The position numbers were made by a program, and so were the translations under genes. The notes beneath the pieces are model-generated. The model was given only the letters and a program-made list of their open reading frames with translations, had not been told where the DNA came from and did not search any database. DNA of 64,000 bases, taken from the IMG/VR virus record IMGVR_UViG_3300031454_000255, positions 1,779 through 65,778 of that record. The stretch is one strand, 5' to 3'. Shown here one piece after another: positions 1 to 64,000 of the stretch. Source of the stretch: a virus. Position 1 is the first letter of the stretch; every line of letters starts with the position of its first letter.

Positions 1-8
1 CTATTGTA

Positions 9-2423
9 TTAATAGCGACTCAAAACCGCGTCATATTTGGCTTTCGCCTCCGGTGATTTGCTTCTGAATCTTTTGCCGCGCAAAACCGGAACAAGCGCGG
101 CTTTTTCGTCTGCCGGTGCTTGCTCGAACGCTTCGATGGCTTTATCGGTATCAGTTGCGGTCGTGATTTGGAATTTCGCAGGCGATTGGACAATGCCCGC
201 AACAACCAATTTACGATTCTCAGTGGATAAATTCTTTATTTCGCTTTCGACTTTTTCGCCGCGTTTCCCTCGTTCAATTAAATCGGCGACGGTTTTTTTG
301 TCGGCTGCCGTTTTCTCTTTTTTATCGACTGCCATTTCCTTTTTGGCAATCATCGGAGCTAATTCCCGTTTTTCGTCGTCGCTTCCGGCTTCGGCGGCTT
401 TTTGCAAATCTTTGAGCGAAGACTTCGGCGTGATATGAGCGACCGGCACAGTCCCGCGAAGTCCGGGAATTCCGGTTTTTAAGTGTTCGACCAGAGTTTC
501 GGGTTTTCTCCTGCGCGGATTGCCGTCGCTGTCTTTGTCGGTCAGACCGGCAACCCATTGAACGCCCTGCGGAACAACGATTGATTTGGTCAACTCCCCG
601 ACGAATTGCCCGCGTTTCTTTTCGTCAAACAGTTTCTCGAAACTGAGCATTGTTTTGATAAACGGCACTTCTTCGGTCAAACCGAGTGCGCCCGCCCAAA
701 CGCCCGCGCTCAAACCCTGCGATTCTTCATCTTTCTTCTTTAGCCTGGAATCAGCCACGCGGCGAATGGTCGAACCAAGCTGCGCTACTTCCAAAAGCGG
801 GTTGTGAACCAGATACGAAGGAACATCGGCGCCGAATAGCCGCACGCCGCCGAATTTAACATCCGTTTCGTCGCGCTTATCGCCCGGCTGGTAAAATCCG
901 CCGAAACCATCAGGCAAGAAATAACCGAGCAGCAGAACGGCTGCGCCCAATAATCCTTTTTTCAAGTGCCGCAAAATCTGGTCGGCTTCTTCGGGCGATA
1001 AATTCTCAGTGCCTTTGGCAAATGCTCGACCGAGTTTGTATGAGCCGGTGACTGCGCCGGTTGCGTAAACAAAGGTTTCGCCGACGATGTTGGTCGGGAT
1101 TTTGACGACCGGCAAAAGGACGCGAGAGGTCGTTGCGGCGATTTTGCCGAGCAGTGGTGCTTCGCCCGTAATTTTGTCTTTTTCTTCCCAACCGCTAATC
1201 ATTTTCTGGTAAGCCGAAACGACGCGATTGTCCTGCATAAAAATTGAACGCAAGGCATCTTGATAGGCTTCGGTTGCCAGCCGCGTTTTGACCAATTCAT
1301 CGGTAATATCGACGCCGCCCGCCGCCGCCGCCGTCATTCGCTTTTGCAGGGAGCGAACAAACTCGCTGCGTTTGACCGGGGCTTTTAACGCGCCGTGCAG
1401 TTCTCCGGCGAAATTTATCCACGAACGCGCCTCCGGGTGCGCTTTGCCGTAAGCGGCATCTAAATCGGATTTTCCGGTTTTTAAGATTTTCCACGAATCA
1501 GCCATTCCCTGCACAAAACCGGCTGAAATGGCTTTTGCTTCGGCGGCGACGTTAAATCCGCCTTGACGCGGTGCGCGGCTTGCCACGCCCGGAATTGCTT
1601 TGCCGAGGATGCCGCCGATAATTTCTTCCATCGGCGCAATGCCAATCCTTTCGATTGCCGCCGCCGTCAATTTTGCCAGCGTAAGCGGCGAAGATAAGAC
1701 AAACGCCCGGCGAACTTCCAAAAATTTGTCAGTCGCTTTTTCTACTCTGGTGCGGTTTTTTAACCGGTCTTGGGCGACATTAACCTGAAATTCTTCTTTG
1801 GCGCGACTTAGTTTCGCTTTAATTTTTTCGCCTTTCGGGTCAATTTTCGGAGCCTGAGCTTCCGCCGGGTCAGCATCGAACTTTGCCGCTTCCGCGTAAT
1901 GTTCGCGGCGCACCGAAGCAACGGCTTTTTGTTCTTCGGTCGCCGACGGTTTGCCGGATTTTATTTGGTCAATCGCGGCGGCGTGAATTGCCGAAATCGT
2001 TTCATCCGACAATTTTCCGCCGGTCAACTGATTAAGTGTGTTTTTGAAATCGCCGACGCTCATTGTGCCTTTCGGCAAGTTTTCAAGCAAAGTCATCGTT
2101 GACCAATCAACAAGGTCGGAATCAATCGCGCCCGATTCGCCGCGTTTTAATATTCCAAAATCTTCGACACGCTTCATCGAAACATTGCCGAATTTTGCCC
2201 GGATATTCGCCAGCATATCGGCTTCGCGCAATTTCAGTTCGGCGAGAATTTGATTGTGCGGAGTATTTCTGATTGCCGCCGGTTTGTCGGCTTTGAGGCG
2301 GGCAAGCTGCTGCTGGACGTTGCGGAGTTTTCTGTCCCGCTCATTATTATAATCGTCAAATTCCTTTTGAGCGTCGCTGATTTGTTTGTGCAGCCGCCCA
2401 AAGCCGCCGCGCGTTCTCTCGTT
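9..2423 (-). CDS. C-terminal part of a large virion/DNA-ejection-type (large polyvalent-like) protein; frame open for 804 codons with no clear start, directly behind the TGA of the tail-tip gene
   Basis: The ORF track gives 9..2231 (TTG). I translated upstream and found no stop until the TGA at 2424-2426 (NERTRGGFGRLHKQISDAQKEFDDYNN...). The helical sequence with a hydrophobic stretch (KKGLLGAAVLLLGYFLP) resembles the C-termini of giant phage internal proteins (recognised by eye). Confidence 0.5.
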   Translation of the reverse strand, partial: NERTRGGFGRLHKQISDAQKEFDDYNNERDRKLRNVQQQLARLKADKPAAIRNTPHNQILAELKLREADMLANIRAKFGNVSMKRVEDFGILKRGESGAIDSDLVDWSTMTLLENLPKGTMSVGDFKNTLNQLTGGKLSDETISAIHAAAIDQIKSGKPSATEEQKAVASVRREHYAEAAKFDADPAEAQAPKIDPKGEKIKAKLSRAKEEFQVNVAQDRLKNRTRVEKATDKFLEVRRAFVLSSPLTLAKLTAAAIERIGIAPMEEIIGGILGKAIPGVASRAPRQGGFNVAAEAKAISAGFVQGMADSWKILKTGKSDLDAAYGKAHPEARSWINFAGELHGALKAPVKRSEFVRSLQKRMTAAAAGGVDITDELVKTRLATEAYQDALRSIFMQDNRVVSAYQKMISGWEEKDKITGEAPLLGKIAATTSRVLLPVVKIPTNIVGETFVYATGAVTGSYKLGRAFAKGTENLSPEEADQILRHLKKGLLGAAVLLLGYFLPDGFGGFYQPGDKRDETDVKFGGVRLFGADVPSYLVHNPLLEVAQLGSTIRRVADSRLKKKDEESQGLSAGVWAGALGLTEEVPFIKTMLSFEKLFDEKKRGQFVGELTKSIVVPQGVQWVAGLTDKDSDGNPRRRKPETLVEHLKTGIPGLRGTVPVAHITPKSSLKDLQKAAEAGSDDEKRELAPMIAKKEMAVDKKEKTAADKKTVADLIERGKRGEKVESEIKNLSTENRKLVVAGIVQSPAKFQITTATDTDKAIEAFEQAPADEKAALVPVLRGKRFRSKSPEAKAKYDAVLSRY

Positions 2424-5400
2424 TCAAACCGTTGACGACCCGCCGCCGTCAACTATAATCCTTTTGTTATTATGCACGGCAAACCCGCCCGCGAAATATG
2501 TGTGATTTTTAAGGACGTGCAGATTATAAACCTTCACCGCGCCTTTAATATAAACGCGCTCAATGAATTTTAATTCTTCAAGCCTATCGCCGTTTTTGAC
2601 GAAGACGCTTTGATTTTCTTGCAAATCTTGAAGCGCAACAAATTCATTTTTTGCCGTTAAAAACGGGTGTTCGCCCGTAACGCACAAAACCTGCCCGCCG
2701 GGGAAACGCGCCTCAAAGTATCCTTTCGACGCGTGTTCGAGCGTGGCGGCAACTGTGTCAATTTCAATATCAAAAGTTTGCGGGTTGAAACTGTAAATTA
2801 AATCACCGCTGCGTATTTTATCGAGTCTTAAAAGTCCGCCTTGTGTTTCGATTAAAGTATCACCGGTAAAACATTCGCCGCCGCCCGCCGTTGTGCCGCC
2901 CGTTGTGCCGCCCGTTGTGCCGCCGCCGCCGCCCGCCGGAGGTGTCGGGTCAACAGCTGTTCCGCCCGTGCCGTCCGCCGCCGCGAAAGTAATATCGATA
3001 ATATTTGACCACGCGCCGAATTCGACATTGTTCGATGAATGCGCGACGCGGACAAAGCGCGTCTCGCTGGTCGCTAAATTCGCCGTTCTCGATAAAGTGA
3101 CGACGGGCGTTAAAATCAGTCCGACTTCATTTTGCGCCGAATGGATAAATTCAGACGGGCTGACAAAAGTGTTCAATGCCGCCGTCTGCACTTTTCTAAA
3201 TTGCGCGCCCGTCCCGTAATTAGTCACGGACACATTAACGCTTCTGTTTGTTGCCGTGCCCGATTGGTATATAACCGGCGCGTTCTGTTCGGTATTCGTT
3301 CCGGCGTTGGTGACAACGGGGAGCGGCACGATTTTTTCCCTAATTTGATCGTCAGAAAATTTGCGGTGGTATTTACGCCCCGACATTCCGATTTGCGCAA
3401 AACCGTTTTGGTCGCGAATTCCTAAATCGGACAATCGAATCAGCGCGTTGACAAAACGCCCGGATTCTTCGGTCACGGCAATCACGTCGGCTTCCTCTAG
3501 CAATAGTGCTTCCCCGTCGCTGGAAAATCCTGTATAGGTGTCGGCGTCGCGCAATTCCGCCAGCCTCTGCTGCGCGATACGCATCATTTGATTATATGAA
3601 TCAATCGCCGCGCCGTTGATCGTCACGGGATTAACCTTTTTAACCTTTTTGATGTGCGCTTTGTCTTTGAGACGGCTTTTCGTCAATTTAAAATCCTGCG
3701 ACGCATCCCTCCAATCAATATCTATCGCGTTCGTCGTCGGCTGATCGCCGCCCAAATTAAACTCGAAACTACCGCTTAAAATATTCGACCCGCGCAAGTT
3801 TGCCGCCCTGGATGTTTTGTCGGCAAACGCCATCGCAACGTGCGTGATTTCCGCCGCCGTTTCGTTCAATGCGGGTTCATCGGGATCATCGTAAAGCGGC
3901 AATTTATCAATCGTAAAAGCCCCCCCGCGATTTTCTCTGACAAACCGCGTTCTGATGCCGTTCGCCTCAATCGAGCAATAAGTTCGCACAGAGATAATGC
4001 GCGCAGACAAGGTAATCGCGGCGACGCTGATGTTTTGATTGGCGGCGAGTGTGATAGCGGCAAGCGGTGACGTTAATGTTTCGCCTTCGACTGTGATGAA
4101 CGAACGGCAAACCTGATAAACGCCCGCCGCCAGAGTTCCGCCCGCCGCCGCCGTCAAAATCGGCGCGCTAGCCGGATTATCGATTGCGGTTTCGTGAATG
4201 TATTGGAGCGGCGTGTCGAGCGTCAAATATCCGGCGCGGCTCGAAACCAGAACGGTTGACGCGCCTGCCGTCCAAGCCGCTTTGACGCGCTTGTTTAAAT
4301 AGTTATGTGAATTTATCAAAGCGGCGAGCCAGCCCGCAACCGTCGCTGTCGTGTCGCCCCCGACCGGATTATAAACAAGCCGGTAATTGTCAATCGTGAC
4401 AGTTTTCGCGCCCGCCGCATTTGAGACTGTCAATGTCACCGACGGCGGCGCGGTATCGGTACCATTCGCTAAAGTCGCAGATGAGCTTGCCGCGCCGCCG
4501 CCTGCCGTAATTGTGACGCTCGAAGCTACATACCGAAACGCCGTCACCATTCGGACTTCGGACGTTCCTAAATTCGAGCCGACGACGATTCTTGTTCGAT
4601 TGCTGCGAAAAGGATTAATATTTTCAACAAAGATTTCAGACGCATTTGCCGCAGTTGCTGCTTTTATAAAAGTAAAGTCAGCCGGTTTCATTACTTTGAC
4701 GGCTATTTTACCGCTTGCCTTTTGCGTTAGATAGCCGTTAAAAGATGCGAAAATGACATCGTAAAGAAAATCGAAGGCTTTCGTCTGCTCATTGATTATC
4801 ACGTTCGTCGTGTAGCGTTTGCGGAAATAGACGGGCGGCGTTTGATAATCGGGCAAACCCGAACCGTTCAAATCGTCGCCGATAAGCGGCGGGTCGTCGT
4901 AAAAATTGTAATCGACCTCCTCCAAATACTCGCCGTTGTTAAACGCGCCCCCGGCGCGGTTCGTAAAATAGCGCGGATTGAGCCTTGCAGTCGATAAATA
5001 GTTGCGGTAAGCCGCGCCAGCCAGCCCGATTTGCGAGGCGTCGTATTGCACGACTTCGGAATTTGAATTGTCGGTCAAAACGTGGTCATTGTAATCAGCC
5101 GTCTCCAGAGTGTCATTGTCATCAAGCCACGCCGGGTCAAGATTGAAAACGTCCGGCGAATTTATAAACCACCGCGAGATAATCGCGCCGTTTGCCGACA
5201 TTTGGGAAAGCGTGAATAAGCCGGACGCATCCGGGCAGGGCATTTTAAGTCCTAAAATTACCCCGACAATCGAAGGCGCGGCGTCGTCGACGTCAATCAA
5301 AGTGCCGGTTGATTTACCCCGCACGTAAGCCGTCCGCGAATAAATACCCGACGCGATAAAAGCCGGGTCGTCGTTGATCTGGCTGCCCGTGCCGCCCAAT

Positions 5401-6056
5401 TGCCCTATTTTTGGCAAAACCGGCAAACCCGTAATATGCGACGTATAACTGCCGTCGGTAAAGTCGGTGAACGTAAAACCGGGCGTGACCGAACGCAAAT
5501 TCTCGATGCCCTCAATCTCGCCTTCGCACGCAATCGCTAAAAATTGAATCTCTAAGCCGGTGTCGGCGGAGGCGAAATTGGTCAACTCCATCTGCGCTCT
5601 GCCGAACACATACGGCAGATACTTGCTGGCATTGGCGTCCGAGTGCGAAGACCACTGCAAAGTCTGTTTGACCGGTTTCTTGAGTCCGAGAAGCCCCAAA
5701 ATCCCACCGCGTTTTACTTTACTTTTAAATTCAAAAGCACCGTTTCGCGCTTCATAACGAAAGCCTTCATACAGCGGGTCTGAAGGCACCCTGCCCGTGA
5801 TGTCGTCGGGAGAGAATGTCCGGCGCGGCAAATTAACTTCCACTTGGTCAAGAATCTGTTTAACGCCGATTGTCACGGTCTCGCTCGACTTTTTGAACGT
5901 GTTCGGTTTTTGGCAGCGACCTGTAAACTCGACAATCGTGTCTTCTAAGTTGACGGACACGCCTCTGTCAAGAATTCTAATCACGCAAATCAAGCCCTCA
6001 AAGCCTAAAACTCTTTCTATATCCGCAACCCTGATTTTTACTTTTGTTGTCGCCAT
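2424..6056 (-). CDS. Tail-tip/host-specificity (lambda J-like) protein with C-terminal Hint domain
   Basis: About 1210 aa, last gene of the tail operon. Putative tail-protein segment (FEFNLGGDQPTTNAIDIDWRDASQDF...ALLLEEADVIAVT), Gly/Thr linker, then a Hint domain. The ATG at 6056 is preferred because the track's 6098 start lies inside the leader hairpin. Confidence 0.8.
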   Translation of the reverse strand: MATTKVKIRVADIERVLGFEGLICVIRILDRGVSVNLEDTIVEFTGRCQKPNTFKKSSETVTIGVKQILDQVEVNLPRRTFSPDDITGRVPSDPLYEGFRYEARNGAFEFKSKVKRGGILGLLGLKKPVKQTLQWSSHSDANASKYLPYVFGRAQMELTNFASADTGLEIQFLAIACEGEIEGIENLRSVTPGFTFTDFTDGSYTSHITGLPVLPKIGQLGGTGSQINDDPAFIASGIYSRTAYVRGKSTGTLIDVDDAAPSIVGVILGLKMPCPDASGLFTLSQMSANGAIISRWFINSPDVFNLDPAWLDDNDTLETADYNDHVLTDNSNSEVVQYDASQIGLAGAAYRNYLSTARLNPRYFTNRAGGAFNNGEYLEEVDYNFYDDPPLIGDDLNGSGLPDYQTPPVYFRKRYTTNVIINEQTKAFDFLYDVIFASFNGYLTQKASGKIAVKVMKPADFTFIKAATAANASEIFVENINPFRSNRTRIVVGSNLGTSEVRMVTAFRYVASSVTITAGGGAASSSATLANGTDTAPPSVTLTVSNAAGAKTVTIDNYRLVYNPVGGDTTATVAGWLAALINSHNYLNKRVKAAWTAGASTVLVSSRAGYLTLDTPLQYIHETAIDNPASAPILTAAAGGTLAAGVYQVCRSFITVEGETLTSPLAAITLAANQNISVAAITLSARIISVRTYCSIEANGIRTRFVRENRGGAFTIDKLPLYDDPDEPALNETAAEITHVAMAFADKTSRAANLRGSNILSGSFEFNLGGDQPTTNAIDIDWRDASQDFKLTKSRLKDKAHIKKVKKVNPVTINGAAIDSYNQMMRIAQQRLAELRDADTYTGFSSDGEALLLEEADVIAVTEESGRFVNALIRLSDLGIRDQNGFAQIGMSGRKYHRKFSDDQIREKIVPLPVVTNAGTNTEQNAPVIYQSGTATNRSVNVSVTNYGTGAQFRKVQTAALNTFVSPSEFIHSAQNEVGLILTPVVTLSRTANLATSETRFVRVAHSSNNVEFGAWSNIIDITFAAADGTGGTAVDPTPPAGGGGGTTGGTTGGTTAGGGECFTGDTLIETQGGLLRLDKIRSGDLIYSFNPQTFDIEIDTVAATLEHASKGYFEARFPGGQVLCVTGEHPFLTAKNEFVALQDLQENQSVFVKNGDRLEELKFIERVYIKGAVKVYNLHVLKNHTYFAGGFAVHNNKRIIVDGGGSSTV
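2469..2873 (-). other. Hint (intein-like autoprocessing) domain
   Basis: Begins CFTGDTLI, has the block-B TGEHPF motif and ends VYNLHVLKNHTYFAGGFAVHN. Preceded by (GGTT)x3, encoded by a 12-bp tandem repeat near 2889-2922. Confidence 0.9.
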
Positions 6057-6205
6057 TTTAATTAAAATAGAAAAGCCCGCCGATAATTCAGCGGGCAAGA
6101 AGCGAAGCTAAATCTAACGGCGGGCGGGAAAGTCTTTAAGAAAAGAGTTTCGAGACCCTTATTCAGTTGTGGTTATTATAAACTAAATACCAATAAAAAC
6201 AAGGT
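6057..6205 (-). promoter_or_regulatory. Leader A: sigma70-like promoter, GGGTCT box, terminator-like hairpin
   Basis: TTGTTT-16-TATAAT, then GGGTCTCG, then hairpin GCCCGCTG-AATTAT-CGGCGGGC-TTTTCT just before the ATG at 6056. An upstream GCCCGCCG could pair with the same 3' arm. Confidence 0.65.
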
Positions 6206-6256
6206 TTATTTGAAAATTGGACTGTTACTTTAAGACTATATTTAGTAAAATATAGT

Positions 6257-7018
6257 ATGCTTTTAATTAAAAATTGCGAGACTTGTCACCAAGAGTTTTC
6301 TAGAAAAACAGGATACAGTTATAAATATTGGAACACGCAAAGATTCTGCTCTTCAAAATGCAGGTCTATTGCCATCGGTAAATTATTAAGCATAAAATTC
6401 AGTCAAAAAATAAATTTAGTCTGCCAATCCTGTCATATCTCTTTTTCAGTTTCACCCTGCCAATCGAAGCAAAAATATTGTTCGAGAAAATGCCAGCCGA
6501 GGTCGGTAAATGTTTTTGGGCATTGTCCGAATCGCGCAATAGTTTTTAGAACTTGCCCGAATTGCGAGAAAGTGTATAGCGGAAGTAATAATAGATATTG
6601 CTCAATACAATGCAAAAAGCAAGGAGTTAAAATTCAGAGAGCCGCAAAAGCAATGAAAGGCGAAGAACTTAAAATGGCAAAAAGAGTTTATGCCTCAAAC
6701 AGACGCTCAAAAATAATCGCAAACGGCGGCAGTTTTACAAAAGAGCAATGGAGATTAAAGTTAGAATATTTCGGCAATCGCTGCTATCTATGCAGTAAAA
6801 CCGTAACTGAAAAAACCGCCCATATCGAACATCGAATTCCTATCAGTAAAGGCGGCAAGTCTTGGGTTTCCAATCTTGCGCCCTCTTGCGCTAGCTGCAA
6901 TTTCAAAAAAAACCGTAAAACAGAAAAAGAATTTAGAGAGATTTACAATCTCAAATCCGCGCTAACTGTCGCTCGATTTCACCAACCCGTCGAAGCAATG
7001 CCCGCCGCTCATCAATAA
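6257..7018 (+). CDS. HNH endonuclease with N-terminal CxxC...FCSxxC zinc repeats
   Basis: C-terminal CYLC...HIEHRIPISKGGKSWVSNLAPSCASCNFKK; AT-rich and antisense to the tail operon. Confidence 0.85.
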   Translation: MLLIKNCETCHQEFSRKTGYSYKYWNTQRFCSSKCRSIAIGKLLSIKFSQKINLVCQSCHISFSVSPCQSKQKYCSRKCQPRSVNVFGHCPNRAIVFRTCPNCEKVYSGSNNRYCSIQCKKQGVKIQRAAKAMKGEELKMAKRVYASNRRSKIIANGGSFTKEQWRLKLEYFGNRCYLCSKTVTEKTAHIEHRIPISKGGKSWVSNLAPSCASCNFKKNRKTEKEFREIYNLKSALTVARFHQPVEAMPAAHQ

Positions 7019-7118
7019 GCCTTTGCTTTTTTGGTTTTTGGGAGTCAACAATTTTCCGCCTTAATAAACGCTTTTTCTCTTCGATAATAACTGGAGTGTT
7101 AGAATCTAAGTTATCCAC
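6951..7118 (-). CDS. Small basic protein, 55 aa (peptide family copy 1; not in ORF track)
   Basis: Manual translation from GTG: MDNLDSNTPVIIEEKKRLLRRKIVDSQKPKKQRLIDERRALLRRVGEIERQLARI. Start overlaps the stop of 7111..7572. Shares NLDSN and RR...EI.R.L with 35533..35730. Confidence 0.6.
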   Translation of the reverse strand: MDNLDSNTPVIIEEKKRLLRRKIVDSQKPKKQRLIDERRALLRRVGEIERQLARI

Positions 7119-7572
7119 CGTTCTTTAACCACCTTAATATCGCGCCATCTAAAGACTCTCCGTCTTCAATGTCAATTTCAAATGTCGAATTCGAGAGCGT
7201 GAAAGACGCGCCCGATAATTCTTTGCGATAGGTGCGCTTTATTTCCGACACATCCGTCATCAGCCGTTTGTAGGAACGCCCGCGAAACGTCACGCCGTCT
7301 GTTTTTGCGAATCCCATTAAAAAGTTGGGATTTTGAGGGCAAGGACAAAAACCCACAACGGAAGAATTTAAAACGCTAGCAGTTTCTGTAACTTGAGTTT
7401 GATTTTCTGTAACCGGAATTGCATTTTCTGTAACTATCACTTGCGCTGTTTGGCAAGCGCAAAGCGAAGGAAATGTGTCACTTTTGTACAATTCTACCAC
7501 CCACGATTGCCTTTTAGCAGTCGCGTTGCCAGAGGTGAGGACAGTGAGCAAATTGTCAGAAACGGTTTGCAT
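7111..7572 (-). CDS. Minor tail protein; probable N-terminal half of the split tail-tip gene
   Basis: MQTVSDNLL...GVTFRGRSYKRLMTDVSEIKR...ASFTLSN resembles the start of siphovirus tail-tip/hub proteins. The continuation (FEGLICVIRILDR) begins the 6056 ORF. Confidence 0.55.
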   Translation of the reverse strand: MQTVSDNLLTVLTSGNATAKRQSWVVELYKSDTFPSLCACQTAQVIVTENAIPVTENQTQVTETASVLNSSVVGFCPCPQNPNFLMGFAKTDGVTFRGRSYKRLMTDVSEIKRTYRKELSGASFTLSNSTFEIDIEDGESLDGAILRWLKNGG

Positions 7573-7582
7573 TGATTTTGAG

Positions 7583-10321
7583 TTATGCCGCGACGTGAGT
7601 GACCGTGCCGTCGGCGTTGAATACCAATTTACGCCCGTCAATCGCCCAACCAATCTGCGGCTGTGTTGAAACAAGATGAATCACGCCGGTCGCCGCATCG
7701 CGGTAAACCATCATTCCGTGACCGTTTGCTTCAATTAATTCAAGCTGCGGTCGACCGCCGTCCGGTGAAACAATGCTGCGAACCGGTTGTTTCTTATTAA
7801 CAAAGTTCGTTGCCCGGCTGTTGTATTCGGGGGCATTAGCTAAAAGTGGATCGAGAACGTCCCGCTGGTAGCGGTTGCGGGATTCAATGTAACTGCCGCG
7901 GTCGCTCCGCGTGATAAAATCCGAAACCGAACCGGCAGACCATCGCGTCGCGTTATGGGTAGCCAAATCGCTTCCGCCCGCTTCCGGTCGATTGAGAAAG
8001 TAGTCATTCGCGCTGATAATGCCCGCGCCCGCGCCCGGCACGTCTTCAAATGTGCCGTAAGTCGGACCGCAAACATAAAGATTATCGTGAGTGATAAAGG
8101 TCATAGCCGCGCCGAAAAACACTTTCGACTGAACCAAGGTGCCGCCTTCGACGATAAAACCGCCGCGAGTAAACGCGCCGCCCGCTTTATTCAGGAAAAA
8201 CTCCATTCGTTCATCTTGCCCGCCATTAACACGAATTGTATTAAAGACGTTTGTGCTTCTGATAAATGTCGTTCCGTTTGCCACTCTGCCCGTCACGGGC
8301 GAATATGCCGATCCTAAAGTACCGATCGTGTGATGCGAGTTGATTTCCAAATAGCCCGCTTCCAAAACATCGTAAGCGATGCCGCCGTCCGGCACATAGG
8401 AAAACGGCGTGTTGAATATAACCGAGTTATTTACAGAATTAGACCGATAGCCGATTGAATTAAGATCGAAAATCGGTTCATTAAAAACCATATTTTCGAC
8501 TTCCATATCCGTTCCCGATGTCGGGTAATAATCGACGCCGACGCCCGCGCCTTTAAACCAGCAGCGATTGTAAACAACATTAAAAATCGGATTCATACCG
8601 GTTAATAAAATTAACGACGTGCCGGTTGTCGATACCGATTCAAGACGCATATCTGAAAAGACGTTGTTTTTCCATTGCGGGTCGGTATTGGCGGCATCTG
8701 ATTGAATCTTAAACAGGGATGTTCCGGCCAGCATTGACCGAAAGCCGGTCGTTCTCTGACTTCCGCCCTCCATCATTATGCCCTGCGGCATCGTATGCCC
8801 GCCGTTTGTCTGCCACATTCCGTCCGGAACGTAACCCCGCGTGCCGGGTCTTAAAGCTGCAATCCAGCTATCTATCGCCGCCGTATTCTGCGCGGTCGTG
8901 CCGCCGCCGGAAATGTAATTCCCTAAATTAACAACCGGCATTCCGGCTTTCGATTGAACGTAAGTAGTCAAGGACGCGTTATCTGCCGCCGCGCCGCCGA
9001 GAGTCGCAAAAGTTGACGTACCCGTGCCGCTGCCAGCCGGACCGGTCGCACCCTGAATTCCTTGCGGTCCCTGCGCTCCGGTCGCGCCTTTGATGTTGGC
9101 GACAACCGAGTAACTGCCGCTCGTTTGTCTGTAAACGTCGCCGTTCAGGTTATTAAGCCAGAAATCACCGTCGACATTATTGGTTGGCGGTGCGCCGCTA
9201 CCGGCTCGCCAAACGGCTCCGGGAGCGCCTGCTGGTCCAACCGTTCCGGTGCCGGTGCCTGAGCCCGCCGGACCCGTTGCGCCTTGAATTCCCTGCGGTC
9301 CTTGCGCGCCTGCTGCACCTTTAATATTAGCGACGACCCCGTAGTTGCCGTTCGTTTGTTTATAGACATCGCCATTCAAATTATTTAACCAGTAATCGCC
9401 GTTAGCGTGATTGGTTGGCGGAGGACCATCACCATTGCGCCAAACGGCGCCGGGAGTTCCCGCCGCGCCCTGCGGTCCGGCTGCACCGCTCCCCGACGCG
9501 GCAAACAGTCCGTTAAGTCGGGCGGCTAAAGAATTGCCCGTGTCCGGTGAGATAACTGCCGATGCCTGTAATTCGTTGGGCGCGACACCTGTTCCGAGCA
9601 TCCGAATCGAGGTAGTATCGGTATGCAAAACGCCTGATGTTCCGCTGCCCGTTCCCGCCGCGCCCTGGTAGTTTTTCCACAGTCCGGCGAAATCCGCCGC
9701 CGCCGGTGCATTGATTGCCGCTGCGCTCGTTTTGATAGCAATATAGTTTTTCGCCGCGCTGAAGGTTGTCGTAAAACCTGTGCCGTTTGCGTCGTCGGCA
9801 TAAGCGATATAAATATAAGCCGGAATGCCCTTTGCGCCTTTAATATTGGCGACGACTTGATACGAGTTAGGACCGCCAAGCTGCTTGTAGACGTCGCCGT
9901 TCAAATTGTTGAGCCAGTAATCGCCGTCGGCGTGATTAGTCGGCGGCGGACCGTCCCCATTGCGCCATACCGTTCCTGTACCGCCCGGACCGCCTGCCGG
10001 AATCGTATATGTTCCGATGCCGTTTAAGAATTTCAATGCGTCATTCGGCAGCTTCGGCGCGAAACCGTGCTTTGCCGTCGACACGTCATTGGTTACAACA
10101 TCGGTAATTGCAAGCGAAACATCAGTTGCCGTGCCGCTTCCGCCGCCGCCGATTATGTTCCAGCCCGAATTTGACGAATTACGAACTTTTCGCGTAATTG
10201 GTGATGTCGACGTGTCGTTCCATTCGATGCCGGCGCGAATCAGACTGCCCGTCGGCTCCGTCGCCTGGTTATACGCGCTCGGGTGAAGCGAATTCAATTC
10301 GTGATGTTCTATAAATGCCAT
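7583..10321 (-). CDS. Tail fibre/spike with collagen-like repeats and C-terminal beta-helix (pectate-lyase-like) domain
   Basis: GAQGPQGIQGATGPAG repeats, three VWRxGxGxPPTN..DGDYWLNNLNGDVY modules, and the GGGTTAQNTAAIDSWIAAL...YVPDGMW beta-helix start. Confidence 0.8.
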   Translation of the reverse strand: MAFIEHHELNSLHPSAYNQATEPTGSLIRAGIEWNDTSTSPITRKVRNSSNSGWNIIGGGGSGTATDVSLAITDVVTNDVSTAKHGFAPKLPNDALKFLNGIGTYTIPAGGPGGTGTVWRNGDGPPPTNHADGDYWLNNLNGDVYKQLGGPNSYQVVANIKGAKGIPAYIYIAYADDANGTGFTTTFSAAKNYIAIKTSAAAINAPAAADFAGLWKNYQGAAGTGSGTSGVLHTDTTSIRMLGTGVAPNELQASAVISPDTGNSLAARLNGLFAASGSGAAGPQGAAGTPGAVWRNGDGPPPTNHANGDYWLNNLNGDVYKQTNGNYGVVANIKGAAGAQGPQGIQGATGPAGSGTGTGTVGPAGAPGAVWRAGSGAPPTNNVDGDFWLNNLNGDVYRQTSGSYSVVANIKGATGAQGPQGIQGATGPAGSGTGTSTFATLGGAAADNASLTTYVQSKAGMPVVNLGNYISGGGTTAQNTAAIDSWIAALRPGTRGYVPDGMWQTNGGHTMPQGIMMEGGSQRTTGFRSMLAGTSLFKIQSDAANTDPQWKNNVFSDMRLESVSTTGTSLILLTGMNPIFNVVYNRCWFKGAGVGVDYYPTSGTDMEVENMVFNEPIFDLNSIGYRSNSVNNSVIFNTPFSYVPDGGIAYDVLEAGYLEINSHHTIGTLGSAYSPVTGRVANGTTFIRSTNVFNTIRVNGGQDERMEFFLNKAGGAFTRGGFIVEGGTLVQSKVFFGAAMTFITHDNLYVCGPTYGTFEDVPGAGAGIISANDYFLNRPEAGGSDLATHNATRWSAGSVSDFITRSDRGSYIESRNRYQRDVLDPLLANAPEYNSRATNFVNKKQPVRSIVSPDGGRPQLELIEANGHGMMVYRDAATGVIHLVSTQPQIGWAIDGRKLVFNADGTVTHVAA
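9090..9970 (-). repeat. Three dispersed ~40-aa repeats plus duplicated collagen-like spacers within the fibre gene
   Basis: Repeat consensus VWRNGDGPPPTNHA(D/N)GDYWLNNLNGDVYKQ...Y.VVANIKGA; synonymous differences between copies are visible in the DNA. Confidence 0.9.
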
Positions 10322-10368
10322 ATATTTATGAGGTAAGAGACGGAGCGGTTAATTTCCCTTTTGGGTAA

Positions 10369-12846
10369 TTATCTGAGAGCGACAACCTTAATCGTCGGCG
10401 TGCCAAGTGCTACAGCGACGTCGCTCGGATTGGAAAAACGAAGGAAAATATGACCGTTTGCGTCTACTGTACAAAGTGTTATTCCGACATCGGCGGGAAA
10501 ATTCTGCGCAATCGTCGATGCCGCGCATACGTCGCCGGTCAATGCGCCCGGAAAATTGAAAGGCAAGGTAATGGTTGAGTGCGCGGCAATCGAAGTTCCG
10601 GCAGATACGTTCAGAACAACATTCGGAAGTGTTGTTGTGCTTGTGCCGCCGCCCGTGCCGCCGAACGGCGTGAAATCAGTCGGCGCCGTCGCAATTCCCG
10701 CCGCTCGAGCCGTTGTCACAATCCAGCCGACGGGTGCTGTCGGAGTGACGCCTGCGCCGCCGTTCCAGAAAATATCACCGAGCCGAGTCAGTCCCGCTCC
10801 CGGCAATGCGCCCGCACCGTTGATAAAATTCCATTGCCTCAATGCGCTCGGCGCAGTGTTTGTACCAAAACGCATAGGCAACGGTGAATAATTAAATCCG
10901 TTAAAGCCGATTTGAAAAGCTAATTCGTTTGCTTTGAAAAACTCAAAATCCGCGCCGCCGCTGACCGTCGAAAATATTAATGATTTGTTATAAAATGCCC
11001 CATTACCGGAGACGCTGCGTATTTTTGAGTTGTCGTTCGGTCGATTTGCCGGAGAAGGTATTTCATCACCCATATTGCCGACTTCCAATCCATTCAGCGC
11101 AGTATTTAATCCTTCGATTGAATTGGCAAAAAGTGTGCTTGTCGCGCCGTTTCCCATCATTATTTTCCCGATACCGAGGTTAGGGTCGGTATTTCCGAAC
11201 GACGCGGGAAGTCCCGTAGCAGGAGCCAACATTTGAACGACACTGGAGCGATTGCCGGTAATTGTCGTGCCGTAAGAAAAACCGTCGATAAAGCCAACCA
11301 GCACTCTGAAAGTACCGACATTGTTCGCGATAACATTTACGCCATAACTGTCGGTAATAACAATCGGAATAACATAACCTGTACCGCCGCCGCCGTAAAT
11401 AGTGTTTCCGGTTATTAAAACACCCTGCGCATTTCTGATTCTAATAACTCCGTAATTTGACGCACCGCCCCCAAAGTCGTTGAATTGATTGCCGCTAACG
11501 ACTAAATTCCACATCTCATCCGTATCGGTGGCGTCAATCGCTCTTAAATCGCTATACGTAATCGGTTCGCCGTATCTGTCGATTCCGATATTAGTAGCAG
11601 TGCCGCCCGCTGCCGGTAAATCTTGAATACCTTCAAAATTATTATTGGTTATTGACCAGGAATGCCCGATATTTTGAATCGAGGTTCCAAGGTCGCTAAA
11701 AGAAGAAGCGTCAATTTGACCGAGGTTACTTTCACCGACAAAAATCGTTTCCGCTCTTACTCCTCGACCTCTGATTCCAACCATTCCAAACTTAAAAACA
11801 CAGCCCTTTATAGAAAAAACCGTCGTACTCGCCAGCAGTAATAACGCTTTTGCGTGGTAAGAGGTGTTTCCGCCGCCCGCAAATGTGCAGTTATTAAATG
11901 ATATGCCGCCGTTATCACCGCTGTTATTGAGCGCATCACGATTAATATCAAAAAGATAACCCGTAAAACCCGACGAATTATAGTCAAAGGTTACGTTGTT
12001 GGCAGAGAAATTATTGACGGCGTGCGCGACAAACGCCGATTCCGCGCCCGAGCCGGTATAAGTTATTGAAGAACGGGCTTTAAATGTTCCGGCTGGCGCG
12101 CCGTTGATTGTTATTCCCAGTGATCTGTTGATATTTATCGGCGTCGAGTAAGTATATCTGCCTTTTTCTACCAATTGGATTATCGTCGTTGTGTAGTTAC
12201 GAGATTTGCCGACATCGAGCATTCTCTGCATCGAAGCCGCGTTATCGGTTTCAGGAACGATGCCGAACCATTCAAAATAACATTTCTCGAATTTCGCCTG
12301 CGATAAATCGACGTCGCCCGTCCCGGTGAGATTGAAAATCTTATCCGCGCCCGCTCTGATTTCACCCTGAACAACTAAAGTGCCGCCCGTGATATTCAAA
12401 ACACCGCCGCGTTCTATTTCGAGAACGACGTTGGAAGGAATCGTTTGATTTGCGGATATGCTGATCGGGGAAGTTATCGATAGCACGTTCGGACTGGTCG
12501 TGTAAGCGGCAACCGCCGTGACCGCCGCACCAAACGAAGAATAGGACGCGGCGTTATTTTCACCCGTCACGGTCGTGACCGTATTCGTGACGTTATTAGT
12601 TGTCGTGCCGCTGATTACGCCGTCTTTAGTGACACTATTCGCCGGATTGCAGAAATAATCTCCGTAACCTTCGACAAACCATTTTTTGCCAGCGTCGGTG
12701 GCGTAACTGCACGTCAGAGCGTCGAGCTGCGATTTTGTAATGCGCGTCGCCGTCGTCGTTCGCGGTCTGGTTTGAGCGCCTGCGCCGAAAAATCCGCCTA
12801 AAATTAACTGGCAAAAAAGTGCTGTGATTAAAAATCTTTGTTTCAT
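10369..12846 (-). CDS. Beta-helix depolymerase/tailspike-like protein with an apparent Sec signal peptide
   Basis: N-terminus MKQRFLITALFCQLILGGFFGAGA|Q; EWFGIVPETDNAASMQRMLD pectate-lyase-like start; Asn/Gly-rich beta-helix repeats. Confidence 0.65.
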   Translation of the reverse strand: MKQRFLITALFCQLILGGFFGAGAQTRPRTTTATRITKSQLDALTCSYATDAGKKWFVEGYGDYFCNPANSVTKDGVISGTTTNNVTNTVTTVTGENNAASYSSFGAAVTAVAAYTTSPNVLSITSPISISANQTIPSNVVLEIERGGVLNITGGTLVVQGEIRAGADKIFNLTGTGDVDLSQAKFEKCYFEWFGIVPETDNAASMQRMLDVGKSRNYTTTIIQLVEKGRYTYSTPININRSLGITINGAPAGTFKARSSITYTGSGAESAFVAHAVNNFSANNVTFDYNSSGFTGYLFDINRDALNNSGDNGGISFNNCTFAGGGNTSYHAKALLLLASTTVFSIKGCVFKFGMVGIRGRGVRAETIFVGESNLGQIDASSFSDLGTSIQNIGHSWSITNNNFEGIQDLPAAGGTATNIGIDRYGEPITYSDLRAIDATDTDEMWNLVVSGNQFNDFGGGASNYGVIRIRNAQGVLITGNTIYGGGGTGYVIPIVITDSYGVNVIANNVGTFRVLVGFIDGFSYGTTITGNRSSVVQMLAPATGLPASFGNTDPNLGIGKIMMGNGATSTLFANSIEGLNTALNGLEVGNMGDEIPSPANRPNDNSKIRSVSGNGAFYNKSLIFSTVSGGADFEFFKANELAFQIGFNGFNYSPLPMRFGTNTAPSALRQWNFINGAGALPGAGLTRLGDIFWNGGAGVTPTAPVGWIVTTARAAGIATAPTDFTPFGGTGGGTSTTTLPNVVLNVSAGTSIAAHSTITLPFNFPGALTGDVCAASTIAQNFPADVGITLCTVDANGHIFLRFSNPSDVAVALGTPTIKVVALR

Positions 12847-12864
12847 ATATTTATTTTCTTTTTC

Positions 12865-13995
12865 CTAACTCGGTGTCGCGCCCAAATCGTCGGCGACCTG
12901 CATTAAAATTTGCAGCACGTCTTCGGTTTGCGCCGCATTAACATCTAAAGTTTTCAAAGTAAGACCGCCCGCGATTGAGTAATCGGCAAAGGTGCGATTC
13001 ACAATTTTGTCTTCGGTGACGGTGCGGGCAAAATTTATAATTTTCACTAAGTCGTTGTAATCAATGTTGAAATTTACCGTTCTGGTTACTGCGAAAGCAC
13101 CGGAATATCCGGTCAAAGAAGTTCCCGCCTGCAAATCGGTGATTAAAGTTCCGGTATAAGCCCTCAAATCGCTCAATTGACCGTCCGTTTCATTCAGAGC
13201 TTTGAGGCTAAACGGATTCGTGATTGTGTAGCCTGACAAAGCCGCGCCGCCGCCCGGGGTGTTTGCCGGATTAACGGCAATGGTGAACGATTTATCGATT
13301 GCCGCGCTCCCACCGGCGTCCGTCACTCTGATAACGGTTGAGTAACCCGAGCCTTGCGGATTGGAAATCGTCAGCAGTCCGGCGGGCGTCGGCGGCGCGT
13401 TCAGATTGCCCGCCACGCCCGCAAACGTATAAGGCGGAGTGCCGCCCGCCGCTTGAAACTGATAAGTGTACGACACGCCCGTCGTCGCTGCGGGAAGCGC
13501 AGACGGCGAAGTAAAAGAGAGCGCAGACGGCGATGGTGTCGGCGTTGGTGTCGGCGCGGGCATAACCCCGACCGCGCCCAAATACGGAACCTCGAAATCA
13601 TTCGCTCTGCTTCCTGCATACGGATCGCAGATGATCGTAATCGTGAGCGTCGGGAGCCACGATTTATGTCCTTCGTGCGGGAAATCAAAGAATTCATAAC
13701 GACAGCCCTCGATAACCAGCCCTCGTTTTTGAGTAAACGGAAACGTCAGGGACTTTTGCCGTTCATTGTAATGATTGACGAAAATCGCTAAATTATCGAC
13801 ATCCGCCTGCCGCCTTAAATCAAACTGAAACACTCTGTGCCATCTCTGCGGCGCGACATCGTTCAGACGGTTGAAGGCTTTGCCCTGGTCTTCGTAAGTA
13901 TGCGTGGCGGTCACGGCTTGCCAGTCAGCCGGTTCTTTCCGGTAGTGAAAAGTCGGCTGATTAATTGGCGGGTAAAATGGATTCGTTGCTGGCAT
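12865..13995 (-). CDS. Distal tail-like protein with a Pro/Thr linker and a putative Ig (He_PIG-like) domain
   Basis: Directly follows the tape-measure gene; PTPTPTPSPS linker, then LPAATTGVSYTYQFQAAGGTPPYTF...VIRVTDAGG. Confidence 0.6.
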   Translation of the reverse strand: MPATNPFYPPINQPTFHYRKEPADWQAVTATHTYEDQGKAFNRLNDVAPQRWHRVFQFDLRRQADVDNLAIFVNHYNERQKSLTFPFTQKRGLVIEGCRYEFFDFPHEGHKSWLPTLTITIICDPYAGSRANDFEVPYLGAVGVMPAPTPTPTPSPSALSFTSPSALPAATTGVSYTYQFQAAGGTPPYTFAGVAGNLNAPPTPAGLLTISNPQGSGYSTVIRVTDAGGSAAIDKSFTIAVNPANTPGGGAALSGYTITNPFSLKALNETDGQLSDLRAYTGTLITDLQAGTSLTGYSGAFAVTRTVNFNIDYNDLVKIINFARTVTEDKIVNRTFADYSIAGGLTLKTLDVNAAQTEDVLQILMQVADDLGATPS

Positions 13996-16900
13996 TAACC
14001 GTCCACCGTCCTTAAAATTAATCCGTGTAAATCGCCCCTGTTCGAGACGTTATTGCTGACGACGCCCAAAATATGCGAGTCATTCGATTTGGCGATGATA
14101 TTTACCGTATGAACGACTTGCTGCGGTGCGTTGCGTGTTGTTTCCCGTCGTTTGTCTTCGGATTCGCCGCTCGAAAAAGCCGTCCCGCCATTGCTCGAAC
14201 CGCTTCTGCCTTGTGTCGTTTTTATTTCACCATTCGAGCCGCTTGATATTTGGGACTCTTTCTTAAACGAATTCGCTGAATTTTGGTTTGAGCTTCCCGC
14301 TAATGCTCGCCCCGCTAATGCAGTCCCAACAGCAAGAGCCGCCCAAAGCCCCGCTGAGATAAAAGCGTGACCCGCCGCCGCAAAATTACCTTCTGCCAGA
14401 TTCAAAAATCCAAGTGCTGTTGCGTAAAGAGCTTTGACCGTTGCCACGCCTGCGATGTGCGCGAGTTCGGCGGCAAGAGCCTGTTTAAGAGCCTTTCCGA
14501 CGCTTCCGCCGTATAACGCCCATTGCTGAATAGCGTTGCCGACGGCGTTAGTCATACCTTCAAAAGCGCCGACAGCAATATCGCCAAACGCCGATAATGT
14601 ATCGCCAAAACCGCGTATACCGTCTTGTTTTTCGAGCAGCTTTGTTAGTCCGGTAGTAAACGCGCCGAAAAACCCGCTTTCCGCGCTCGTATCAGTAATT
14701 TCTTTGCCAACTCCGTCACGGATTCTTTTTAATTGGTCTTGGAAATCCTGTTCGGAAATCTTGGTTTTATTTTTATAAAGTTCATCAATCGCCGCTTTTT
14801 GTTCGGCTTCGTTTATCGCGCCTTTGACTCTTTCAGTCGCGGCATTGTGTTCAAACTCAATCGCTTCGGCATCGCTTGTGTGCTTTTCGGCGGCGATTTT
14901 TGTTTCAAAATCATAAAGTTCACGCAAAGCAGCAATCCGCGCCTTACCGAAACTGGAATTAACTCTTGTCTCTAAATCTTCTCGTTTTGAATCGTTTTGA
15001 ACTTTTTTCAGTTCTGCGTCTGCTTTTTTGACGGCAACAGTCAATTGACTAAGATTCGCGCTGGCTTTTTTTGATGCCTCGTCGCTTGCTTCAGTTTCTT
15101 TGTTGATAGCTTGGGTAACTAAAGTTGAAGTGGCAGTGCGCTGCGTCGAAAGGGAAGTTTCGAGAACGGCAACTCTATTTTTTGTCTCAAGCTGCTTAGC
15201 CGGTGATAAATCCTTATTGAGCGCAAGCCGTTTGGTTAATTCGAGTTCGTCACGAATTGCATCCTCTTTTATTTTTTGTTCGTCACGAATTCGAGAGGCT
15301 TCGCGCTGATTACTCAAAGTTGCGAAATTCGCGGCTTCGGCTAATCGCTGCTTATTACTCGCCTCATATCTTTCAAGAGTGAATTTATATTCATCTTCGG
15401 CAATCGCTACGCGCTTATTTGCCGCCGTTTGAGTTTCCTTGACGGATTCCTTTTGCGCGTCGGCAATTAGTTTTTCGTTTGCCTTTATGCGCTTCGAGCT
15501 TTCATCATTGATAGCGTCAATTGACGTTCGTTCATCCGTTCGGATTGCTTTTCTTGCCGTCGGATTTTTTTCACGACCGGCTTTTACGTCAAACTCATTC
15601 GCGGTAAGTTGAATTAATTTTGCGACAAATTGTCTCTCGTTTTCAAGGTAATTTTCACGGAATTTTTCAGCCGTGACAGCGCGATTTTCAAAATTATCTC
15701 TTGTGAGTCCGTCTAATGTTTCGTAGCCTTTTTTGAACTGTTCAATAGTTGCGGTATTTAACTTTTCAACCGCGTCAAGTTGTTCTTTTTCTGCTTTTTC
15801 GCGTTCCTTTTTTGCTTTTTCGGATTCTTCCCGCTGGTTGTCAAGCGGAGGCAAAAACGGCGAATTCGTGTTCACGCTTCCGTTCGGATTAGGCGTATCA
15901 GTTAAATTCGGAAGCGTATTGTCTGCTTTCGGCGCGGGCGCTCCGCCCGCCAAACCTTGTTTTATTCCCTCAAATATCGCCGCTCCGATTGCCATACCCG
16001 CCCGAATCAATTCCGGCACTAGCTTCAAGAGCGTGAAAGGGAGTTTAACGAATTGTTCAACAGCAAAAGCGATTCCTAAAGTGACTGCTTTGCCGAATGC
16101 GACTAATGCTTCCGTGCCGTACTGAAATAAAGCCGTGCCTAAAAGTTTCAGAATCTTGGAACTAGAATCAAGAATGGTTGTAAAAATCCGCACGGAAACT
16201 TCAACCGCTTTTGTAATTATGCCTTTGAAGGTTTCCCACGCGCCTGACCAGTTGCCGTTAATTAACTGCATTGCTAGTTTGACAACGCCTTGGATTAAAT
16301 CAACACCAGCCGATATGATTCCTTTAATACCGTTCCAAGTGGTAGAAACAATATCGGTAATTTGTCCGCCGTAATCTTTCCAGAAACCGCGGACGACTTC
16401 CAAAAAACCCTTAACAATGTTTTTAACCGCCTCCGATACGGTAGAAACGGTTTCTTGAATTAACGGATAATTGTCTTTCCAAAAAGCTACGATGTCAGCA
16501 ACGACGGATTGCGTTAAATTACTAATGACGCTCATCGCCGATTCAATTACAGATGAAACGGCATCGAAAATCTCTTTTGTAATATCACGGATGCCGCCGA
16601 AATTTGTTTCCCACGCTTCGTAAACGGCGAATGATGCCGCTGTCAGTAATCCGATAACACCAACAATACCCGCCACTACCGGCAGAATAGTCGATAAGCC
16701 GCCCAACGCCGTTATTGCGCCGCCGATAGCGGTTATACCTGTAATTACCGAACCGATTACAACTAGCGCGGGCGCGAGCGCGGCAAGAAAACCGCCGACG
16801 GCAACGATAATCGTTTTCAAAGTTGGTGAAAGCGAACTAAAAGCATTGGAAAGCGTTTCAATATACGGCGATATTTTCTCTATCGCCGGAACGACGGCAT

Positions 16901-17720
16901 TCAAAATTATTTCACCGAGCGGCGCAAGCGCGACATTTGCCCGCTCAAATCCTTTTGCCAATTTGACCGTTAAGTTATCGGTGATGTTTCCGACACGCGG
17001 GTCTTTATCAACGGCATCACTCAAACCGTTGAGAAAGCTGTCGAGTGTTAATTTTCCTGATTCTTTTAACTCTTTTAATTTTGAAGTGTCATTTGTTTTA
17101 AAAGCTGATTTTAAAAGCTGGTCAAAAATCGGAACTTGTCCAATTGCTTCTCTAATATCGCGCGTGTTGAAATCTTTAGAGAAAATTTGAACAAGATTCC
17201 GATTGAATTTTTCGCCATCCTCAATCTTAAAAGCCGCGTTTAATTTCCCAATCGACGCGATGATTTTATTAATTGATTCGTCGGCAATCCCGCCGATACC
17301 CTTAAATTGAGCGAAAGTATTGAGAGCGTCTTTTTGCAGAACGCCGACTGAATTATTAGCAAGGCTTCGGAGTTCGGCAATCTTTTTGTTGGCTGTATCG
17401 GCGTCGCCGACGAGCGCAATCATTTTCGTTCTGACGGCATCGAGTTCTAACGCCGCTTTTACGCCAAGCCCGCCGATTGCCAAAAGCGGCGCGGTTAAAG
17501 CAAGTGATAATTTCGTGCCGACGCTGGTGATTGACGCGCCGATTTTGCCGAACGATTCCGAAAGTTGGTTGCCGCCCGCCGTTAAATGATTAAAATTGTT
17601 TTGGATTTGATTGACTTGAACATTTATCGTTTGCGCGAGTTGGCTAATTGCCGTCGCCGCGCCCGCCGTATTTGCGTTTACGTTAAATGTAAGCCCAACA
17701 TTTGAGTTGCCAAAAGCCAT
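13995..17720 (-). CDS. Tail tape-measure protein 1 (1241 aa)
   Basis: Lies between the chaperone gene and the distal tail gene; tape-measure-type N-domain, aromatic-spaced hydrophobic repeats (WETNFGGIRD, FWKDNY, WSGAWE) and a long coiled coil. Confidence 0.9.
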   Translation of the reverse strand: MAFGNSNVGLTFNVNANTAGAATAISQLAQTINVQVNQIQNNFNHLTAGGNQLSESFGKIGASITSVGTKLSLALTAPLLAIGGLGVKAALELDAVRTKMIALVGDADTANKKIAELRSLANNSVGVLQKDALNTFAQFKGIGGIADESINKIIASIGKLNAAFKIEDGEKFNRNLVQIFSKDFNTRDIREAIGQVPIFDQLLKSAFKTNDTSKLKELKESGKLTLDSFLNGLSDAVDKDPRVGNITDNLTVKLAKGFERANVALAPLGEIILNAVVPAIEKISPYIETLSNAFSSLSPTLKTIIVAVGGFLAALAPALVVIGSVITGITAIGGAITALGGLSTILPVVAGIVGVIGLLTAASFAVYEAWETNFGGIRDITKEIFDAVSSVIESAMSVISNLTQSVVADIVAFWKDNYPLIQETVSTVSEAVKNIVKGFLEVVRGFWKDYGGQITDIVSTTWNGIKGIISAGVDLIQGVVKLAMQLINGNWSGAWETFKGIITKAVEVSVRIFTTILDSSSKILKLLGTALFQYGTEALVAFGKAVTLGIAFAVEQFVKLPFTLLKLVPELIRAGMAIGAAIFEGIKQGLAGGAPAPKADNTLPNLTDTPNPNGSVNTNSPFLPPLDNQREESEKAKKEREKAEKEQLDAVEKLNTATIEQFKKGYETLDGLTRDNFENRAVTAEKFRENYLENERQFVAKLIQLTANEFDVKAGREKNPTARKAIRTDERTSIDAINDESSKRIKANEKLIADAQKESVKETQTAANKRVAIAEDEYKFTLERYEASNKQRLAEAANFATLSNQREASRIRDEQKIKEDAIRDELELTKRLALNKDLSPAKQLETKNRVAVLETSLSTQRTATSTLVTQAINKETEASDEASKKASANLSQLTVAVKKADAELKKVQNDSKREDLETRVNSSFGKARIAALRELYDFETKIAAEKHTSDAEAIEFEHNAATERVKGAINEAEQKAAIDELYKNKTKISEQDFQDQLKRIRDGVGKEITDTSAESGFFGAFTTGLTKLLEKQDGIRGFGDTLSAFGDIAVGAFEGMTNAVGNAIQQWALYGGSVGKALKQALAAELAHIAGVATVKALYATALGFLNLAEGNFAAAGHAFISAGLWAALAVGTALAGRALAGSSNQNSANSFKKESQISSGSNGEIKTTQGRSGSSNGGTAFSSGESEDKRRETTRNAPQQVVHTVNIIAKSNDSHILGVVSNNVSNRGDLHGLILRTVDG

Positions 17721-17725
17721 TTAGT

Positions 17726-17969
17726 CTACCAAATTTCAGGTTCTTGTGTATCGTTAGTGTTTTCGGGCGACCCCATAAGCATTGAACTTAAAACTTCAAA
17801 GCGTTTTGTTTCGCGTTCGTTATCAAAACGAATTAGCCGAGCCGTGCAAGCCGCGTCAAAACCATAGGCACGAACCCCACTGGTTACCTTGTGCCGAACG
17901 CTTGCCGGAACGCCCGTTTCACGCATTACCAACGCAATTAAAAGCAGGTAGTCATCATTTTCCAGAAAA
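17726..17969 (-). CDS. Tail assembly chaperone T-frame (GT extension) 1
   Basis: +1 frame relative to G, entered at TTT TCT: FLENDDYLLLIALVMRETG...FDAACTARL..FDNER. Confidence 0.7.
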
Positions 17970-18398
17970 GGTATCCAGCCCGTCTTGGACTGATTCACCT
18001 CCGCCCGTATTCGCCCAATTCAGAAGAAATATAAAATCTTCGCTTGTGATTTCTTCTGCCGAAATTTCATTGTCAGCTTGAGGGTTATCAACAATTAGCG
18101 GGTCAACGCAGATATGACGAAGTATTTTCGCTGAAAACTCAATTGCCTTAATTTGTTCTTTTGCCGAAAGCTGTTTATAAGCATCTTCTTCGCTTAATCC
18201 GTCAGATTTCGCTTGCTGCATTTTCTCAACTAGCGCGAGCGGCAACGTACCAGAAACTAAAAAGTTTTCTAAATTCGGCAGGCGCAAAACCCAAATCATT
18301 CCAGACGGCGATTCGACTTCAAAAGTTTTTTGAGACGCTTGCTGTTTTGTTTTGAGTCGCCGGTATTCGGCAACTGACATTCGTTTTTTTATTTTCAT
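17955..18398 (-). CDS. Tail assembly chaperone G 1
   Basis: Upstream of the tape-measure gene; paralog of 24749..25300 and 31743..32219 (SPSGM.W, DP.I...P..D.EI, L.NW..TGG). Confidence 0.75.
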   Translation of the reverse strand: MKIKKRMSVAEYRRLKTKQQASQKTFEVESPSGMIWVLRLPNLENFLVSGTLPLALVEKMQQAKSDGLSEEDAYKQLSAKEQIKAIEFSAKILRHICVDPLIVDNPQADNEISAEEITSEDFIFLLNWANTGGGESVQDGLDTFSGK

Positions 18399-18409
18399 TT
18401 GTGGTGTCG

Positions 18410-18575
18410 GCAAAAAGAAAAACACCCGCTCAAGAAATGAAATAAATCCATTTCTTGAGCGGGTGTTTAGTTCCTTTTCGGAAGTGCAGACCCTTTTATT
18501 AAATTTTATGCGTTTAGACGAAAAGCGTTTTGCCTAAACTGTAAGAAGTATAATAGTTTTTTTGATTATCTACAA
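18410..18575 (-). promoter_or_regulatory. Leader B: promoter, GGGTCTGCAC box, small hairpin, strong terminator-like hairpin
   Basis: TTGTAG-17-TATACT; GGGTCTGCACTTCC-GAAAA-GGAA; ACACCCGCTCAAGAAATG...CATTTCTTGAGCGGGTGT-TTTTCTTTTT. Confidence 0.75.
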
Positions 18576-18588
18576 ACAAATTTTTTGT

Positions 18589-18972
18589 TTATCTGATTTC
18601 CCAGGCAATGCGCCATTTTCGGCTTTCACGAAACAATTTCATTTGTATGGATTCTTTCGAGCCACCATTAAATAAAACATCGCCGATAACGCCCGCTGTT
18701 TTAAAATCAATTAATTTGTTTCTGAGATTAAAACCTTTCAAGCCGCCTGCGCTTTTGCAAGATTTATTCCAAACCTCAAATGCTAAGTCTATAACCGATT
18801 TGTGCAGACGAACCGTTGAAGAAAGTTGCTGTTTTGCTTTGATAAAATCGCCGCCACAAATATCTTGATAAAATGTTTTCACAGTATCGGACGGGCGCGG
18901 CACAGCGAATATATTGATATTCAAACTTAAAGTAAAAACAAACGCCAAAAACAATCCGAAAAACATTTTCAT
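18589..18972 (-). CDS. Secreted/periplasmic moron protein (NTF2-like fold suspected)
   Basis: Signal peptide MKMFFGLFLAFVFTLSLNINIFA; PSDTVKTFY...KWRI pattern. Confidence 0.65.
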   Translation of the reverse strand: MKMFFGLFLAFVFTLSLNINIFAVPRPSDTVKTFYQDICGGDFIKAKQQLSSTVRLHKSVIDLAFEVWNKSCKSAGGLKGFNLRNKLIDFKTAGVIGDVLFNGGSKESIQMKLFRESRKWRIAWEIR

Positions 18973-19010
18973 TTTCGGATTGTAGCTTTAAAGATTTGAG
19001 TTTGAAAAGA

Positions 19011-19205
19011 CTAAATTTGAAGTTCCTTGACCCGCCGCGCCTCTAACGCTTCTAAAACCAAATCCATATAAGCCGGAATTTCAAGCCGACCCGTTTCGTA
19101 GCCTGAAACAGTATTTGAAGCAAAGCCGAGAATTTTAGCTAATTCGCTTTGTGTTAATCCTAACCTTTCGCGCCGTTTTTTTAGTTCGGTTTTTTCCATT
19201 CTCAA
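19011..19205 (-). CDS. XRE-family helix-turn-helix regulator
   Basis: LKKRRERLGLTQSELAKILGFASNTVSGYETGR; paralog of 56481..56720. Confidence 0.85.
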   Translation of the reverse strand: MRMEKTELKKRRERLGLTQSELAKILGFASNTVSGYETGRLEIPAYMDLVLEALEARRVKELQI

Positions 19206-19340
19206 AATATATTCTAAGTATAGAAATAAATCAAATAGATATGATTTTATCTCTCTGTTAGATTGACAACTATATTTTAGATATAGTAAGATATATCTAC
19301 GTTAGAGATAACGAATAAAACAAAAGGACGGAAAACGGAA

Positions 19341-19499
19341 ATGCAGAAAATTAAAATCAACGGCTACACGGTGACAATCTTCAACCACTACAACGGAACG
19401 CAGTTATTTATTAACGATTCAAAAGGCGTTCAAATCTACGCTCATAAAGTTACGGGCGATGCGATGCTGCGAGCTTTGGAAATAATCGGACAAAACTAA
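19341..19499 (+). CDS. Small hypothetical protein, 52 aa (not in ORF track)
   Basis: Manual translation MQKIKINGYTVTIFNHYNGTQLFINDSKGVQIYAHKVTGDAMLRALEIIGQN; purine-rich RBS; same position as 33191..33391 in the twin module. Confidence 0.6.
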   Translation: MQKIKINGYTVTIFNHYNGTQLFINDSKGVQIYAHKVTGDAMLRALEIIGQN

Positions 19500-19505
19500 A
19501 AACGA

Positions 19506-19545
19506 AAAGGTTTAGATAAGTTCGCGCTTACCTAAACCTTTCTTT
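19506..19545 (+). terminator. Intrinsic terminator-like hairpin
   Basis: AAAGGTTTAGATAAG-TTCGCG-CTTACCTAAACCTTT followed by CTTT. Confidence 0.6.
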
Positions 19546-19571
19546 AATCCCTTCGGGAAGGAATCATCAAT

Positions 19572-20087
19572 ATGGACAAGATAACACGAAAGAAATTAGA
19601 AAAGAAACACGGACAAATAAAAATTTGCTTTACCTGCGGAAAACCCAAAGCCCTTTTTGATTTTTATAAATCTTCATATTGGGTAAGCAACAAAGGCAAT
19701 CCGGTTGTTAAATACGCCGTTCACCGAAATTGTAAGATATGTGAACGAAAACAAACAACTTCCAAACGAACCTCGCCCGCAAAAACTCGCCAACCGCGCC
19801 CGATTATGAGTTTTGAAGATACTCAAATCGCAAAGCGCAATAATTTATTAAAACGTAAATACGGCATTACGCTTGACCGATACAACGAATTTTTAGAACG
19901 GCAAAACGGCGGCTGCGCGATTTGCGGCGAACCGCCGACAACTCAAATTTTAGTTGTTGACCATTGCCACAAATCCGGCAAGATTCGCGGTCTGCTCTGT
20001 CATAAACATAATTCGGCAATCGGATTCTTAAACGACAGCCCAGAACTAATCAAAAAAGCAAACGAGTATTTGGGAGAGGCGAAATGA
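19572..20087 (+). CDS. Endonuclease VII-like HNH nuclease
   Basis: LKRKYGITLDRYNEFLERQNGGCAICG...LVVDHCHKSGKIRGLLCHKHNSAIG. Confidence 0.85.
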   Translation: MDKITRKKLEKKHGQIKICFTCGKPKALFDFYKSSYWVSNKGNPVVKYAVHRNCKICERKQTTSKRTSPAKTRQPRPIMSFEDTQIAKRNNLLKRKYGITLDRYNEFLERQNGGCAICGEPPTTQILVVDHCHKSGKIRGLLCHKHNSAIGFLNDSPELIKKANEYLGEAK

Positions 20088-20524
20088 AAATTTGTAGCAA
20101 CTGCCGACTACCAAAACCGCTAAAAATGTTCGTCGTCAAAAGATGCGGTGTTTGGGCTTATATCGAGAGATGTAAGCCCTGCCGCGCCGCCTCGAAACCT
20201 TTCCGCAAGTTCTGGAAACCATTAACGCCGGAACAGCGCGAACGAAATCGAATGGCGAGCCGCGCCAGAAAATTAAATTGCTCTGTGATTATTCCTTTTA
20301 CAAAAAGAGAAATAATTTTTCGTGACGGGTTGAATTGTTATTTATGCGGGAAATTATTGACTGAAAAAACCGCAACTATCGACCACGTTAAGCCGTTATC
20401 GCGCGGCGGTTTTCATTGTCCGAATAACGCAAAAATCGCCTGCAAACCTTGTAATCAAAAGAAAACTAATAAAGAATTATCGGAGTGCTGTGATGAATTT
20501 AATCAAAAAACTAACATTGCTTAA
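20084..20524 (+). CDS. HNH endonuclease
   Basis: IFRDGLNCYLCG...TIDHVKPLSRGGFHCPNNAKIACKPCNQKK. Confidence 0.85.
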   Translation: MKICSNCRLPKPLKMFVVKRCGVWAYIERCKPCRAASKPFRKFWKPLTPEQRERNRMASRARKLNCSVIIPFTKREIIFRDGLNCYLCGKLLTEKTATIDHVKPLSRGGFHCPNNAKIACKPCNQKKTNKELSECCDEFNQKTNIA

Positions 20525-22025
20525 AATTGAAGGTGAATTGGTCAAAACTTGCAATCGCTGTAAAAGACATTTACCATCGCATTTTTTTTCCAAAATAAAC
20601 AATCCTAAAAGAGAGTGCGAGAAAGACGGGCTTGCAATTAGTTGTTTTGATTGTGCAAGACTGCGTTCGGCGAAATGGCGAGAAGAAAAAAAAGGTGCAG
20701 TTGGTTTGGTTGCTTTAACCCAAAAGAAAATTGAACTTGAAAGATATTTAGTTGCCAATCCGCACCTGTTCTGGTGTGTTAAAGGTCAACACGTTTCTGA
20801 AAAAGAAAACGTTACCATAGCAAATCGAAATTCGAGTGGTTTAGGTTCAATTTGTAAAAATTGCAAAAAACAATTTTACAAAATAAATCCTGAGTATTCC
20901 AAAATTTACTACCAAAACAATAAAGCGCAAGTATTGGAAGCAAGCAAAGAATACAGTAAAAACAATCAAGCAAAAATTGCGAAAATGAGAAAGAATTGGG
21001 TTTTGGCAAACCCTGATAAAGTTAGAGCTTCAATAGAAAGAAGCGTTAAAGTTAGAGCGGAAAAAAGAAGAAAAGTAAGTGAAGAATTAAAGTCCATTCG
21101 TATCTTAAAGAAAAAAACAATCAAAGAAAAAACTTGCTCTAAGTGTAATAACATTCTTTCTATTGAAAACTTTCGTAGCAATACAAATATATGTAAAGAT
21201 TGCAAAAAAAACGCTGATTATGAAAGAATAATGAAAAAATTACCCGTTACTGTTGCTGAAGAGAGATGCCAAAAACACACTGAAAAAAAAGCTCGTGACA
21301 AATATATTTTAGCAAACCCTAGTATTAAATGGTGTGAGAAAGGAAAGCATTTTGTGTGTCGAAGTGAATTTTATAGTGCAGCAAAACGTAAAGATGGTTT
21401 AATGACGACTTGTCAGTCTTGTTTGAAAAAATACATCAATCAAAATATTGAAGTAGTTAAAAAACGGCGAAAATCTTACTATGCCCGAAACCGAGATTTG
21501 ATTATTAAACGAAGTTATTTAAATTACAAACAAAACAAATATAAAATATTAGGACGACAAAAAGCATATAATCAGGTAAATAAAGACACTATTCAACAAA
21601 GAAAAAAACATTATTACCAAAATAACTTTGCTAATAATGAGGAATACCGAGCCAAAACGCGGGCATATCGTGAAAAACACGCCCAAAGAATTTCTGTATA
21701 TAAACAACGAGGATTCGCAAAACTTCGCTCCGTTCGGCAAAACATTAAAGGCGAATTCTCGCTCGACCAATGGTTGTTAAAAATTGAGTTTCACGGTTAC
21801 TGTTGTTATCTTTGCGGTAAATCACTCCAGGGTAAAAAGTTTCATCTTGAACATAGAATACCATTAAGCAGAGGCGGAACAAATTTCTTGGCGAATGTTG
21901 CGCCCTCGTGTGTTAGGTGTAACCTAAGCAAAGGGAACAAAACCGAATTTGAATTTCGGGAATGGAAAAAACAAAACCCAAAACTACGCAGTAAAACCGA
22001 ACTTATTTCCGCCTTCCGCAATTAG
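20490..22025 (+). CDS. Large HNH endonuclease with multiple CxxC zinc modules
   Basis: Repeated CxxC modules, an internal repeat (YLVANPHLFWCVKGQHV / YILANPSIKWCEKGKHFV), and C-terminal CYLCG...HLEHRIPLSRGG...PSCVRCNLSKG. Confidence 0.85.
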   Translation: MMNLIKKLTLLKIEGELVKTCNRCKRHLPSHFFSKINNPKRECEKDGLAISCFDCARLRSAKWREEKKGAVGLVALTQKKIELERYLVANPHLFWCVKGQHVSEKENVTIANRNSSGLGSICKNCKKQFYKINPEYSKIYYQNNKAQVLEASKEYSKNNQAKIAKMRKNWVLANPDKVRASIERSVKVRAEKRRKVSEELKSIRILKKKTIKEKTCSKCNNILSIENFRSNTNICKDCKKNADYERIMKKLPVTVAEERCQKHTEKKARDKYILANPSIKWCEKGKHFVCRSEFYSAAKRKDGLMTTCQSCLKKYINQNIEVVKKRRKSYYARNRDLIIKRSYLNYKQNKYKILGRQKAYNQVNKDTIQQRKKHYYQNNFANNEEYRAKTRAYREKHAQRISVYKQRGFAKLRSVRQNIKGEFSLDQWLLKIEFHGYCCYLCGKSLQGKKFHLEHRIPLSRGGTNFLANVAPSCVRCNLSKGNKTEFEFREWKKQNPKLRSKTELISAFRN

Positions 22026-22182
22026 GGCAAGAATCAATTTTCAGCATCTTGTTGACCTTAGACAAGGATTTAATGATTTCACGCCGCAAATCCATCAATT
22101 CAGCGTTAGGCAATGAAGATGAATTTGCGGCAATGTTTACCCTAGCTACTGATTTAATTTCTTCGCTTTGCATTTGAGGCAT
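22003..22182 (-). CDS. Small protein, 59 aa (peptide family copy 2; not in ORF track)
   Basis: Manual translation MPQMQSEEIKSVARVNIAANSSSLPNAELMDLRREIIKSLSKVNKMLKIDSCPNCGRRK; starts 5 nt after the stop of the truncated tape-measure gene. Confidence 0.65.
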   Translation of the reverse strand: MPQMQSEEIKSVARVNIAANSSSLPNAELMDLRREIIKSLSKVNKMLKIDSCPNCGRRK

Positions 22183-22187
22183 AAAAC

Positions 22188-22706
22188 TTAAATACCCGCA
22201 AAAACCGCCGCCGCGCCGACTGCTGCGACACCGGCAACGGCAATCGTTGCGGGATTTGCTAAAGCGAGAAGGTTTGAGCCGACGGCACCGATTGAACCGG
22301 AAAAATCCGTAACTAACGCGCCCGCGATTTTACTTGATGAACCTAAGCCCGTGATTGAGCCGAGAAATGAAGAAATGGCGGCAGATGATTGGGGACTGGC
22401 GACGCCGCTAATTGTTCTGGCGAGTTTTGCCGCTTCATTTTCGGCGACTTTGACGCCTTGCGAAAGATTTTGGGCGTGAGAGATTAAATTGCGGGCGTCG
22501 GTTGCTAATTGTTCAGCGTTTGCCGCGCCGCGCGATTTAGCGGCAACCGCTTCGGCTAGCGACTGAGACGCGACTTTCGAGGCTTCGGCGGCAACCTTTT
22601 TCTGTTCGCTGACGGCAAGCGCGGCGGTCTCTCTGATTTCCTTTTGGGCATCAGAGCCGTTTGCAGAAATTTTGAATAAAAGATTTACCGCGTCAGAAAA
22701 TCCCAA
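22188..22706 (-). pseudogene. Truncated tape-measure gene (N-terminal 172 aa only)
   Basis: MGFSDAVNLLFKISANGS matches the N-terminus of 27685..31542 (MGFSDAASLTFKILGDNS); Ala-rich sequence that ends at the HNH insert. Confidence 0.7.
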
Positions 22707-22798
22707 AAGAAAATGCCTCCCGCTGAAAGTGGAGACACAAAAGGCGCGTCACAAAGGTAAGTTAGATTTATATTAGATTAAAAGGCTGAAAATCGCAA
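22707..22798 (-). promoter_or_regulatory. Leader F: promoter plus weaker hairpin/U-tract
   Basis: TTGCGA-17-TAATAT; TGTCTCC-10-GGAGGCA-TTTTCTTTT directly before the TTG start. Confidence 0.5.
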
Positions 22799-22807
22799 GA
22801 AATATAA

Positions 22808-23383
22808 TTATGGTTTAAATGCTTTCTTTTTTTTTACATTCTCTGGTGTTTCGGATAATGCTTTTTGATTTTGTTTTTCTTCTATGGCTAGTTCTGCAAA
22901 TGTTTTTCTTATGGTAAGTGTCGGCTTATCCAACAAAAAGATTACACTCATTCCAAACGAATTGCAGTCTAAATTGCGCTGAACTTCCGGCAAATGGCAG
23001 GCAAGCTGGCGTGGGCAATACCAATAACCTTTCGAGAGATTCAATGACGGGGAAATCGCATCGGTAAATTCCGCCGATGAATCCCATTTTACTGAATCGT
23101 CGTAACTAAAGGAAATCTCATTAACTTCGTTTAACTTGCTAAAATCAATGTGAATACTTTCAAGGTTTTTGCTAAAAGCTGAATTTGCGATTTTATTTTT
23201 ATCGAGCGAAGCCCAATCAGTAAATAAACTTGCTGAAGGATATAAATTCTTTACCTGCTCAAACGACATTCCTAATTTCAAACCGCGAATCGTCGGCGAA
23301 TCTTTCAAAGTTAAATCGCAAGGTTTTGTTTGACCATAAGAATTAATTGAGAATAATAAAATGAAAAAGGCGAAGTATTTCAT
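22808..23383 (-). CDS. Secreted/periplasmic moron protein
   Basis: Signal peptide MKYFAFFILLFSINSYG|Q; IRGLKLGMSFEQVK motif. Confidence 0.7.
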   Translation of the reverse strand: MKYFAFFILLFSINSYGQTKPCDLTLKDSPTIRGLKLGMSFEQVKNLYPSASLFTDWASLDKNKIANSAFSKNLESIHIDFSKLNEVNEISFSYDDSVKWDSSAEFTDAISPSLNLSKGYWYCPRQLACHLPEVQRNLDCNSFGMSVIFLLDKPTLTIRKTFAELAIEEKQNQKALSETPENVKKKKAFKP

Positions 23384-23485
23384 TCACCTTTTTTATCATT
23401 TAAAGATTGAAATTGAAAATTAAATTTGGGTAAAATCTTTCATTTATACTTGCAAACTATACCATTTTATAGTACAGTTTATTTA

Positions 23486-23836
23486 ATGAATGAGACGCTT
23501 TTACATTTTATCGAAACATCGGCTTTCACGAAAAGAATTGACAAACTGGCGAGCGTTGAAGTTTTGATTGCTTTGCAAAACGATTTGCTGATTGACCCGA
23601 AACGCGGCGCGGTTATTTCAGGCACGAACGGCGCGAGAAAAGCGCGTGTTTCCAATAAACAGCAAAACATCGGTAAAAGCGGTGCGTTTCGTTACATTTA
23701 CATTTATTTGGAAAAAGCCGAAACGATTTATTTGTTAGTGATTTTCGGGAAAAATGAAATGGACAATTTAGACAAAGGCGAACGAAACGATTTAGCTAAA
23801 TTAGTTAAAATTCTAAAAGATAAATACGGAGAATAA
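23486..23836 (+). CDS. RelE/HigB-family toxin
   Basis: FIETSAF...PKRGAVISGTNGARKAR...GKSGAFRYIYIY...IYLLVIFGKNEMDNL; upstream of an HTH antitoxin. Confidence 0.85.
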   Translation: MNETLLHFIETSAFTKRIDKLASVEVLIALQNDLLIDPKRGAVISGTNGARKARVSNKQQNIGKSGAFRYIYIYLEKAETIYLLVIFGKNEMDNLDKGERNDLAKLVKILKDKYGE

Positions 23837-23837
23837 A

Positions 23838-24134
23838 ATGGATAAACAATTATTTGCAGATTTGAAAGAATCGTTAGGCGAAGCGATTGAACACGCGAGC
23901 GGCAAGCGAAACCTAAAAACAACGACTTTGCCGCGCCCGCCGAAAGTTATGACGCGAATGGATATTGCGGTATTGCGAGGCAAAATGAACGCCTCGCAAG
24001 CCGTCTTTGCTCGCTGTTTGAACGTATCGGTAAAAACCGTGCAGGCGTGGGAGCAAGGAAAAAAACCAAACGGCGCGGCGCTGAAATTGCTTTCAATTGT
24101 CGAAAAGAATCCGTCAATCTTGTATGAAAATTAA
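23838..24134 (+). CDS. HigA-type HTH antitoxin
   Basis: LRGKMNASQAVFARCLNVSVKTVQAWEQGKKPNGAALKLL. Confidence 0.85.
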   Translation: MDKQLFADLKESLGEAIEHASGKRNLKTTTLPRPPKVMTRMDIAVLRGKMNASQAVFARCLNVSVKTVQAWEQGKKPNGAALKLLSIVEKNPSILYEN

Positions 24135-24336
24135 CATCATAATCGAAAAAGGAAAAAAGGAATTTTGGGGACGCGTCGAAGGTTATGATTTTTTGCCCGT
24201 TACCGTCGGCAAAAGCATCGCGGAAGTTATTGCGAACTTGAAAATGTTAATTGTCGATTACATTGAACACGAAGGACAAAGCGATAAGCAGTGGAAAGAT
24301 TTTGACCGAGATAAAATAGTATTCTGCCTACATTAA
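24124..24336 (+). CDS. HicB-like short protein
   Basis: IIIEKGKKEFWGRVEG...TVGKSIAEVIANLKMLI resembles the HicB N-domain; no hicA partner seen. Confidence 0.55.
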   Translation: MKINIIIEKGKKEFWGRVEGYDFLPVTVGKSIAEVIANLKMLIVDYIEHEGQSDKQWKDFDRDKIVFCLH

Positions 24337-24585
24337 GATTTACAGACAAGGCTTTTCTAATCTTTCACAAGCACAATCCGCGCATACTATATTTTCAACC
24401 GGCTACAAACTCGCAGCCTCTTTATTTAATTTCGACAAAGGTATTTTCTTAATATGCCAGGTGCTTTCGTGCCGCAGCTTCACGCAAACGCGCACTTCGC
24501 CCGACGGCTGTTTTTCAAGGAAATATCCTTTCAAATTGCATCCAGACTCTTCGCAGGTTTTTGCTTTTCTACTTTCAGCCATAAT

Positions 24586-24841
24586 TTAATCACCAAACTT
24601 CGGTTCTACATCACCACCACTGCCGCCCACGCCCATCATTTGTCCGCTCAAAACTATCGCCAGAGCTTCAAAGTCGTCGATTCTTTTGGCGTTATCGTAA
24701 ATTTGCAATCGAAGCGAACAGGCAATGTCGAAACCTAAGGCGACGCGGTTATTTTTTATGCCGACTAGCTCGCTTGATTTTTGCCCTGAGTTCCGCGCCG
24801 TCAATGCCAGCGCGGCGGCTTGATTGTGGTTTTTCAGGAAA
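24586..24841 (-). CDS. Tail assembly chaperone T-frame (GT extension) 2
   Basis: +1 frame entered at TTT CCT: FLKNHNQAAALALTARNSG...FDIACSLRLQIYDNAKR. Confidence 0.7.
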
Positions 24842-25300
24842 CATCGCCGCCATTAAAGCGGCATTGCCTCCTGCTGAAATCCAGCGATACAGATACCCAA
24901 GGTCATCCGGCAGAATATGGGACGCCGACAATTCATTCGGCTTTGTCGCCTTGCCCATCACGATTTTCGGGTCGTAGCTGAGTGCTAAAACTTTATCGCG
25001 CCGCGCTTCGGCGATTCGGATGTTGCGCTGGTAATCGGTTTCGCTTTGCGGCTTTAAGTCCGTTTCAACAGGGATCGCGGGCGTATAAACGCCGTCCGCC
25101 TGCCAACTCTCCGCCGCTTCGTCAGCAATTGTCATCGGCAAATCGGTATCGCCCCCGGCATCCTCAAACAACGTGCTGACATCGTTTGAGGCGTAGAACT
25201 TAAACACCATTCCCGACGGCGCAGTGATGTCTTCGAGTTTCGGCGCGCCGTTTTGAATGGTTTGGCGATAGCGTTCCGTCGCCGTTAATTGCTTGCTCAT
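24749..25300 (-). CDS. Tail assembly chaperone G 2
   Basis: Canonical position after the tail tube gene; APSGMVFKF, DPKIV, YRWISAGG. Confidence 0.75.
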   Translation of the reverse strand: MSKQLTATERYRQTIQNGAPKLEDITAPSGMVFKFYASNDVSTLFEDAGGDTDLPMTIADEAAESWQADGVYTPAIPVETDLKPQSETDYQRNIRIAEARRDKVLALSYDPKIVMGKATKPNELSASHILPDDLGYLYRWISAGGNAALMAAMFPEKPQSSRRAGIDGAELRAKIKRASRHKK

Positions 25301-25303
25301 AAA

Positions 25304-25903
25304 TTAAATTCCTAAAGGCATTCCCGGGTCGACGTAACCGAGCGTATCGGATTTTACCCGCGTGGCAACGCCGACGCCTTTGAAGTCGAAACTGATTTTG
25401 GCGCGTTTGTTGCGAGCCGTTTCCACATCGAATGATCCGGCGTTGTAGCCTTTATACATATGAAAAACAAGGCATTTGGTCGGGTCATATAAAGTCGGCG
25501 CGATGACGGCGACACCCGTGTAACTGAGAACTCCGGTCCCGATTGTGTAGATCGTGCGCCCTGCAACGATTGTTGGGGTTCCGATGCCGGTAGTTGCCTG
25601 CGCGAGGTTGTCAGGGTCGAGAACCTGCGCTGCCTCGACCTTGATGTTCATCGTTGTTTTGTCAATCGTAAAATTCTGCGCCTCCGGCAGCTCGTCGAAG
25701 TTCTCTTCGGTCGTCGTCTTGCCTAAAGAGGAACTTGCACCCGCATCTGTAAGCCCGACGAGTTTGCGAAGCGGATTCTGAGTCGCATCCGGTTCGCCGA
25801 GCGCGTTTAGAATCATTGTCGTTCCGGGAGCGGGAAGGGCAATGCCGAACCAAACCTTTACCGGTCCTTTTTGAGTTTTTGTGATGTCCAAAGTCGTTCC
25901 CAT
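25304..25903 (-). CDS. Major tail tube protein
   Basis: 199 aa in the canonical position; QKGPVKVWFG...VGLTDAGASSS...FDVETARNKRAKISFDFKG. Confidence 0.75.
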   Translation of the reverse strand: MGTTLDITKTQKGPVKVWFGIALPAPGTTMILNALGEPDATQNPLRKLVGLTDAGASSSLGKTTTEENFDELPEAQNFTIDKTTMNIKVEAAQVLDPDNLAQATTGIGTPTIVAGRTIYTIGTGVLSYTGVAVIAPTLYDPTKCLVFHMYKGYNAGSFDVETARNKRAKISFDFKGVGVATRVKSDTLGYVDPGMPLGI

Positions 25904-25934
25904 AATTTTTAACCGTCCTTATTATTTGACCGAA

Positions 25935-26234
25935 TTATTTAACCAGGTTGTTTAATGCCGTATTTATTGCGCCGCGCCGCTGTGTGTCTTCTTCTGCGGG
26001 CGCGCCGAGTCCGCCGAAAAGCGAGCTTTTAAAGTCCGCTTCGGTAATCACGCCGTGACCGCCGAATTGAGCGTATGCTTGCAGGGCTTGAACGGCGTTT
26101 TCTTCGCCGAACAGCGCGGTTGCGTTATGCAGATTGAAATTGCCGCCGATTTTCTTGACGTAATCGATTTCTTTTGCGGGCACGTCCGCTCCCTCATTCG
26201 CTTTACCGTCTTCGGTGTTTGGTTTGTTTGCCAT
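25935..26234 (-). CDS. Hypothetical protein (tail cluster)
   Basis: GGAG RBS; intact ORF between the terminator-like gene and the tube gene. Confidence 0.6.
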   Translation of the reverse strand: MANKPNTEDGKANEGADVPAKEIDYVKKIGGNFNLHNATALFGEENAVQALQAYAQFGGHGVITEADFKSSLFGGLGAPAEEDTQRRGAINTALNNLVK

Positions 26235-26252
26235 AAAAATAATTCTCCTTAA

Positions 26253-26756
26253 TTAGTTGTCAGAACTTGCGTAAAACCGATAGACGGCTCGCACTTGAAA
26301 GTCTTGAAAAAACAATGATTTCTCGGGATCCTTAAGGATTTCGGGAAATGTAATATTGGGAACCTTAACGCCTTCGTAATAACAATTCGTCTTGTCCGCG
26401 AGCAATGCTTCCGGCGTTATTTCGAGCAGCATGCTTTGTAGGGCTTTAGCGTAACTTTCGGCGTTTTTTATCGTGTCCGCGATATTACCGTTCACAATAA
26501 TTGCCTCAAAATCTATCGTAAAATCGCCATCCGTGATGTCATCGACTTCATCCGAGATACTTTTTCTTTTAATCGAAAGTGACGGAAAATTCGGCAACTC
26601 TTTATTTGCAATTTTGTCGGCGGCGAAATTAAATGGTTTCATCGCGCTGCCGTTTGCCCACACCAGCGCGGCGGCTTGATTAGCGCGGATAAACGCGACG
26701 ATGTTCGCCTCTAAATGCGTCGTGTCGAGCGGGTTATGTTTTGGCTGCCAAGTCAT
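26253..26756 (-). CDS. Tail terminator-like protein
   Basis: Position upstream of the tube gene; FPSLSI...FTIDFEAI...FQVRAVYRF pattern. Confidence 0.6.
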   Translation of the reverse strand: MTWQPKHNPLDTTHLEANIVAFIRANQAAALVWANGSAMKPFNFAADKIANKELPNFPSLSIKRKSISDEVDDITDGDFTIDFEAIIVNGNIADTIKNAESYAKALQSMLLEITPEALLADKTNCYYEGVKVPNITFPEILKDPEKSLFFQDFQVRAVYRFYASSDN

Positions 26757-26760
26757 TTAC

Positions 26761-27285
26761 TTAAAAGTTCGAGCGATAATTCTCTTCCGTCATTACAAAT
26801 GTCGTGTCCGTCCGCACATCGCCTAAAATCTCTTTTTGCATCACGTCGCCGATTCTTTTCAGTTGCCCGTCCGACAAATCAATCAGCGGACGGGCTGGCA
26901 AGTTGCGCGGCGCATACCCGAAATGCTGCGCTTTAGCCTGAGGCGTGTTCGTTCCAAACGCGGCGTCGAGCTTGTTAATGACGGTGACGGTATGTTCACT
27001 TTCCCCGGTTAAAGATTTATAGGTTGCATCGGTTAATCGCTCTAAACTGACGAAACCTAAAAAACCTAATTTGCTAATCTTCCGCGCTTCGTATTTTGGA
27101 GATAACGGCTGCCATCTGCCGCTTTTGCCCGTCGCATTGTCCGACTGGTAATTGTTCTTTTCAATCTCAAAAAACGCTTTCTGTGCGGCACGAAAAGCCT
27201 TTGAAAAGTCGTCTAATCCTTTACGGACATTGCTAAAGTTCCGTATTAGATTTTCTTCACCTTCAACTTGAAAAATAATTTGCAC
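26761..27285 (-). CDS. Tail completion / virion morphogenesis protein (Mu G / P2 S-like)
   Basis: GRWQPLSPKY...FGTNTPQAKAQHFGY..RNLPARPLIDLS; GTG start with AGAGG RBS. Confidence 0.8.
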   Translation of the reverse strand: MQIIFQVEGEENLIRNFSNVRKGLDDFSKAFRAAQKAFFEIEKNNYQSDNATGKSGRWQPLSPKYEARKISKLGFLGFVSLERLTDATYKSLTGESEHTVTVINKLDAAFGTNTPQAKAQHFGYAPRNLPARPLIDLSDGQLKRIGDVMQKEILGDVRTDTTFVMTEENYRSNF

Positions 27286-27299
27286 TAAACTGACCTCTA

Positions 27300-27452
27300 A
27301 AACGAAAAACACCCGCTAAAAATGAACGGTTGTTCAAATCTAGCGGGTGTCGAGTTTCTAAAAAGAAAGTGCAGACCCTTCGTTAAAATTTTTACCTAAA
27401 GACGCGCTTTAAGTTCACTGTTAATTTACCGCAAAAAACAGAAATTAGCAAG
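27300..27452 (-). promoter_or_regulatory. Leader C: promoter, GGGTCTGCAC box, small hairpin, terminator-like hairpin
   Basis: TTGCTA-17-TAAATT; GGGTCTGCAC-TTTCT-TTTT-AGAAA; ACACCCGCTAG...TAGCGGGTGT-TTTTC. Confidence 0.75.
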
Positions 27453-27459
27453 GTAATTT

Positions 27460-36239: not shown

Positions 36240-36584
36240 TTAGAACCATCTCACAGTCGTTGTAACCACGCCCGTCCCCCAAGTGACCGTAAAATCAACA
36301 GCCTCACCCGCTGCCGTTAAAACGCCCGAATAACCGAATCTTTTCAAAGAACGAATACGAATGCGTGCCAGTAATGAACTTGGGTCTATCGAAACCTTGC
36401 CGTTAATAATCGTCACGTCGTCGCGGTTTGCTTCCCACAAGTCATTATCGTCGGTTTGCGCTATCCACTTTTCCGAGGATAAAACCGCAACCATCGCTTT
36501 AAGGCGGGAGTTCTCCGCATCGTCAACAAACCCGAGAACGTCGCGCGTTAATTCGATTTGACTTAAATCCGTGACGACTGCCAT
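36240..36584 (-). CDS. Head-tail adaptor (putative)
   Basis: Position after the capsid cluster; size. Confidence 0.5.
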   Translation of the reverse strand: MAVVTDLSQIELTRDVLGFVDDAENSRLKAMVAVLSSEKWIAQTDDNDLWEANRDDVTIINGKVSIDPSSLLARIRIRSLKRFGYSGVLTAAGEAVDFTVTWGTGVVTTTVRWF

Positions 36585-36902
36585 TTATTTATAAGCGCGG
36601 ATCGCGTCCAGTGTTTTTTGTCCGATTCCTTTAATCGCCAAAATTTCTTCGTCAGACAACCCGGCGACGCTTTCGGGTGTCATCCCTTCGACCTGCCCTA
36701 AAACATCAAAGCCCGGATAATTTTCGGGAAATGAATTTACCGGGTGGTTTTTCGATGTGCCGAAATCGCCCGAAATCGCGCCTTGTTCGGTTAAATATTT
36801 CACTTGTCCGGCGGTCAAAACTTCGCTTAGTTCGTTTTCCATTCCCGCTTTATAAAGCGTGCCGCCAACGGGAACGGCTGATAAAATCTTTTTCTCTGTC
36901 AT
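36585..36902 (-). CDS. Head-cluster protein with C-terminal helix-hairpin-helix motif
   Basis: LSDEEILAIKGIGQKTLDAIRAY. Confidence 0.65.
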   Translation of the reverse strand: MTEKKILSAVPVGGTLYKAGMENELSEVLTAGQVKYLTEQGAISGDFGTSKNHPVNSFPENYPGFDVLGQVEGMTPESVAGLSDEEILAIKGIGQKTLDAIRAYK

Positions 36903-36958
36903 TGGTTTTCCTTTTAGTAAAAAGTGAGAGGTGAAATCAATCGCCTCTCACGGTTTCG

Positions 36959-38014
36959 TTAAACGCCGGAGTTTATTACGTATACTTTCGCCTCTGACGG
37001 AATCGGAAGCGCATTCACCTGAACTTCAAGCTCAAGCGATCTGCCCATCAATCCGCCTTCGTAGAAAGCCGTCTGCCCGCGAACGTCAATGCCCGAATTC
37101 GGAAGCGACGCCGACAAATCCATTGCGCGAACCACAGGCGCGAACGCCGTTCTGCCGACTCTGCCGCCCGCCGGAATCGCCGCCACTCGCTGCGCCGGAA
37201 ACACTTTAGCTGATGTGGTTGTCGTTCCGCCGTCAACAAACGGTTCTAACGTCTGTTCGTTGATAATGAAAGTGAAATCCGTTCCGATTGTGTCCTGAAC
37301 CATCGTTTCGATTTGCCGACGATTCGCGGTGATCGCGGGAAGCTCGCGCGGCGCGTCCGCCGCAATCGCGTTATAAGTCGCCTGCCGCATCATTGCGCCG
37401 CCGACCGCGCCGATTGCTTCGCCCGCGCTTGTCAAAAACGAAACGAACAGATCGTAGGCATTAACACCTGCGTCATTCCACGCCGTCGGCGCGGTTAGAT
37501 AGCGACTCGAATCGTAATTCAGAGACGCGGCGTAAGTTTCGCCCGTTTGCGGATTCTTCTGCGTAATCACGCCCAAAATCCACGCATTAAAAGCGTCAAT
37601 TTCAATTCGGCGATAATTCGACTCGACAATCTGCGTTAGTTTGCCGGGAATCGAAGTTTCCATAATCTGCTGCAAAAGCGCGGCGTTACCCAAAGTGCGT
37701 TCCGCCATTCGCTGCATTTCGTATTCGCCCCATTTGAAATTTCCTTCAACCGGCACGATGGAAACCTTTTTCGTGTCCGGCGTTTTGTTCGGGATTAAGC
37801 GCCCGCGCTGATTCCATTCGCGCCGATCTGACACCGGGCGATAATCAAGCGTCGTGATTTCATCGAGGTCAACCGAATCCACGTTTTCGCGCGGGAAAAA
37901 CCGCTCATAAAGCAGATTGTCGGGAACGTCCGATGCGTTAATAGTTTGAGCCAGAACCGTCAAGGCTGGCTCGGAAAGTGAATCTATTGCTGATACCCAC
38001 GCAAAACTGCTCAT
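36959..38014 (-). CDS. Major capsid protein (lambda gpE-like)
   Basis: 351 aa after the scaffold and decoration genes; LYERFFPRENVDSV...LELEVQVNALPIP. Confidence 0.8.
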   Translation of the reverse strand: MSSFAWVSAIDSLSEPALTVLAQTINASDVPDNLLYERFFPRENVDSVDLDEITTLDYRPVSDRREWNQRGRLIPNKTPDTKKVSIVPVEGNFKWGEYEMQRMAERTLGNAALLQQIMETSIPGKLTQIVESNYRRIEIDAFNAWILGVITQKNPQTGETYAASLNYDSSRYLTAPTAWNDAGVNAYDLFVSFLTSAGEAIGAVGGAMMRQATYNAIAADAPRELPAITANRRQIETMVQDTIGTDFTFIINEQTLEPFVDGGTTTTSAKVFPAQRVAAIPAGGRVGRTAFAPVVRAMDLSASLPNSGIDVRGQTAFYEGGLMGRSLELEVQVNALPIPSEAKVYVINSGV

Positions 38015-38036
38015 TTCTCAAGTTCTCCTTTTATAT

Positions 38037-38441
38037 TTATGTTCTGGTTAAATGCAGTTTCGAGCCTGCAAGGTCAAAGCCTGCGATTTCGGCAGCCGTG
38101 TAAGCGCGACCTAAGTTGTCTTCGGCAATGTCTCTATTGACCGTACCGATTGTGCCGACACCGACCGGCTGCGCGACCGTTGCGGCGGCGATGTCTGCCG
38201 ACGAATTGGACTCGGCGACCTTGATCGGCTCAATCGTCACGCCGTAAGCGGGGACGCCTGTTCCGAGTAACGCGCCGACTTTTGAAAACGGAACGCCCGG
38301 TTTCAAATAACCTTTCGAGTCAACTTCGGCGGTCGTTAAAGCCGTGACAATGACATTAACCACGTCAGAGGCTAAGATTTTGCCGACGAATACGGGCGCG
38401 TGCGTAAAACCGCCGACTGTTTTCGTAAATGAAAGTGGCAT
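38037..38441 (-). CDS. Head decoration protein
   Basis: About 130 aa immediately upstream of the capsid gene; GYLKPGVPFSK motif. Confidence 0.65.
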   Translation of the reverse strand: MPLSFTKTVGGFTHAPVFVGKILASDVVNVIVTALTTAEVDSKGYLKPGVPFSKVGALLGTGVPAYGVTIEPIKVAESNSSADIAAATVAQPVGVGTIGTVNRDIAEDNLGRAYTAAEIAGFDLAGSKLHLTRT

Positions 38442-38456
38442 ATTATTCTCCTAAAA

Positions 38457-39158
38457 TTAGTAAACCCGAGCCGCGATTTCCTTTAAGCTCACCGTTTGCG
38501 GCGAATTCTTTTTCTTTTCTTCGGCATTTTTGCGAATGCGGTCAAAAAGTGAATCGCCTCCGCCATAAACAGCCGGCGGCGGCGGATTGCCCGGTTTTTG
38601 GATTTGCTGCTGCGCTTCGCCTTGCTTTAACGCGGTTAAATATTTCGGAAATTTTTCCTGTCCGAAGTCATCGAGTGACGACTCTTTGCCGTCGAGCGAA
38701 ACGAAAGGAACCTCGCGCTCTTTGCTCGCGTCCTTTTCGTCTTTAATTTTTTTTGTCGTGAGCGTCGCTTCGGGAAACTTCGCAAGCTGTTCTTCGAGAA
38801 CGTCCAAATCATAGCCGAGCTTTTCAACATTTCGGTATGAATCACGCTTAACGAGTTTCTGGTTTTCGGTTTCGAGTTCCGACACTTTGCCGAGTCGCTC
38901 TTTGGTTTGATTGAAGTCTAGTTTCACTTCAGCTAAAAACGCATCAGCTTCGTCAAGGCGGTTCTTTTCTTCGGGTGATAAAATAATCGCGCCGTCTTTC
39001 GGCTGCGTGTTTTTCAATTCGCGCTTATCACGGCGCAGTTGAAAATTCTCGTCAAATAGCTGCGAAGCTAATTTGAGAGCGTCGTTGTTATTTTTCGTTA
39101 AAAGATTCTGAAATGCTTCCGCCGGATTCGGCTTATTATCTTGATTTTCGTCTGGCAT
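38457..39158 (-). CDS. Scaffolding protein
   Basis: Charged coiled coil with a Pro-rich C-terminus; AAGGAG RBS before MPDENQ. Confidence 0.7.
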   Translation of the reverse strand: MPDENQDNKPNPAEAFQNLLTKNNNDALKLASQLFDENFQLRRDKRELKNTQPKDGAIILSPEEKNRLDEADAFLAEVKLDFNQTKERLGKVSELETENQKLVKRDSYRNVEKLGYDLDVLEEQLAKFPEATLTTKKIKDEKDASKEREVPFVSLDGKESSLDDFGQEKFPKYLTALKQGEAQQQIQKPGNPPPPAVYGGGDSLFDRIRKNAEEKKKNSPQTVSLKEIAARVY

Positions 39159-39189
39159 AAACTCCTTGAGTTTGTTTGAATTTAAAAAC

Positions 39190-39336
39190 AAAAAAAACGC
39201 CCGAAAAACGTGAACATTAAGTTCAAATCTTTCGAGCGTTCTACCTTTTCAGGCGTTCTACTCTAAACTGATTAAATTGTCTACGCACGGATGCGCTTAA
39301 CTAGAAATCTACATTATCTTTTCCGTAAAAGCAAGA
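39190..39336 (-). promoter_or_regulatory. Leader E: promoter plus terminator-like hairpin before the scaffold gene
   Basis: TTGCTT-17-TAGATT; AACGCTCGAAAAG...TTTTTCGGGCGTT-TTTTTTG; an upstream AACGCCTGA could pair with the 3' arm. Confidence 0.65.
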
Positions 39337-39345
39337 TAAATTTAT

Positions 39346-39510
39346 TCAAACTTTGCGTCCGCATTTACTACAAGTTTTAATCCCTAAGACGCGCGCCAAC
39401 TCCAGCATCACCGACACGGCGTTGCAGTAAGCGGCATAAAGACGCGAGCAGTTATCTTCTTTTTTCGGCACGTCTTTAGCTTTCGTTATTTTTATCGGTC
39501 TTTCAATCAT
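39346..39510 (-). CDS. Small protein, 54 aa (peptide family copy 4; not in ORF track)
   Basis: MIERPIKITKAKDVPKKEDNCSRLYAAYCNAVSVMLELARVLGIKTCSKCGRKV; ATGA-coupled to the MuF-like gene stop. Confidence 0.65.
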   Translation of the reverse strand: MIERPIKITKAKDVPKKEDNCSRLYAAYCNAVSVMLELARVLGIKTCSKCGRKV

Positions 39511-40188
39511 TTGAATTCCACTTCACACAAACACCATACTCCGCAAACTAAGCTGCCGATTTCCGGCATCTCTTCAATCGGTATAAACTCATACGAAGCA
39601 ACCTCAGAGCATTCGACACAGCCTTCTTTCGAGTTAATCACGCGCCTGCAAAGTGTCGCGTCCCCAGCCATTTCAGCAACCGTCGCCAGTCCGTAATAAG
39701 CGGGGCGAACGCCTAAAGCATAAGCCGCCGTGCGCTGTTCAATCTGCAATCCTCCGGCGCGTCCCGTTTCGATGTCGCGGCGCAGTTTGTCCAAATATCC
39801 GAATTGTTTGTCGATTCCCTTTTGCGCTGTTGCCCCAATCCGCATTCGTCATTTGTCTGCGCCCGCCGCGCCCGATTGCCGCCGCTAACTTTTGGGCTGT
39901 TGTAATCCTTTCTTTGACAAGCGATTGCCAGGCGGCTAAGGTTATCGCGCCCGTCGCCAAACTCTTTCCGATTACCCGCAAATCTTCGCGGACAATCTCC
40001 ACGATTGAGTCAATCGAGGCGCGAACCTGTTTCGATGAAACGCCTTTGTAACGATTGGTTTTTTTGTCGTGTTTAATCGTCATCGCTTCGAGCAAGGCTA
40101 ATGCCAGCAATCCTGCGCGGCGGGCAAGTTCGCGCGTTCGTTTTATTTCCTCGCGTGTCGGCTCGCTCGCGTCTCTACGGTCGCTCAT
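39507..40188 (-). pseudogene. MuF/SPP1 gp7-like minor head protein split by a frameshift near 39835
   Basis: Frame 1 ...GGRRQMTNADWG; frame 2 continues GATAQKGIDKQFGYLDK...CVEC...CGVWCLCEVEF. Confidence 0.6.
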
Positions 40189-41714
40189 TTAGTTGTCACT
40201 GCCACGTTTGCCGCCGCGTCCGTCATTCCGTAAGCCTGCGCCGTTATCGGGTCTTCTTTTGCAAGCTGACTGATGATTTCCTTTATTTTCTTTTCGTCGT
40301 AACCTAAAAACGCGATACGCTCCCGAAGCGGCAAAAGTCCGGTGGCTTTATTGGCGTTGTCGAGTTTTGCACCGTCAATCGCCACTCGTTCATCTTCGGA
40401 TTGTTCGATTAAAAGAGAGCGTTTCAAATTGAAATCTAAATCGCCGCCTTCGTAGGAATCGAGATTGAATGGCGCGAACACCTTTTGCTGGTTCGTTTTC
40501 CCCGCCCATCCGTTTGATAGTCGCCAGCCACCAATTGCCGTCTGCATCTGCCGTAGTTTGATTAATTGCCCGTCGTAATTCGGCGCGGCGCGATCAAGAC
40601 GATTCTGTGCCGGAGTCAATAGCCGTTCGAGCGCGATACCTGAAAGCGTGGCGTTTTCTTTGATAATTTGCCGGTATTCGAGTTCGGGGTAATCCGCGCC
40701 GAAGGAGACGAGCAATTCTTTCAAATACGGCTGCGCTTCAGCAAGTTTGAGTTTGCCCGATAAATCATTGACCGATACCACACCTTTAGAAGCAATTAAA
40801 ACTCTTTCAAGTCGAGTGTCCGCTTCTCTGATTGTGCCGTCGGCGTTCTTTGTCGCGCCTGAAATCGTCATGATTGACGCCGGGTCTTCGAGTCCGAGCC
40901 ATTTGCCGGATTCGATTTCTTTGTGGATATTGTCGTGCAGGTGCGAAGCTAAAGAATTCGCGTGATTCACTTTCGCGTAATCATTAAACGCCGCGTCGCC
41001 GAACGCGCCCGCGCCCGTATGACGAAACTGAACAGCGGGACAAAAGCCGTAGGGATTCGTCACAACCGAGGGTTTGCCGAGATAATCAAAAGGTTTGTCG
41101 TTATAGAAAAAACGAAAATCGTCTTTGGTGATTTCCTTTCGGAATCTGAATGTTTCTTTAAGAACGGGGTCATACACGGGAATCTCAACCGTATAGGCTT
41201 CGACATCTCCGGCGCGATTCATTTCGATATGCTTGATAAATCCCGCCCAAACCGTATTCTGTTCGATTTTCTGCCGATCTTCGTTGTCGATGATTTCAAC
41301 CAGACACGACCCGGCAACGGCGGTGTAGGCTTTGATTTCGGCTTGCGCCCGCCAGAAGTTTGTCCATTGGTCAATCTGAGCAATCGTATCAATTATCTTT
41401 GGGTTCGCGGCGTAAGCGACCGGCGTCACCAAAGACGGATGGTCGGCGTCAGACGGCGCCGACCAGATGTTATCAACGTAGAAATCAATAATATTCGGCA
41501 CGACGTTAAAGACGAGCTTCGTATGCTGATACAGATCTTCCTTAGTGCGGAGCCACGACCAGTCATTCTCGACGGCGAACGCTTTCCGAGAGTAATATGC
41601 CCACGCGAGACGGTAACCGTCCAAATGTTCGTCCGCCGATGGTTTATCGAATAATCCCGCCGGATCGGTTAGTGTTTTATATGCCATTTTTACCCTCTCA
41701 AAAAAGTTAAACAT
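40185..41714 (-). CDS. Portal protein
   Basis: 509 aa after the terminase; NVVPNIIDFYVDNIW, ENATLSGIALERLL. Confidence 0.8.
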   Translation of the reverse strand: MFNFFERVKMAYKTLTDPAGLFDKPSADEHLDGYRLAWAYYSRKAFAVENDWSWLRTKEDLYQHTKLVFNVVPNIIDFYVDNIWSAPSDADHPSLVTPVAYAANPKIIDTIAQIDQWTNFWRAQAEIKAYTAVAGSCLVEIIDNEDRQKIEQNTVWAGFIKHIEMNRAGDVEAYTVEIPVYDPVLKETFRFRKEITKDDFRFFYNDKPFDYLGKPSVVTNPYGFCPAVQFRHTGAGAFGDAAFNDYAKVNHANSLASHLHDNIHKEIESGKWLGLEDPASIMTISGATKNADGTIREADTRLERVLIASKGVVSVNDLSGKLKLAEAQPYLKELLVSFGADYPELEYRQIIKENATLSGIALERLLTPAQNRLDRAAPNYDGQLIKLRQMQTAIGGWRLSNGWAGKTNQQKVFAPFNLDSYEGGDLDFNLKRSLLIEQSEDERVAIDGAKLDNANKATGLLPLRERIAFLGYDEKKIKEIISQLAKEDPITAQAYGMTDAAANVAVTTK

Positions 41715-41718
41715 TTGT

Positions 41719-42885
41719 TTATTTTAGAAGTCTGACGATTGATTTTTGTTCATCGGTCATTGCAAAGACGGGCTGATTAAAATAAAACGAAGCGTATCTG
41801 CCGGCGTCGAGTAAATGGTCGTCAAACTTGACGACTTCATCGGTTAAAGTGCCGCTTTTGTCGGTTTTCCACGAATAGCGTTTGATTTCCCGAAGTAGAT
41901 TGCCGCTAGTCTCTAAGATTCGCAAAGGTTTTGATTTAACAAAATCAACGGTGTCTTTGACTAATTTGAAAGCGGGTTGAATACGAAAACCAGCGCGTGA
42001 TATTTCTTCGATTCTCTGAGGTTCGGCAGCGTCGGCAATAATCAGCCTGCCTTTGAGTTCGGGGAAAGTTTTCAGTCTTTCGATTAAGTCGGCGTTTGTT
42101 AATTTCGATTCATACAGCATTTCGCGCCAGTAAAGCGTGTTGTCGAGCATCGTAACTTTGCACAAAGCCGTCGGATTGTTGTAACCGAAATCTAAACCGT
42201 AAACCATTTCGCCTTCGGGAATTAATGAAACTTCGCGCCAATGTGTGTAAATGCGCGAACCGCCCGCACCGATTTGACCAAGCCCGTAAATGTTCCAATA
42301 ATCGGCGTCGGCATCTTTTAATCTTTCAATTTCATCGATAATGGATTGGTCGAGAAACTTGTTATCAGTGTAATTTGTAACGAGCAAGTCACAGTCATTT
42401 CGGGTTTCGACGTCATCATAAATCCACGAAAAAGCCTCTGACGGATTATAATCAATAACAATTTTTTCCGTTGTTCTGAAAGCAAGCTGCCGAAACGCTT
42501 CAAGAGCGCATTCGTTCGCTTCATTGAGAAACAAATAATCGCGTTTTCGTCCGCGAACGCGCATTGATTCGTTCAAGCCGATAAACTCGACCAGATTACC
42601 GTGCAGAGTGTATTCGTTTGATGTTTTATTGTGAAAACTTTCATCATACAAGCCTAGATTTTCAAGCAATCCGAAAAAATCGCGCATCGCCGACGCTCTT
42701 AAAGCGGGCATCGTCTGGCGAGCAATCGTCAAGGTTTTTCCCGTTTCCTGTAATAGCCGCACAATCCAGTAAATCAGCGTATTTGTGGTTTTGCCCGAAC
42801 GAGTCCCACCCCGCAAAGACGTTATCCGCACAGCCGATTCGCTAAGGAATTCAAAGACGACGTTTGTTTTGATAACAGCTTCCAT
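41719..42885 (-). CDS. terL: Terminase large subunit (PBSX-like)
   Basis: Walker A RGGTRSGKT, Walker B YLFLNEANE, DYNP, GLDFGYNNPTA, DDHLLDAGRY. Confidence 0.92.
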   Translation of the reverse strand: MEAVIKTNVVFEFLSESAVRITSLRGGTRSGKTTNTLIYWIVRLLQETGKTLTIARQTMPALRASAMRDFFGLLENLGLYDESFHNKTSNEYTLHGNLVEFIGLNESMRVRGRKRDYLFLNEANECALEAFRQLAFRTTEKIVIDYNPSEAFSWIYDDVETRNDCDLLVTNYTDNKFLDQSIIDEIERLKDADADYWNIYGLGQIGAGGSRIYTHWREVSLIPEGEMVYGLDFGYNNPTALCKVTMLDNTLYWREMLYESKLTNADLIERLKTFPELKGRLIIADAAEPQRIEEISRAGFRIQPAFKLVKDTVDFVKSKPLRILETSGNLLREIKRYSWKTDKSGTLTDEVVKFDDHLLDAGRYASFYFNQPVFAMTDEQKSIVRLLK

Positions 42886-43260
42886 TTATTTGACAATTTC
42901 AACTCTAACGCTCGTTAAGATTTCTTTTTCGTTGCTGGTCAAATCGTTTTTGTCGCGTTGATTAAGTCTCTGTTTTCCGAGCCATATTTGCATCGATACA
43001 TTGCCTTCCATCGCCGTTGAAAACTGTTTCATTCTCAAAAGGTCATCACCTTTTGATTTCTTTTGCTGAGAAAATGTAGAAAAATCGATTTTATTGTCTG
43101 TCTGGCAGCGTTTATAAAGAATGTCGCGCGAAACGCCGATGGTATCGGCTATTCCGACGGCAGAGCAGTCAGCTTCAAGCATTTGACCGACTTCCTGCCA
43201 ATCAATATGCACTTTTGGTCTGCCCGCTTTTTTCGTTTTTCGTTTAACCATATTCAGCAA
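42886..43260 (-). CDS. terS: Terminase small subunit
   Basis: AGRPKVHIDW...GNVSMQIWLGKQRLNQRDK, directly upstream of terL. Confidence 0.8.
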   Translation of the reverse strand: MLNMVKRKTKKAGRPKVHIDWQEVGQMLEADCSAVGIADTIGVSRDILYKRCQTDNKIDFSTFSQQKKSKGDDLLRMKQFSTAMEGNVSMQIWLGKQRLNQRDKNDLTSNEKEILTSVRVEIVK

Positions 43261-43398
43261 TCAAATCGCTGCGGCATCGGCAAGCAATTTAATCGCGCAC
43301 TCCGCGCAAACAGCCACGTTCTTCGTGAATATCCGCCGTCCGCGTTCTTCACAGACGCGCGTTTTAATCTTTTTGATTCTCTCGATGTCGTTATTCAT
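43261..43398 (-). CDS. Small hypothetical protein, 45 aa (not in ORF track)
   Basis: MNNDIERIKKIKTRVCEERGRRIFTKNVAVCAECAIKLLADAAAI; fills the gap between neighbouring genes. Confidence 0.4.
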   Translation of the reverse strand: MNNDIERIKKIKTRVCEERGRRIFTKNVAVCAECAIKLLADAAAI

Positions 43399-43403
43399 TA
43401 CGT

Positions 43404-44405
43404 CTACCTACCCAAATTCTTCATAAAAGTTTGCATAATCGCGTTGTAATTGAATGCGTCGTTTGCGCTCAAACCCGCGCCGATGCTGATTGAAGCTGTT
43501 TGCTGAAGCGCGGCGAAATTGCTGCCCGCCGGAACAGGATTCATCGAACCGAGTGTAATCACTCCATTCGAGGCTGCCGCCGTGTCCGATGTGGTCGTGT
43601 TTGAGGCAATGACCGCCGCATTTTTGTATAACGTCCGGTTTGCCGCTCCGGTGCAGCTGCCGAGAAAAAAGCCGGAGCCGTCCGTTTGCCCCACCGATAC
43701 TCTACCGGTTGCCGCATTGCCCGAATCATAAATTGACGCGCTATCACCGCTGCGGCGGCAAATAAGCCCAAAAATCGGATTTCCCGTCGCCGTATTGCCG
43801 ATGCCGATATTCCAGCCGTCGCCCGCTTGCGACGCTGTGCGAGAGTAGTAGCCAAGATGGTTATTGGTTACCCAATCGGAAACATTTGTTGCCGGGTTGA
43901 ATCCGGTCGCCGGAAAGTTCGCTCCGTCGGGCGTCGCGCCGTCTGCGCCGTGCGTCCAAATCGCATTTGTAAATCCAATCGGATAAAGGTTCGGGTCTTT
44001 TAAGTTTAATGAATGCCGCGCAAAAGTTCCGCCGAGCATTGGGTAGAGCGCGTAAATTTTCGCCCACAGCGAATAGGACTTTAAGTCCGTAACGACTTTA
44101 TTGACGTAATACCAAAGCTGAATTCCTGTGCGCTGAAAGCCGGTTGACAAATAATAAATTGTGGAATCGTTGGCAATTCCGAGCGCCTTCATAAAAACAA
44201 TTGTCGCCGCATCGAAAGGCGCGGCGTTAAACGGCAGCCAGTGTGTTCCGTTATCGCCGTAAAAGGTCGCGTCCGGCGTCGAGAAAACAACGCGGTTCAG
44301 CACACTTCCAACCGGCGGCAATACGGTTACCGTCGATGTTTTAGCGGCTTTTATATCGGCGCCGATAGCCTGTATGACTGCTGTAATTCGTTGTTGAAGC
44401 GTCAT
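43404..44405 (-). CDS. Virion appendage/fibre protein with a putative lectin-like C-domain
   Basis: N-terminus MTLQQRITAVIQAIGADIK shared with 44411..44914; LWAKIYALYPMLGGT motif. Confidence 0.55.
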   Translation of the reverse strand: MTLQQRITAVIQAIGADIKAAKTSTVTVLPPVGSVLNRVVFSTPDATFYGDNGTHWLPFNAAPFDAATIVFMKALGIANDSTIYYLSTGFQRTGIQLWYYVNKVVTDLKSYSLWAKIYALYPMLGGTFARHSLNLKDPNLYPIGFTNAIWTHGADGATPDGANFPATGFNPATNVSDWVTNNHLGYYSRTASQAGDGWNIGIGNTATGNPIFGLICRRSGDSASIYDSGNAATGRVSVGQTDGSGFFLGSCTGAANRTLYKNAAVIASNTTTSDTAAASNGVITLGSMNPVPAGSNFAALQQTASISIGAGLSANDAFNYNAIMQTFMKNLGR

Positions 44406-44410
44406 TGAAT

Positions 44411-44914
44411 CTAGGTTTTTGCGGTCGTATAATCGGTTACGAAATTATGGTCAGTATCGCCGATTTCAACTGCCGACAGCGCGCCGGTATTCGTTCGCGC
44501 TTGAATCTGCTGAGCGGGCGTTAAACTTTGCGCTGCGTCGAATCGAACGCGGTTGCCAACGGCTGTTACCAAACCGGAAATCGCCGTATCGTCTGACTGT
44601 AAGATGTTTTGAATTTCAATCAGCGTATCGTAAGCCGCGCTTGCACCGCCCAAAATGTCGGTTTTCAAAGACGCGAGCAAAGCCGTGATTTTCGTTGCCG
44701 AATAAGTTTTAGTCGTCGAGTTTGAGGCTGCGGCGTCGTCGACTTCCGGCGTTCCGGCGGTAGCCAGCGCCGCTTTGATTTCGTTAATTGCCGCCACGAG
44801 CGAATCTTTTGCAGCCGTTGTCAATGTGGAAAGATTTCCGTCCTGTGCCAGTAATGTTTTAACATCCGCACCGATGGCTTGGACGGCTGCTGTAATTCTT
44901 GCTTCTAAAGTCAT
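44411..44914 (-). CDS. Fibre-like helical protein
   Basis: MTLEARITAAVQAIGADVK...AKDSLVAAINE...GASAAYDTLIEI...QARTNTGA. Confidence 0.6.
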   Translation of the reverse strand: MTLEARITAAVQAIGADVKTLLAQDGNLSTLTTAAKDSLVAAINEIKAALATAGTPEVDDAAASNSTTKTYSATKITALLASLKTDILGGASAAYDTLIEIQNILQSDDTAISGLVTAVGNRVRFDAAQSLTPAQQIQARTNTGALSAVEIGDTDHNFVTDYTTAKT

Positions 44915-44931
44915 AAATTAATCTCCAAAAT

Positions 44932-45186
44932 CTAAAGTTTTGCTATTTGGTAAAGAAGTAGTAAATTGACATCGCTTTGGTTGTCGCGCAGTGAGGGGAG
45001 CCACTCGGCAACCGTTCCCGTAAAACCGCCCTCGACGGCGATTTCATAAGCAGACGCGCCCGGGTCGCCTTGAATCGCCGCCTCGACAACTTCGACAACC
45101 TCATTTCGGATAAGAATGACTTCAGACGAGTCGTCGGTAACAACAACTTCGGCAACTTCGTTTCGGGTGATGATGATTTCACTCAT
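44932..45186 (-). CDS. Short collagen-start adaptor-like protein
   Basis: QGDPGASAYEIAVEGGFTGTVAEWLPSL. Confidence 0.6.
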   Translation of the reverse strand: MSEIIITRNEVAEVVVTDDSSEVILIRNEVVEVVEAAIQGDPGASAYEIAVEGGFTGTVAEWLPSLRDNQSDVNLLLLYQIAKL

Positions 45187-45560
45187 TTTCCGCTTTTAGT
45201 GATAAACAGCACGTCTTCGCGCGCTTTGGTTTTTACGTCGCCGTCCGAGTATGTAAATTGCAAATAACAGGCGCCGGTCGTATCCGGTCCGGTCGTTTCT
45301 TTGAAACCCGACAGACTTGAAGGCGGTATTTCAACTTCGATTTTGCCCGCGAGAGGCGTTATCTGAAGCGTCCCGCCGTCTGCCGGATAAGTTTTACTCG
45401 CCGTTTTGCCCTGTTCAATGACGAAAACGATTGTCACGCCGCTTAAATTTATCGGCGAAGCATAATTCGGCTTTTTATTATCCGGGGAACGCGGGTCTGC
45501 TGAAAGCGGATTATAAAAAGTCCAGGTGCGATTAAATGTGTTGCCGAGTCTTATTTTCAT
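45183..45560 (-). CDS. BppU N-terminal-like adaptor domain protein
   Basis: GNTFNRTWTF...INLSGVTIVF...AGKIEV...YLQFTYSDG. Confidence 0.55.
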   Translation of the reverse strand: MKIRLGNTFNRTWTFYNPLSADPRSPDNKKPNYASPINLSGVTIVFVIEQGKTASKTYPADGGTLQITPLAGKIEVEIPPSSLSGFKETTGPDTTGACYLQFTYSDGDVKTKAREDVLFITKSGK

Positions 45561-45760
45561 TTATTAAAAAAATTCACAGGTTCCGTGTGATAAAAATCAA
45601 CAAGGCTTTTCATACCTTCATTCGTCTCTTTCATCGCTTCGAGCAATTCTTTATTTTCAATCACGAGCATCATTCGCGTGCAGTTGTGAATCATTAAACA
45701 ATCCGCGACGGGTGTAATGACGGTCGCATTACATTTTCGGCATCGGAGTGGCTCATTCAT
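45557..45760 (-). CDS. Small CxxC protein
   Basis: LRCRKCN...NCT; overlaps its neighbour. Confidence 0.45.
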   Translation of the reverse strand: MNEPLRCRKCNATVITPVADCLMIHNCTRMMLVIENKELLEAMKETNEGMKSLVDFYHTEPVNFFNK

Positions 45761-45804
45761 TTGTTTGTAGCGTGGAAACTATCGCGCTTTTAGCCGACAG
45801 TTAT

Positions 45805-46170
45805 TTACTTGTTCGCGTTCTTTTTGCTTTTCGTCTGCCGAGCGTCTGATTTATCCTGACGGTTATCCGATGCGGTCTGCCGTTTGCCCGAATCATTATC
45901 CCTGACTTCGGATGCGTCCTGTTTAGCTTGCAGTTTTTCAATTAACTGCTGCTGCTTTTCGAGTCGGTCTTGGTTGCTCGAAATTCGTCCCTGTGCTTCG
46001 CGCAGTTTCTGCTGGTCTGCCTTGCCGGTGAACGCCATATAGGAATTAAATAAATTCGCGCCCAGATTAAAAATCGTCAGCACGCCGATAATGGCGAATA
46101 AAACGCGAGAATTTAGGTATTTGCGCCAACTAGTTTTGTAAGAATTTACTTTTTCTAATAATTTATCCAT
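45805..46170 (-). CDS. Single-pass membrane coiled-coil protein
   Basis: VLFAIIGVLTIFNLGANLF followed by a Q/K-rich coil. Confidence 0.6.
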   Translation of the reverse strand: MDKLLEKVNSYKTSWRKYLNSRVLFAIIGVLTIFNLGANLFNSYMAFTGKADQQKLREAQGRISSNQDRLEKQQQLIEKLQAKQDASEVRDNDSGKRQTASDNRQDKSDARQTKSKKNANK

Positions 46171-46321
46171 TTTTACCCTCGACTGACTAAATAAAAATTG
46201 ACTGCGTTCAGTGTCAGACTGACCAAACATAAGAACGAAATCACCAGTAACAGGATTTCAAAGTATTGAACTTTCTTGTGCAGGCGCATCCAATCCCCGT
46301 CTTCGGACGATTTCTCTTTTT

Positions 46322-46711
46322 CTAAATTTCCATCCATTGCTTCACCTCTCTGACAAAATCAAAAACGTCTACCGGCTTTTTGAAAAACTTTTCAACCTGC
46401 ACCCTGTTTGCCACTCTTCGCACGGGCGGATCAATGTTACTGCCTGTCCAAAATGCGATTTTTACGGGAGGTTCTTTTAGCCACGCTGATTCGTTGCGGC
46501 GAATTTCTTCGGACACTTGAAGTCCGTCCAGGGTCGGCATCGCCAAATCTAAGATTACCGAGTCAACCTCTCCGTGATTATCTTCCAGATATTCAAGAAC
46601 CTGACCGCCCGACGGAAAGAAATGAAAATCAATTTCAGGCTCATCACCAAAAGCAATCTCCATCATTCGCTTAATAGACCGGTTGTCGTCAACAAGTAAT
46701 ATTTGTTTCAT
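46322..46711 (-). CDS. Single-domain response regulator (CheY-like receiver)
   Basis: ILLVDD, VILDLAMPTLDG, FWTG and KKP: all catalytic positions present. Confidence 0.9.
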   Translation of the reverse strand: MKQILLVDDNRSIKRMMEIAFGDEPEIDFHFFPSGGQVLEYLEDNHGEVDSVILDLAMPTLDGLQVSEEIRRNESAWLKEPPVKIAFWTGSNIDPPVRRVANRVQVEKFFKKPVDVFDFVREVKQWMEI

Positions 46712-47091
46712 TGTTTAGGATTCCTCCCCTGTAATCTCAAATCCTTTTTTCTTAAATCTTCCTCTCTGTCTTCACAGCTTTTCAGCCGCCTTTCCGCTCT
46801 TTCAAGTTCGGCGCGGGTCGCGCTGTGCGATGCTATCTCATCGGCAATATCCTTTTTGCAGTCATCATATCTAGAACGCGAGCGGTTTAAGTCTTCTTTC
46901 AATGCTTCCGTTCCGGTTTTTGACCAATAGAAATAAACAATGGCAACAAACAAGCCGGCGACCGTTAAAAACGATAAAAATAACGCGAAATACAATCCGA
47001 CTTCCTGCGCCGTTAAACCGCTTTCAGCGAAAAACAAAAGAAGCGGCGCGAAACTATAGAAAATCAGCTCTGAAAATGTGAGTATATTCAT
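46708..47091 (-). CDS. Membrane protein with coiled-coil tail (holin/antiholin-like)
   Basis: Two hydrophobic segments then a charged coil; ATGA overlap with the receiver gene. Confidence 0.55.
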   Translation of the reverse strand: MNILTFSELIFYSFAPLLLFFAESGLTAQEVGLYFALFLSFLTVAGLFVAIVYFYWSKTGTEALKEDLNRSRSRYDDCKKDIADEIASHSATRAELERAERRLKSCEDREEDLRKKDLRLQGRNPKQ

Positions 47092-47108
47092 TGATTCGCG
47101 CCGCGTTT

Positions 47109-47846
47109 TTACGAAGTAATTACTGCCTGCGTTTTTCGGCAAACACCGCAAAATCTAAAATCCTCTAATGCAGCGACGGGTTTGCCCGGTTTGCGATAAT
47201 GCGTCGGCAAATGATAGATTTTCGATTTTCCGTAACTGACAAATCCGCTTCCCGCGGGATGTAAAGGCGCGGCATCGGTTCGTTCAATACCAATGACGGC
47301 GCGAATTTGCGCCGGCGAGATGTTCGAGCCGTCGTGCGAAAAATCCGATGCGTTTCCGAATGGAATATCCGAATAGCCTTTCGTAAAGAGCAGCATAAAT
47401 ATCTCTCCGGCAAGGGTGAAATATTCGGTCGAGTAATTCGATTTTTCCCACCACGTCTCGGAGTTCGGTTTTCCGTCGTTTAGAAGTCGGACGAATGTGT
47501 CACGCATTAAATCCGTCAAAGGCAGATAGTAATCGACGGCGTGAGCGATTTCGGCGCTGACGGTCGCCTCCGCCATTTCGGGATGGTTAATTAATTTTTC
47601 ATCTAAATAAATCGATGCGGTTGAAGGATAAAACACGCCGAGAATGTATTGCCTGCCTTCAAATAAGCCTTCGTGCGTGTCGGCTTCGCTCCCGATGCGG
47701 CTCTCGATGGCGGCTTTTGAATTCAAATCCTGCCAGCCGAGTTCCGCGCCCTCCGGCAAAGATAATCGCTCAAACGGAAACTTGATTTTCGAGATTGCGG
47801 CGACGACGATTTTTTGTTGTTCGGCACTGCCTTTTATTTTCCACAT
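47109..47846 (-). CDS. Hypothetical protein, zincin-like (AEIAH variant motif)
   Basis: ILGVFYPSTASIYLD...SAEIAHAVD...LAGEIF; C-terminal IYH...CGVC. Confidence 0.45.
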   Translation of the reverse strand: MWKIKGSAEQQKIVVAAISKIKFPFERLSLPEGAELGWQDLNSKAAIESRIGSEADTHEGLFEGRQYILGVFYPSTASIYLDEKLINHPEMAEATVSAEIAHAVDYYLPLTDLMRDTFVRLLNDGKPNSETWWEKSNYSTEYFTLAGEIFMLLFTKGYSDIPFGNASDFSHDGSNISPAQIRAVIGIERTDAAPLHPAGSGFVSYGKSKIYHLPTHYRKPGKPVAALEDFRFCGVCRKTQAVITS

Positions 47847-47894
47847 CTTGTTTTTTCTTTCTAAACTTGCGGCGTTTTGCCGAGATAATTTCTT

Positions 47895-48269
47895 TTAGCG
47901 TTTCCGATAACTTATAAGCCCAAATAAAAAGCTGATTTTCACTCCCTTGCGACTGTCGTAAACTTTCAACAGTTCGGCTTGGGACGCGATAATTTCATCT
48001 TTCTTTTTGATAATTGCGTCCTGTGCCGCGCTTAACTGCTTTTGGTTTTCGATAACAGCATTTAGCGATTTGATAACTGTCTCGCTTGAATCTAAGGCAT
48101 CCAGAGTCTTTGCGAGACGTCTTGAGCAGAGCTCGTCACGGTTGACAGCTTGGATCGTCGGCAAAGCGGGTGCAGAACCGATTTGCGGCATTTGCGCCGT
48201 CGTAACTATTGCTGTCGCGCCGAATAGAATTGTTAAAATCAGCAATTGCCGAATTAGCGTTAATTTCAT
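47895..48269 (-). CDS. Outer-spanin (Rz1)-like exported protein
   Basis: Signal peptide plus coiled coil; overlaps 48136..48552 in another frame. Confidence 0.45.
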   Translation of the reverse strand: MKLTLIRQLLILTILFGATAIVTTAQMPQIGSAPALPTIQAVNRDELCSRRLAKTLDALDSSETVIKSLNAVIENQKQLSAAQDAIIKKKDEIIASQAELLKVYDSRKGVKISFLFGLISYRKR

Positions 48270-48552
48270 TTTGTTTAACCTTTTCCTGAATATCAGTTTT
48301 TTGATTGGTAAGCTCGACAGCTTCGTTTGTCGCTAACGCAATGTTGGCGTTTATGTTCTCGATTTTCTTCGTCTCTTTTTGCGAGCGGCAAGACTCGCAC
48401 TCGTGCATCACAAAACCAAACACCAGCAGAACGATTAAAATAACCAAACCAACGCTTGCCAGAAATGAATTTCTTTCGAGATTCGGACTTTCGCCGGTTA
48501 TCAGGCGAAGAAAGAACTTGACGATTTTTTGAATAAAGAGGAATAAAATCAT
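48136..48552 (-). CDS. Inner-spanin (Rz)-like protein
   Basis: One transmembrane segment, periplasmic coiled coil, C-terminal Cys pair. Confidence 0.5.
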   Translation of the reverse strand: MILFLFIQKIVKFFLRLITGESPNLERNSFLASVGLVILIVLLVFGFVMHECESCRSQKETKKIENINANIALATNEAVELTNQKTDIQEKVKQNEINANSAIADFNNSIRRDSNSYDGANAANRFCTRFADDPSCQP

Positions 48553-48950
48553 ACTGAGTCCAAATCTTTTTCGTACGGCGACGCTGTAGTTTCGGTGGCG
48601 TCGCTTAACAGTTGGTTGAGTGAATCAGTTTTCACTTTTTCTAAATGTTCGCGTCGCAATTTGTTGTTATTTATCACCGTCGGCAAGGTAATTCCAGCCA
48701 TCGCTAAATAGATAAATGCGGCAAACGCGCCCGCGCCGAAAATGTATAAGATAATTACAACGACGGACGCGCCCGCAAATAAGAGAGCTTTGTATAAAAT
48801 CAATTTTGAAACATTCGCGTCGCCGTTTTTGTCTTGAAAGATTTTGTTTTCTTCTTCGATGCCGTCAACGCTCTTGTTTCGCTTTGACGTGATTACATCG
48901 CCCGCGAAAGTGAGGGCGCAAAAAGCGGCGGCGATAATTATAAAAATCAT
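48549..48950 (-). CDS. Multi-pass membrane protein (holin-like)
   Basis: Three hydrophobic segments; lysis cluster. Confidence 0.55.
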   Translation of the reverse strand: MIFIIIAAAFCALTFAGDVITSKRNKSVDGIEEENKIFQDKNGDANVSKLILYKALLFAGASVVVIILYIFGAGAFAAFIYLAMAGITLPTVINNNKLRREHLEKVKTDSLNQLLSDATETTASPYEKDLDSV

Positions 48951-48958
48951 ATTTTTCC

Positions 48959-49273
48959 CTAGACCGACGAAATTAATTTATGTTTGGAGAGCGTTTCGGT
49001 TTTGATAACTTCAATCGGCGTGTCGACGGGAGCGTTGCGGGCTTCACGAACGACATTGACGTTGTATTTTTGTTTCGCAATCATCCAGAGCAAACTGCCG
49101 CAGAAAAACAACGCGCCGACGAGATACTGCACAGATTCGAGACTCGTCAAGGTTTCAGTCTGCTCTGAATTTAACCAGCCGCTATGGACAAGTTTTAAAC
49201 CGACGACGACAAGAAATTTTCTGATTAAATCGGCGGCTAATTGTTTGTAAAAATCCGTATCCTTATTAGTCAT
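48959..49273 (-). CDS. Holin-like protein
   Basis: Two hydrophobic segments; overlaps the endolysin stop codon. Confidence 0.55.
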   Translation of the reverse strand: MTNKDTDFYKQLAADLIRKFLVVVGLKLVHSGWLNSEQTETLTSLESVQYLVGALFFCGSLLWMIAKQKYNVNVVREARNAPVDTPIEVIKTETLSKHKLISSV

Positions 49274-49904
49274 CGAGTTTCTCCAGAGCTTCTGTATAAC
49301 TAGAATTGAGCGGCGAAGGAGCGTGAGCGGCTTTGTTTTCGACTGTATCCGCATTGCTTTGTTCGCCGCCGTTTTCAACTTCCCCGTTAGCGGAGTTATT
49401 AACTGAGTTCGCGCGCGCTTGCGTTGGGGTTGGGGTTGAAAGTGAGTTTGTGTCAGGTGTTAAAAATAATTTGCGTTCGGCTTCACGGCGGCGCGTTAAA
49501 CCTTTAACGACAACCAATTTTCCTTTTACAGTTGCTTTTACCCAATCTAGGAAGTGGTTGCTTGCCGACACGTAATCTTTTTGGTTTAGCTTTCTCAAAA
49601 CCGACGAACCCGAAAAAGCGTGTGCGCCGATATTAAAAATAAGGCTCGTCAAAGCACTTCTTTGGTTATCGTTTATCGGAACTTTAACAAGGGTTTTAAC
49701 GGTATTGCCCGCCGAAGCTAAATCTTTTGTCAAAAAAGCATCGGATTGTTCGGATGTTATTTTTTGTCCTAATTTAAGAGTGCGTTTATCGTCTGCGGTC
49801 AATAAATGTCCACAGCCGACCGTTTCTAAGTTCGCGCTATCAAGATAAACTTTCAGCACTACGCCCTCAAATTGCTTTATTAAATCTAATGTTTGCTTAT
49901 TCAT
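49266..49904 (-). CDS. Endolysin, GH24 (phage lysozyme family)
   Basis: IKQFEG...YLDSANLETVGCGH (E-D-T triad), NQRSALTSLIFNIG, GLTRRREAERKLF. Confidence 0.92.
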   Translation of the reverse strand: MNKQTLDLIKQFEGVVLKVYLDSANLETVGCGHLLTADDKRTLKLGQKITSEQSDAFLTKDLASAGNTVKTLVKVPINDNQRSALTSLIFNIGAHAFSGSSVLRKLNQKDYVSASNHFLDWVKATVKGKLVVVKGLTRRREAERKLFLTPDTNSLSTPTPTQARANSVNNSANGEVENGGEQSNADTVENKAAHAPSPLNSSYTEALEKLDD

Positions 49905-50820
49905 TTTCTTTTTCTACAAACCGCGCTTTATATTGCCGAGAACCAAAAGTTTTAGCTTTTCCGTGCAAACAAGCCGAGATGTTTGAAGCCCAAGCATTTA
50001 ATTCGTTAGCGGCTTCAATGATATTTGTATAAGTTTTTATAATTTCATTACTTTTTGCGTCCAAAACTTCAAAAGGACGCGCAAGCCGTTTTCTTACAAT
50101 TTCAGAGGCTTTTGCTTTGTATTCTAATGATTGCAATACTTTATTAAGTTGCTCTTTCCGGTTTGGCGCATCTCGAAACTTAGATATTCTTTGCTGCTTT
50201 TCTTCTTTAGAAAGTGTTGACCACCATTGCTTTGTTTCTAGGGATTTTCGTTCTTTATAAGCAACTGTATTATGAGATTTTCTGATAGCAATTCCGGCTT
50301 TTGCCCTCGCTTCCGGTGTGTGTAAATATTTCTTTGCCACCGCTCGGCTGGCTTCTTTAATCTTTTCGATATTTGCGGCGCGTCCTTTACGAAGCGATTC
50401 AGTCAGTTTTGTTTTTTCTTCATTATTTGCCCAACGATTTTTTGCCGCAGCCGACATTCTTTTTTTGGTTTCATCTGAAAAACCTAACTGACGGTCGCCG
50501 CCTGATGAGGCGTTATAGCCGTTTTTAGCTAAAGTGTTGTAGGTCAAAATCGCTTCCATTTCTAAAATGTTTAATTCTGCAATTGAATCGGATTCGTATA
50601 ACACTTTCCATTCAAATTCGCGCTGTCCGTATTTACGCAAAGCGCAATGAAAAGGAAATTGCATTCCTTTTTTTGCTGATGCAATATGCCGTTTCTTTCT
50701 GTTTTCCAACAAATATCCGGTTGTGTGAATCTTTCTTGAATAAGTTTGCCCTACATATTGTTTGCCGTTTTTCAAACAAGTTGCGATATAAACAATTCCA
50801 AAAACTTTTATGTAAATCAT
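49897..50820 (-). CDS. GIY-YIG homing endonuclease with NUMOD3- and NUMOD1-like DNA-binding modules
   Basis: GIVY...YVGQT; FSDETKKRMSAA; YTNIIEAANELNAWASNISACLHGK. Confidence 0.88.
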   Translation of the reverse strand: MIYIKVFGIVYIATCLKNGKQYVGQTYSRKIHTTGYLLENRKKRHIASAKKGMQFPFHCALRKYGQREFEWKVLYESDSIAELNILEMEAILTYNTLAKNGYNASSGGDRQLGFSDETKKRMSAAAKNRWANNEEKTKLTESLRKGRAANIEKIKEASRAVAKKYLHTPEARAKAGIAIRKSHNTVAYKERKSLETKQWWSTLSKEEKQQRISKFRDAPNRKEQLNKVLQSLEYKAKASEIVRKRLARPFEVLDAKSNEIIKTYTNIIEAANELNAWASNISACLHGKAKTFGSRQYKARFVEKENE

Positions 50821-51142
50821 AGTAACTACAGTATATTACAGCTACTAAATAAAAGCTATTGAACATAAGCGAAACAAGCGCATCAAATTGGTTTTGTGTA
50901 ATCGGAACTTGAACTTCTTTGTTGATGGCGTTTTCGGCAATTCTTAAATCTTGACGTAAAAGTCTTTCACTCTCGGCTTTTGTGATTTTCCCGTTTAATT
51001 TATACGGTTCGTCTTTTAAAACAACGTGTCCGACACCTATCGTTAAGATTTTTACGGCATCGAGATAGCCGTGCAAAACTTCACCTTCAAATTCAATAAT
51101 TAAATTGATTCCGTTTTCACTTGTTATGTAATTATTTTTCAC
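50633..51142 (-). pseudogene. Truncated GH24 endolysin (homology ends near 50855)
   Basis: IIEFEG...YLDAVKILTIGVGH...QNQFDALVSLMFN, then unrelated residues running into the GIY-YIG gene. Confidence 0.8.
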
Positions 51143-51957
51143 GAAAACACCTCCATTTTATTGAGGCTAAAGGCGTTTTGAAGAAGTTTGGTTTTACCGG
51201 CTAACTGTTGCGTTTTCAAATTGGCTTTTTTAGTCGTCTCAATTTGTTTCGCTTTAGCTTTTTTTAGACGCGCTCTTTTAGCTTGTTTGACGTTTCGTTC
51301 TCTTTCTATGACGGCTAATTTTCTGGCACTTTCACGTTCTTTGACCGCTGCTTCCTTTTCTTTCTGCTGAATTTGTTTGATTTCTAAAAACGCCGGATTA
51401 CGCGATACGTTAAAATCTTCAATAAAAGCCGGTCTTTCTAATCGCTTAGTTACTTCACTCACCAGTGGTTCTGCTTTTTTCGCTATCGATTTTGCAACAT
51501 CACCGGCGGCTATGCTGTTTGAACCGGCAAAGAACGCAAGAGAGGCGATTATTTCCGGGTTTGCCGTTAAATTAAGGGCATTTAAGAAGCAATCGCCATT
51601 AAGGTAGACCCCATCAAGATAGTTAGCGATTTGAGAATTGATTTTTCTTTGAGCAACATTCAAGGTCTTATCGCTGATTTTCGTATTAAAAGAAAGTATG
51701 GTGTCAGAAAGCCATAAATTAACAGCTTCGCGCAAAGTAGGAACGATTAAACGGCAAGCAATATCCCGCCCGCCTGTAGAATAGATTTGGCGACGCCAGC
51801 CGTTAAATTGATTTGATAGATAATCCCACCACGCGACCGAGACGGTCTTTGTTTTTCTTTGAACCGGAAATTTATAAACCAAACCATCTAAATCGTTGAT
51901 AGCTTGTTTTATCGTATCGGCATAAATGTGTTGAAACATATTTTTGACCAAAAACAA
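51139..51957 (-). CDS. Hypothetical protein, first gene of the late operon
   Basis: Intact 272-aa ORF with a basic coiled-coil C-terminus. Confidence 0.6.
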   Translation of the reverse strand: MFLVKNMFQHIYADTIKQAINDLDGLVYKFPVQRKTKTVSVAWWDYLSNQFNGWRRQIYSTGGRDIACRLIVPTLREAVNLWLSDTILSFNTKISDKTLNVAQRKINSQIANYLDGVYLNGDCFLNALNLTANPEIIASLAFFAGSNSIAAGDVAKSIAKKAEPLVSEVTKRLERPAFIEDFNVSRNPAFLEIKQIQQKEKEAAVKERESARKLAVIERERNVKQAKRARLKKAKAKQIETTKKANLKTQQLAGKTKLLQNAFSLNKMEVFS

Positions 51958-52091
51958 AAAGCCCGAATTTTCTCTGGTAAAGAGAAAAAACGAGCTGCAA
52001 AACTTCGCTGGTGGTTTGCGTCTTCCGTTGCCGGACAGCGCGAACCGCTAAATTATTTTTAAGTTTAGTCTACTTTGTGGTTTTTAATCAA
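51950..52091 (-). promoter_or_regulatory. Leader G: candidate late promoter plus terminator-like hairpin
   Basis: TTGATT-18-TAAACT; GCTCGTTTTTTCTCT-TTACC-AGAGAAAATTCGGGC-TTTTTGTTTT. Confidence 0.55.
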
Positions 52092-52271
52092 GTTATTTGT
52101 TTGCCGAAAGTGAGTGGTTTTTTTGCAAGTCGGGCATTCGACTTGGAATTGACGGATAAGGACGCGGCAAAGTCCGCCGGACGGAGTGGCAAAATAAAAC
52201 TCGCCGCCTCTGGTTTGTCCGATTTCAGTTTCGCAATTTTTGCAAAGAAAAGGATTAAAACCTGAGTCCAT
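52065..52271 (-). CDS. Zinc-finger protein (Mu Com-like C2-C2)
   Basis: FLCKNCETEIG...FQVECPTCKKTT, immediately upstream of the late operon. Confidence 0.6.
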   Translation of the reverse strand: MDSGFNPFLCKNCETEIGQTRGGEFYFATPSGGLCRVLIRQFQVECPTCKKTTHFRQTNNLIKNHKVD

Positions 52272-52309
52272 AATTTAAATATTATCAAGGGCGGCGTTGT
52301 TAATAAGTA

Positions 52310-52531
52310 TCAAATTCCTTTCTCGTAAATGTGAGCGATTGAATCAATGTCATTTTTAGAAAACTCTGTGCAATCGTCGCAAACACCTAATAACTCATTG
52401 ACATCGCCGACGAGATAGATTTTCCCGTTTTTCAAGCAAAGAATATCGCCTGTTTTTATTTCATTGTGCTTGTTGTATTTTTTGAAAGTAAAACTTTTAA
52501 GAAAATTTTCCATTTGCTTTCTCCTTTTCAA
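52310..52531 (-). CDS. Hypothetical protein
   Basis: GGAG RBS near MENFLK. Confidence 0.55.
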   Translation of the reverse strand: MKRRKQMENFLKSFTFKKYNKHNEIKTGDILCLKNGKIYLVGDVNELLGVCDDCTEFSKNDIDSIAHIYEKGI

Positions 52532-52554
52532 ATTTCAGTTATTTGAATTTTATT

Positions 52555-52779
52555 TCAGTTTGTTGGGATGTGCTTTTCGTTGATACGGTCGGCAATCCAT
52601 TCGAGCGCGTGAGGGACGCAAAAACCGTGTTCCTCACATTGCGGAATCGCTTCTAAAACTCGTTGTCGTTCCGCAAGTATTTTGTCTGTAACCCCCAACG
52701 CTTCGTGCAACCGTGCGTTTTCTATTATAAGTTCCGCGATAACTTTCGAGTTATCGGATTTGATTGTTATTTCGTTCAT
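52555..52779 (-). CDS. Hypothetical protein
   Basis: Intact ORF in the early operon. Confidence 0.55.
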   Translation of the reverse strand: MNEITIKSDNSKVIAELIIENARLHEALGVTDKILAERQRVLEAIPQCEEHGFCVPHALEWIADRINEKHIPTN

Positions 52780-52818
52780 AATTATTTATTCAACCGGCAC
52801 GCTGCGTGAACTCAGCCG

Positions 52819-53142
52819 TTATGTGCCTAAAACTGATACGCAATCGCATTCCCCGACAGACAAAGCGGGCGCGTTATGAACGGAGCAATCTGACGAGTGC
52901 GCCAAATCCTGACAAGCCAGACATTGACAGCCGTTTTCCCTGTCATATTGTTTTTTAAGAACTAAATAATCCTGTATGACTGCCAGAAGTCTCACGTTTA
53001 GCATTCCGGCAACCTGTCGCCATTCGTGCTGCAAAGGTTCGGTGTCTTCACGGCGGCGAACTTCTTCCCAATAATTTACCATTTGGGTAAGTTGAGTTAA
53101 ATCGGCATCGTCTAATGTGTTTTTTAGGTTTAAGTTATTCAT
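52819..53142 (-). CDS. Hypothetical Cys-rich protein
   Basis: CQCLACQDLAHSSDCSVH...CDC. Confidence 0.55.
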   Translation of the reverse strand: MNNLNLKNTLDDADLTQLTQMVNYWEEVRRREDTEPLQHEWRQVAGMLNVRLLAVIQDYLVLKKQYDRENGCQCLACQDLAHSSDCSVHNAPALSVGECDCVSVLGT

Positions 53143-53199
53143 ATTTTATCCTTATTTTTTGCCGTTCGATAATTATTCACTCAATTGACGCACCTGCTT

Positions 53200-53481
53200 T
53201 CAGCCGTTCGGGAATTTTCTGCACGACAAACAAAAAAGATGTCCTTTTTCATCGTCGGATAGATAATCATCCGGAAATAAACAGTCGTAATGCGCCAAAC
53301 CGCCGCAGCTTTCGCACCCGTCGTGTTCTTCGGAATGTGAAAAAATCCGATGGCAATGCGTGCATTTGCTTGTTGCGCTCCGCGTTTCACCGTTGTCCGC
53401 CGTCGAACCATTCAACGATTGCTCTGGCAAACCGCTGCTGGCTATGCTTTGTTTTTCGTTTTCCATTATTTTACCCTTCAA
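53200..53481 (-). CDS. Hypothetical zinc-finger-like protein
   Basis: CTHC...CESC...HYDC...CLSC. Confidence 0.5.
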   Translation of the reverse strand: MKGKIMENEKQSIASSGLPEQSLNGSTADNGETRSATSKCTHCHRIFSHSEEHDGCESCGGLAHYDCLFPDDYLSDDEKGHLFCLSCRKFPNG

Positions 53482-53560
53482 GATTTACTCTACTGTTATC
53501 GGATTTGATTGTTATTTCGGTCATAATTATTTATTCAATCGGTAGCCCGTTTTTTAACTT

Positions 53561-53812
53561 TCAATTTTCCAATCTTCTCATCAGCTTGAAAAGCCGCTCT
53601 TTAACGATGTCCATTCGTTGCCCGTCAACAATATAGTCACGTCGCTCGTAAGTAATAAAAAGCCTTACCCAAACGCGGGATTCAACATCGCCGCGCGGCT
53701 CGACTTCAAGATTAAAACTTTCAATTTCATACGCTTTCACCAACCAGAAAAGACAGTCGGCAAGCGAGCGTTTTTCTTCTAAAGCGTCAAGATTTAAGTC
53801 GGATAGATTCAT
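53561..53812 (-). CDS. Hypothetical protein
   Basis: Intact ORF in the early operon. Confidence 0.55.
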   Translation of the reverse strand: MNLSDLNLDALEEKRSLADCLFWLVKAYEIESFNLEVEPRGDVESRVWVRLFITYERRDYIVDGQRMDIVKERLFKLMRRLEN

Positions 53813-53839
53813 ATCAAGTTAATTGTTTATCTTTCAAAA

Positions 53840-54139
53840 TTATCCTTCCGTTAAACATTTTGAAACGTCTTTTTCAAACGCCTTTTGACAAATATCTTTT
53901 CCGTCCTGAATCGAATCACATCTCGGCGGACTTTTTACCACTCCACACAAATTTTGAAAATTTTCAACACCTACATATCCCGCGCCTTTGTAAAAGAAAC
54001 CACCGCCAATCGCCGAATAAACAATAAATTTACCGAAAATGGTTTTCGCTTCCCAAGTTTCAGTAATACGCTCGGTTTTCTGCCCTTTATTCAGTAAACG
54101 CTTTGACGTTTGCACCCAAGGCAGCTTTTTGATTTTCAT
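53840..54139 (-). CDS. Hypothetical protein
   Basis: GAGG RBS; intact ORF. Confidence 0.55.
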   Translation of the reverse strand: MKIKKLPWVQTSKRLLNKGQKTERITETWEAKTIFGKFIVYSAIGGGFFYKGAGYVGVENFQNLCGVVKSPPRCDSIQDGKDICQKAFEKDVSKCLTEG

Positions 54140-54189
54140 TTTTCACCTCTTTTCATCTTCAAATTCCTCTAAAATCACTTTCGGTAATG

Positions 54190-54405
54190 TCATTTCCCGA
54201 AAGCTATTCTTTTCCATCTCGACAATCTTGCAGATACACAATCGCCCTCAACATAAGTTCCGAATCGTCTTTGAATGAACCGAGTCCGGTGTTGCAGGTT
54301 GAACAAAGCAAACCCCGAACCTTTCCTGTCGAATGGCAGTGGTCGACCACTAAATTGAATTATTAAAGGTTTCATATTTCTATCACTCCCTTTTAATTTG
54401 CGCAT
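54190..54405 (-). CDS. Hypothetical protein
   Basis: Short ORF; start uncertain. Confidence 0.35.
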   Translation of the reverse strand: MRKLKGSDRNMKPLIIQFSGRPLPFDRKGSGFALFNLQHRTRFIQRRFGTYVEGDCVSARLSRWKRIAFGK

Positions 54406-54415
54406 CCTTTGTGGT

Positions 54416-54670
54416 TTATGCGGCTTTTCTTTGTCCTCGCGTTCTAGCTTGCATTAGCTCGACTGACTGATTTATCTTGCCGCTTAGAAAAGATTTATCC
54501 ATTTTCAAACGCCGCGCAATTTGTATTTGGTTTAATCCGTCGGCGAATAAATTTTCAAGTTCACCTGGGTTTATATCGCGACGGTTTTTGCCTAGTTTTA
54601 ATTCGAGAACTCGCATTTTTATAAATTGTGTTTTAGCTTGTGCCGCTCCCAATGATTGCAGCCGTAACAT
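54416..54670 (-). CDS. Small HTH-like protein
   Basis: ELENLFADGLNQIQIARRLKMDKSFLS. Confidence 0.55.
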   Translation of the reverse strand: MLRLQSLGAAQAKTQFIKMRVLELKLGKNRRDINPGELENLFADGLNQIQIARRLKMDKSFLSGKINQSVELMQARTRGQRKAA

Positions 54671-55194
54671 TTGACGACGCCTTTCACGTCTAAGCCCTCA
54701 AAACGGCGCGTTTCACGACGAAAACCGGAGTCGGAACAAAACTCACACGGCTTGAAATACGGCGAATTATAGTCGGCTGTGGCATCTGCCGCTTGTTTTA
54801 ATCTGGCAGTCGCCGCCGCCTTCATTTCTTCGGCTTGAATCTCTCGATAAGCGTTCAGTAAATCAAAACCGTTTATCGCAAAATTCGATTTGTGCAACTC
54901 GACGGCGCGTGAATATGCCGCATCAAGTCGGTTTTCGGGAATGGCTTTCCAGAGCGTTTCCGTCCAGATGTCGAGCAGTTCTTCGTATTCGTCGCCGGAT
55001 TTATTTTGCCCGGCAAACGCCTGGACTTTGCGAAGAATTCGCCCCACTCTCGCCCTGTAAAACTCGGTCGCGTTCGGCGAGAACGTCGTCAACTTGCCGG
55101 AATACTCTGTTTCGTTCGGCGGCTTCACGCTGTCGCCGCTGGGCGTCGGTCTCTGGAAATCTGCCGCCGTGACGTTTTTGAATGCCTGTTCCAT
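54619..55194 (-). CDS. Replication-associated protein (helicase-loader position)
   Basis: Directly downstream of the initiator; C-terminal CEFC...CYGC. Confidence 0.5.
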   Translation of the reverse strand: MEQAFKNVTAADFQRPTPSGDSVKPPNETEYSGKLTTFSPNATEFYRARVGRILRKVQAFAGQNKSGDEYEELLDIWTETLWKAIPENRLDAAYSRAVELHKSNFAINGFDLLNAYREIQAEEMKAAATARLKQAADATADYNSPYFKPCEFCSDSGFRRETRRFEGLDVKGVVKCYGCNHWERHKLKHNL

Positions 55195-55948
55195 CGTTTG
55201 ATTCTCCGTTTGCTTGATAGGCTTCGTAAAAGCCCGTAAATTTCTCGATATTGCTGCCTTTTCTGCAAATTAATTCGATGTCGTCGTATTTCGTTCCCGT
55301 GTCATTTTCGCCTTGATGGAATGGTGAAAGGTGACAACCTTTGACCGCGATTTTTATTTGCTCAACTGAATAACCTTCCTTGAGCCGGTTGATGATTCTG
55401 CGGCGGCGTTCGTTCGTGAATTTGGCTTGTGTGTGATTTAACTCCGCTTGCCAAAACGAAAAGACTTCGGTTGCTGGAATTCCGAATGAGCCGTTGAGCG
55501 TTTCGCTCGACAAGTTTCCCTTAGGAAACTCTTCTTCTTGCTGGTTAATGGCTGGTAAAGGCTGGTTATTCCTTATATGCGAGTCTAAATTTTTAGACTT
55601 TGAGTCTAAATTTTTAGACTTTGAGTCTAAATTTTTAGACTTGTTGGTATCTTGAAAGTCTAAATTTTTAGACTTATTAACAGGCTGGAAATCTCCCACA
55701 AGCGGGACTAAGCCGCCGCTAGATTTGACCACCCAAGATTTTTCCGTTAATTCTTTCTGCACGTTAAATTTTGTTGCTCTGCTCCAATGGTAAAACGCGG
55801 CGCATTCATCGAATCCTTTCGGCGCAATGCCGGTTTTGTGGTTTCGATATCGACAGACGAAAGAATAACCAAGCTGTGAAGCCGGTTGAAGTTCTCCGTA
55901 TCTGTCGAGAGCATCGTCTGGAATAAATGCCATAATTAAAGTTCGCAC
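55001..55948 (-). CDS. Replication initiator (lambda O-like) carrying internal iterons
   Basis: N-terminal HTH-like region, SKNLD repeats, C-domain EVFSFWQAELN...RLKEGYSVEQIKIAV...KYDDIELICR. Confidence 0.8.
   Translation of the reverse strand: MRTLIMAFIPDDALDRYGELQPASQLGYSFVCRYRNHKTGIAPKGFDECAAFYHWSRATKFNVQKELTEKSWVVKSSGGLVPLVGDFQPVNKSKNLDFQDTNKSKNLDSKSKNLDSKSKNLDSHIRNNQPLPAINQQEEEFPKGNLSSETLNGSFGIPATEVFSFWQAELNHTQAKFTNERRRRIINRLKEGYSVEQIKIAVKGCHLSPFHQGENDTGTKYDDIELICRKGSNIEKFTGFYEAYQANGESNDGTGIQKRHGGRFPETDAQRRQREAAERNRVFRQVDDVLAERDRVLQGESGANSSQSPGVCRAK
55581..55675. repeat. Iterons (probable replication origin)
   Basis: Three tandem 21-bp units GAGTCTAAATTTTTAGACTTT plus a fourth copy; each unit is an inverted repeat (AGTCTAAA-TT-TTTAGACT). 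Confidence 0.85.
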
Positions 55949-56376
55949 CCAAAACCTTCGACTGCAAAATCCAACATTTCTGTATTTGAAACAATAACTT
56001 CTTGCGATAAATCAATAATTTTCATTGCAAGCATCGGCGTCGCCCCGCCGTCAAGCCGGTGGTCAAAAAGTGAAGCGCCATATTTAAGAGTCTTGTGAAA
56101 ATAAAAGAATTCTTCATACAGCCAGTCGATTTCCTCACCGCTAATATCAAACCATTCGCCTCGCTTTCTAAAATCCTTAAAATGGTCGTGCAAATGCTTT
56201 TCGTGTTCGGTCGTAGCAAGCCAGGCTTCAACAAGCTCAAAGTCATTCGGCATCGGCAACAAGGTTTTTTGTTTTCGTAAATCTTTAACTCGCTTTTGCG
56301 GGTCGTTACTAAAACCAATTTTGTGAAAGCCGGTAAAGTTATCTTTAATTAAGTAAATCCAAGTTTGATTGGGCAT
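55936..56376 (-). CDS. GIY-YIG-like (T5orf172/Mug113-type) nuclease
   Basis: WIYLIKDNFTGFHKIGFSNDPQKRVKDL...EKHLHDHFKDFRKRGEWF. Confidence 0.8.
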   Translation of the reverse strand: MPNQTWIYLIKDNFTGFHKIGFSNDPQKRVKDLRKQKTLLPMPNDFELVEAWLATTEHEKHLHDHFKDFRKRGEWFDISGEEIDWLYEEFFYFHKTLKYGASLFDHRLDGGATPMLAMKIIDLSQEVIVSNTEMLDFAVEGFGCEL

Positions 56377-56480
56377 AAATAGTGGTGATCCTTATGTTTT
56401 AATTTGCCCTTGATTAAAAAATCAAGATAAGCTACTATACCAATTGATTAGCTTGAAGTCAACACATTTGGTATAGCTTT

Positions 56481-56720
56481 ATGAATAATTTGCAAAATAT
56501 ATATTCCATCGGTATATTGAACGGTGTGAATGGTAACGACCTTAAAGCCTTTCGGGAACGATGTAACTTTACGCAAGAGTCACTTGCCAAAGAGTTGAGA
56601 GTCGCAGCCAACACCGTTGCCCGCTGGGAGCGCAACGAACGCCGCATCCCTGAATTTCTTGAACTTGCTTTGCAAACCATTGAAAGGAATCTCCAGCTAA
56701 AAAATAAAATCGCTTTTTGA
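56481..56720 (+). CDS. XRE-family HTH regulator
   Basis: LKAFRERCNFTQESLAKELRVAANTVARWERNE; paralog of 19011..19205. Confidence 0.8.
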   Translation: MNNLQNIYSIGILNGVNGNDLKAFRERCNFTQESLAKELRVAANTVARWERNERRIPEFLELALQTIERNLQLKNKIAF

Positions 56721-56749
56721 TTAGAGAAAGCGACAAAACTCTCCAGCAT

Positions 56750-57472
56750 TTACGCCCAAATCTGACCAAACATCGAAAGATAAAAACTCAATCCTAAAAA
56801 GGCGAAAATCAGAGCAAACGGAATATCTTCGTCATTCGGCGCACTTCCTTTGTAATGCTCATTCGCGCCAAAAGAATTCGCCGCCGCATTTGGTTTTTCA
56901 GTTTCGTTATTCATCGCTTGCGAATAATTACTATCCTCATCGTCGGTTATGCCGAGCGAATCAAATTCAGCCGATTCTTTTATCAGTTTTTTTATTCCAT
57001 CCGATAATTTGTCGTAAACTTTTTGGTCAAAATCTATTAACGAAAAATGCAATAAATCATTTATCCGTTCCGGTATCGGCATCCCTTTTGGAACGCCTGA
57101 AATACCGCTAACGGCAGTTTTCCCACTCTCTTTTTCGGTTATCGTAACCAAACAACATTTGTCGAGAATGTTTTTTTCATCAAAACCTTTGAGTTCTTCG
57201 CTTGTAAATTCACGTCCGCGCCAATTGACTAAATCTTTTCTGAGATTAGCTTTTTCCCCCAATGACGCTGTGTAAAATTTACTTGTAATGAAAGGTTTTC
57301 CGTCGTCGCGTAATTCGTTCGGTAGTTCCCAGAAAATTATGTTTTTTCTGGCAACGGTACGCTCGCCTTTGTACTCGCCGGTTTGGGTTCCGATGTCAAT
57401 AATTTTTATGCACCGTGCAAGAAAAGTTCCCGCAGGGGCTGATTCAAAAGTTGTCGATTCATTTTTCCACAT
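56750..57472 (-). CDS. Phage single-stranded DNA-binding protein-like, with hydrophobic C-terminal extension
   Basis: APAGTFLARCIKIIDIGTQ...SKFYTASLGEKANLRKDLVNWRG; acidic tail DEDIPF then ALIFAFLGLSFYLSMFGQIWA. Confidence 0.6.
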   Translation of the reverse strand: MWKNESTTFESAPAGTFLARCIKIIDIGTQTGEYKGERTVARKNIIFWELPNELRDDGKPFITSKFYTASLGEKANLRKDLVNWRGREFTSEELKGFDEKNILDKCCLVTITEKESGKTAVSGISGVPKGMPIPERINDLLHFSLIDFDQKVYDKLSDGIKKLIKESAEFDSLGITDDEDSNYSQAMNNETEKPNAAANSFGANEHYKGSAPNDEDIPFALIFAFLGLSFYLSMFGQIWA

Positions 57473-57716
57473 AGTATTTTGTTCCTTATTCGTATTAGTA
57501 TTCAGATTGCCGCAACCACACCGGCTTATGGTTAAACTTTTTATTTACCAAAGATTAGCAGAACGCCCCTTCCAAGCCGCTTTGGGTTTGGTGGTGGAGT
57601 GTCAAGGCTGATAAACGCCGACTCGCTGCGTTAAATTTCGCCGCGCTCTTCCAAAAAAGTCTCGGCAAGCGATTGCATCTTTTCGAGGCATTGTTGTTTT
57701 GTTAGAAGTTGGCTCA

Positions 57717-58124
57717 CTATTTTAATTTAATTTTAGTTCCGAAAATTGGTGTCTCGTTTAAAGAAACTGTTGTTTTAATTTCCTTTTTACCGTCGTCTTT
57801 CCAAATGATTTTTTCGGGAAAGATATTTTTTTGTTTTTTAATTTCCAAAGCTTCCAAAAGCGCGTCTGTAAAACCTGCTATATCCTTTGCGTGAATTAAC
57901 ATTCTTTTGAGTTCATCCATACAATCGGCAATACGTTCGGTCGGAACTTTCTCGAATATGTCTCGTATCGTTTTTAATTCGTGTTCAGGCATAATTCCTT
58001 CTAAAACTGCGGCATATTTTTTATTTATCGCGGACGGCTGCTTGCCCTGACCGCCCGCGTTTTGAAACCATAAAATGAGGTCAAATTCATTTTTTTTTAG
58101 GTTTCCCCTGCCGGAGAGTGTCAA
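57717..58124 (-). CDS. Hypothetical protein
   Basis: Start uncertain. Confidence 0.4.
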   Translation of the reverse strand: MTLSGRGNLKKNEFDLILWFQNAGGQGKQPSAINKKYAAVLEGIMPEHELKTIRDIFEKVPTERIADCMDELKRMLIHAKDIAGFTDALLEALEIKKQKNIFPEKIIWKDDGKKEIKTTVSLNETPIFGTKIKLK

Positions 58125-58229
58125 CGTTTCCGCTAAACTTGATTAATCCGGCGCGCCGTTCTTTTTTTTTGTATGGTTCTTCAGTCGTATAAAAAAAAAA
58201 TGGCAATATGCCGAACGCGCCGAAACTTG

Positions 58230-58577
58230 TTAAATCTCAATAATTTCTATCTCTACGCGAGCATTATTTCGGTCGTCAAACCGATAGGCGAATAGCTCAG
58301 TGATTTGCCGGTCATCCTTGTAAATTAAACCTGTTAGCGAATCCAGCGCGCTTTTTAACGCCGAATCTATATCGCCTGCTTTTCTCGGTCGAAAGATGTC
58401 TATTTTCACCCTTACTTCACCCGTAAGCACTGTTTTTACTTTTCCGCCGATTAGCGCGGCAACCGTCTTTTTGTACTCCCGCCCTTTCTTCGACAAAATT
58501 CTGCGTCCTTGGTATGTCGCGTACATTGAATTCGCCAAAGGTGGAAATGGTAAAGTTATTTTGATTTGCTGTTTCAT
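58230..58577 (-). CDS. rusA: Holliday junction resolvase RusA
   Basis: PFPPLANSMY...GDIDSALKSALDSLTGLIYKDDRQI. Confidence 0.85.
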   Translation of the reverse strand: MKQQIKITLPFPPLANSMYATYQGRRILSKKGREYKKTVAALIGGKVKTVLTGEVRVKIDIFRPRKAGDIDSALKSALDSLTGLIYKDDRQITELFAYRFDDRNNARVEIEIIEI

Positions 58578-58858
58578 TTAACTTTCTCAATTAGTCGTAC
58601 ACGCTCTAAATACTCATCGCCGTCTTTTGTGTAAATCACGAAAAGCGATGGTGTTACGCCGTGAGCTAAACCGAAATAAATCATTGTGATTTCACTTGTC
58701 CGTCTGATTTCGTCGATTTCCGCTTGCGCGTCAGGGTAGTTGCAAAGCAGGTCTGAAATTAATGTGAAATTATTATCGTATTTGCTCATCAACCAATCCC
58801 CGGAAATCTCACTCGAACCATCTTTAGGAACTCTCTGTTTCGCAGTCGCCTCTGCCAA
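58574..58858 (-). CDS. Hypothetical protein
   Basis: Overlaps the rusA start. Confidence 0.5.
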   Translation of the reverse strand: MAEATAKQRVPKDGSSEISGDWLMSKYDNNFTLISDLLCNYPDAQAEIDEIRRTSEITMIYFGLAHGVTPSLFVIYTKDGDEYLERVRLIEKVK

Positions 58859-58897
58859 CTTGCTTTATCCGTACACGCTTTTATGCAGAGGCACGCT

Positions 58898-59092
58898 TTA
58901 ATCTTTCCCGCCGAATCTTTGTTTTTGTGGAAAAGACATTCGACTATTTTCGGCAATGCTTTTTTCACCGTCTAAAACTCTTTGCGTATTCGCAATTTGC
59001 AAAATGGCTGATATACAAATTTTCCCCTGTCGCGGCGGCGCGTTCCTTTTCTTCTTTCGTCGCAAATCTGTAAATTCCTTTTTCGCGGTCAA
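58898..59092 (-). CDS. Hypothetical basic protein
   Basis: ATGA overlap with its neighbour. Confidence 0.4.
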   Translation of the reverse strand: MTAKKEFTDLRRKKKRNAPPRQGKICISAILQIANTQRVLDGEKSIAENSRMSFPQKQRFGGKD

Positions 59093-59361
59093 TAACCAGA
59101 TTTCCGTTCGCCGCGTGCGCGGTCGGCAAAATAAATTGTCGCCGTCACGTCAAAAAATCTGGCAAGGATATTCCGGCGGGCAAAATCCTCGAACCACGTC
59201 GCTTGCCGATAGAAAAAGTTTTTGTCAGGCAGTTTGTCCGTAATGCTCAAAAAGATTGTTATTAAGCGCGGGACAATGCCGTAAATAACATCTTTGTTGA
59301 CTTCGACCGTGCGCCGCTCGAATTGTTTTAGTTCGTCTAAAATTTCTTTGGTAATCTGCAT
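59089..59361 (-). CDS. Hypothetical protein
   Basis: Intact ORF. Confidence 0.5.
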   Translation of the reverse strand: MQITKEILDELKQFERRTVEVNKDVIYGIVPRLITIFLSITDKLPDKNFFYRQATWFEDFARRNILARFFDVTATIYFADRARGERKSGY

Positions 59362-59535
59362 TTTCTTCTGGTGAAACTTTCTGCTTTTTTCACCTGTTAA
59401 AACGTTTCAAAATTCTCTAATCTCGTAATTGCTGTAGCCGCGAAAGGCTAATGCGAGCGAGCCGTTAGTCGAACAGCGGATTCGCTTATGCGCCGGGTAA
59501 TCGAAGTTCTACGGAAACAGTAAATTGCCCGACTT

Positions 59536-59579
59536 TTTGAAACGGCTGAATTTTTGAAAGTTGATTCAGCCGTTTCAAA
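59536..59579. terminator. 16-bp perfect inverted repeat (terminator-like) downstream of the HNH-AP2 gene
   Basis: TTTGAAACGGCTGAAT-12-ATTCAGCCGTTTCAAA. Confidence 0.6.
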
Positions 59580-59583
59580 GTTT

Positions 59584-60099
59584 TTAGATTTTTGACAATC
59601 GAAAATTAGGTTCGGGGAAGTTTAAGCAAGCGAACTCCCCGAACAACTCTTTTGCTTTTTCGTCGTAGGCTTTTGCTGCTTCTTCGGCAGTATTGAAAGC
59701 ACCGAGACGGTAGACAATTTTTTCTTTACATATTGCCGCTAAAAACTTTCTCTGTTTTTCGATATAATTCACTCCTTTGAAGTGACACAAGCAACCTTTT
59801 CTTTTTCGTCGGTTTCTTCTGTTTTGGGCGACTGTTGCTAGACGCAAATTACAACGGCGATTGTTAAGCGTGTCAGCGTTTTTATGGTCAACTTCAACGC
59901 CTTTTGGCGCATTTAGAATAAATCGGTGCAAAAGTAAGGTTGTATGTTTGCCATTTTGAATAAACGCTCGTTTGGCGTAATAAATAACATCGAATTTTCT
60001 AATTATCTTTTGAGCGCACCATTTGAAAGCGGAAACGCGCTCAAAATCTTCGTCGTCAATAATTGCAACTTGGCTTTGTGTTAAGATAATTTCCTTCAT
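59584..60099 (-). CDS. HNH-AP2 homing endonuclease
   Basis: LHRFIL...EVDHKNADTLNNRRCNLR; AP2 domain FKGV...RLGAFNTAEEAAKAYDEKAKELFGEFA. Confidence 0.9.
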   Translation of the reverse strand: MKEIILTQSQVAIIDDEDFERVSAFKWCAQKIIRKFDVIYYAKRAFIQNGKHTTLLLHRFILNAPKGVEVDHKNADTLNNRRCNLRLATVAQNRRNRRKRKGCLCHFKGVNYIEKQRKFLAAICKEKIVYRLGAFNTAEEAAKAYDEKAKELFGEFACLNFPEPNFRLSKI

Positions 60100-60341
60100 T
60101 TTTCTTCCTCGTTTTTTAGCGGCGGAATGGGCAGCCAATGTGTCGGAAATCGAGTGCTATTAAAATCTATCCATCCGGCTTTTCTAAACGGCGGATTGTA
60201 ATGGTAATAAGCAATGCTGTAGCACTCGACTTTCTCGTTTGGTATTCCGTCGTAATGCACCAAAACCTGTTTGGAATGTTCCCAGCCCTCTTTCGCTTCG
60301 GGCAATCCGTCTTTAACATCAATCCATTTTTGTTCGTTCAT
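60096..60341 (-). CDS. DUF551/Eaa-like protein
   Basis: WIDVKDGLPE...THWLPIPP. Confidence 0.75.
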   Translation of the reverse strand: MNEQKWIDVKDGLPEAKEGWEHSKQVLVHYDGIPNEKVECYSIAYYHYNPPFRKAGWIDFNSTRFPTHWLPIPPLKNEEEK

Positions 60342-60452
60342 ATATTTATTCTTTATCCTCATCCTCACGCCTTTATTTCAAGCCGAAAAATCGGTCGAAA
60401 GCGGCGGCAAATCTGTAAATAATCCGTTGCGCGAATTTTGGTAAATTCATAC

Positions 60453-60788
60453 TTAGGTCAGTGGGAAAAATCCTTTATTTTCTAAAATAACCGCCAGTAA
60501 TTTGGCGTAAATTGCGGCTCGCGTGTCGGCTTGCACGAAAAAATGTGCGTCTGAATTAGCTCTCACGCCGTTCGGATTGGCTCGCAAGATGCCGTGAAAC
60601 TTGTGTTGTGTTTCTTGTCCTACAACCGCATTACCTTCGTTGATTTTGACTTCAAAGCCTTCAGGCACGAACGCCTGAAGAATTTTCTTGATTTCCTTTT
60701 CGGCTTCGGCTTTAAGAATGTGCGTTCGCCAAACTCTGGCGGCGTATTTGGTTTCTTGCGAATTTATAACGCTGTGTTCAGTAATCAT
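60453..60788 (-). CDS. Hypothetical protein
   Basis: AGGAG RBS. Confidence 0.6.
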   Translation of the reverse strand: MITEHSVINSQETKYAARVWRTHILKAEAEKEIKKILQAFVPEGFEVKINEGNAVVGQETQHKFHGILRANPNGVRANSDAHFFVQADTRAAIYAKLLAVILENKGFFPLT

Positions 60789-60801
60789 CAGTTTTCTCCT
60801 A

Positions 60802-60978
60802 TTAAAAACTCCTTAAAAAGTGCAGCACGTCGCGGTTTCCGTAGATAATCGAGGCGGCGAACATTGCGATACAGAAAGTAATCGCGCAGATGGTTATAGC
60901 GGTTCGGACGCCGGAGGCGATTTCGTAAGATAATTTGTCGTCAGGTGTTGTTTCGTCGTCAGATAATAAGCAGCCCAT
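60802..60978 (-). CDS. Small membrane protein
   Basis: AAGGAG RBS; AITICAITFCIAMFAASIIY. Confidence 0.55.
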   Translation of the reverse strand: MGCLLSDDETTPDDKLSYEIASGVRTAITICAITFCIAMFAASIIYGNRDVLHFLRSF

Positions 60979-60997
60979 ATTTTTTCTCCTTAAATTG

Positions 60998-61300
60998 TTA
61001 GCGGTAAATGTTGTGTTCGCCGTAGGATTCATCGAGAACCGCCGCGAAGTTTCCGTTTCGTATGTCCGCTTCATCGGCGAGACGGCGGACGAGTTCCGCG
61101 CTGTAACCGTGATACTCGACAAACTCGTGCGGGTATTCCCGCTCAAAACTGCGGCGGTGCTGTTCGCACATAATTGCGTATTCGGTTGAGCCGAGCCTTA
61201 TTACCAGAAACTTAGCGGGCGCGTTGCAACAGAATCCCCAAGCAATTAGCTGGTCGCAGGTGTCTTTAATTTTTGTTTCCGATGTTTTGATTTGCGTCAT
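60998..61300 (-). CDS. Hypothetical protein
   Basis: AAGGAG RBS before MTQIK. Confidence 0.55.
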   Translation of the reverse strand: MTQIKTSETKIKDTCDQLIAWGFCCNAPAKFLVIRLGSTEYAIMCEQHRRSFEREYPHEFVEYHGYSAELVRRLADEADIRNGNFAAVLDESYGEHNIYR

Positions 61301-61308
61301 TTTTCTCC

Positions 61309-61587
61309 TTAAATCTGCGCCGCCCGCGCTCTTTGTTTTTGTTTTTCGGTTAAACCTTTTGTCCGGTTCGCGCCCGGCGGCAAGATGCGCGGCGCGTTGG
61401 CTTCTTCGAGCCTTCGGTCGGCGCGGCGAATATCGTTTCGCGTCCAATACTGTTTTGAACTGCCGGTGAATTTGCGTCCTGCCGTCAGAATTCCAGCTTT
61501 TATCATTCGGGCAAGCGTGTAGTTACTGACTCCGAAATGCTGGAGAATCGCGCCGCGCCGGTAAATTAGTTTTGGCTGGTCGTTCAT
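61309..61587 (-). CDS. AlpA/excisionase-like DNA-binding protein
   Basis: IYRRGAILQHFGVSNYTLARMIKAGIL...QYWTRNDI. Confidence 0.65.
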   Translation of the reverse strand: MNDQPKLIYRRGAILQHFGVSNYTLARMIKAGILTAGRKFTGSSKQYWTRNDIRRADRRLEEANAPRILPPGANRTKGLTEKQKQRARAAQI

Positions 61588-61946
61588 ATCTTTAAAGTCT
61601 CGGTTTCGGCTTCAATGTCTCCGCAAATAAGGCGGTCAAGCTCTTTCAATTCATTTTTCCGCTCAGTGATTGTGGTAGTTTTGAATTCGTATTTTTGCAA
61701 CTCACGTTTAAATTTCTTATGCGCTCTCGACTGCGGACGCGAAACCCAAAAATTATGGTCGAATGTCTGCCAGCAATCGTCATTACAGAGAACGACGTGC
61801 GCGGTTTGCGCTTTATTGTTCGGGTTTAAATACGGCTTTGACAGCACCGTTTGACCTGTGTAAAGCGAGCTATGGCAAGCGTTACAACTTGTGTTACGGG
61901 TTAAAACCGTTTCCTTGAAAGTGTCTCTGGCTGTGATAATCGACAT
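61584..61946 (-). CDS. Hypothetical CxxC protein
   Basis: CNACH...LCNDDCW. Confidence 0.5.
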   Translation of the reverse strand: MSIITARDTFKETVLTRNTSCNACHSSLYTGQTVLSKPYLNPNNKAQTAHVVLCNDDCWQTFDHNFWVSRPQSRAHKKFKRELQKYEFKTTTITERKNELKELDRLICGDIEAETETLKI

Positions 61947-62169
61947 AAAATTTATGCGGGTCTGTAACTTCCCCGCCGTCAAACCGCTTTTACCGCTCAC
62001 TTTGCGGCTTTTACAAGTGGGTTTTACTTTTGAGCAGCCTTATCTGCTCTGCCATTGTGGGCATCCCTTCACACTCGCTTCGTATTTCCGCCTTCTGGTA
62101 ATCCAAGCCTAAAAAGGTCAAGGCACGTTTTTGGCGATTGCCGAAATACTACCGACGCCCTTGCGAATT

Positions 62170-62601
62170 TCAATATCTAACGCCGCCGATGTTTTCGACT
62201 TTGCGTTCTTCGTAAAGTTTTGCAGTAAATTTCCCGCAAAACTTTCTGAAATTCTTTTTAGCATTTTGGACGAATGTGGAATTTTGATAATTCGCTCGAC
62301 CTTTTGCTCTCATATCAGCCAAGTTTTCGGCTTGAGTTCCGAGAAACAAATGATTTGGGTTGATACATTTTCGGTTATCGCATTTGTGGCAAACAAATAA
62401 TTTTTTAGGGTCAACCCCAAAAGTGAAGTAGTAAGAAATTCGGTGAGGGTAACGCCAAAATTTGCCGTTAATTTTGTATTTCGCGCTCCCGTATCCGTTC
62501 GGCAATATGAAGCCATTCCATTCCCAGCAACTATCTTCACCTTTGCTTTTATCGGCATACGCCCAAAACCTTTCGCGCTGTGTATATTTGTTTTCAGGCA
62601 T
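62170..62601 (-). CDS. HNH endonuclease (HNH_3-type)
   Basis: RFWAY...CWEWNG...HRISY...[24 protein letters not shown]. Confidence 0.88.
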
Positions 62602-63059
62602 TAGACAAAAACGCCTCCAATTTTTTCTCTTTTTACTGCTTTGGTGTAGCCACCGGAAAAATACGGCGCGTTTTCGGGTTTAATTTCCGCAGGCGGCGCG
62701 AGGGCGAAATATCTGCCAAGAATTGCAAAAGTCGCCCGATGGTAACTGTATTGATTTCCGCAATCGCAAAAATTCGAGCAGCCAGATTTTGTTACAACCC
62801 GTTGCTTGTTTGAGTCTTGCGACACGAATGATAAAACGCCGCCGCCGAAATGAATGGTTTTGTTGGTTTCGATGTTCTTCATTGCTTTTTCAAGCGCGGC
62901 GTACATTCTTGAGCCGGATTCTTCATCCTCGAAGCAGACAGCCGTTGCGATTTCCTGCGCGAAGGCAGTTTGAAGAAGTTTTTTGTCTGTGATTAAAGGA
63001 CGGTTGTTTTCCATTCCTTTAACTTGTTGTTTTAGCTTTTCGATTGTGGTAGCTGACAT
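62601..63059 (-). CDS. Hypothetical protein with SWIM-like CxC...H motif
   Basis: [16 protein letters not shown]; AGAGG RBS; downstream of a TTGACA-17-TATTAT promoter. Confidence 0.55.
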
Positions 63060-63088
63060 CTTTTGACCTCTCTTTTTAATTGAATTAT

Positions 63089-63143
63089 GTTAACAAAGTT
63101 AACTTAGCAATTAAATAATAAGTTAACAAGGTTAACCTGTCAA
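63089..63143. promoter_or_regulatory. Operator/promoter with four GTTAAC boxes
   Basis: GTTAAC at 63089, 63098, 63122 and 63131; minus-strand TTGACA-17-TATTAT overlaps them. Confidence 0.7.
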
Positions 63144-63167
63144 GTAAAAAAAAGAGAGAAACGCAAA

Positions 63168-63446
63168 TTATTTTTCCGGCATTGTTTTTTCGGTTTCGGA
63201 TAAATCAATCGCCGAAAGATTTTCGCCGCCTTCCGGCAGTGTGTCGGCAAAAAACGCGACGAGTTTCGGGTGTTTATCTACGCGAAAACCATATGCTCCG
63301 CCGCTCTTTAGACAGACGTTTAGAATTGACTCACCGAGAATTACAGACGATACGGAAGCCAAGTCAATTAACAAAAATTCAAATGTTTCTTCGTTTCCAT
63401 TGCGGTCAATGGTCACCGCGTTATTTATTTTTATGAATTTGGACAT
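63168..63446 (-). CDS. Hypothetical protein
   Basis: GGAG RBS. Confidence 0.55.
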   Translation of the reverse strand: MSKFIKINNAVTIDRNGNEETFEFLLIDLASVSSVILGESILNVCLKSGGAYGFRVDKHPKLVAFFADTLPEGGENLSAIDLSETEKTMPEK

Positions 63447-63461
63447 TGCCTTTTTCTCCCG

Positions 63462-64000: not shown

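Follow-up and report, generated by a model that had tools for sequence, protein, structure and literature searches.

Nuclease-bearing islands and broken late genes in a siphovirus-type prophage from a rock metagenome

Known systems

Free-standing homing endonucleases have been described in several arrangements that come close to the one reported here. Intronless homing is known from phage T4, with SegF/gene 56 and SegG among its cases. The gene mobE splits nrdA of phage Aeh1, and mobA lies between T4 genes 39 and 60. In mitochondria, atp6 of Allomyces is a case in which a nuclease gene goes with a partial duplication of its neighbor. Morons of lambdoid and HK97-like phages were reportedly the subject of work by Juhala et al. 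in 2000. Homing of T4 SegB leads to co-conversion of flanking markers (PMC2330249), a bypass cassette has been described (bioRxiv 10.1101/2022.08.31.505936), and in fungal mitochondria free-standing GIY-YIG or LAGLIDADG genes occur with partial duplication of the neighboring gene (PMC7487136). HEG-islands carrying essential-gene cargo were reported by Barth, Dunham and Seed (2023, NAR Genom Bioinform, PMC10448857).

The window analyzed here is a stretch of 64,000 nucleotides from IMG/VR record IMGVR_UViG_3300031454_000255. At four loci in it, a nuclease-bearing insert interrupts a lysis or tail gene, and a diverged working copy or the remainder of the gene restarts behind the insert. These loci exist as a first-pass annotation had described them, apart from the corrections given below. 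Its statement that they match no described system was too strong, because published HEG-islands, intronless homing, the mobE/nrdA split, and fungal partial duplications cover the concept.

The prophage and its contiguity

The window is part of a siphovirus-type prophage that is real and integrated, and its host is an uncultured bacterium of a rock metagenome. An ENA contig of 172 kb contains DNA identical to the window, flanked by host sequence. Integrase, terminase, portal, and capsid genes are present once each, together with about ten homing-nuclease genes from four families. The GC content is 0.49–0.53 in the backbone and the tape-measure B stub, 0.44–0.45 in modules A and C, and 0.37–0.39 in the nuclease islands. 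Across loci, stub and full copy share 22–46% amino acid identity.

Duplicated genes in a metagenomic contig may reflect co-assembly of different phages, and the same sample contains another phage, L032, that has a module of the C type. Such a chimera is nevertheless very improbable here. Logan contigs from two rock-metagenome runs of different studies, one of them possibly the source sample, are identical to the window. A single 16,390-bp contig covers 17468–33857 with 0 differences, and contigs of the second run tile this stretch as well. Coverage is even in both (about 15x and about 7x), and the sole graph break is a 110-bp variant stretch within an island ORF. Stubs and full copies are too diverged to mislead an assembler. 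The duplications are contiguous and not an assembly artefact, and the same arrangement is seen in samples from 2019 and 2022.

The lysozyme locus

The ORF at 50633–51142 (minus strand) matches only positions 2–77 of 125 of Pfam Phage_lysozyme. Its homologous part is 50858–51142 (residues 1–95). The alignment to full-length lysozymes ends at ...SLMFN (residue 95, around nt 50858), and the remainder of the ORF enters a GIY-YIG gene out of frame. This SegE-like homing-endonuclease gene with a NUMOD (49897–50820, minus; Pfam SegE_GIY-YIG and I-HmuI NUMOD-like) lies on the lysis-gene strand and starts 36 nt past the end of the stub homology. Its stop codon overlaps the ATG of the complete lysozyme (49266–49904, minus; Phage_lysozyme 1–125 of 125, E 6e-38), which is the working copy. 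The order of truncated endolysin, GIY-YIG gene, and full endolysin noted earlier is present, and stub and complete lysozyme are 44% identical over 86 aa. With P0002, an otherwise unrelated full-length lysozyme of 150 aa, the stub shares 71% identity, against 44% with its neighbor; stub and downstream copy are xenologous. The lysozyme locus has none of the cassette features seen at the tail loci.

As in T4 intronless homing, a free-standing GIY-YIG or HNH gene adjoins the presumed target gene, and the nuclease is inherited along with neighboring DNA. In T4 both sides recombine homologously and no stub is left, whereas in the prophage the alleles are too diverged (22–46% aa) and the upstream join appears illegitimate. 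The allele pairs are all too distant for mapping co-conversion tracts, and cleavage is presumed.

The tail-completion locus

The 46-aa tail-completion stub (35727–35867, minus) still occupies its native position, immediately behind the 123-aa connector gene, and is colinear with the N-termini of tail-completion proteins (homologues of L024 and L025). It is 45.7% identical to the full copy over 35 aa by tblastn, which again indicates xenology, and stops after ..KEFF, immediately ahead of a conserved EIEK motif. Its stop overlaps (ATGA) the start of a 65-aa small ORF (35533–35730, minus) of a weak family (z 3–4), which is convergent with an HNH_3 endonuclease gene (34560–35543, plus; phrog and Pfam HNH_3). 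The latter belongs to antisense island A (33191–35543, plus; GC 0.39), together with ORFs of 66, 103, 164, and 107 aa. The 66-aa ORF has counterparts among the island genes of L030 (71% identity) and L031 (62%).

Behind island A, a moron-like pair of an HTH gene (73 aa) and the signal-peptide protein SP140 (32384–33070, minus) stands ahead of chaperone A. It is followed by a leader (32230–32384, minus; nhmmer E 8e-38) with a promoter-like CTTGCT, an AGGGTCT box, a small hairpin, and the intrinsic terminator ACACCCGC. Module A (27685–32219, minus; GC 0.44) consists of chaperone A (31743–32219, minus; frameshift extension 31553–31972) and an intact tape measure A of 1285 aa, which has an SLT domain (PF01464) and a C-terminus 44% identical to the bona fide tape measure of L028. 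The right end of the insert is another leader copy (27296–27449, minus; nhmmer E 6e-37) directly ahead of the full tail-completion gene (26761–27312, minus; phrog_26; 183 aa from GTG, 174 aa from 27285). A spacer of this kind is absent at that site in relatives. The full gene is 27–34% identical to the homologues in L024, L025, L030, and L031.

About 8.4 kb separates stub and full copy. The earlier reading of a truncated tail-completion gene, an HNH-containing insert, and a full copy downstream is borne out, and the insert also holds a complete chaperone and tape-measure set. The insert is missing from the same site in four relatives, L024, L025, L030, and L031, in which the order is connector, tail completion, 167-aa gene, 99-aa gene, and tail tube. 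The tail-completion gene directly follows the 123-aa homologue in L025, L030, and L031. L024 and L025 then continue directly into a chaperone and a single tape measure, and L030 and L031 have an accessory island between the tail tube and the chaperone/tape-measure genes. The location of module A ahead of the tail-completion gene is not explained by any single simple event.

As in fungal mitochondria, a nuclease gene with a partial target copy leaves a pseudogene beside a working copy. The mitochondrial duplications are mostly C-terminal or highly similar (90–100%), whereas the prophage has N-terminal stubs, strongly diverged copies, and whole multi-gene modules.

The tape-measure locus

The resident backbone (24403–26756, minus; GC 0.49) carries the 167-aa gene, the 99-aa gene, the tail tube (199 aa), chaperone B with its extension, and a conserved 59-aa gene (24403–24582, minus), and is syntenic with the same four relatives. 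It is followed by island B (22808–24336), in which a RelE-like and MqsA/HTH-like toxin-antitoxin pair takes the place of a nuclease. The pair and a 79-aa ORF (75% aa identity to an L031 island gene) are on the plus strand, and SP191 is on the minus strand, with a signal-peptide patch of 80% nt identity to L031 SP188. The next ORF (22188–22706, minus; 172 aa) has a backbone-like GC of 0.53 and starts with MGFSDAVNLLFKI, resembling the start of tape measure A, MGFSDAASLTFKI. It matches phrog TMP at E=9e-4 and TMP_A at E=0.015, and has no relatives among 1.8 billion representatives. On these weak similarities it is identified as a tape-measure stub (B).

A 59-aa small ORF ending in CPNCGRRK (22003–22182, minus) begins 5 nt past the stub's stop and is convergent with an HNH_5 gene. 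Antisense island C (19572–22025, plus; GC 0.37) contains three nuclease genes, an Endonuclease_7 gene (19572–20087), an HNH_5 gene (20084–20524), and a second HNH_5 gene (20490–22025). Then come an HTH gene (64 aa, 51% identical to an L031 island HTH) with the signal-peptide protein SP127 (18589–19205, minus), a leader with a 20-bp terminator stem (18403–18560, minus; nhmmer E 1e-39), and module C (13995–18425, minus; GC 0.45). This module comprises chaperone C with its extension and a full tape measure C (1241 aa), and occupies the canonical position before the distal tail genes. A truncated tape measure, a three-HNH insert, and a new chaperone with a full tape measure had been described here, which agrees with these features, the stub being identified by weak similarity.

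Three chaperone/tape-measure units, A, B (with the stub), and C, are stacked. Keeping two complete sets, each behind its own secreted protein and with incidental stubs, could be adaptive, for example if an alternative tape measure evaded superinfection exclusion aimed at the tape measure, or if each exclusion protein were matched to its own tape measure. Tape measures A and C are both intact, each has its own frameshift-extended chaperone and a near-identical leader, and a signal-peptide protein precedes every tape-measure gene or stub; the persistence from 2019 to 2022 also fits. There is, however, a single tail tube and a single set of distal tail genes, module A is out of the canonical position, a second tape measure is absent from all relatives examined, and intactness may just mean recent acquisition. 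We regard the adaptive explanation as improbable.

The features shared with HEG-islands are several homing-endonuclease genes clustered around essential structural genes, including the tape measure and tail operons, nucleases at boundaries between conserved and divergent DNA, unstable nuclease content, and essential genes as proposed cargo. Unlike HEG-islands, the prophage keeps the 5' stub of the invaded gene, and the displacement of a resident module is therefore directly visible. It also stacks three chaperone/tape-measure units, and its islands can be recognized by their ends, one being a small ORF and the other a leader with a terminator. Further differences are that the prophage is temperate and resides in an uncultured rock bacterium, as compared to ICP1-like lytic phages, and that the shared module has 72–75% nt identity as compared to above 90%.

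The tail-tip locus

Single-ORF tail-tip homologues of about 1130–1400 aa are found in P0121–P0130, L024, L025, and L027. In the prophage, the upstream piece (7111–7572, minus; 153 aa) covers residues 1 to about 105 of these and has a 36-aa insertion, so that calling it an N-half overstated it. A 55-aa small ORF (6951–7118, minus) overlaps its stop, followed by an antisense HNH_5 endonuclease gene (6257–7018, plus; 253 aa; GC 0.38) and a variant leader (6056–6215, minus) with a TATAAT-like -10, an AGGGTCT box, and a terminator. The downstream piece (2424–6056, minus; 1210 aa from the ATG at 6056) includes the Phage-tail_3 region and, at its C-terminus, a HINT domain. P0121 is the closest relative of both pieces (52% and 57%), which are conserved to the same degree as the relatives among themselves and overlap by 15–30 diverged codons. 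Judged by these alignments, the locus is a true gene split and not a replacement; of the earlier reading, the broken gene, HNH gene, and restart stand. Complex prediction for the two pieces gave weak support, with a score in a range where passes are mostly wrong unless the complex was likely beforehand, and the best control scored nothing. Among solved complexes 51 of 78 attain that mark, and among mismatched pairs 2 of 108.

As with mobE and mobA, a single ORF of relatives is now two ORFs around a nuclease gene, with both pieces conserved. In contrast to those cases, the split gene encodes a structural protein of the tail tip (gpJ-like), the nuclease gene runs in antisense, the insert supplies a small ORF and its own promoter/terminator leader, and the pieces overlap through a short diverged duplication.

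Interrupted genes may also be restored by splicing, through group I/II introns or split inteins that house nucleases. The tape measure and terminase of ICP1 are fragmented by splicing HNH-3-bearing introns (PMC10448857), and split inteins together with a nuclease are known from fractured genes (PMC2677866). Against this, no Rfam intron family reached gathering score within the window, and the nucleases at the tail loci are antisense. The downstream copies at the other three loci begin at their own Met1 and repeat the stub, and the overlapping tail-tip pieces have no intein blocks at their junction. Splicing is hardly to be expected here.

Cassette ends and exchange with relatives

Three leader copies are recovered at nhmmer E of about 1e-37 to 1e-40, plus the variant in the tail-tip gene. 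The small peptides form only a weak family, with pairwise z of 3–4 in five of six pairs. Of the layout proposed for the three tail loci, the antisense HNH genes and the leaders are confirmed, and the peptide family is weak. The cassette ends are conserved beyond this prophage. The 55-aa small ORF of the tail-tip locus is homologous to the L031 small gene after the tail tube (tblastn E 8e-5; local alignment z=9), and its leader has 79% nt identity over 72 nt to the L031 pre-chaperone leader, so that both ends of the insert match both ends of the L031 tail-tube/chaperone island. The C-terminal domain of the tail-tip HNH_5 endonuclease is 54–56% identical in HNH genes of L030 and L004 at other tail sites. 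Sites of this family are after the tail tube (L004), after the 59-aa gene (L030), and within the tail-tip gene and after the tape-measure stub (window), which speaks for mobility of the nuclease.

Exchange boundaries fall at the islands. Module C, including its leader, has 72–75% nt identity to L031 and L032. Chaperone C is 69% identical (aa) to that of L031, and the N-terminus of tape measure C 83% (75% nt over 1.9 kb), as opposed to just 31–35% aa for tail completion, the 167-aa gene, and the tail tube. The pattern is inverted with L030: 65% aa for the tail tube and 80% nt for the 59-aa gene, with 27% for the tape measure. Positions 853–3668 of L032 align to 18494–15711 of the window (72.5% nt; leader match E 2.5e-16), and the nucleotide homology to L032 and L033 begins in the leader of module C, at the GGGTCT box.

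The scars at the four loci could also arise by ordinary illegitimate or short-homology recombination at an accessory (moron) hotspot in the tail module. The linkers would be short conserved patches (a signal-peptide start, the leader, or the 59-aa gene), and the nucleases would be passengers and not break-makers. Patches of 47–216 nt with 80–89% identity do lie at island borders between otherwise unrelated genes, such as the signal-peptide patch shared by SP140, SP127, and L030 SP141 (84–89%). L031 shows the same full island layout, with HicAB, ParB_N, and HTH genes as cargo but lacking a nuclease, which would fit a passenger role, and island B carries its RelE/MqsA-like cargo. A small ORF of the weak family (39346–39510, minus) adjoins a leader-like promoter/terminator (39190–39345) with no nuclease gene between them, and a 167/333-aa pair (43404–44914) shares 19 N-terminal residues, likewise with no nuclease between. 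As in morons, HTH, signal-peptide, and toxin-antitoxin genes are flanked by tail genes and have promoter-like and terminator sequences of their own; unlike here, morons seldom leave broken essential genes or bring replacement modules. A hotspot with passenger nucleases is at odds with a nuclease gene 5–40 nt from the stub or its small ORF at all four loci, with breakpoints in conserved motifs adjoining the nuclease gene at three of four (FN(IG), FF/EIEK, GFEGLIC), as is typical of homing-endonuclease targets, and with the many nuclease genes of four families in one prophage. We consider it unlikely, although it is the strongest of the alternatives. The proposed mobile cassette family is partly supported, by the conserved ends of the tail-tip insert and the leader-bounded module C; against it stand the four different families of the nucleases, the lysozyme locus, the tail-tip split in place of a replacement, and the nuclease-free L031 island.

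Proposed history

Islands with free-standing homing-endonuclease genes probably invaded the late region repeatedly and exchanged modules with divergent relatives. Each event would be double-strand-break repair, or recombination, against a very divergent relative, with the breaks presumably made by the nucleases. On the downstream side, donor DNA would be copied in, comprising the nuclease and accessory genes, a leader with promoter and terminator, and the donor's form of the gene or module that follows. The upstream join would be non-homologous, and therefore the 5' stub of the resident gene would be left behind; the stubs would thus be resident and the downstream copies of donor origin. The tail-tip gene would have received the island alone (small ORF, HNH gene, and leader), leaving two separately expressed pieces that are probably still functional, as the prophage itself may be. 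The leader would restart late transcription behind the oppositely transcribed cargo, and may be a promoter with regulated read-through. The loci look as if they had kept a record of gene modules being moved from phage to phage by selfish nucleases.

Prophage integrity and contiguity

The IMG/VR record that holds the window (as its bases 1779-65778) is 66,453 bp long and is classed as a provirus. A 171,936-bp ENA metagenome contig encloses the same DNA (100% identity over 20,984 bases), and its flanks are bacterial, with genes for MutS, Wzz/Poly_export, and a glycosyl hydrolase, and a tyrosine integrase immediately left of the window. A MAG labelled Pyrinomonadaceae includes a 3.3 kb contig whose capsid is 89% identical, which is insufficient for naming the host, and host assignment via MutS in the protein atlas gave no resolution. 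All late genes are on the minus strand. They comprise the small terminase (42886-43260), large terminase (41719-42885), portal (40185-41714), major capsid (36959-38014) followed by three connector genes, and a single-copy tail tube (25304-25903), with the lysis genes near 48-52 kb and a 740-aa fibre-like gene (9-2231) at the far end of a greatly enlarged tail region. Because terminase, portal, capsid, tail tube, and the distal tail set are each single, the window represents one prophage and not a tandem pair. Between portal and scaffold, overlapping ORFs of 149 and 112 aa (39507-40188) match the first and second halves of phrog_24776, and this pair is a putative frameshifted or programmed-frameshift head gene.

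Contiguity was assessed in two public runs of rock metagenomes, taken from separate studies (2019 and 2022); one of them may be the source sample, so their independence is incomplete. Every sampled word of window 18500-28000 is present in both runs, and contigs of both were compared with 17500-37400. Positions 17468-33857 lie on a single 16,390-bp Logan contig with zero differences, another contig runs from 33967 onward, and the second run also tiles the 17500-37400 stretch. Further Logan contigs reproduce 1-10012 exactly. The graph is broken only once, by a variant-containing stretch of 110 bp within an island ORF. At 33802-34033 the assembly graphs of both runs branch, and one unitig of run X2 (158 bp) carries 7 differences, reflecting either strain variation or a second community copy of the island ORF. 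The first-pass annotation had raised the concern that the duplications could be a co-assembly of different prophages. Such a chimeric contig is very improbable, given the identical contigs from the two runs and a flat read depth of about 15x and about 7x. Moreover, the disputed copies are only 22-46% identical in protein, so an assembler would not confuse them.

Nuclease genes

The nuclease genes fall into four families. Pfam matches include HNH_5/HNH (three genes), HNH_3 (three genes), Endonuclease_7, and a SegE-type GIY-YIG with NUMOD, and PHROG HNH families are also matched. A fourth HNH_3 gene, L012:1-540, was found by precomputed annotation; it lies between the integrase and a host SBP_bac_5 gene, at the predicted edge of the prophage or outside it. 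With the HNH_3 genes outside the loci (59584-60138, 62170-62601, and this one beyond the integrase), the prophage carries about ten nuclease genes. They are free-standing, as no Rfam family in the window reaches the gathering score and no intein blocks occur at the locus junctions. They are also sporadic: the same sites have no nuclease gene in the related loci L024, L025, and L031 and in genome G001, and in L004, L006, and L030 homologous HNH genes are placed elsewhere in the tail or head region.

Lysozyme and tail-completion genes

At the lysozyme locus, the ORF at 50633-51142 covers just positions 2-77 among the 125 of the Phage_lysozyme model, and the ORF at 49266-49904 matches all 125. 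The GIY-YIG gene (49897-50820) lies between them, so the arrangement of truncated endolysin, nuclease, and full endolysin read earlier from the sequence is confirmed. Compared with full-length relatives, the stub is colinear through ...QNQFDALVSLMFN (residue 95) and unrelated beyond. The GIY-YIG/NUMOD gene begins 36 nt past the end of this homology, and its stop codon shares bases with the ATG of the full lysozyme. Identity of the stub to P0002, a normal 150-aa lysozyme from elsewhere, is 71%, and to its own neighbor only 44%, which indicates that the two copies are xenologues and did not arise by in-place duplication. An exact-protein look-up returned a near-identical lysozyme stub (P0001).

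The tail-completion stub is a 46-aa ORF (35727-35867) that begins one base past the stop of a 123-aa connector gene. Its sequence matches the N-terminal ends of three proteins, the full copy (26761-27312, phrog_26) and the homologues in L024 and L025, and it stops right before the EIEK motif conserved in them. The 123-aa ORF itself (35868-36239) was considered as the truncated gene and rejected in favor of the 46-aa ORF that follows. In four relatives, tail completion comes directly after the connector gene and is succeeded by homologues of the 167-aa, 99-aa, and tail-tube genes. Compared to this insert-free order, the window has an 8.4-kb insert at tail completion, close to the HNH-containing insert of about 8.5 kb proposed earlier. 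The upstream part of the insert consists of a small ORF, island A, which is antisense and ends in an HNH_3 gene (34560-35543), an HTH gene, a signal-peptide protein, and a leader, a promoter-like and terminator element. The downstream part carries chaperone A, an intact tape measure (1285 aa, including an SLT domain), a 72-aa gene, and a second leader. Module A, the chaperone and tape measure at 27685-32219, sits ahead of tail completion, and this position requires more than one event under any model.

Tape-measure region

Located 3' of the tail tube are chaperone B, with a detectable frameshift extension, and then a conserved 59-aa gene that is 80% identical in nucleotides to L030. A plus-strand ORF at 24454-24738 is spurious, the real gene being this 59-aa ORF on the minus strand. 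The following genes are a RelE/MqsA-like pair on the opposite strand, a signal-peptide protein, and a 172-aa ORF (22188-22706). The pair (23426-24134, plus strand) is a RelE-like and MqsA/HTH-like toxin-antitoxin pair; it is embedded in the tail module, with chaperone B on one side and the tape-measure stub on the other. The 172-aa ORF starts MGFSDAVNLLFKI, compared to MGFSDAASLTFKI for tape measure A, and its remaining tape-measure similarity is weak. A phmmer search of 1.8 billion representatives with this stub returned only itself and one weak match, and hhalign against tape-measure N-termini aligned just the first 22 residues. A small ORF begins five bases past its stop, followed by three antisense nuclease genes (Endonuclease_7, HNH_5, and HNH_5; island C, 19572-22025). 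Downstream of this island are an HTH gene, a signal-peptide protein, a leader, chaperone C, the full 1241-aa tape measure C, and the distal tail genes. The described order of truncated tape measure, three-nuclease insert, new chaperone, and full tape measure was thus recovered, with the identity of the stub tentative.

Tail-tip gene

The tail tip gives the clearest of the four locus results. It is one ORF in the homologues P0121-P0130 and in loci L024, L025, and L027, and two ORFs with an HNH_5 gene (6257-7018) between them in the window. P0121-P0128 show 44-54% identity over most of the C piece, and P0129-P0130 show 35-38%. Window 7111-7572 corresponds to residues 1 to about 105 of the homologues, and the ORF from the ATG at 6056 corresponds to residues from about 78 onward. 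The pieces overlap in a short diverged duplication around the conserved GFEGLIC motif. P0121 is the nearest relative of both (52% and 57%), and both are as conserved as the relatives are to one another. Therefore, the gene is split and both pieces appear to be under constraint; the interruption by an HNH gene noted in the first-pass annotation stands, and its break-and-replace reading of this locus does not. Complex prediction for the N and C pieces gives weak support, with a score of 0.46 (best control 0.00). Of 78 solved complexes 51 attained that mark, as did 2 among 108 mismatched pairs, and passes at 0.60 or below are unreliable. Interruption by a group I or II intron or a split intein was considered and rejected, as no Rfam intron reaches the gathering score in the window and no intein blocks occur at the junction.

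Several other features were observed in the distal tail genes. The C piece ends (2424-2925) in a HINT/pretoxin-HINT domain (Pfam PT-HINT, residues 1082-1211, E 1e-10), which is also found in P0123, P0126, and P0127. The intact tail-tip ORF in L027:9623-13015 begins with ACG where others have ATG, and the gene caller placed its start 125 codons late. A 912-aa tail protein gene contains tandem 231-nt repeats that are 72% identical, plus a partial copy (9007-9994).

Exchange boundaries

Among GenBank phages, megablast found nothing matching window 2000-26000, and capsid-anchored scans of viral, genome, and metagenome contigs yielded distant mosaics only. G001 has just five proteins in common with the window. 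Scans of viral contigs with chaperone C, the 511-aa HNH, and the signal-peptide DNA patch found nothing.

Module C (13995-18425) is 72-75% identical in nucleotides to L031 and L032/L033, whereas the adjacent tail genes are 31-35% identical in protein, with no nucleotide match. In L031, the chaperone (69% aa) and tape-measure N-terminus (83% aa; 75% nt over 1.9 kb) are close to module C, but the tail-completion, 167-aa, and tail-tube genes are just 31-35% identical. L032 (ENA ERZ27247728 k141_124134), a second phage-like contig, comes from the window's own sample, and the same sequence in a MAG assembly is L033 (GCA_010102415.1 JAABUN010015435.1); similarity to the window is 72.5% nt over 2.9 kb and begins exactly at the GGGTCT box of the leader. 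L030 is the converse, with the tail tube 65% identical, the 59-aa gene conserved in nucleotides, and the chaperone and tape measure below 30%. Its switch point holds an HNH_5 island, an HTH gene, and a signal-peptide protein. In the window, three of the four breakpoints lie at conserved motifs, which is only indirect evidence that the nucleases may cut alleles lacking them near the insertion site. Islands A and C bracket module A plus the tail-completion to tail-tube genes, and island C and the tail-tip HNH bracket module C plus the distal tail genes. GC content agrees with the evidence for mobility, being 0.49-0.53 in the backbone and the tape-measure B stub, 0.44-0.45 in modules A and C, and 0.37-0.39 in the nuclease islands.

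L032/L033 carries a C-type leader, chaperone, and tape measure; the latter is called as two ORFs (658 and 632 aa), and an IS3 transposase adjoins. The C-terminal half of this tape measure is nearer to tape measure A and includes a 202-nt patch of 76% identity. An antisense IS605 OrfB/TnpB-type gene (L031:2334-3479) lies between a 102-aa gene and the tail-tube gene. The starts of three signal-peptide protein genes (18925-19007, 32747-32841, and 23358-23421; about 16 codons plus the ribosome-binding region) are 80-89% identical in nucleotides, mutually or to L030 and L031, and the mature proteins are at most 31% identical. These conserved starts could be a recombination linker or a nuclease target.

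Leaders and insert ends

The leader consists of a promoter-like CTTGCT, an AGGGTCT box, a small hairpin, and a strong ACACCCGC...GCGGGTGT terminator. Three copies (nhmmer E 1e-37 to 1e-40) precede chaperone C, chaperone A, and the full tail-completion gene, and a variant is found ahead of the tail-tip C piece. An initial view that relatives lack the leader was overturned by a recognizable copy in L032/L033. Of the layout proposed earlier for the tail loci, the leaders and antisense nuclease genes were borne out, and the family of small peptides appears only as a weak mutual resemblance of the small ORFs behind the stubs (z 3-4 in five of six pairs). An 'NLDSN' motif in two small ORFs was rejected as a nucleotide-level cassette boundary, since the codons differ.

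The order in L031 is tail tube, small gene, antisense cargo, signal-peptide protein, leader, and chaperone. Its small gene is homologous to the small ORF at the tail tip (z=9), and its leader terminator shares 79% identity over 72 nt with the tail-tip leader. Because both ends match, the 1.1-kb tail-tip insert looks like a minimal copy of the island at a new site. The inserts might all derive from one kind of mobile unit, discrete and with defined ends, which would make them a class of expression-competent cassettes particular to the late operons of phages, although this joint reading is rather unlikely as a whole. The upstream end would be a small coiled-coil/zinc-knuckle ORF overlapping or closely following the stop of the target gene, and the downstream end a leader with promoter, AGGGTCT box, and terminator that restarts late expression. 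Homing nucleases, toxin-antitoxin pairs, regulators, and exclusion proteins would be interchangeable antisense cargo, and the unit could drag whole chaperone and tape-measure modules between phages.

Origin of the inserts

The best explanation, and a fairly likely one, is repeated invasion by nuclease-bearing islands. The islands would enter by one-sided or illegitimate repair against divergent relatives. Exchange boundaries, xenologous stubs, and matching insert ends fit the earlier interpretation in this respect; overall, the observation stands and its interpretation is supported in part. The main rival is hotspot recombination at islands with conserved border patches, in which the nucleases merely lodge as passengers. 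Nuclease-free examples make such a general hotspot possible: the L031 island carries HicAB, ParB_N, and HTH genes, island B (22808-24336) carries the toxin-antitoxin pair, a small ORF and leader-like element lie at 39190-39510, and 167-aa and 333-aa ORFs at 43404-44914 have the same first 19 residues with nothing between them. We consider the hotspot unlikely, and retain invasion by nuclease-bearing islands as the preferred reading. Nuclease cutting, promoter activity of the leaders, and prophage viability are putative, as predicted from sequence. At 43404-44914, the first 19 residues are 74% identical (57 nt, 72%), and the 167-aa ORF matches the N-terminal half of phrog_4757; this pair may be a further stub plus replacement, or alternative proteins with a common anchor.

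Relation to known systems and significance

Barth, Dunham and Seed reported that nuclease genes sit at genetic-exchange boundaries and proposed 'HEG-islands' with essential genes or operons, including tail operons, as cargo (PMC10448857); nuclease-dependent cargo mobilization is hypothetical in that work itself. Essential genes are bracketed by nucleases both there and in the window. In both, the cargo is more similar in nucleotides than the rest, at >90% in the ICP1-like phages and 72-75% in module C. Intronless homing of the T4 SegB type carries flanking DNA along (PMC2330249), segmental amplification linked to nucleases has been reported (PMC13096335), and free-standing GIY-YIG genes accompany partial duplications of atp6, cox1, or atp9 in fungal mitochondria (PMC7487136). 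The tail tip corresponds to the mobE/nrdA-type split, with one ORF in relatives and two around a nuclease gene. Split-intein fractured genes (PMC2677866) and the intron-split tape measure of ICP1 differ, because no signature of an intron or intein was found here. As HEG-islands and intronless homing are already published, the earlier inference restates an existing idea, and its suggestion of an undescribed system is overstated in view of PMC10448857, PMC2330249, and PMC7487136. What is new is that stubs were retained, that three tape-measure units are stacked, that the tail-tip gene is split, and that cassette ends can be defined, all in a temperate prophage.

The proposal that homing-endonuclease islands carry essential genes has been based for the most part on sequence-identity patterns. 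Debris of such events remains in this prophage: stubs of the displaced lysozyme, tail-completion, and tape-measure genes, a cut tail-tip gene, and imported modules with restart signals. The breakpoints it offers are concrete, and it points to target sites and donor types (L031 and L032) as candidates, all accessible to tests in vitro. The case suggests that exchange is possible even where alleles have diverged too far for homologous recombination. Such exchange may help explain the shuffling of tail modules, host range, and exclusion specificity among distant temperate phages.

Follow-up and report, generated by a model that had tools for sequence, protein, structure and literature searches.

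What does a promoter that runs directly into a transcription terminator do ahead of virion genes? The question is raised by a 66-kb provirus from a rock metagenome, in which a leader unit recurs ahead of head and tail gene blocks; we analyzed a stretch of 64,000 nucleotides from this record, referred to here as the window. Among tailed phages, the timing of late-gene expression has, to our knowledge, been worked out in just a handful of models (lambda Q, P2 Ogr, Mu C, T4 gp55, and RinA). The parts common to the leaders are a sigma70-type promoter, a 5' hairpin, an AAUUU box, a 26-37-nt hairpin (P1, internal loop, and P2), and a canonical intrinsic terminator, which ends 10-60 nt 5' of the start codon. 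At least 15 related phage contigs carry the unit as well, and judged by its sequence, it has the look of an on/off switch for virion genes of a kind not described before. In the Rfam 15 search, the 64-kb window had no covariance-model match at gathering score, and the only matches around leader B were sub-threshold and to generic long hairpins.

Five related leaders and one analogous unit in the window

An earlier note on this DNA listed seven late-gene leaders, and the leader features were all verified, on the minus strand, at the positions it gave; five of the seven are related (leaders A to E), a sixth at 51957 is analogous, and the one at 22706 does not belong with them. Leader B (18399..18575, minus strand) precedes a tail-chaperone-like gene (ATG at 18398) and a tape-measure gene. 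Its promoter (-35 at 18575-18570, -10 at 18552-18547) is followed by the 5' hairpin (18539-18512), the AAUUUAAU box (18505-18498), the antiterminator core P1-loop-P2-loop-P1' (18493-18461), and the terminator (18466-18422), with a U-tract to 18412. Leader C (27286..27451, minus strand) precedes a tail-completion (Neck1-like) gene (GTG at 27285), and its parts follow in the same order: promoter (-35 at 27451-27446, -10 at 27428-27423), 5' hairpin (27413-27395), box (27390-27383), core (27378-27345), and terminator (27350-27309; U-tract to 27299). Leader D (32220..32377, minus strand) precedes a second chaperone-like gene (ATG at 32219), behind which lies a gene for a 1285-aa tape-measure-like/transglycosylase protein. 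Its promoter has a -35 at 32377-32372 and, as described earlier, a weak -10 (32354-32349), and the 5' hairpin (32340-32327), box (32322-32315), core (32311-32280), and terminator (32285-32243; U-tract to 32233) complete the unit.

The proposed homology of these three leaders held up: B and D share 82% identity across 96 nt (E 8e-15), whereas the flanking proteins are just 28-30% identical, and the same boxes are present in C. The GGGTCT(G/A)(C/T)AC box has exact matches only at 18493, 27378, and 32311, and the small hairpin behind it does keep its pairing despite sequence change (UUCC/GGAA versus UUUCU/AGAAA). The sequence ACACCCGC occurs six times, as both arms of three hairpins (expected 1.2; reached by 0 of 100 shuffles).

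Leader E (39159..39334, minus strand) precedes a 233-aa scaffold-like gene (ATG at 39158), a 134-aa gene, and the major capsid gene. It comprises a promoter (-35 at 39334-39329, -10 at 39311-39306), a 5' hairpin (39296-39283), the AAUUUAAU box (39278-39271), a core that reads GAGU, AGAAC, GCCU-GAAA-AGGU, AGAAC, and GCUC in succession (39263-39234), and a terminator (39242-39194; U-tract to 39184). Leader A (6057..6202, minus strand), before the gene for a 1210-aa tail protein (ATG at 6056), is a short variant with neither 5' hairpin nor AAUUU box; its promoter (-35 at 6202-6197, -10 TATAAT at 6180-6175) is followed by a core at 6158-6122 and a terminator at 6125-6075 (proximal form 6096-6075; U-tract to 6064). 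Leader A carries the reported GGGTCT, and the upstream copy of the terminator's 5' arm is present in both A and E. By sequence comparison, we classify B, C, and D as clear homologues and E and A as diverged members.

The hairpin and U-tract folded far better than shuffles at six sites, with z-scores of -8.4 for B, -4.9 for C, -5.6 for D, -3.5 for A, -4.3 for E, and -3.7 for the 51957 site. This last unit (51940..52091, minus strand), before a 272-aa gene (likely ATG at 51939) and lysis genes, has a promoter (-35 at 52091-52086, -10 at 52067-52062) and a terminator (51996-51960; U-tract to 51950). It gave no match to the covariance model described below, and neither the P1/terminator overlap nor sequence homology is demonstrable; it is analogous to the leaders in layout only (promoter, then terminator). 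The 22706 site (22707..22798, minus strand), before a 172-aa ORF, has the promoter-like site that had been noted (-35 at 22798-22793, -10 at 22775-22770) but not the terminator hairpin: only a weak hairpin was found (22745-22715; z +0.69), with no convincing terminator and no covariance-model match, and the site was ruled out as a family member on the basis of the weak hairpin and the missing match.

A leader conserved ahead of scaffold-like and capsid genes

B-type copies are also found in two metagenome contigs, L162 and L165, behind a TTGACT-17-GATAAT promoter. A covariance model built from B-type copies only, of the kind that the earlier note had proposed, recovered E and A inside the window (A at 23.4 bits, E 0.023). 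The same model matched the intergenic leader before the scaffold-like gene in contigs L157, G003, and G004 and in 8 of 10 further contigs, with no other match in 128 kb; in G001, L175, and L193, the leader at this place was recognized by eye. About 14 related phage contigs carry a single copy at the position of leader E, directly before scaffold-like and capsid genes, and this position is the ancestral one. The leader is kept across phages with head proteins just 35-60% identical, spans siphovirus-type and sheath-bearing tails, and is conserved far more than the adjoining genes.

In the window phage, leader copies follow nuclease-bearing opposite-strand inserts, and the leader's purpose had been proposed to be letting inserted cassettes rejoin the late program. 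The single-copy contigs, which lack such inserts, argue against this purpose, as does L162, in which the B-type copy precedes chaperone and tape-measure genes without an insert. The multi-copy state of the window phage looks like re-use of an ancestral cassette. T4-type promoter-stem-loop cassettes are likewise mobile repeated units at module boundaries and more conserved than flanking genes; they consist of early promoters and simple stem-loops, and we know of no description of an antiterminator/terminator overlap in them.

These patterns also bear on an explanation without any regulated switch, in which the leader would combine a constitutive booster promoter, a leaky attenuator, mRNA-stabilizing or processing hairpins, and a conserved module boundary for recombination, much like the T4-type cassettes. 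The leaders indeed stand out by their high nucleotide identity amid modules that have otherwise diverged (B versus D, L162 versus L165), those of the window phage lie at mosaic joints beside homing-endonuclease inserts, and 5' hairpins and long perfect stems are typical of stabilizers or RNase III targets. However, with their GC-rich base and 8-11 U, the terminators are strong ones of canonical type, a leaky constitutive promoter ahead of capsid genes would be costly in a provirus, and the overlap of P1 with the terminator, the covariation of P1, and the co-varying loop strands (see below) would be left unexplained; we consider this explanation distinctly unlikely.

A covarying basal stem that overlaps the terminator

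The 3' strand of P1 coincides with the first 3-5 nt of the terminator stem, and in every correctly cut full-length fold these nucleotides lie within the terminator stem. Based on folding, forcing P1 to form costs +3 to +13 kcal/mol; because P1 is unfavorable to this extent, a stabilizing factor would be needed, as with RAT sites (PMC3575810). Of 11 truncated transcripts, 9 were predicted to form P1, as were 18 of the 19 cores folded in isolation. Across 18 sequences, 94.4% of P1 positions are paired, compared with 43-57% in slid controls, and compensatory changes occur in two of the four pairs (G-C to C-G and G-C to A-U), with an additional P1 state (UGGU:ACCA) in L193. For P2 and the terminator base, 98.8% of cells are paired, with double changes at six pairs. 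P1 is short, and its single-sequence p values (0.01-0.38) are not significant; the combined statistics ignore shared descent. There is one A-C mismatch in P1 of G003, and the G-rich hairpin of L182 does not touch the terminator.

The two strands of the internal loop vary between lineages, yet they are alike inside each leader, as direct copies (AGAAC/AGAAC, CAAUC/CAAUC, CACC/CACC, CACA/CACA, and AAAG/AAAG; combined p 4e-9, with shared descent ignored). Matching strands of this kind fit recognition by a co-evolving dimeric protein, and alternatively the direct repeats could form a binding site at the DNA level. Loops of both the B-type (CUNNAC) and the E-type (AGAAC) occur in the window phage, so that one phage would require two specificities, a point against the switch reading.

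A compact hairpin that overlaps a terminator and has a conserved G-rich basal stem could also be expected of a small-molecule riboswitch, with the internal loop binding a metabolite or ion that reports host state. The loops are lineage-specific (CUNNAC, AGAAC, CAAUC, CACC, AAAG, AC), and such differences between lineages would not be compatible with a conserved ligand pocket; together with the lack of an Rfam match, this makes a riboswitch highly improbable.

Promoter, 5' hairpin, and AAUUU box

The promoter is 5' of the terminator in all leaders. In 13 of 18 leaders, a site of the form TTGnnn-16..18-nAnnnT ends 2-16 nt ahead of the 5' hairpin, compared with 5.9% of random anchors, which supports the sigma70-like promoters proposed earlier and gives them a fixed place. 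The interval from terminator to start codon leaves no space for a second promoter, so that transcription has to get past the terminator. In 12 of 18 leaders, against a background of 6%, an NAATTT box comes after the 5' hairpin, at +19 to +24 in E-type leaders and +19 to +35 overall; both hairpin and box are absent from leader A and L193.

With its own promoter, 5' hairpin, AU-rich single strand, stem-loops, and Rho-independent terminator, and with multiple paralogous copies within one genome, the leader has the anatomy of a small-RNA gene (~110-130 nt), whose product might act in trans on host or phage messages while the late genes are transcribed otherwise. Such a gene would not account for the fixed sense position 10-60 nt before scaffold-like or tail genes in ~20 contigs, and these genes have no other promoter. 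Beyond the AAUUU box, no single-stranded seed is conserved across lineages, and the P1/terminator overlap would be needless for a trans-acting RNA; we regard this explanation as quite improbable.

The box also fits NANNNT, which raises the possibility that processive antitermination is loaded at the leader, much as with lambda Q/Q21/BrrG, HK022 put, or ConAn. In that case, the promoter would be constitutive. The AAUUU box would serve as a -10-like site of sigma-dependent pausing, or else RNA polymerase would be modified by the folded RNA, and the modified polymerase would ignore the leader terminator as well as all later ones. Lambdoid late control (PR', sigma-dependent pause, 6S RNA, tR', and Q) is similar in that the late genes of a temperate phage are directly preceded by a constitutive-looking sigma70 promoter, a short transcript that is non-coding, and a terminator, possibly with a -10-like element within the transcribed leader. 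It differs in that it is processive, whereas in the phage leader a hairpin competes with the adjacent terminator, a local logic; in addition, there are several leader copies per genome here, and the -10-like box, at about +20 to +35, does not adjoin the start site. The HK022 putL and putR sites are structured RNAs of two stem-loop regions just downstream of a phage promoter, and they need no known phage protein family; they act processively on polymerase without terminator overlap. Between the leaders and put, no Rfam or sequence similarity was found.

The BrrG/Q21-like system of the Bartonella gene transfer agent needs a -10-like NANNNT and a leader terminator (10.1101/2024.11.20.624540), and its layout of constitutive-looking promoter, leader, terminator, and late genes is that seen here. 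ConAn, a precedent from Gram-positive conjugative elements, is also processive: a small protein acts with a structured RNA in the 5' leader to get transcription through the terminators of a long conjugation operon (PMC8191782). The likeness to ConAn would lie in a mobile element's use of a small protein together with a leader RNA; unlike ConAn, the phage hairpin overlaps its own terminator. Processive antitermination is nevertheless unlikely in our view: lambdoid phages have the -10-like element much closer to the start, A and L193 lack the box, and the covarying P1 3' strand, which is always the adjacent terminator base, would be left unexplained. No gene of the Q families (PF03589, PF06530) was found in the record (~73% complete), and what is conserved is not a DNA site at the promoter but a hairpin in the RNA, in local competition with each terminator; in the form invoked in the earlier note, the lambda Q model is not supported.

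Comparison with RAT sites and a candidate trans-factor

RAT sites are 29-35 nt long, have a basal stem of 2-4 bp, and overlap an intrinsic terminator (PMC3575810, PMC5393181, PMC12591593). The phage leaders resemble the RAT of BglG/SacY/LicT in being 5'-leader hairpins of similar size (26-37 nt) with a short basal stem (3-5 bp) whose 3' strand is part of the terminator, in having variable, probably specificity-giving internal loops, and in an antiterminator far weaker than the terminator, so that a protein clamp is needed. Their loop symmetry would suit a homodimer, which in the RAT systems binds the hairpin, stabilizes it, and so prevents termination. They differ from RAT in sequence, in having one near-symmetric, lineage-specific internal loop rather than two asymmetric ones, in preceding virion genes rather than sugar operons, and in the addition of a conserved promoter of their own, a 5' hairpin, and an AAUUU box. 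A six-frame search of the 66-kb record (~73% complete) identified no CAT (CoAT) domain (PF03123), to which control genomes respond, and no PRD protein was found in the phage. PHROG scans of ~80 ORFs identified no antiterminator. ANTAR (PF03861) was likewise not found in the record (~73% complete), and the phage's receiver-domain protein (46322-46711) is without an ANTAR domain; an ANTAR dual-hairpin leader, which has two hexaloop hairpins with the terminator overlapped by the second, was rejected because no ANTAR protein was found and the loops are not conserved hexaloops.

Directly upstream of leader E, a gene (39346..39510, minus strand) encodes a 54-aa basic protein, which belongs to a family of small proteins at the same spot in related phages. 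The small proteins upstream of the leader matched no Pfam or PHROG family. By inference only, the 54-aa protein is a candidate trans-factor.

Proposed mechanism and significance

From the parts, their order, conservation, and covariation, and the P1/terminator overlap, we infer that termination occurs, that it is relieved, and that an agent relieves it, as follows. A host sigma70-type promoter would fire into an RNA of ~100-130 nt that carries the 5' hairpin, the AAUUU box, and the 26-37-nt hairpin, with its basal stem P1 (3-5 bp), near-symmetric internal loop, and apical stem-loop P2. By default, the far more stable terminator would prevail, so that transcription stops and virion genes are silent in the lysogen. 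A factor that clamps P1-P2 shut would block the terminator base, and RNA polymerase would enter the head or tail genes. The likeliest clamp would be an RNA-binding protein that the phage encodes and that is specific to its lineage; the small basic protein from just upstream may be this factor. The ancestral copy would gate the scaffold-capsid block, and the window phage would re-use the cassette before tail modules.

The earlier proposal of an antitermination or attenuation element thus survives as regulated termination, given the promoter-terminator order and a covarying hairpin that overlaps the terminator base, without the Q model and the cassette-rejoining role. On the sequence evidence, we see an evenly balanced case for the leader being a local antiterminator/terminator switch, RAT-like in action, outside the BglG/LicT family, and probably held open by a phage protein. 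More tentatively, and with a clearly lower probability, the switch may be portable and self-contained: a basic protein of 54-75 aa encoded directly upstream would bind the antiterminator hairpin as a dimer and open the terminator, protein subtype and loop would co-evolve, and the cassette would travel with gene modules and be re-used after homing-endonuclease insertions.

The scaffold-capsid block, together with the tail modules in one phage, seems to be under the control of a compact RNA switch, and the architecture of P1 versus terminator is clear and can be tested by mutation. If the local switch is real, it would add a RAT-like antitermination mechanism to phage biology, provide a sequence signature for annotating late promoters of uncultured phages, and offer synthetic biology small orthogonal terminator switches with lineage-specific loops. 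If the portable form with its small protein is also correct, soil and rock phages would have a new family of RNA-binding antiterminators in control of their virion genes, and the system might be one case of a much wider, unrecognized mode of late-gene control.

Leaders within the window

The late-gene leaders of the window phage belong to a real, conserved leader RNA family with an antiterminator/terminator architecture, and this family has apparently not been described before. On the minus strand, one unit recurs ahead of the gene starts at 18398 (leader B), 27285 (C) and 32219 (D). It reads GGGTCT(G/A)(C/T)AC, then a small hairpin, then ACACCCGC...GCGGGTGT and finally a U-tract; ACACCCGC was observed six times, compared with 1.2 expected occurrences. 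Over 96 nt, leader B matches leader D at 82% of positions, in contrast to 28-30% identity for the flanking proteins. The hairpin and U-tract at these three sites, at leaders A (6056) and E (39158) and at 51957 fold far better than shuffled sequences (z -3.5 to -8.4); those at 22706 fold no better than shuffles (z +0.7).

Based on the repeat count, the B/D identity and the folding scores, the seven leaders of an earlier note become five related ones (A to E), an analogous one (51957) and a non-member (22706). The structural description in that note was largely right. It had also pointed out that, in A and E, the 5' arm of the terminator has a second copy upstream that could form an alternative pairing; we reject an antiterminator role for this copy because the resulting pairing still leaves a hairpin beside the U-tract. 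No ATG with a ribosome-binding site was found in the leaders that could begin a leader peptide.

Genomic context

The source record is a 66,453-bp IMG/VR provirus (GC 45%, CheckV completeness about 73%), of which the window covers 64 kb; it originates from rock metagenomes, and the sequencing runs on record are DNA. The minus strand bears nearly all genes. Early genes, encoding an O-like replication protein, RusA, HNH endonucleases and small HTH proteins, run from 63 kb to 52 kb and are followed by a lysis region in which the endolysin is interrupted by a GIY-YIG gene. This split locus (49266-51142) consists of an N-terminal endolysin fragment (50633-51142), the GIY-YIG homing endonuclease (49897-50820) and a complete endolysin (49266-49904). 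The terminase large subunit (41719-42885), a 509-aa probable portal (40185-41714), a 233-aa scaffold-like gene (38457-39158) and the major capsid gene (36959-38014) come next, and then the tail genes. Plus-strand HNH/EndoVII cassettes lie at 6257-7018, 19572-22025 and 33191-35543 in the mosaic tail region. Two paralogous modules in this region each run from a small HTH protein through a signal-peptide protein, the leader and the chaperone-like and T-like genes to a tape-measure-like gene.

Several further features were recorded. A probable early promoter (TTGACA) at 63060-63167 lies between repeated GTTAAC-containing, operator-like sites, GGTTAACCTTGTTAAC and AGTTAACTTTGTTAAC, and a 48-nt repeat (52750-52797 and 53495-53542, 96% identical) spans the ribosome-binding site and first codons of two small early ORFs. 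The middle genes include a stand-alone response-regulator receiver (CheY-like) domain protein (46322-46711), which is conserved at 35% identity in G002, a related contig. Leader A is followed by the gene for a 1210-aa tail protein (2424-6056) with a C-terminal pretoxin-HINT/intein-like domain (residues 1068-1197), and the 192-nt gap between this gene and the next ORF (9-2231) resembles coding sequence. P0003, a 235-aa homolog of the scaffold-like product, is named "Cas2 endoribonuclease" by JGI; this is probably an annotation error, since the window homolog has no Pfam hit and is encoded between the portal and capsid genes.

Other repeated elements

A second repeated structured element occurs at 19495-19575 and 33385-33470 (54 of 79 aligned bases identical), 5' of plus-strand homing-endonuclease cassette genes. 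It consists of a small hairpin (TCCC-GAA-GGGA), TTAAAGA and a long hairpin. Read on the plus strand, this small hairpin overlaps a ribosome-binding site, GGGAAGGA, and the element may therefore control how the nuclease genes are translated. Two genes for secreted proteins (18589-18972 and 32384-32806) share their 5' ends but are otherwise unrelated: 18932-19021 and 32766-32852 have 81% DNA identity over the first 16 codons (encoding a signal peptide, MKMFFGLFLAFVFT) and roughly 40 nt of upstream sequence, and an inverted repeat, ACAATCCGAAAA...TTTTCGGATTGT, spans the start codon.

Common anatomy of the leaders

Across the family, the parts appear in the order promoter, 5' hairpin, AAUUU(A)AU box, G-rich box, small hairpin, terminator and start codon. 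We anchored the promoter test on leader position, having dropped a naive best-scoring sigma70 scan that mis-picked sites in AT-rich spacers. In 13 of 18 leaders, a sigma70-type promoter (TTGnnn, 16-18 nt, nAnnnT) ends 2-16 nt 5' of the 5' hairpin, compared with 5.9% of random anchors; the remaining five have TTG(A/C)NN with TAAAAG, TATAAA or TCTAAT, or a mis-anchored site. The 5' hairpin is short, GC-rich and free in sequence, with UUCG loops in contigs G003 and G004. The AAUUU(A)AU box follows within 20 nt in 12 of 18 leaders (background 6%), the terminator is canonical with 8-11 U, and the start codon lies 10-60 nt beyond it.

We considered the AAUUU box and GGG as a T7-like or T4-late-like promoter and rejected this reading: conservation of the upstream sequence is poor, and all members have a proper -35/-10 pair farther upstream. 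The 5' hairpin and box could stabilise the transcript, form an RNase E site or serve as a -10-like pause element, the last being known from Q systems (10.1101/2024.11.20.624540).

The family in related phages

A strict pattern scan of metagenome contigs gave 10 matches, two of them genuine (L162 and L165). Both have a B-type box, an ACACCCG terminator with a start codon about 15 nt later, and a near-consensus TTGACT-17-GATAAT promoter about 50 nt upstream, followed by the 5' hairpin; their small hairpins covary (UUCUC/GAGAA and UUUCC/GGAAA), and their leaders are 80% identical over 188 nt. L165 is an ortholog of module B (69% aa identity for the chaperone, 76% for the tape measure). The chaperone-like gene of L162 has no detectable match in the window phage. 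In an alignment of five B-type sequences, 98.8% of positions in the small hairpin and terminator base are paired, and both partners have changed at six pairs, including three of the five in the small hairpin.

The earlier note had called for a covariance-model search. Our model R1, built from B-type copies alone, finds leader E at 27.8 bits and leader A at 23.4 bits, and it matches the intergenic region directly before the scaffold-like homolog in contigs L157, G003 and G004. L157 belongs to a Pyrinomonadaceae MAG and encodes a capsid protein 89% identical to that of the window phage; the MAG contains no match to the window phage's tail region. Further contigs were chosen by encoded homologs of the scaffold-like protein (38-59% identity). 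Every fetched contig has a 110-200-nt gap upstream of the scaffold-like gene; R1 picks out this gap in 8 of the 10 contigs and has no other match across 128 kb. The unit was also found by inspection in L175 and L193 and is present by eye in G001. Extending the set through a profile-based locus search, run with 30 scaffold-like proteins, yielded a single additional contig.

Judging from these contigs, E is the ancestral position and held a single copy; having several copies is a peculiarity of the window phage and its close kin. G003 lacks the window phage's inserts and has a Neck1-like gene directly after the head-tail gene; together with the single E-position copy in related contigs, this makes the link between leaders and inserted cassettes, proposed in the earlier note, secondary. 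The L178 phage has a tail sheath: in this Logan contig (14798-16764) the head module (portal, small protein, leader, scaffold-like, capsid) is joined to a sheath-and-tube (myovirus-type) tail, and in the window phage the shared module adjoins a siphovirus-type tail.

In IMG/VR, the loose pattern GGGTCT..AC..ACACCCGC gave at least 114 matches, all by chance, in coding DNA and lacking the terminator arm; a tight pattern gave nothing. A terminator-only pattern returned 24 unrelated terminators, and an RBS-anchored pattern recovered G003 and G004 only. The phage GenBank collection gave neither nucleotide nor protein matches, and Rfam gave nothing meaningful at the gathering score or at an E-value threshold.

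Overlap of P1 with the terminator

Nineteen leaders parse to one motif, P1a, La, P2 (hairpin), Lb and P1b, with every parsed string verified in its source, and the terminator stem begins with P1b. Leader B reads GGGU, CUGCAC, UUCC-GAAAA-GGAA, CUAAAC, ACCC. The P1a, La, Lb and P1b strands are GGGU, CAAUC, CAAUC, GCCC in L175; GGGU, CACC, CACC, GCCC in L179; CGGU, CACA, CACA, ACCG in L183; GAGU, AGAAC, AGAAC, GCUC in leader E; and GAGUU, AC, AC, GGCUC in G001. P1 pairing is complete in 18 of 19 leaders, the exception being G003 with one A-C mismatch. In an 18-sequence alignment, P1 is 94.4% paired, compared with 43-57% when slid, with compensatory changes at two of four pairs; L193 adds a further state, UGGU:ACCA. 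La and Lb vary among lineages yet are alike within a leader (combined p 4e-9; helix test p 7e-5; both values ignore shared descent and are indicative only).

Folding predicts P1-P2 in 18 of 19 isolated cores and in 9 of 11 leader transcripts ending before the terminator 3' arm. In full-length folds, the P1b nucleotides sit within the terminator stem and forcing P1 costs 3-13 kcal/mol; P1-P2 and the terminator are thus predicted to be mutually exclusive, with the terminator as the ground state.

Every transcript reaching the scaffold, capsid or tail genes crosses a strong predicted terminator with no promoter behind it, so on this layout some antitermination would be logically required. Because P1 overlaps and covaries with the terminator base, the leaders point to a local competition switch, which P1-P2 formation would open. 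The earlier note had cited lambda Q antitermination as the established case; given this overlap and the absence of Q domains from the about 73% complete record, the mechanism is probably RNA-local rather than lambda-Q-like. Also considered were a mechanism that acts processively after loading at the leader, a leaky constitutive attenuator that is at the same time a recombination boundary, a riboswitch, and sRNA genes. Each of these four explains the P1/terminator overlap less well than the local switch does. The local switch has weak points of its own: P1 is very short, one phage carries two loop types, and in L182 a G-rich hairpin makes no contact with the terminator.

The same kind of local competition is known from LicT and SacY, whose homodimers stabilise a 29-35-nt hairpin at RAT sites with a 2-4-bp basal stem overlapping the terminator (PMC3575810). 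The leaders are nevertheless not members of the RAT family, since no CAT, ANTAR or Q domains are encoded in the 66-kb, about 73% complete record and no Rfam family matches the leaders in the window.

Small basic proteins and a possible switch factor

Directly upstream of E-type leaders lies a gene for a small, conserved basic protein whose N-terminus carries an R-IK-I-KK-D motif (54-65 aa; shallow alignment). In L162, a gene for a related "LMNIRRKAM" type lies upstream of the B-type leader, and in the window phage genes of this type are found upstream of the inserts preceding D and B. More broadly, the family spans 51-75 aa and is found directly upstream of leaders or of inserts preceding them (window 39346-39510 for a 54-aa protein, 35533-35730 for a 65-aa one, 22003-22182 and 6951-7118; L162:4406-4633; L176:3077-3241 and others). 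It has no match in Pfam or PHROG, and its subtypes appear to track leader loop types.

Loop strands that co-vary and are specific to each lineage favour a phage-encoded protein over a host factor or metabolite as the factor that would act on the local switch, and the small upstream basic protein is only a candidate for this role.

Follow-up and report, generated by a model that had tools for sequence, protein, structure and literature searches.

The window, the whole stretch of 64,000 nucleotides analysed here, makes up most of a 66-kb IMG/VR provirus record with an estimated completeness of 73%. The tail genes of the window are encoded on the minus strand. Among them, a fibre-like gene of 912 aa with a GC content of 54% ends at 7583, 10 bases ahead of the start of a 153-aa ORF (7572..7111, minus strand), referred to as hub piece 1 in the following. 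Piece 1 starts with MQTVS and contains ASFTLSNSTFEI. Its codons 1-133 (7174..7572) are homologous to the tail-hub family described below, and its codons 134-153 (7114..7173) form a junction-specific tail, DIEDGESLDGAILRWLKNGG, with a net charge of -3, which is closed by the stop codon at 7111..7113. A missed-cleavage peptide of piece 1 that takes in tail residues would span ...IEDGESLDGAILR. Within the family-homologous part, a loop insertion of about 42 aa (residues ~37-78, CxC...CxC; 7338..7464, 41% GC) is unique to this copy, as it appears as a gap in all homologues in the alignment. The loop carries a VTEN-type 21-nt tandem repeat (7383..7424), and its pLDDT is below 50 in the predicted model of piece 1.

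Between the last family codon of piece 1 and the first family codon of the next minus-strand ORF lies a block of 1144 bp (6030..7173). Its central feature is an HNH endonuclease gene of 253 aa (6257..7018). This gene is encoded on the plus strand and runs antisense to the hub, and neither hub piece is fused to it in frame. The HNH gene and piece 1 converge, with a spacer of 92 bp (7019..7110) between their stop codons. At the opposite end, an inverted repeat with perfect 9-bp arms that lie 4 nt apart (6235..6256, plus strand; ACTATATTT AGTA AAATATAGT) ends at the HNH start codon and could act on the HNH gene, either as an operator or as a hairpin that masks translation. Further along on the hub strand, upstream of the second ORF, we found a terminator-like structure (6064..6125, minus strand) consisting of a 9-bp GC-rich stem (6096..6075), extendable with 6125..6115, followed by TTTTCTATTTT; it ends 18 nt short of the ATG at 6056. 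This ATG opens hub piece 2 (6056..2424, minus strand), a protein of 1210 aa that starts with MATTKVKIRVADIERVLGFEGLICV. Codons 1-9 of piece 2 (MATTKVKIR, 6030..6056) are a junction-specific leader with a charge of +3, and the family sequence runs from V10 (6029) onward.

The 153-codon and the 1210-codon ORFs are the front and the remainder of one tail-hub gene. A homologue search with the first 500 residues of piece 2 as query yielded 25 homologues, mostly of 1250-1400 aa. In the set of uninterrupted homologues (P0004-P0028 and P0031), the first ~95 residues match piece 1, after which the proteins continue in frame into the opening of piece 2 (...LSNSTREVVDFERATGFEGLICV...). The hub is likewise a single uninterrupted ORF of ~1040-1500 aa in six of six bacterial genome loci, one of which is cut off by the contig end. 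Five of these loci belong to Acidobacteriota (Aridibacter, Blastocatellia, Pyrinomonadaceae, and other Acidobacteriota) and one to a gammaproteobacterial MAG; the host of the prophage is therefore probably an Acidobacteriota bacterium. The position of the break was defined by BLASTP against the homologue from an Aridibacter MAG, in which residues 79-133 of piece 1 correspond to residues 39-93 and residues 10-100 of piece 2 to residues 93-183, so that the two pieces abut at residue 93. A profile of the homologue N-termini gave a similar picture, with piece 1 matched to approximately position 93-106 and piece 2 from position 91. The family sequence ends at I133 of piece 1 (7174) and restarts at V10 of piece 2 (6029).

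The original prediction had read the two ORFs as halves of a gene divided at this point by an antisense HNH insert. The homologues and BLASTP agree with the placement of the break, and an intact plus-strand HNH ORF indeed lies between the two minus-strand pieces. The uninterrupted homologues, which it had proposed as a check, exist, as about 25 proteins and the six loci are continuous across the junction. The prediction would have been refuted by homologues that lack the HNH gene and still consist of two separate proteins. This is not what was observed: an HNH gene inside the hub was found in none of the homologues recovered whole, all of which are single proteins. No close relatives were found in the phage collection and IMG/VR with either piece or the HNH protein as query. 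Among 401 Acidobacteriota genomes, the hub was found in the query genome alone, and a protein search that used the initial 100 aa of piece 2, at longer lengths, returned only two hits, both already known.

A hub protein is a trimeric structural part that docks to the tape measure protein and the distal tail ring and opens during infection. The gene product had been taken for a tail-tip protein, and structural comparison bears this out. The uninterrupted Aridibacter homologue was modelled with AlphaFold2 over its first 520 residues (pLDDT 87.5, pTM 0.80), and the model was compared with T5 pb3 and with lambda gpL and gpJ (PDB 7zqp, 8iyk, and 8xcg). The model matches T5 pb3 (7zqp_b) with a Z score of 17.9 over residues 1-520 and 421 aligned residues; its residues 1-155 match lambda gpL (Z 13.3) and its residues 250-520 the N-terminus of lambda gpJ (Z 10.8), at sequence identities of 12-18%. 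According to these model comparisons, the hub belongs with T5 pb3 and corresponds to lambda gpL and gpJ fused into one protein. Piece 2 additionally shows a weak match to Phage-tail_3 (PF13550) at residues 755-866, with 20.4 bits compared to a gathering cut-off of 23, and a precomputed PF13550 match is listed for most homologues. A Hint domain is located at its C-terminus (1068-1197), and members of the hub family often end in such a domain.

In the model, residue 93 is part of the first, tube-like domain, where it falls between a strand (81-87) and a helix (92-99). Piece 1 would contribute one helix and four strands to this domain, and piece 2 the next helix and the remaining strands. The predicted cut is thus located inside the gpL-like first domain and not at a domain boundary, and a working protein would need to have its first domain rebuilt from two chains. 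The N-terminal fold is shared with T5 pb3 and with lambda gpL and gpJ; the window differs in that two pieces encode the first domain.

The HNH ORF matches PF14279 (3e-13), PF01844 (1e-8), and phrog_1271 (3e-21). In its product, the catalytic HNH_5 domain is C-terminal (residues 176-228) and intact, and it is preceded by three CxxC...CxxxC repeats that resemble zinc fingers and count as the DNA-binding module. The inserted block is foreign to the hub gene by GC content, with 37.7% for 6030..7173 compared to 45-53% for the flanking hub sequence. A second nuclease island of the same phage (19572..22025, plus strand), which encodes an endonuclease VII domain protein and two further HNH proteins, has a GC content of 36.8%. 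The closest HNH paralogue within the genome shares 49% identity with the HNH protein, so the cassette did not arise as a fresh copy from within this phage. A search for transposon ends and target-site duplications at the insert revealed only short repeats at chance level. We infer homing activity of the HNH protein; the hub site shows a presence/absence difference, with the cassette missing in all homologues recovered whole.

The insertion placed a stop codon 20 codons beyond the break and an in-frame ATG 9 codons ahead of the resumed family sequence. The tail of piece 1 showed no significant homology to the hub family, and the leader of piece 2 is not homologous to it either. A duplicated target segment, suggested by MAFFT and the family HMM as an overlap of ~25 aa between the piece 1 tail and the start of piece 2, was rejected by shuffling: 758 of 5000 shuffles scored as well as the real pair in Smith-Waterman comparisons of the tail with the piece 2 start, the nucleotide alignment was no better than that of shuffles, and with the HMM the score of the real tail was matched or surpassed by 292 of 1000 shuffled tails. 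As these tests gave no support for a duplication, both junction peptides were treated as products of the insertion. AlphaFold2 draws a β-strand for the piece 1 tail; this is alignment-driven and was not counted as evidence. The opposite charges of the tail (-3) and the leader (+3) might matter for assembly, which is speculation at this point.

A promoter of its own had been proposed for the downstream half, which our analysis does not support. No convincing promoter specific to piece 2 was found: only weak sigma-70-like matches are present, located inside the antisense HNH gene, and immediately ahead of the ATG at 6056 sits the terminator-like hairpin with its T-run. Piece 2 has an AT-rich leader that lacks a Shine-Dalgarno sequence, and in this it resembles many other gene starts in this phage. 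Other genes of this phage also sit closely behind terminator-like hairpins, a pattern that fits a late operon which may be read with antitermination.

There are hints of further split hub copies elsewhere, as judged from protein sequences. P0044 (1035 aa, on a 61,851-nt NCBI contig) begins with M-VDFEEATGFEG, which corresponds to the same junction; the JGI call of this protein, P0008, starts 31 codons later. A second candidate is P0032, a protein of 97 aa on a single Logan contig of 50,748 nt, which represents a hub N-terminus and stops ~9 residues ahead of the junction. The closest relative of the HNH protein, P0034 (42% identity, 435 aa), has the same domain layout with more zinc-finger repeats and was likewise reported on one Logan contig, with a length of 50,748 nt. 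Given the identical length, the two contigs are likely one. If P0032 and P0034 do share a contig, a related endonuclease adjoins a hub broken near the same place in a phage that is ~45% identical, which would argue for site-specific homing and for the viability of the split. P0030 (149 aa, locus L015) was considered as another split and rejected, because it is a truncation with no C-terminal piece downstream; the hub of L015 is cut at residue ~117 and joined to sequence that recurs on 10 or more other contigs.

It is known from enzyme genes of phages that they can be split by homing endonuclease genes and that the resulting pieces still work. The arrangement nrdA-a / mobE / nrdA-b of Aeromonas phage Aeh1 was reportedly described by Friedrich et al. 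2007. The pieces encoded by nrdA-a and by nrdA-b show activity, and the tails that the insertion created are indispensable for this activity (Crona et al. 2011, PMC3045599); this is the "genes in pieces" case. With moderate confidence, we favour an explanation of this type for the hub gene, in which two polypeptides would be translated separately and assembled afterwards. A free-standing HNH homing-endonuclease cassette of ~1.14 kb and 38% GC was inserted antisense into the hub gene of this siphovirus-type prophage. The insertion follows codon 93, in the numbering of the homologue, between a β-strand and the next helix of the first domain. The cassette provides the stop codon for piece 1 and the in-frame ATG for piece 2. 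The polypeptides of 153 and 1210 aa would then most likely be translated independently from a late polycistronic mRNA, whose transcription would have to pass through the hairpin between the pieces. Fragment complementation might rebuild the divided domain, possibly aided by the opposite charges of the junction peptides. That the halves are translated separately and assemble after translation, as proposed in the original prediction, is what we infer by analogy with Aeh1 NrdA. The split hub is likely functional. Against this explanation stand the strong terminator-like hairpin between the pieces, after which no convincing promoter follows, and the fact that a cut through a single domain is structurally demanding. 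Introns carrying homing endonuclease genes also exist in phage structural genes, for example in the tape measure gene of ICP1 and in its terminase gene (PMC10448857).

The parallels to Aeh1 are several. In both phages, a free-standing HNH-family gene lies inside an essential phage gene that is kept as one ORF in all relatives, and the break separates neighbouring secondary-structure elements within one domain; in Aeh1 NrdA, a barrel cut between adjacent strands is rebuilt from two chains (PMC3045599). A new C-terminal tail and a new N-terminal leader, a lower GC content of the insert, and the lack of a detectable intron or intein are shared as well. In contrast to the enzyme target in Aeh1, the target here is a virion structural protein, the tail hub. 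The endonuclease gene of the window is antisense, whereas mobE is in sense orientation and overlaps nrdA-b, and the HNH protein of the window combines an N-terminal zinc-finger array with a C-terminal HNH_5 domain, unlike that of Aeh1. Furthermore, activity is known for the Aeh1 pieces and presumed for the split hub. Other split genes of this kind are gene 39/60 of T4 with mobA and gene 43A/43B of phage 25 with a seg-like gene (PMC2988022). They share with the hub a free-standing endonuclease gene at the break and separate polypeptides, which are presumed in our case. Both encode replication enzymes, however, and carry endonuclease genes that point in the same direction as the host gene; in T4 gene 60, translational bypassing is used as well. 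In ICP1, the tape measure and large terminase genes contain introns with homing endonuclease genes that are spliced according to RNA-seq (Barth, Dunham and Seed 2023, PMC10448857). The likeness to ICP1 consists in the interruption of a phage morphogenesis gene by an HNH gene and in the presence of several nuclease islands in the genome; the continuity of the ICP1 proteins is restored by RNA splicing, whereas the hub gene shows no intron signature and its endonuclease gene is antisense. Overall, fragmentation of a phage gene by a free-standing HNH gene is of a known kind, and what is unusual is that a hub is cut, within a domain, and that the endonuclease gene is antisense.

The split gene might instead be dead, which we regard as rather unlikely. 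The cassette would then have landed in the hub of an already decaying prophage, and the two ORFs would be recent non-working remnants. The classification of the record as a provirus with 73% completeness fits this explanation, as do the terminator-like hairpin just ahead of piece 2, without a clear promoter after it, and the relative at L015, whose hub gene just breaks off at residue ~117. The signals for stop and start at the junction could also have arisen by chance in AT-rich DNA; by our estimate, a start codon would precede a stop there with a chance of ~20-40%. However, the 1363 codons of the two pieces contain no extra stop or frameshift, and the N-terminal piece shows no excess divergence, with an N/C identity ratio of 0.83 for piece 1 compared to 0.73-1.14 for intact genes. 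The identity of merely 49% to the nearest HNH paralogue in the genome speaks against a recent hop inside a silent prophage, and so do the hints of the same junction in diverged relatives speak against decay. If the gene is dead nonetheless, the locus would illustrate ordinary prophage decay by a mobile element.

A self-splicing intron is a further alternative, although the original prediction had noted no intron hallmarks by eye. Indeed, neither Intron_gpI nor the group II models, nor any other Rfam intron family, matched at E <= 10 in the 2.5-kb region, taken as a whole or in parts, or in each non-coding flank alone. An unrecognised group I-like intron with an antisense HNH gene would nevertheless yield a spliced mRNA and one continuous hub protein. 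The best-fitting exon ends are formally in line with the rules for group I introns, in that the 5' cut follows a T (..GAA ATT|) and the 3' cut a G (..ATC AGG|GTT), and the introns with homing endonuclease genes in phage tape measure and terminase genes were detected by RNA-seq alone (PMC10448857); for these two reasons we retain the intron as a slim possibility. Recurrence at one site would also be expected from intron homing. In favour of an intron, the 227 nt before the 3' break (6030..6256) are strongly structured (z -4.7). Against it, the 157 nt of minus-strand RNA that follow the 5' break (7019..7175) are unstructured (z +0.9). The fold on the 3' side consists of a 22-nt perfect palindrome at the HNH start and the long GC-rich terminator-like hairpin with its T-run, and does not resemble a ribozyme core. 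The antisense orientation of the endonuclease gene is also unlike that of known phage intron endonucleases, and in T4 all homing endonuclease genes are in sense orientation except the free-standing segD (PMC2988022).

It is very improbable that the hub is naturally encoded by two genes, like L and J of lambda, with the HNH gene in ordinary intergenic space. Lambda does split the same structural unit between gpL and gpJ, but the boundary between L and J is near residue 250, whereas the cut at residue 93 falls in the gpL-like domain (1-155), and all homologues recovered whole run continuously through the junction. Still less probable is a fractured gene (Dassa et al. 2009), in which split-intein halves on the two pieces would ligate the hub by protein trans-splicing: the gene order of N-terminal piece, free-standing endonuclease gene, and C-terminal piece is the same (PMC2677866), and the hub has a Hint domain, but the Pfam intein/Hint matches are at residues 1060-1197 of piece 2, far C-terminal and away from the junction, the junction peptides are just 20 and 9 aa long, the tail lacks an initial Cys or Ser, and the leader lacks a final His-Asn followed by Cys, Ser or Thr.

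Returning to separately translated and assembled pieces, the findings in relatives allow a broader, tentative proposal, which we consider possible and somewhat doubtful at present. A family of HNH proteins with zinc-finger arrays may home specifically to DNA just upstream of the conserved GFEGLICV motif in the hubs of Acidobacteriota phages. Two-piece hubs might then recur and be inherited in diverged phages, represented by this window, by P0032 together with P0034, and by P0044. The tail tip of such phages would be built from fragments held together by β-strand complementation and by the oppositely charged junction peptides.

To our knowledge, there is no earlier case of a virion structural protein that is assembled from pieces fragmented by an endonuclease gene. 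If the two pieces of the hub assemble, a break in the chain would be tolerated even within one tube-like domain of the tail tip, and the locus would provide an example of natural fragment complementation in a virion. It would also mean that selfish endonuclease genes reach the host-recognition hardware of little-studied soil and rock phages.

The tail-tip hub gene interrupted in the window by an HNH gene may not be the only one of its kind. Among the proteins found in our database searches, P0044/P0008, P0032 and P0034 are possible traces of additional split hub genes, judged from their sequences. P0044 is a C-terminal hub piece that begins, at the protein level, at the same junction as the split in the window, and P0032 is an N-terminal piece whose end lies ~9 residues before this junction, likewise at the protein level. 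P0032 and P0034, the closest relative of the HNH protein, apparently lie together on one contig of 50,748 nt. A truncated hub gene was also found on a related metagenome contig (L015, 6544..6993), where it ends after residue ~117 and is fused to a sequence of ~33 codons. Matches to this sequence at 70-94% identity occur on at least 10 further contigs from the metagenome series to which L015 belongs (L016-L025); it probably represents either one end of a repeated mobile element or an attachment site.

The order of the genes around the hub varies among the relatives (L005, 2372..11918; L008, 786..3130; L015, 4161..6993). In the Aridibacter prophage (L005), the tape measure and small tail genes precede the hub, an order resembling that of lambda; its immediate upstream neighbour is a beta-helix or fibre gene in L008, in L015 and in the window.

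The N-terminal piece of the hub protein contains an extra loop of ~42 amino acids (7338..7464), for which no homologue has a counterpart and which is disordered in the AF2 model. The loop has a GC content of 41%, cysteines arranged as CxC...CxC and a 21-nt tandem repeat at 7383..7424. It could be a second, small insertion of foreign origin, or it could bind metal. At the other end of the protein, a Hint domain (2466..2855; PT-HINT match at 1e-10), which occupies residues ~1068-1197 of the long ORF, is followed by only ~13 residues. The domain (PF07591) is also present in several homologues (P0006, P0009, P0013, P0015 and P0016); others, P0044 among them, lack it.

A second nuclease island, low in GC (36.8%), lies on the plus strand among minus-strand tail genes (19572..22025). 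Its products are two HNH_5 proteins and a protein with an endonuclease VII domain; across the HNH domain, one of the HNH_5 proteins shares 49% identity with the HNH protein whose gene splits the hub.

A perfect 9+4+9 palindrome (6235..6256) has its 3' end exactly at the start codon of the HNH gene, and a TAAAAT box is found 5 nt upstream of the ATG. This region might serve as an operator, or form a leaderless or masked start, controlling the endonuclease gene. Terminator-like hairpins with T-runs were identified on the minus strand at ~32220..32260, 27313..27360 and 18426..18470, and the C-terminal hub piece is preceded by one in the same placement. Since all of these hairpins, including that of the hub piece, immediately precede an ORF or gene start, their positions suggest that the late region is transcribed through its terminators.

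Follow-up and report, generated by a model that had tools for sequence, protein, structure and literature searches.

The window, by which we mean the whole 64,000-nucleotide stretch of viral DNA that was analyzed (positions 1,779 to 65,778 of IMG/VR record IMGVR_UViG_3300031454_000255), contains four short minus-strand open reading frames (ORFs), which encode proteins of 55, 59, 65, and 54 aa. A previous sequence-only reading of this DNA had called these ORFs an unannotated four-member family, and all four were present where it had placed them:

6951..7118, minus strand: copy 1, 55 aa, a marginal or degenerate member with a GTG start and no ATG
22003..22182, minus strand: copy 2, 59 aa, an intact family member
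35533..35730, minus strand: copy 3, 65 aa, with the helix and LGI kept and RKEDLKIPNS replacing the Cys knuckle
39346..39510, minus strand: copy 4, 54 aa, with an intact helix and C..CGRK, in the home slot and with no nuclease nearby

The window DNA is regarded as a prophage. An assembly check reproduced the junctions at copies 2 to 4 in independent unitigs from two runs.

Similarity within the window was weak by itself, and the family question was settled by homologs from outside. Five of the six pairwise comparisons among the window copies gave p values of 0.004 to 0.013 relative to shuffled sequences, and a leave-one-out profile built from the window copies recovered only the 35533 copy (E 0.004). 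An exhaustive profile search of 1.84 billion proteins yielded seven outside homologs of 55 to 74 aa, all of them from other metagenomic phages. A profile was then built from the seven homologs, with the window copies left out, and was run against the 1,502 six-frame ORFs of the window. The four copies ranked 1 to 4, with E values of 7.8e-20 (22003-22182), 1.4e-9 (35533-35730), 5.8e-9 (39346-39510), and a marginal 0.046 (6951-7118, rank 4 of 1,502). Thus, the proposed four-member family is real. The window ORFs encode a rare, unnamed family of basic phage proteins of 54 to 74 aa that is new to the databases, and the family is defined here by P0003, P0004, and P0006 to P0011. Because the outside homologs total about eight and are found mostly on contigs of <5 kb, statistics on genomic context are thin and phylogenetically non-independent. 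When viral, metagenome, and genome contigs were scanned for the C-terminal motif, only chance matches came back, and a megablast search of 8 kb against GenBank phages returned no match.

The closest sequences to the window copies were found in other phages. Copy 2 was 77% identical to P0003, copy 4 was 39% identical to P0008, and copy 3 was 34% identical to both P0004 and P0006; the window copies were only 19 to 26% identical to one another. Judged by these sequences, the window copies did not arise from one another by recent duplication.

The same data bear on whether the ORFs are chance ORFs or untranslated junction scars that yield no protein. No Shine-Dalgarno sequence was located upstream of any window copy, the runs containing the window DNA are DNA runs only, and copy 1 combines a missing ATG with a marginal score, all of which would fit such an origin. 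We nevertheless considered it extremely improbable, since the outside-only profile found exactly these four ORFs, the sense frame alone was open in all 12 family members, and the helix region of the P0010/P0011 pair showed eight synonymous changes versus one non-synonymous change. The idea that the conservation came from an antisense ORF or an opposite-strand omega-RNA was rejected because the antisense frames carry stops in most members.

The family consensus consists of a disordered, basic N-terminus, one helix (L..LRR........LN..LGI), and then C..CG(K/R)K, and the pI values of the members range from 9.2 to 10.9. The helix is predicted to be amphipathic, a C-terminal Cys-x2-Cys-Gly-(K/R)-K knuckle is predicted to follow it, and an AlphaFold2 model (mean pLDDT 76) shows a single helix (residues 26-46) plus the knuckle. 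The helix, R.LGI, and C-terminal Cys motifs that had been picked out in the window copies were all carried together by the outside homologs; NLDSN and MIE, which had been listed as shared features, are not family-wide. As for the individual copies, the helix motif L..LRR........(L/V)N..L(G/K)I is present in copies 2 and 3, and copy 4 has the variant L..AYC...LA.VLGI. Copy 1 retains L..ERR...IE..LA of the helix motif, which is all that is left of the consensus, LGI..C..CG being missing. The C-x2-C-G-(K/R)-K knuckle is found in copies 2 and 4 and is missing from copies 1 and 3, where an HNH gene abuts. By sequence, copies 2 and 4 look functional, and copies 1 and 3 are probably decaying.

Searches of Pfam and PHROGs with the four peptides and with an 11-member alignment found nothing above threshold. 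A profile search of the PDB returned chance matches only, an Atlas feature search for the family gave no usable match, and a Foldseek comparison of the AlphaFold2 model with the PDB gave no match. The Zn_ribbon_9 family (PF02591), in which a coiled coil precedes a C4 zinc ribbon, is like the small protein in that a helix is followed by a CxxC knuckle, and one of the 11 family members matched it at 19.2 bits, below the 29.1-bit cut-off. Unlike PF02591, however, the family has half a ribbon (two Cys). A predicted complex of two copies with Zn scored 0.43 versus 0.30 for the best control, which is neither for nor against dimerization. A small nucleic-acid- or protein-binding adaptor is our most plausible guess for the biochemical role, and a protein made of one helix and one knuckle is small enough for quick tests of zinc, nucleic-acid, and nuclease binding.

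The small gene was always the last gene in a same-strand run of late genes, and its start usually abutted or overlapped the preceding stop. The genes directly upstream of the window copies were as follows:

7111..7674, minus strand: ORF of no known family, 187 aa; its stop overlaps the GTG start of copy 1
22188..22706, minus strand: tape-measure-like ORF, 172 aa (phrog_1272, E 9e-4, a weak match), ending 5 nt before copy 2
35727..35867, minus strand: truncated gene for a head-tail adaptor, 46 aa; copy 3 starts in an overlap with its stop
39507..40188, minus strand: minor-head-type gene (phrog_24776) in two overlapping frames, 39739-40188 and 39507-39845

It had been proposed that each copy starts at or within 5 nt of the stop of a truncated, split, or frameshifted gene. 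The spacing held for copies 3 and 4, which start in ATGA overlaps at 35730 and 39510 (the latter with the second phrog_24776 frame), and for copy 2, which has a 5-nt gap at 22182, but not for the copy at 7118, which overlaps the preceding stop by 8 nt through its GTG start. Of the upstream genes themselves, 35727-35867 is truncated and paralogous to 26761-27312, with 46% identity to residues 15-49 of the protein encoded there, and phrog_24776 is indeed in two frames, a two-ORF layout that is also seen in the relative L056, the gene being a single ORF in L055. The tape-measure match of 22188-22706 was weak. The "split" tail-tip status assigned to 7111-7674 was left unconfirmed because searches found no homolog of the 187-aa ORF, nor did this ORF resemble the N-terminal part of the G002 tail protein. 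A search of Rfam detected no group I or II intron and no other family, so an intron-split origin of the broken genes was rejected.

In its ancestral (home) slot, the small gene follows the portal/minor-head genes and precedes the structured leader of the scaffold gene. Copy 4 sits in this slot, with the minor-head gene before it and the scaffold leader 75 nt beyond it, and P0008, its closest relative, fills the same slot in L012. The L012 order is terminase, portal, a 139-aa gene, the small gene, a 136-nt spacer with the leader, scaffold, and major capsid protein, and the layout at copy 4 is as in L012. The gene upstream of the small gene in L011 is homologous to the L012 139-aa gene; a search for relatives of the latter returned none. 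Copy 4, L012, and L011 all have the small gene in the home slot with no nuclease nearby, and it is therefore not intrinsically a cassette gene. In L055, four unrelated small ORFs fill the space that separates the minor-head gene from the scaffold leader, which indicates that the slot is variable.

Each copy had also been described as lying upstream of a leader. The elements concerned were the following:

6058..6164, minus strand: leader/terminator, 54.7 bits, the next one downstream of copy 1, directly past the HNH gene
18407..18499, minus strand: leader/terminator, 78.9 bits, the next such element downstream of copy 2
32228..32317, minus strand: leader/terminator, 81.8 bits, the next one downstream of copy 3, past island 3 (see below) and a signal-peptide gene
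39182..39270, minus strand: leader/terminator, 61.6 bits, between copy 4 and the scaffold gene, with a GGGUCU-type box, a small hairpin, and a GC-rich terminator

The description was right about gene order, but only copy 4 is adjacent to its leader, and the other copies are 0.8 to 3.5 kb away. An exact-motif scan for leaders gave two chance matches. Promoters that were spotted by eye at the leaders were not recovered in a sigma-70 consensus scan, and thus no promoter is claimed.

The order of small gene and leader raised the idea that an operon-end zinc-knuckle protein acts on the next promoter, leader, or terminator as an antiterminator or activator, which would let the following operon be transcribed. 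The lambda Q gene is followed in a similar way by its late promoter and terminator. As with lambda Q and N, the small gene is immediately followed by a leader that contains an intrinsic terminator and leads into late genes, and the protein is small, basic, and partly disordered. In four phages, the small gene is 22 to 78 nt upstream of a conserved leader, and the window copies (four) and leaders (five) occur in matching order. Basic character, which would suit such a protein, is common to every family member. However, there is no homology to lambda Q or N, the small protein is far smaller than Q, and co-occurrence of leader and protein fails: an alignable leader is located upstream of the scaffold gene in L005, L054, L055, and L056, all of which lack a family member. 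The small protein is thus not required for the leader, and the antiterminator or late-activator role suggested by the sequence-only reading is weakened to the point of being unsupported. Within the window, the leader at 27294-27384 follows a different, unrelated 72-aa ORF, the leaders are alike yet the proteins diverge as noted above, copies 1 and 3 have no knuckle while their leaders are intact, and the by-eye promoters failed the consensus scan. Taken with the gene order, these results make a role at the leader improbable. Other small phage proteins with CxxC motifs, namely Ogr, Delta (P2/P4), and Mu Com (about 60 to 70 aa), are tied to late gene expression. They have four Cys ligands in one chain, as opposed to the single conserved CxxC found here, they show no sequence similarity to the family (Pfam, PHROGs, and PDB searches were negative), and, unlike them, the small gene is positioned inside late operons.

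Three window copies are faced by nuclease islands on the opposite strand:

6257..7018, plus strand: island 1, a zinc-finger and HNH_5 nuclease gene (253 aa) that converges on copy 1
19572..22025, plus strand: island 2, EndoVII-like (171 aa), HNH (146 aa), and zinc-finger and HNH_5 (511 aa) genes, converging on copy 2
33464..35543, plus strand: island 3, three unknown genes (103, 164, and 107 aa) and an FCS-zinc-finger and HNH_3 nuclease gene (327 aa), converging on copy 3
6257-7018, 20490-22025, and 34560-35543: the HNH proteins that face copies 1, 2, and 3

As had been noticed from the sequence, these three copies overlap the 3' ends of convergent HNH genes, by 68 nt (copy 1, with the 253-aa gene), 23 nt (copy 2, with the 511-aa gene), and 11 nt (copy 3). 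The nuclease domains in the window (HNH_5, HNH_3, and EndoVII) are of the homing type and lie between conserved genes. In L010, a zinc-finger and TnpB gene faces the small gene at a distance of 60 nt; the L010 island genes are homologous to window positions 33161-34263 (island 3), and island 1 and the L010 nuclease have similar zinc-finger regions. In L015, the small gene shares 20 nt with a DUF559 gene, a canonical TnpB gene is upstream of the small gene in L009, and in L013 the small gene is followed by an AT-rich stretch and then by opposite-strand accessory genes. The adjoining nucleases are mosaic relatives of each other, a lineage of zinc-finger enzymes whose catalytic parts are HNH or TnpB; the DUF559 nuclease is found beside the small gene in one case. 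Nucleases are present at L010 and copies 1 to 3 and absent at L012 and copy 4. The term "cassette-borne" that had been applied to the small gene therefore fits in part: copies 1 to 3 coincide exactly with recombination joints and have their nuclease islands on one flank, and copy 3 and island 3 have a counterpart pair in L010, but the family also occurs without any nuclease (copy 4, L012, and L011).

A nuclease partner or inhibitor would bind the neighboring zinc-finger nuclease and either restrain it (immunity) or aid its targeting. Four convergent pairs were found whose nucleases have zinc-finger arrays in common, and the C-terminal knuckle (I-K-T-C-x2-C-G) resembles, by eye only, the first half of those fingers. 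Against this, L012 and copy 4 have the family without any nuclease, and the degraded copies 1 and 3 are the ones beside intact HNH genes. The adjoining catalytic domains are also different and unrelated (HNH_5 and HNH_3, TnpB/RuvC, and DUF559), which leaves the earlier suggestion of a nuclease inhibitor unsupported. We gave a partner or inhibitor little credence.

A breakpoint recurs in the DNA from the last codons of the small gene to just past its stop, and opposite-strand nuclease genes are found there. L013 and L015 are 86% identical until 5 nt past the small-gene stop and are unrelated beyond it. Copy 2 and L024 share a 145-nt tract of 92% DNA identity, which begins at codon 3, ends at the first Cys codon, and is flanked on either side by unrelated DNA; it is the single example of this kind, and the L024 contig measures only 387 nt. 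One explanation of the breakpoint is a passive, permissive site, in which an ordinary operon-end accessory gene is adjacent to inserts without functional or targeting meaning. The short untranslated gap after the gene would be among the few insert-tolerant places in a packed late region, and copies 1 to 3 would have arrived by unrelated recombination. The heterogeneity of the inserts (HNH islands, zinc-finger and TnpB, DUF559, and the L013 accessory genes) and the variable L055 slot are consistent with this view. It does not explain why a family member stands at the edge of three of the four nuclease islands of the window, why one genome has four copies of a very rare family, or why both the window and L010 have kept the association with a zinc-finger nuclease island, and we considered it rather unlikely.

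Free-standing phage homing endonucleases cut hundreds of base pairs from their own genes and co-convert the DNA in between (PMC2988022). On the layout of the locus, we tentatively favored, at a little short of an even chance, the reading that the small gene is a neighbor gene carried along with free-standing homing nucleases. The small gene would be located between the nuclease gene and its likely cutting site and, because of that position, would be copied along with the nuclease ("intronless homing" with co-conversion). Insertion would have cost copies 1 and 3 their Cys knuckles. Such a history would account for the position of copies 1 to 3 at the left edge of imported segments, which end in broken structural genes, and for the greater similarity of each window copy to one from another phage than to its siblings. 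Against the homing model, the small protein is conserved under purifying selection and so has a function of its own, which the model does not name.

The T4-like seg and mob homing genes (PMC2988022) are a close parallel. As in that system, nuclease genes are inserted between conserved phage genes, close genomes differ in nuclease presence, homology stops sharply beside the nuclease gene, and a short adjoining stretch travels with it. Unlike the seg and mob genes, the nucleases described here are on the opposite strand inside late structural operons and bear FCS-type zinc-finger arrays, with TnpB replacing HNH in one relative, and the neighbor is a dedicated small gene family that occupies several positions in one genome. 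Two further observations run against homing. The left joints of copies 1 to 3 are within about 15 nt of the small-gene start, a precision that ordinary co-conversion does not predict, and the L015 DUF559 gene and the canonical L009 TnpB gene could merely reflect nuclease-rich genomes.

In a related model, the small protein is an active part of a two-gene mobile cassette that pairs it with the zinc-finger nuclease. As a subunit it could target or restrain the nuclease, or the nuclease lineage could carry it along as a portable landing site. Such a cassette could insert at new positions within late operons, disrupt a structural gene there, and import a replacement segment. We judged this to have only a slim chance. 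If the homing reading is true, the locus shows selfish nucleases reshuffling phage structural modules, with a tiny conserved gene as the portable edge of the exchanged DNA; if the small gene is a mere bystander at a permissive site, the locus represents routine phage mosaicism. The locus also documents HNH and TnpB catalytic parts that were swapped on one zinc-finger scaffold.

All four small ORFs that the sequence-only reading had grouped into a family were present, and all were on the minus strand (copies 1 to 4: 6951-7118, 22003-22182, 35533-35730, and 39346-39510). The window sequences alone made a shaky case for such a family: identity among the copies was 19-26%, pairwise p values against shuffles were 0.004-0.27, and a leave-one-out profile of the window copies recovered only the 35533 copy. 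A rival reading, judged very unlikely, is that these are chance ORFs. Searching 1.84 billion representative proteins exhaustively with a profile yielded seven outside homologs 55-74 aa long; an eighth came from a word-index search. These outside homologs joined motifs that the window copies hold only in part, and the family consensus was ...L..LRR........LN..LGI..C..CG(K/R)K. When a profile was made without the window copies, from the outside proteins only, it placed the four ORFs at the top of all 1,502 six-frame ORFs in the window, in the order copy 2, copy 3, copy 4, copy 1, with E-values of 7.8e-20, 1.4e-9, 5.8e-9, and 0.046, respectively. The 6951 copy was a marginal member because it had the weakest rank (E 0.046); it has a GTG start, lacks an ATG, and lacks the LGI..C..CG motif. 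The sense frame was the only frame open in all twelve members, and the helix of one close pair of outside homologs (P0010 and P0011) carried 8 synonymous changes versus 1 nonsynonymous change. The small genes are a coding family under selection, and this family is new to databases. The original observation was confirmed overall, with one of the four members marginal.

Every family member was basic (pI 9.2-10.9). AlphaFold2, using an 11-row alignment, predicted a disordered N terminus followed by a single helix, which spans residues 26-46 in copy 2, and a short knuckle at the C terminus, with a mean pLDDT of 76. Searches of Pfam, PHROGs, PDB (by sequence and by fold), and Atlas gave no match for the small protein. 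A prediction for two copies of the protein plus zinc scored 0.43 versus 0.30 for the best control, which counts neither for nor against a dimer. In the phage contig L054, the interval from the portal-side genes to the scaffold leader contains a 58-aa ORF (L054:6424-6597) that begins with MSLKRPIKVKKLAEV, which resembles the N termini of copy 4 and the outside homologs P0007 and P0008. This ORF lacks the Cys knuckle and did not match the family profile; perhaps it is a very remote relative.

The gene order in another phage, L012, was terminase, portal, a 139-aa gene, the small gene, a 136-nt spacer, scaffold, a 132-aa gene, and major capsid protein, and no nuclease was found in this run around the small gene. 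The upstream gene was the same in the phage contig L011. Copy 4, whose nearest relative was the L012 protein (39% identity), had a matching layout of portal, phrog_24776 gene, small gene, 154-nt spacer, and scaffold. The start of the small gene formed an ATGA overlap with the preceding stop in copies 3 and 4 and in contigs L011, L013/L015, and L024, and the start codons of the remaining members were a few bases from the preceding stop. Therefore, the small gene is the final gene of a translationally linked run.

The window covers 64 kb of a 66.4-kb IMG/VR provirus record from a rock metagenome. The minus strand carries nearly all of its structural genes (terminase, portal, scaffold, capsid, connectors, two long tape-measure-type genes, and tail genes), and this run is broken by short plus-strand islands that hold nuclease genes:

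6257-7018, plus strand: island 1, a 253-aa HNH gene
19572-22025, plus strand: island 2, an EndoVII-like gene, an HNH gene, and a 511-aa HNH gene
33464-35543, plus strand: island 3, three unknown genes and a 327-aa FCS-zinc-finger HNH gene

Opposite-strand nuclease genes adjoined or overlapped the 3' end of the small gene. As the sequence-only reading had stated, three copies overlapped HNH 3' ends, by 68, 23, and 11 nt for copies 1, 2, and 3, respectively. The ends of copies 1 and 3 coincided exactly with the points at which the HNH genes adjoin, and neither copy has kept the Cys knuckle. In L015, a DUF559 nuclease fragment overlapped the small gene by 20 nt. In L010, a 500-aa ORF (L010:386-1888, minus strand) ended 60 nt from the small gene; an FCS zinc-finger array forms its N-terminal part and is joined to a complete TnpB with HTH, OrfB_IS605, and zinc-ribbon domains. 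The HNH genes at 34560-35543 and 6257-7018 in the window encode homologous arrays, and the other genes of the L010 island were homologous to island 3. This arrangement reflects either exchange of the nuclease module on a common DNA-binding scaffold or in-frame insertion of an IS element. The three window nucleases and the L010 nuclease were mosaic relatives, with zinc-finger arrays or an HNH_5 domain in differing combinations. In L009, a canonical TnpB was located just upstream of the small gene, and another opposite-strand ORF converged downstream. This TnpB element (L009:3271-4607) lies inside a homolog of window gene 35868-36239, of which a 52-aa remnant is left, and the L009 family member begins 13 nt past the TnpB start.

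A rival reading, judged unlikely, makes the small protein a partner or inhibitor of the nuclease. The description of the copies as cassette-borne was partly supported: copies 1 to 3 have a nuclease at the 3' end, but copy 4 and the L012 gene have none. Because of these nuclease-free copies and the purifying selection, we conclude that the small protein has a function of its own; the specific guesses of a late activator or antiterminator or a nuclease inhibitor were unsupported.

The proposal that a broken gene precedes each copy fared unevenly. The 46-aa ORF preceding copy 3 was a truncated paralog of the adaptor-like gene at 26761-27312, and the 172-aa ORF preceding copy 2 resembled tape-measure proteins only weakly. 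For the 187-aa ORF preceding copy 1, we found no relatives and no similarity to the N terminus of the G002 tail protein, a homolog relative to which the downstream 1224-aa ORF begins about 60 residues late. The minor-head-type gene before copy 4 (phrog_24776) occupies two overlapping frames (39739-40188 and 39507-39845). This type of gene was also two overlapping ORFs in the relative L056 (5066-5512 and 5491-5757) and a single 209-aa ORF in the relative L055 (4867-5493). The two-frame layout may be a normal feature: instead of damage, it could represent a programmed frameshift that is conserved or a split that recurs.

Homology ended sharply at the edges of the small gene. L013 and L015 were 86% identical until 5 nt beyond the stop and then unrelated. 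For copy 2 and L024, 92% identity was confined to 145 nt running from codon 3 to the first Cys codon, and the flanking DNA was unrelated on either side. At copies 2, 3, and 4, the junctions were reproduced without indels in independent unitigs from two sequencing runs. A rival, less likely explanation is that the intergenic site at the end of the gene run is just permissive. The layout, from which we infer the mechanism, best fits free-standing homing nucleases, which cut away from their own gene and drag intervening DNA along (PMC2988022). The small gene would be the intervening, co-converted neighbor, which would account for its marking the edge of imported segments, for each window copy being closer to another phage's copy than to its siblings, and for the presence of a rare family four times in one nuclease-rich genome. 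Homing does not explain how closely the left joints track the start codon (within ~15 nt). The mosaicism around the small gene is a variant of the kind already known for homing nucleases.

A covariance model built from eight copies of the leader element placed it as follows, with alignable leaders from relatives found via portal (L054, L055, and L056) or the capsid gene (L005):

6058-6164, minus strand: leader
18407-18499, minus strand: leader
27294-27384, minus strand: leader
32228-32317, minus strand: leader
39182-39270, minus strand: leader
L011:393-481, L012:7061-7148, L014:547-635: leader directly after the small gene
L009:13-100: leader upstream of the scaffold gene
L054:7216-7294, L055:6238-6325, L056:6444-6528, L005:1345-1429: alignable leader upstream of the scaffold gene

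Leaders and small genes at first appeared to co-occur, which would suit a small protein that regulates the leader. This co-occurrence was undone by L005, L054, L055, and L056, in which no family member was found despite the alignable leader. Because of these four relatives, and because the leader at 27294-27384 comes after an unrelated 72-aa ORF, the leader does not need the small protein, and the antiterminator reading lost most of its support. The element, with five window copies, consists of a GGGUCU-type box, a small hairpin, and a GC-rich terminator with covarying pairs, and distant relatives also conserve it upstream of the scaffold gene. It may serve as either a 5' leader or a 3' terminator.

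Unitigs of one run broke beside the 3' end of copy 2 (21968-21997), and six SNPs were clustered within island 3 (33880-33955), both of which suggest that the sample contains strains that differ at the islands. Positions 13995-19563 and 27685-33453 are two diverged copies of one module, 13.8 kb apart, that contains an island promoter region, a signal-peptide gene, a leader, a chaperone, and a long tape-measure-type gene; the 1285-aa copy of the last has an SLT lytic transglycosylase domain. Short direct repeats (73-90% identity) are common to both module copies. Finally, a RelE-like toxin gene (just under the Pfam threshold) followed by a helix-turn-helix gene (23426-24134, plus strand) forms a toxin-antitoxin-like pair inside the tail gene region.
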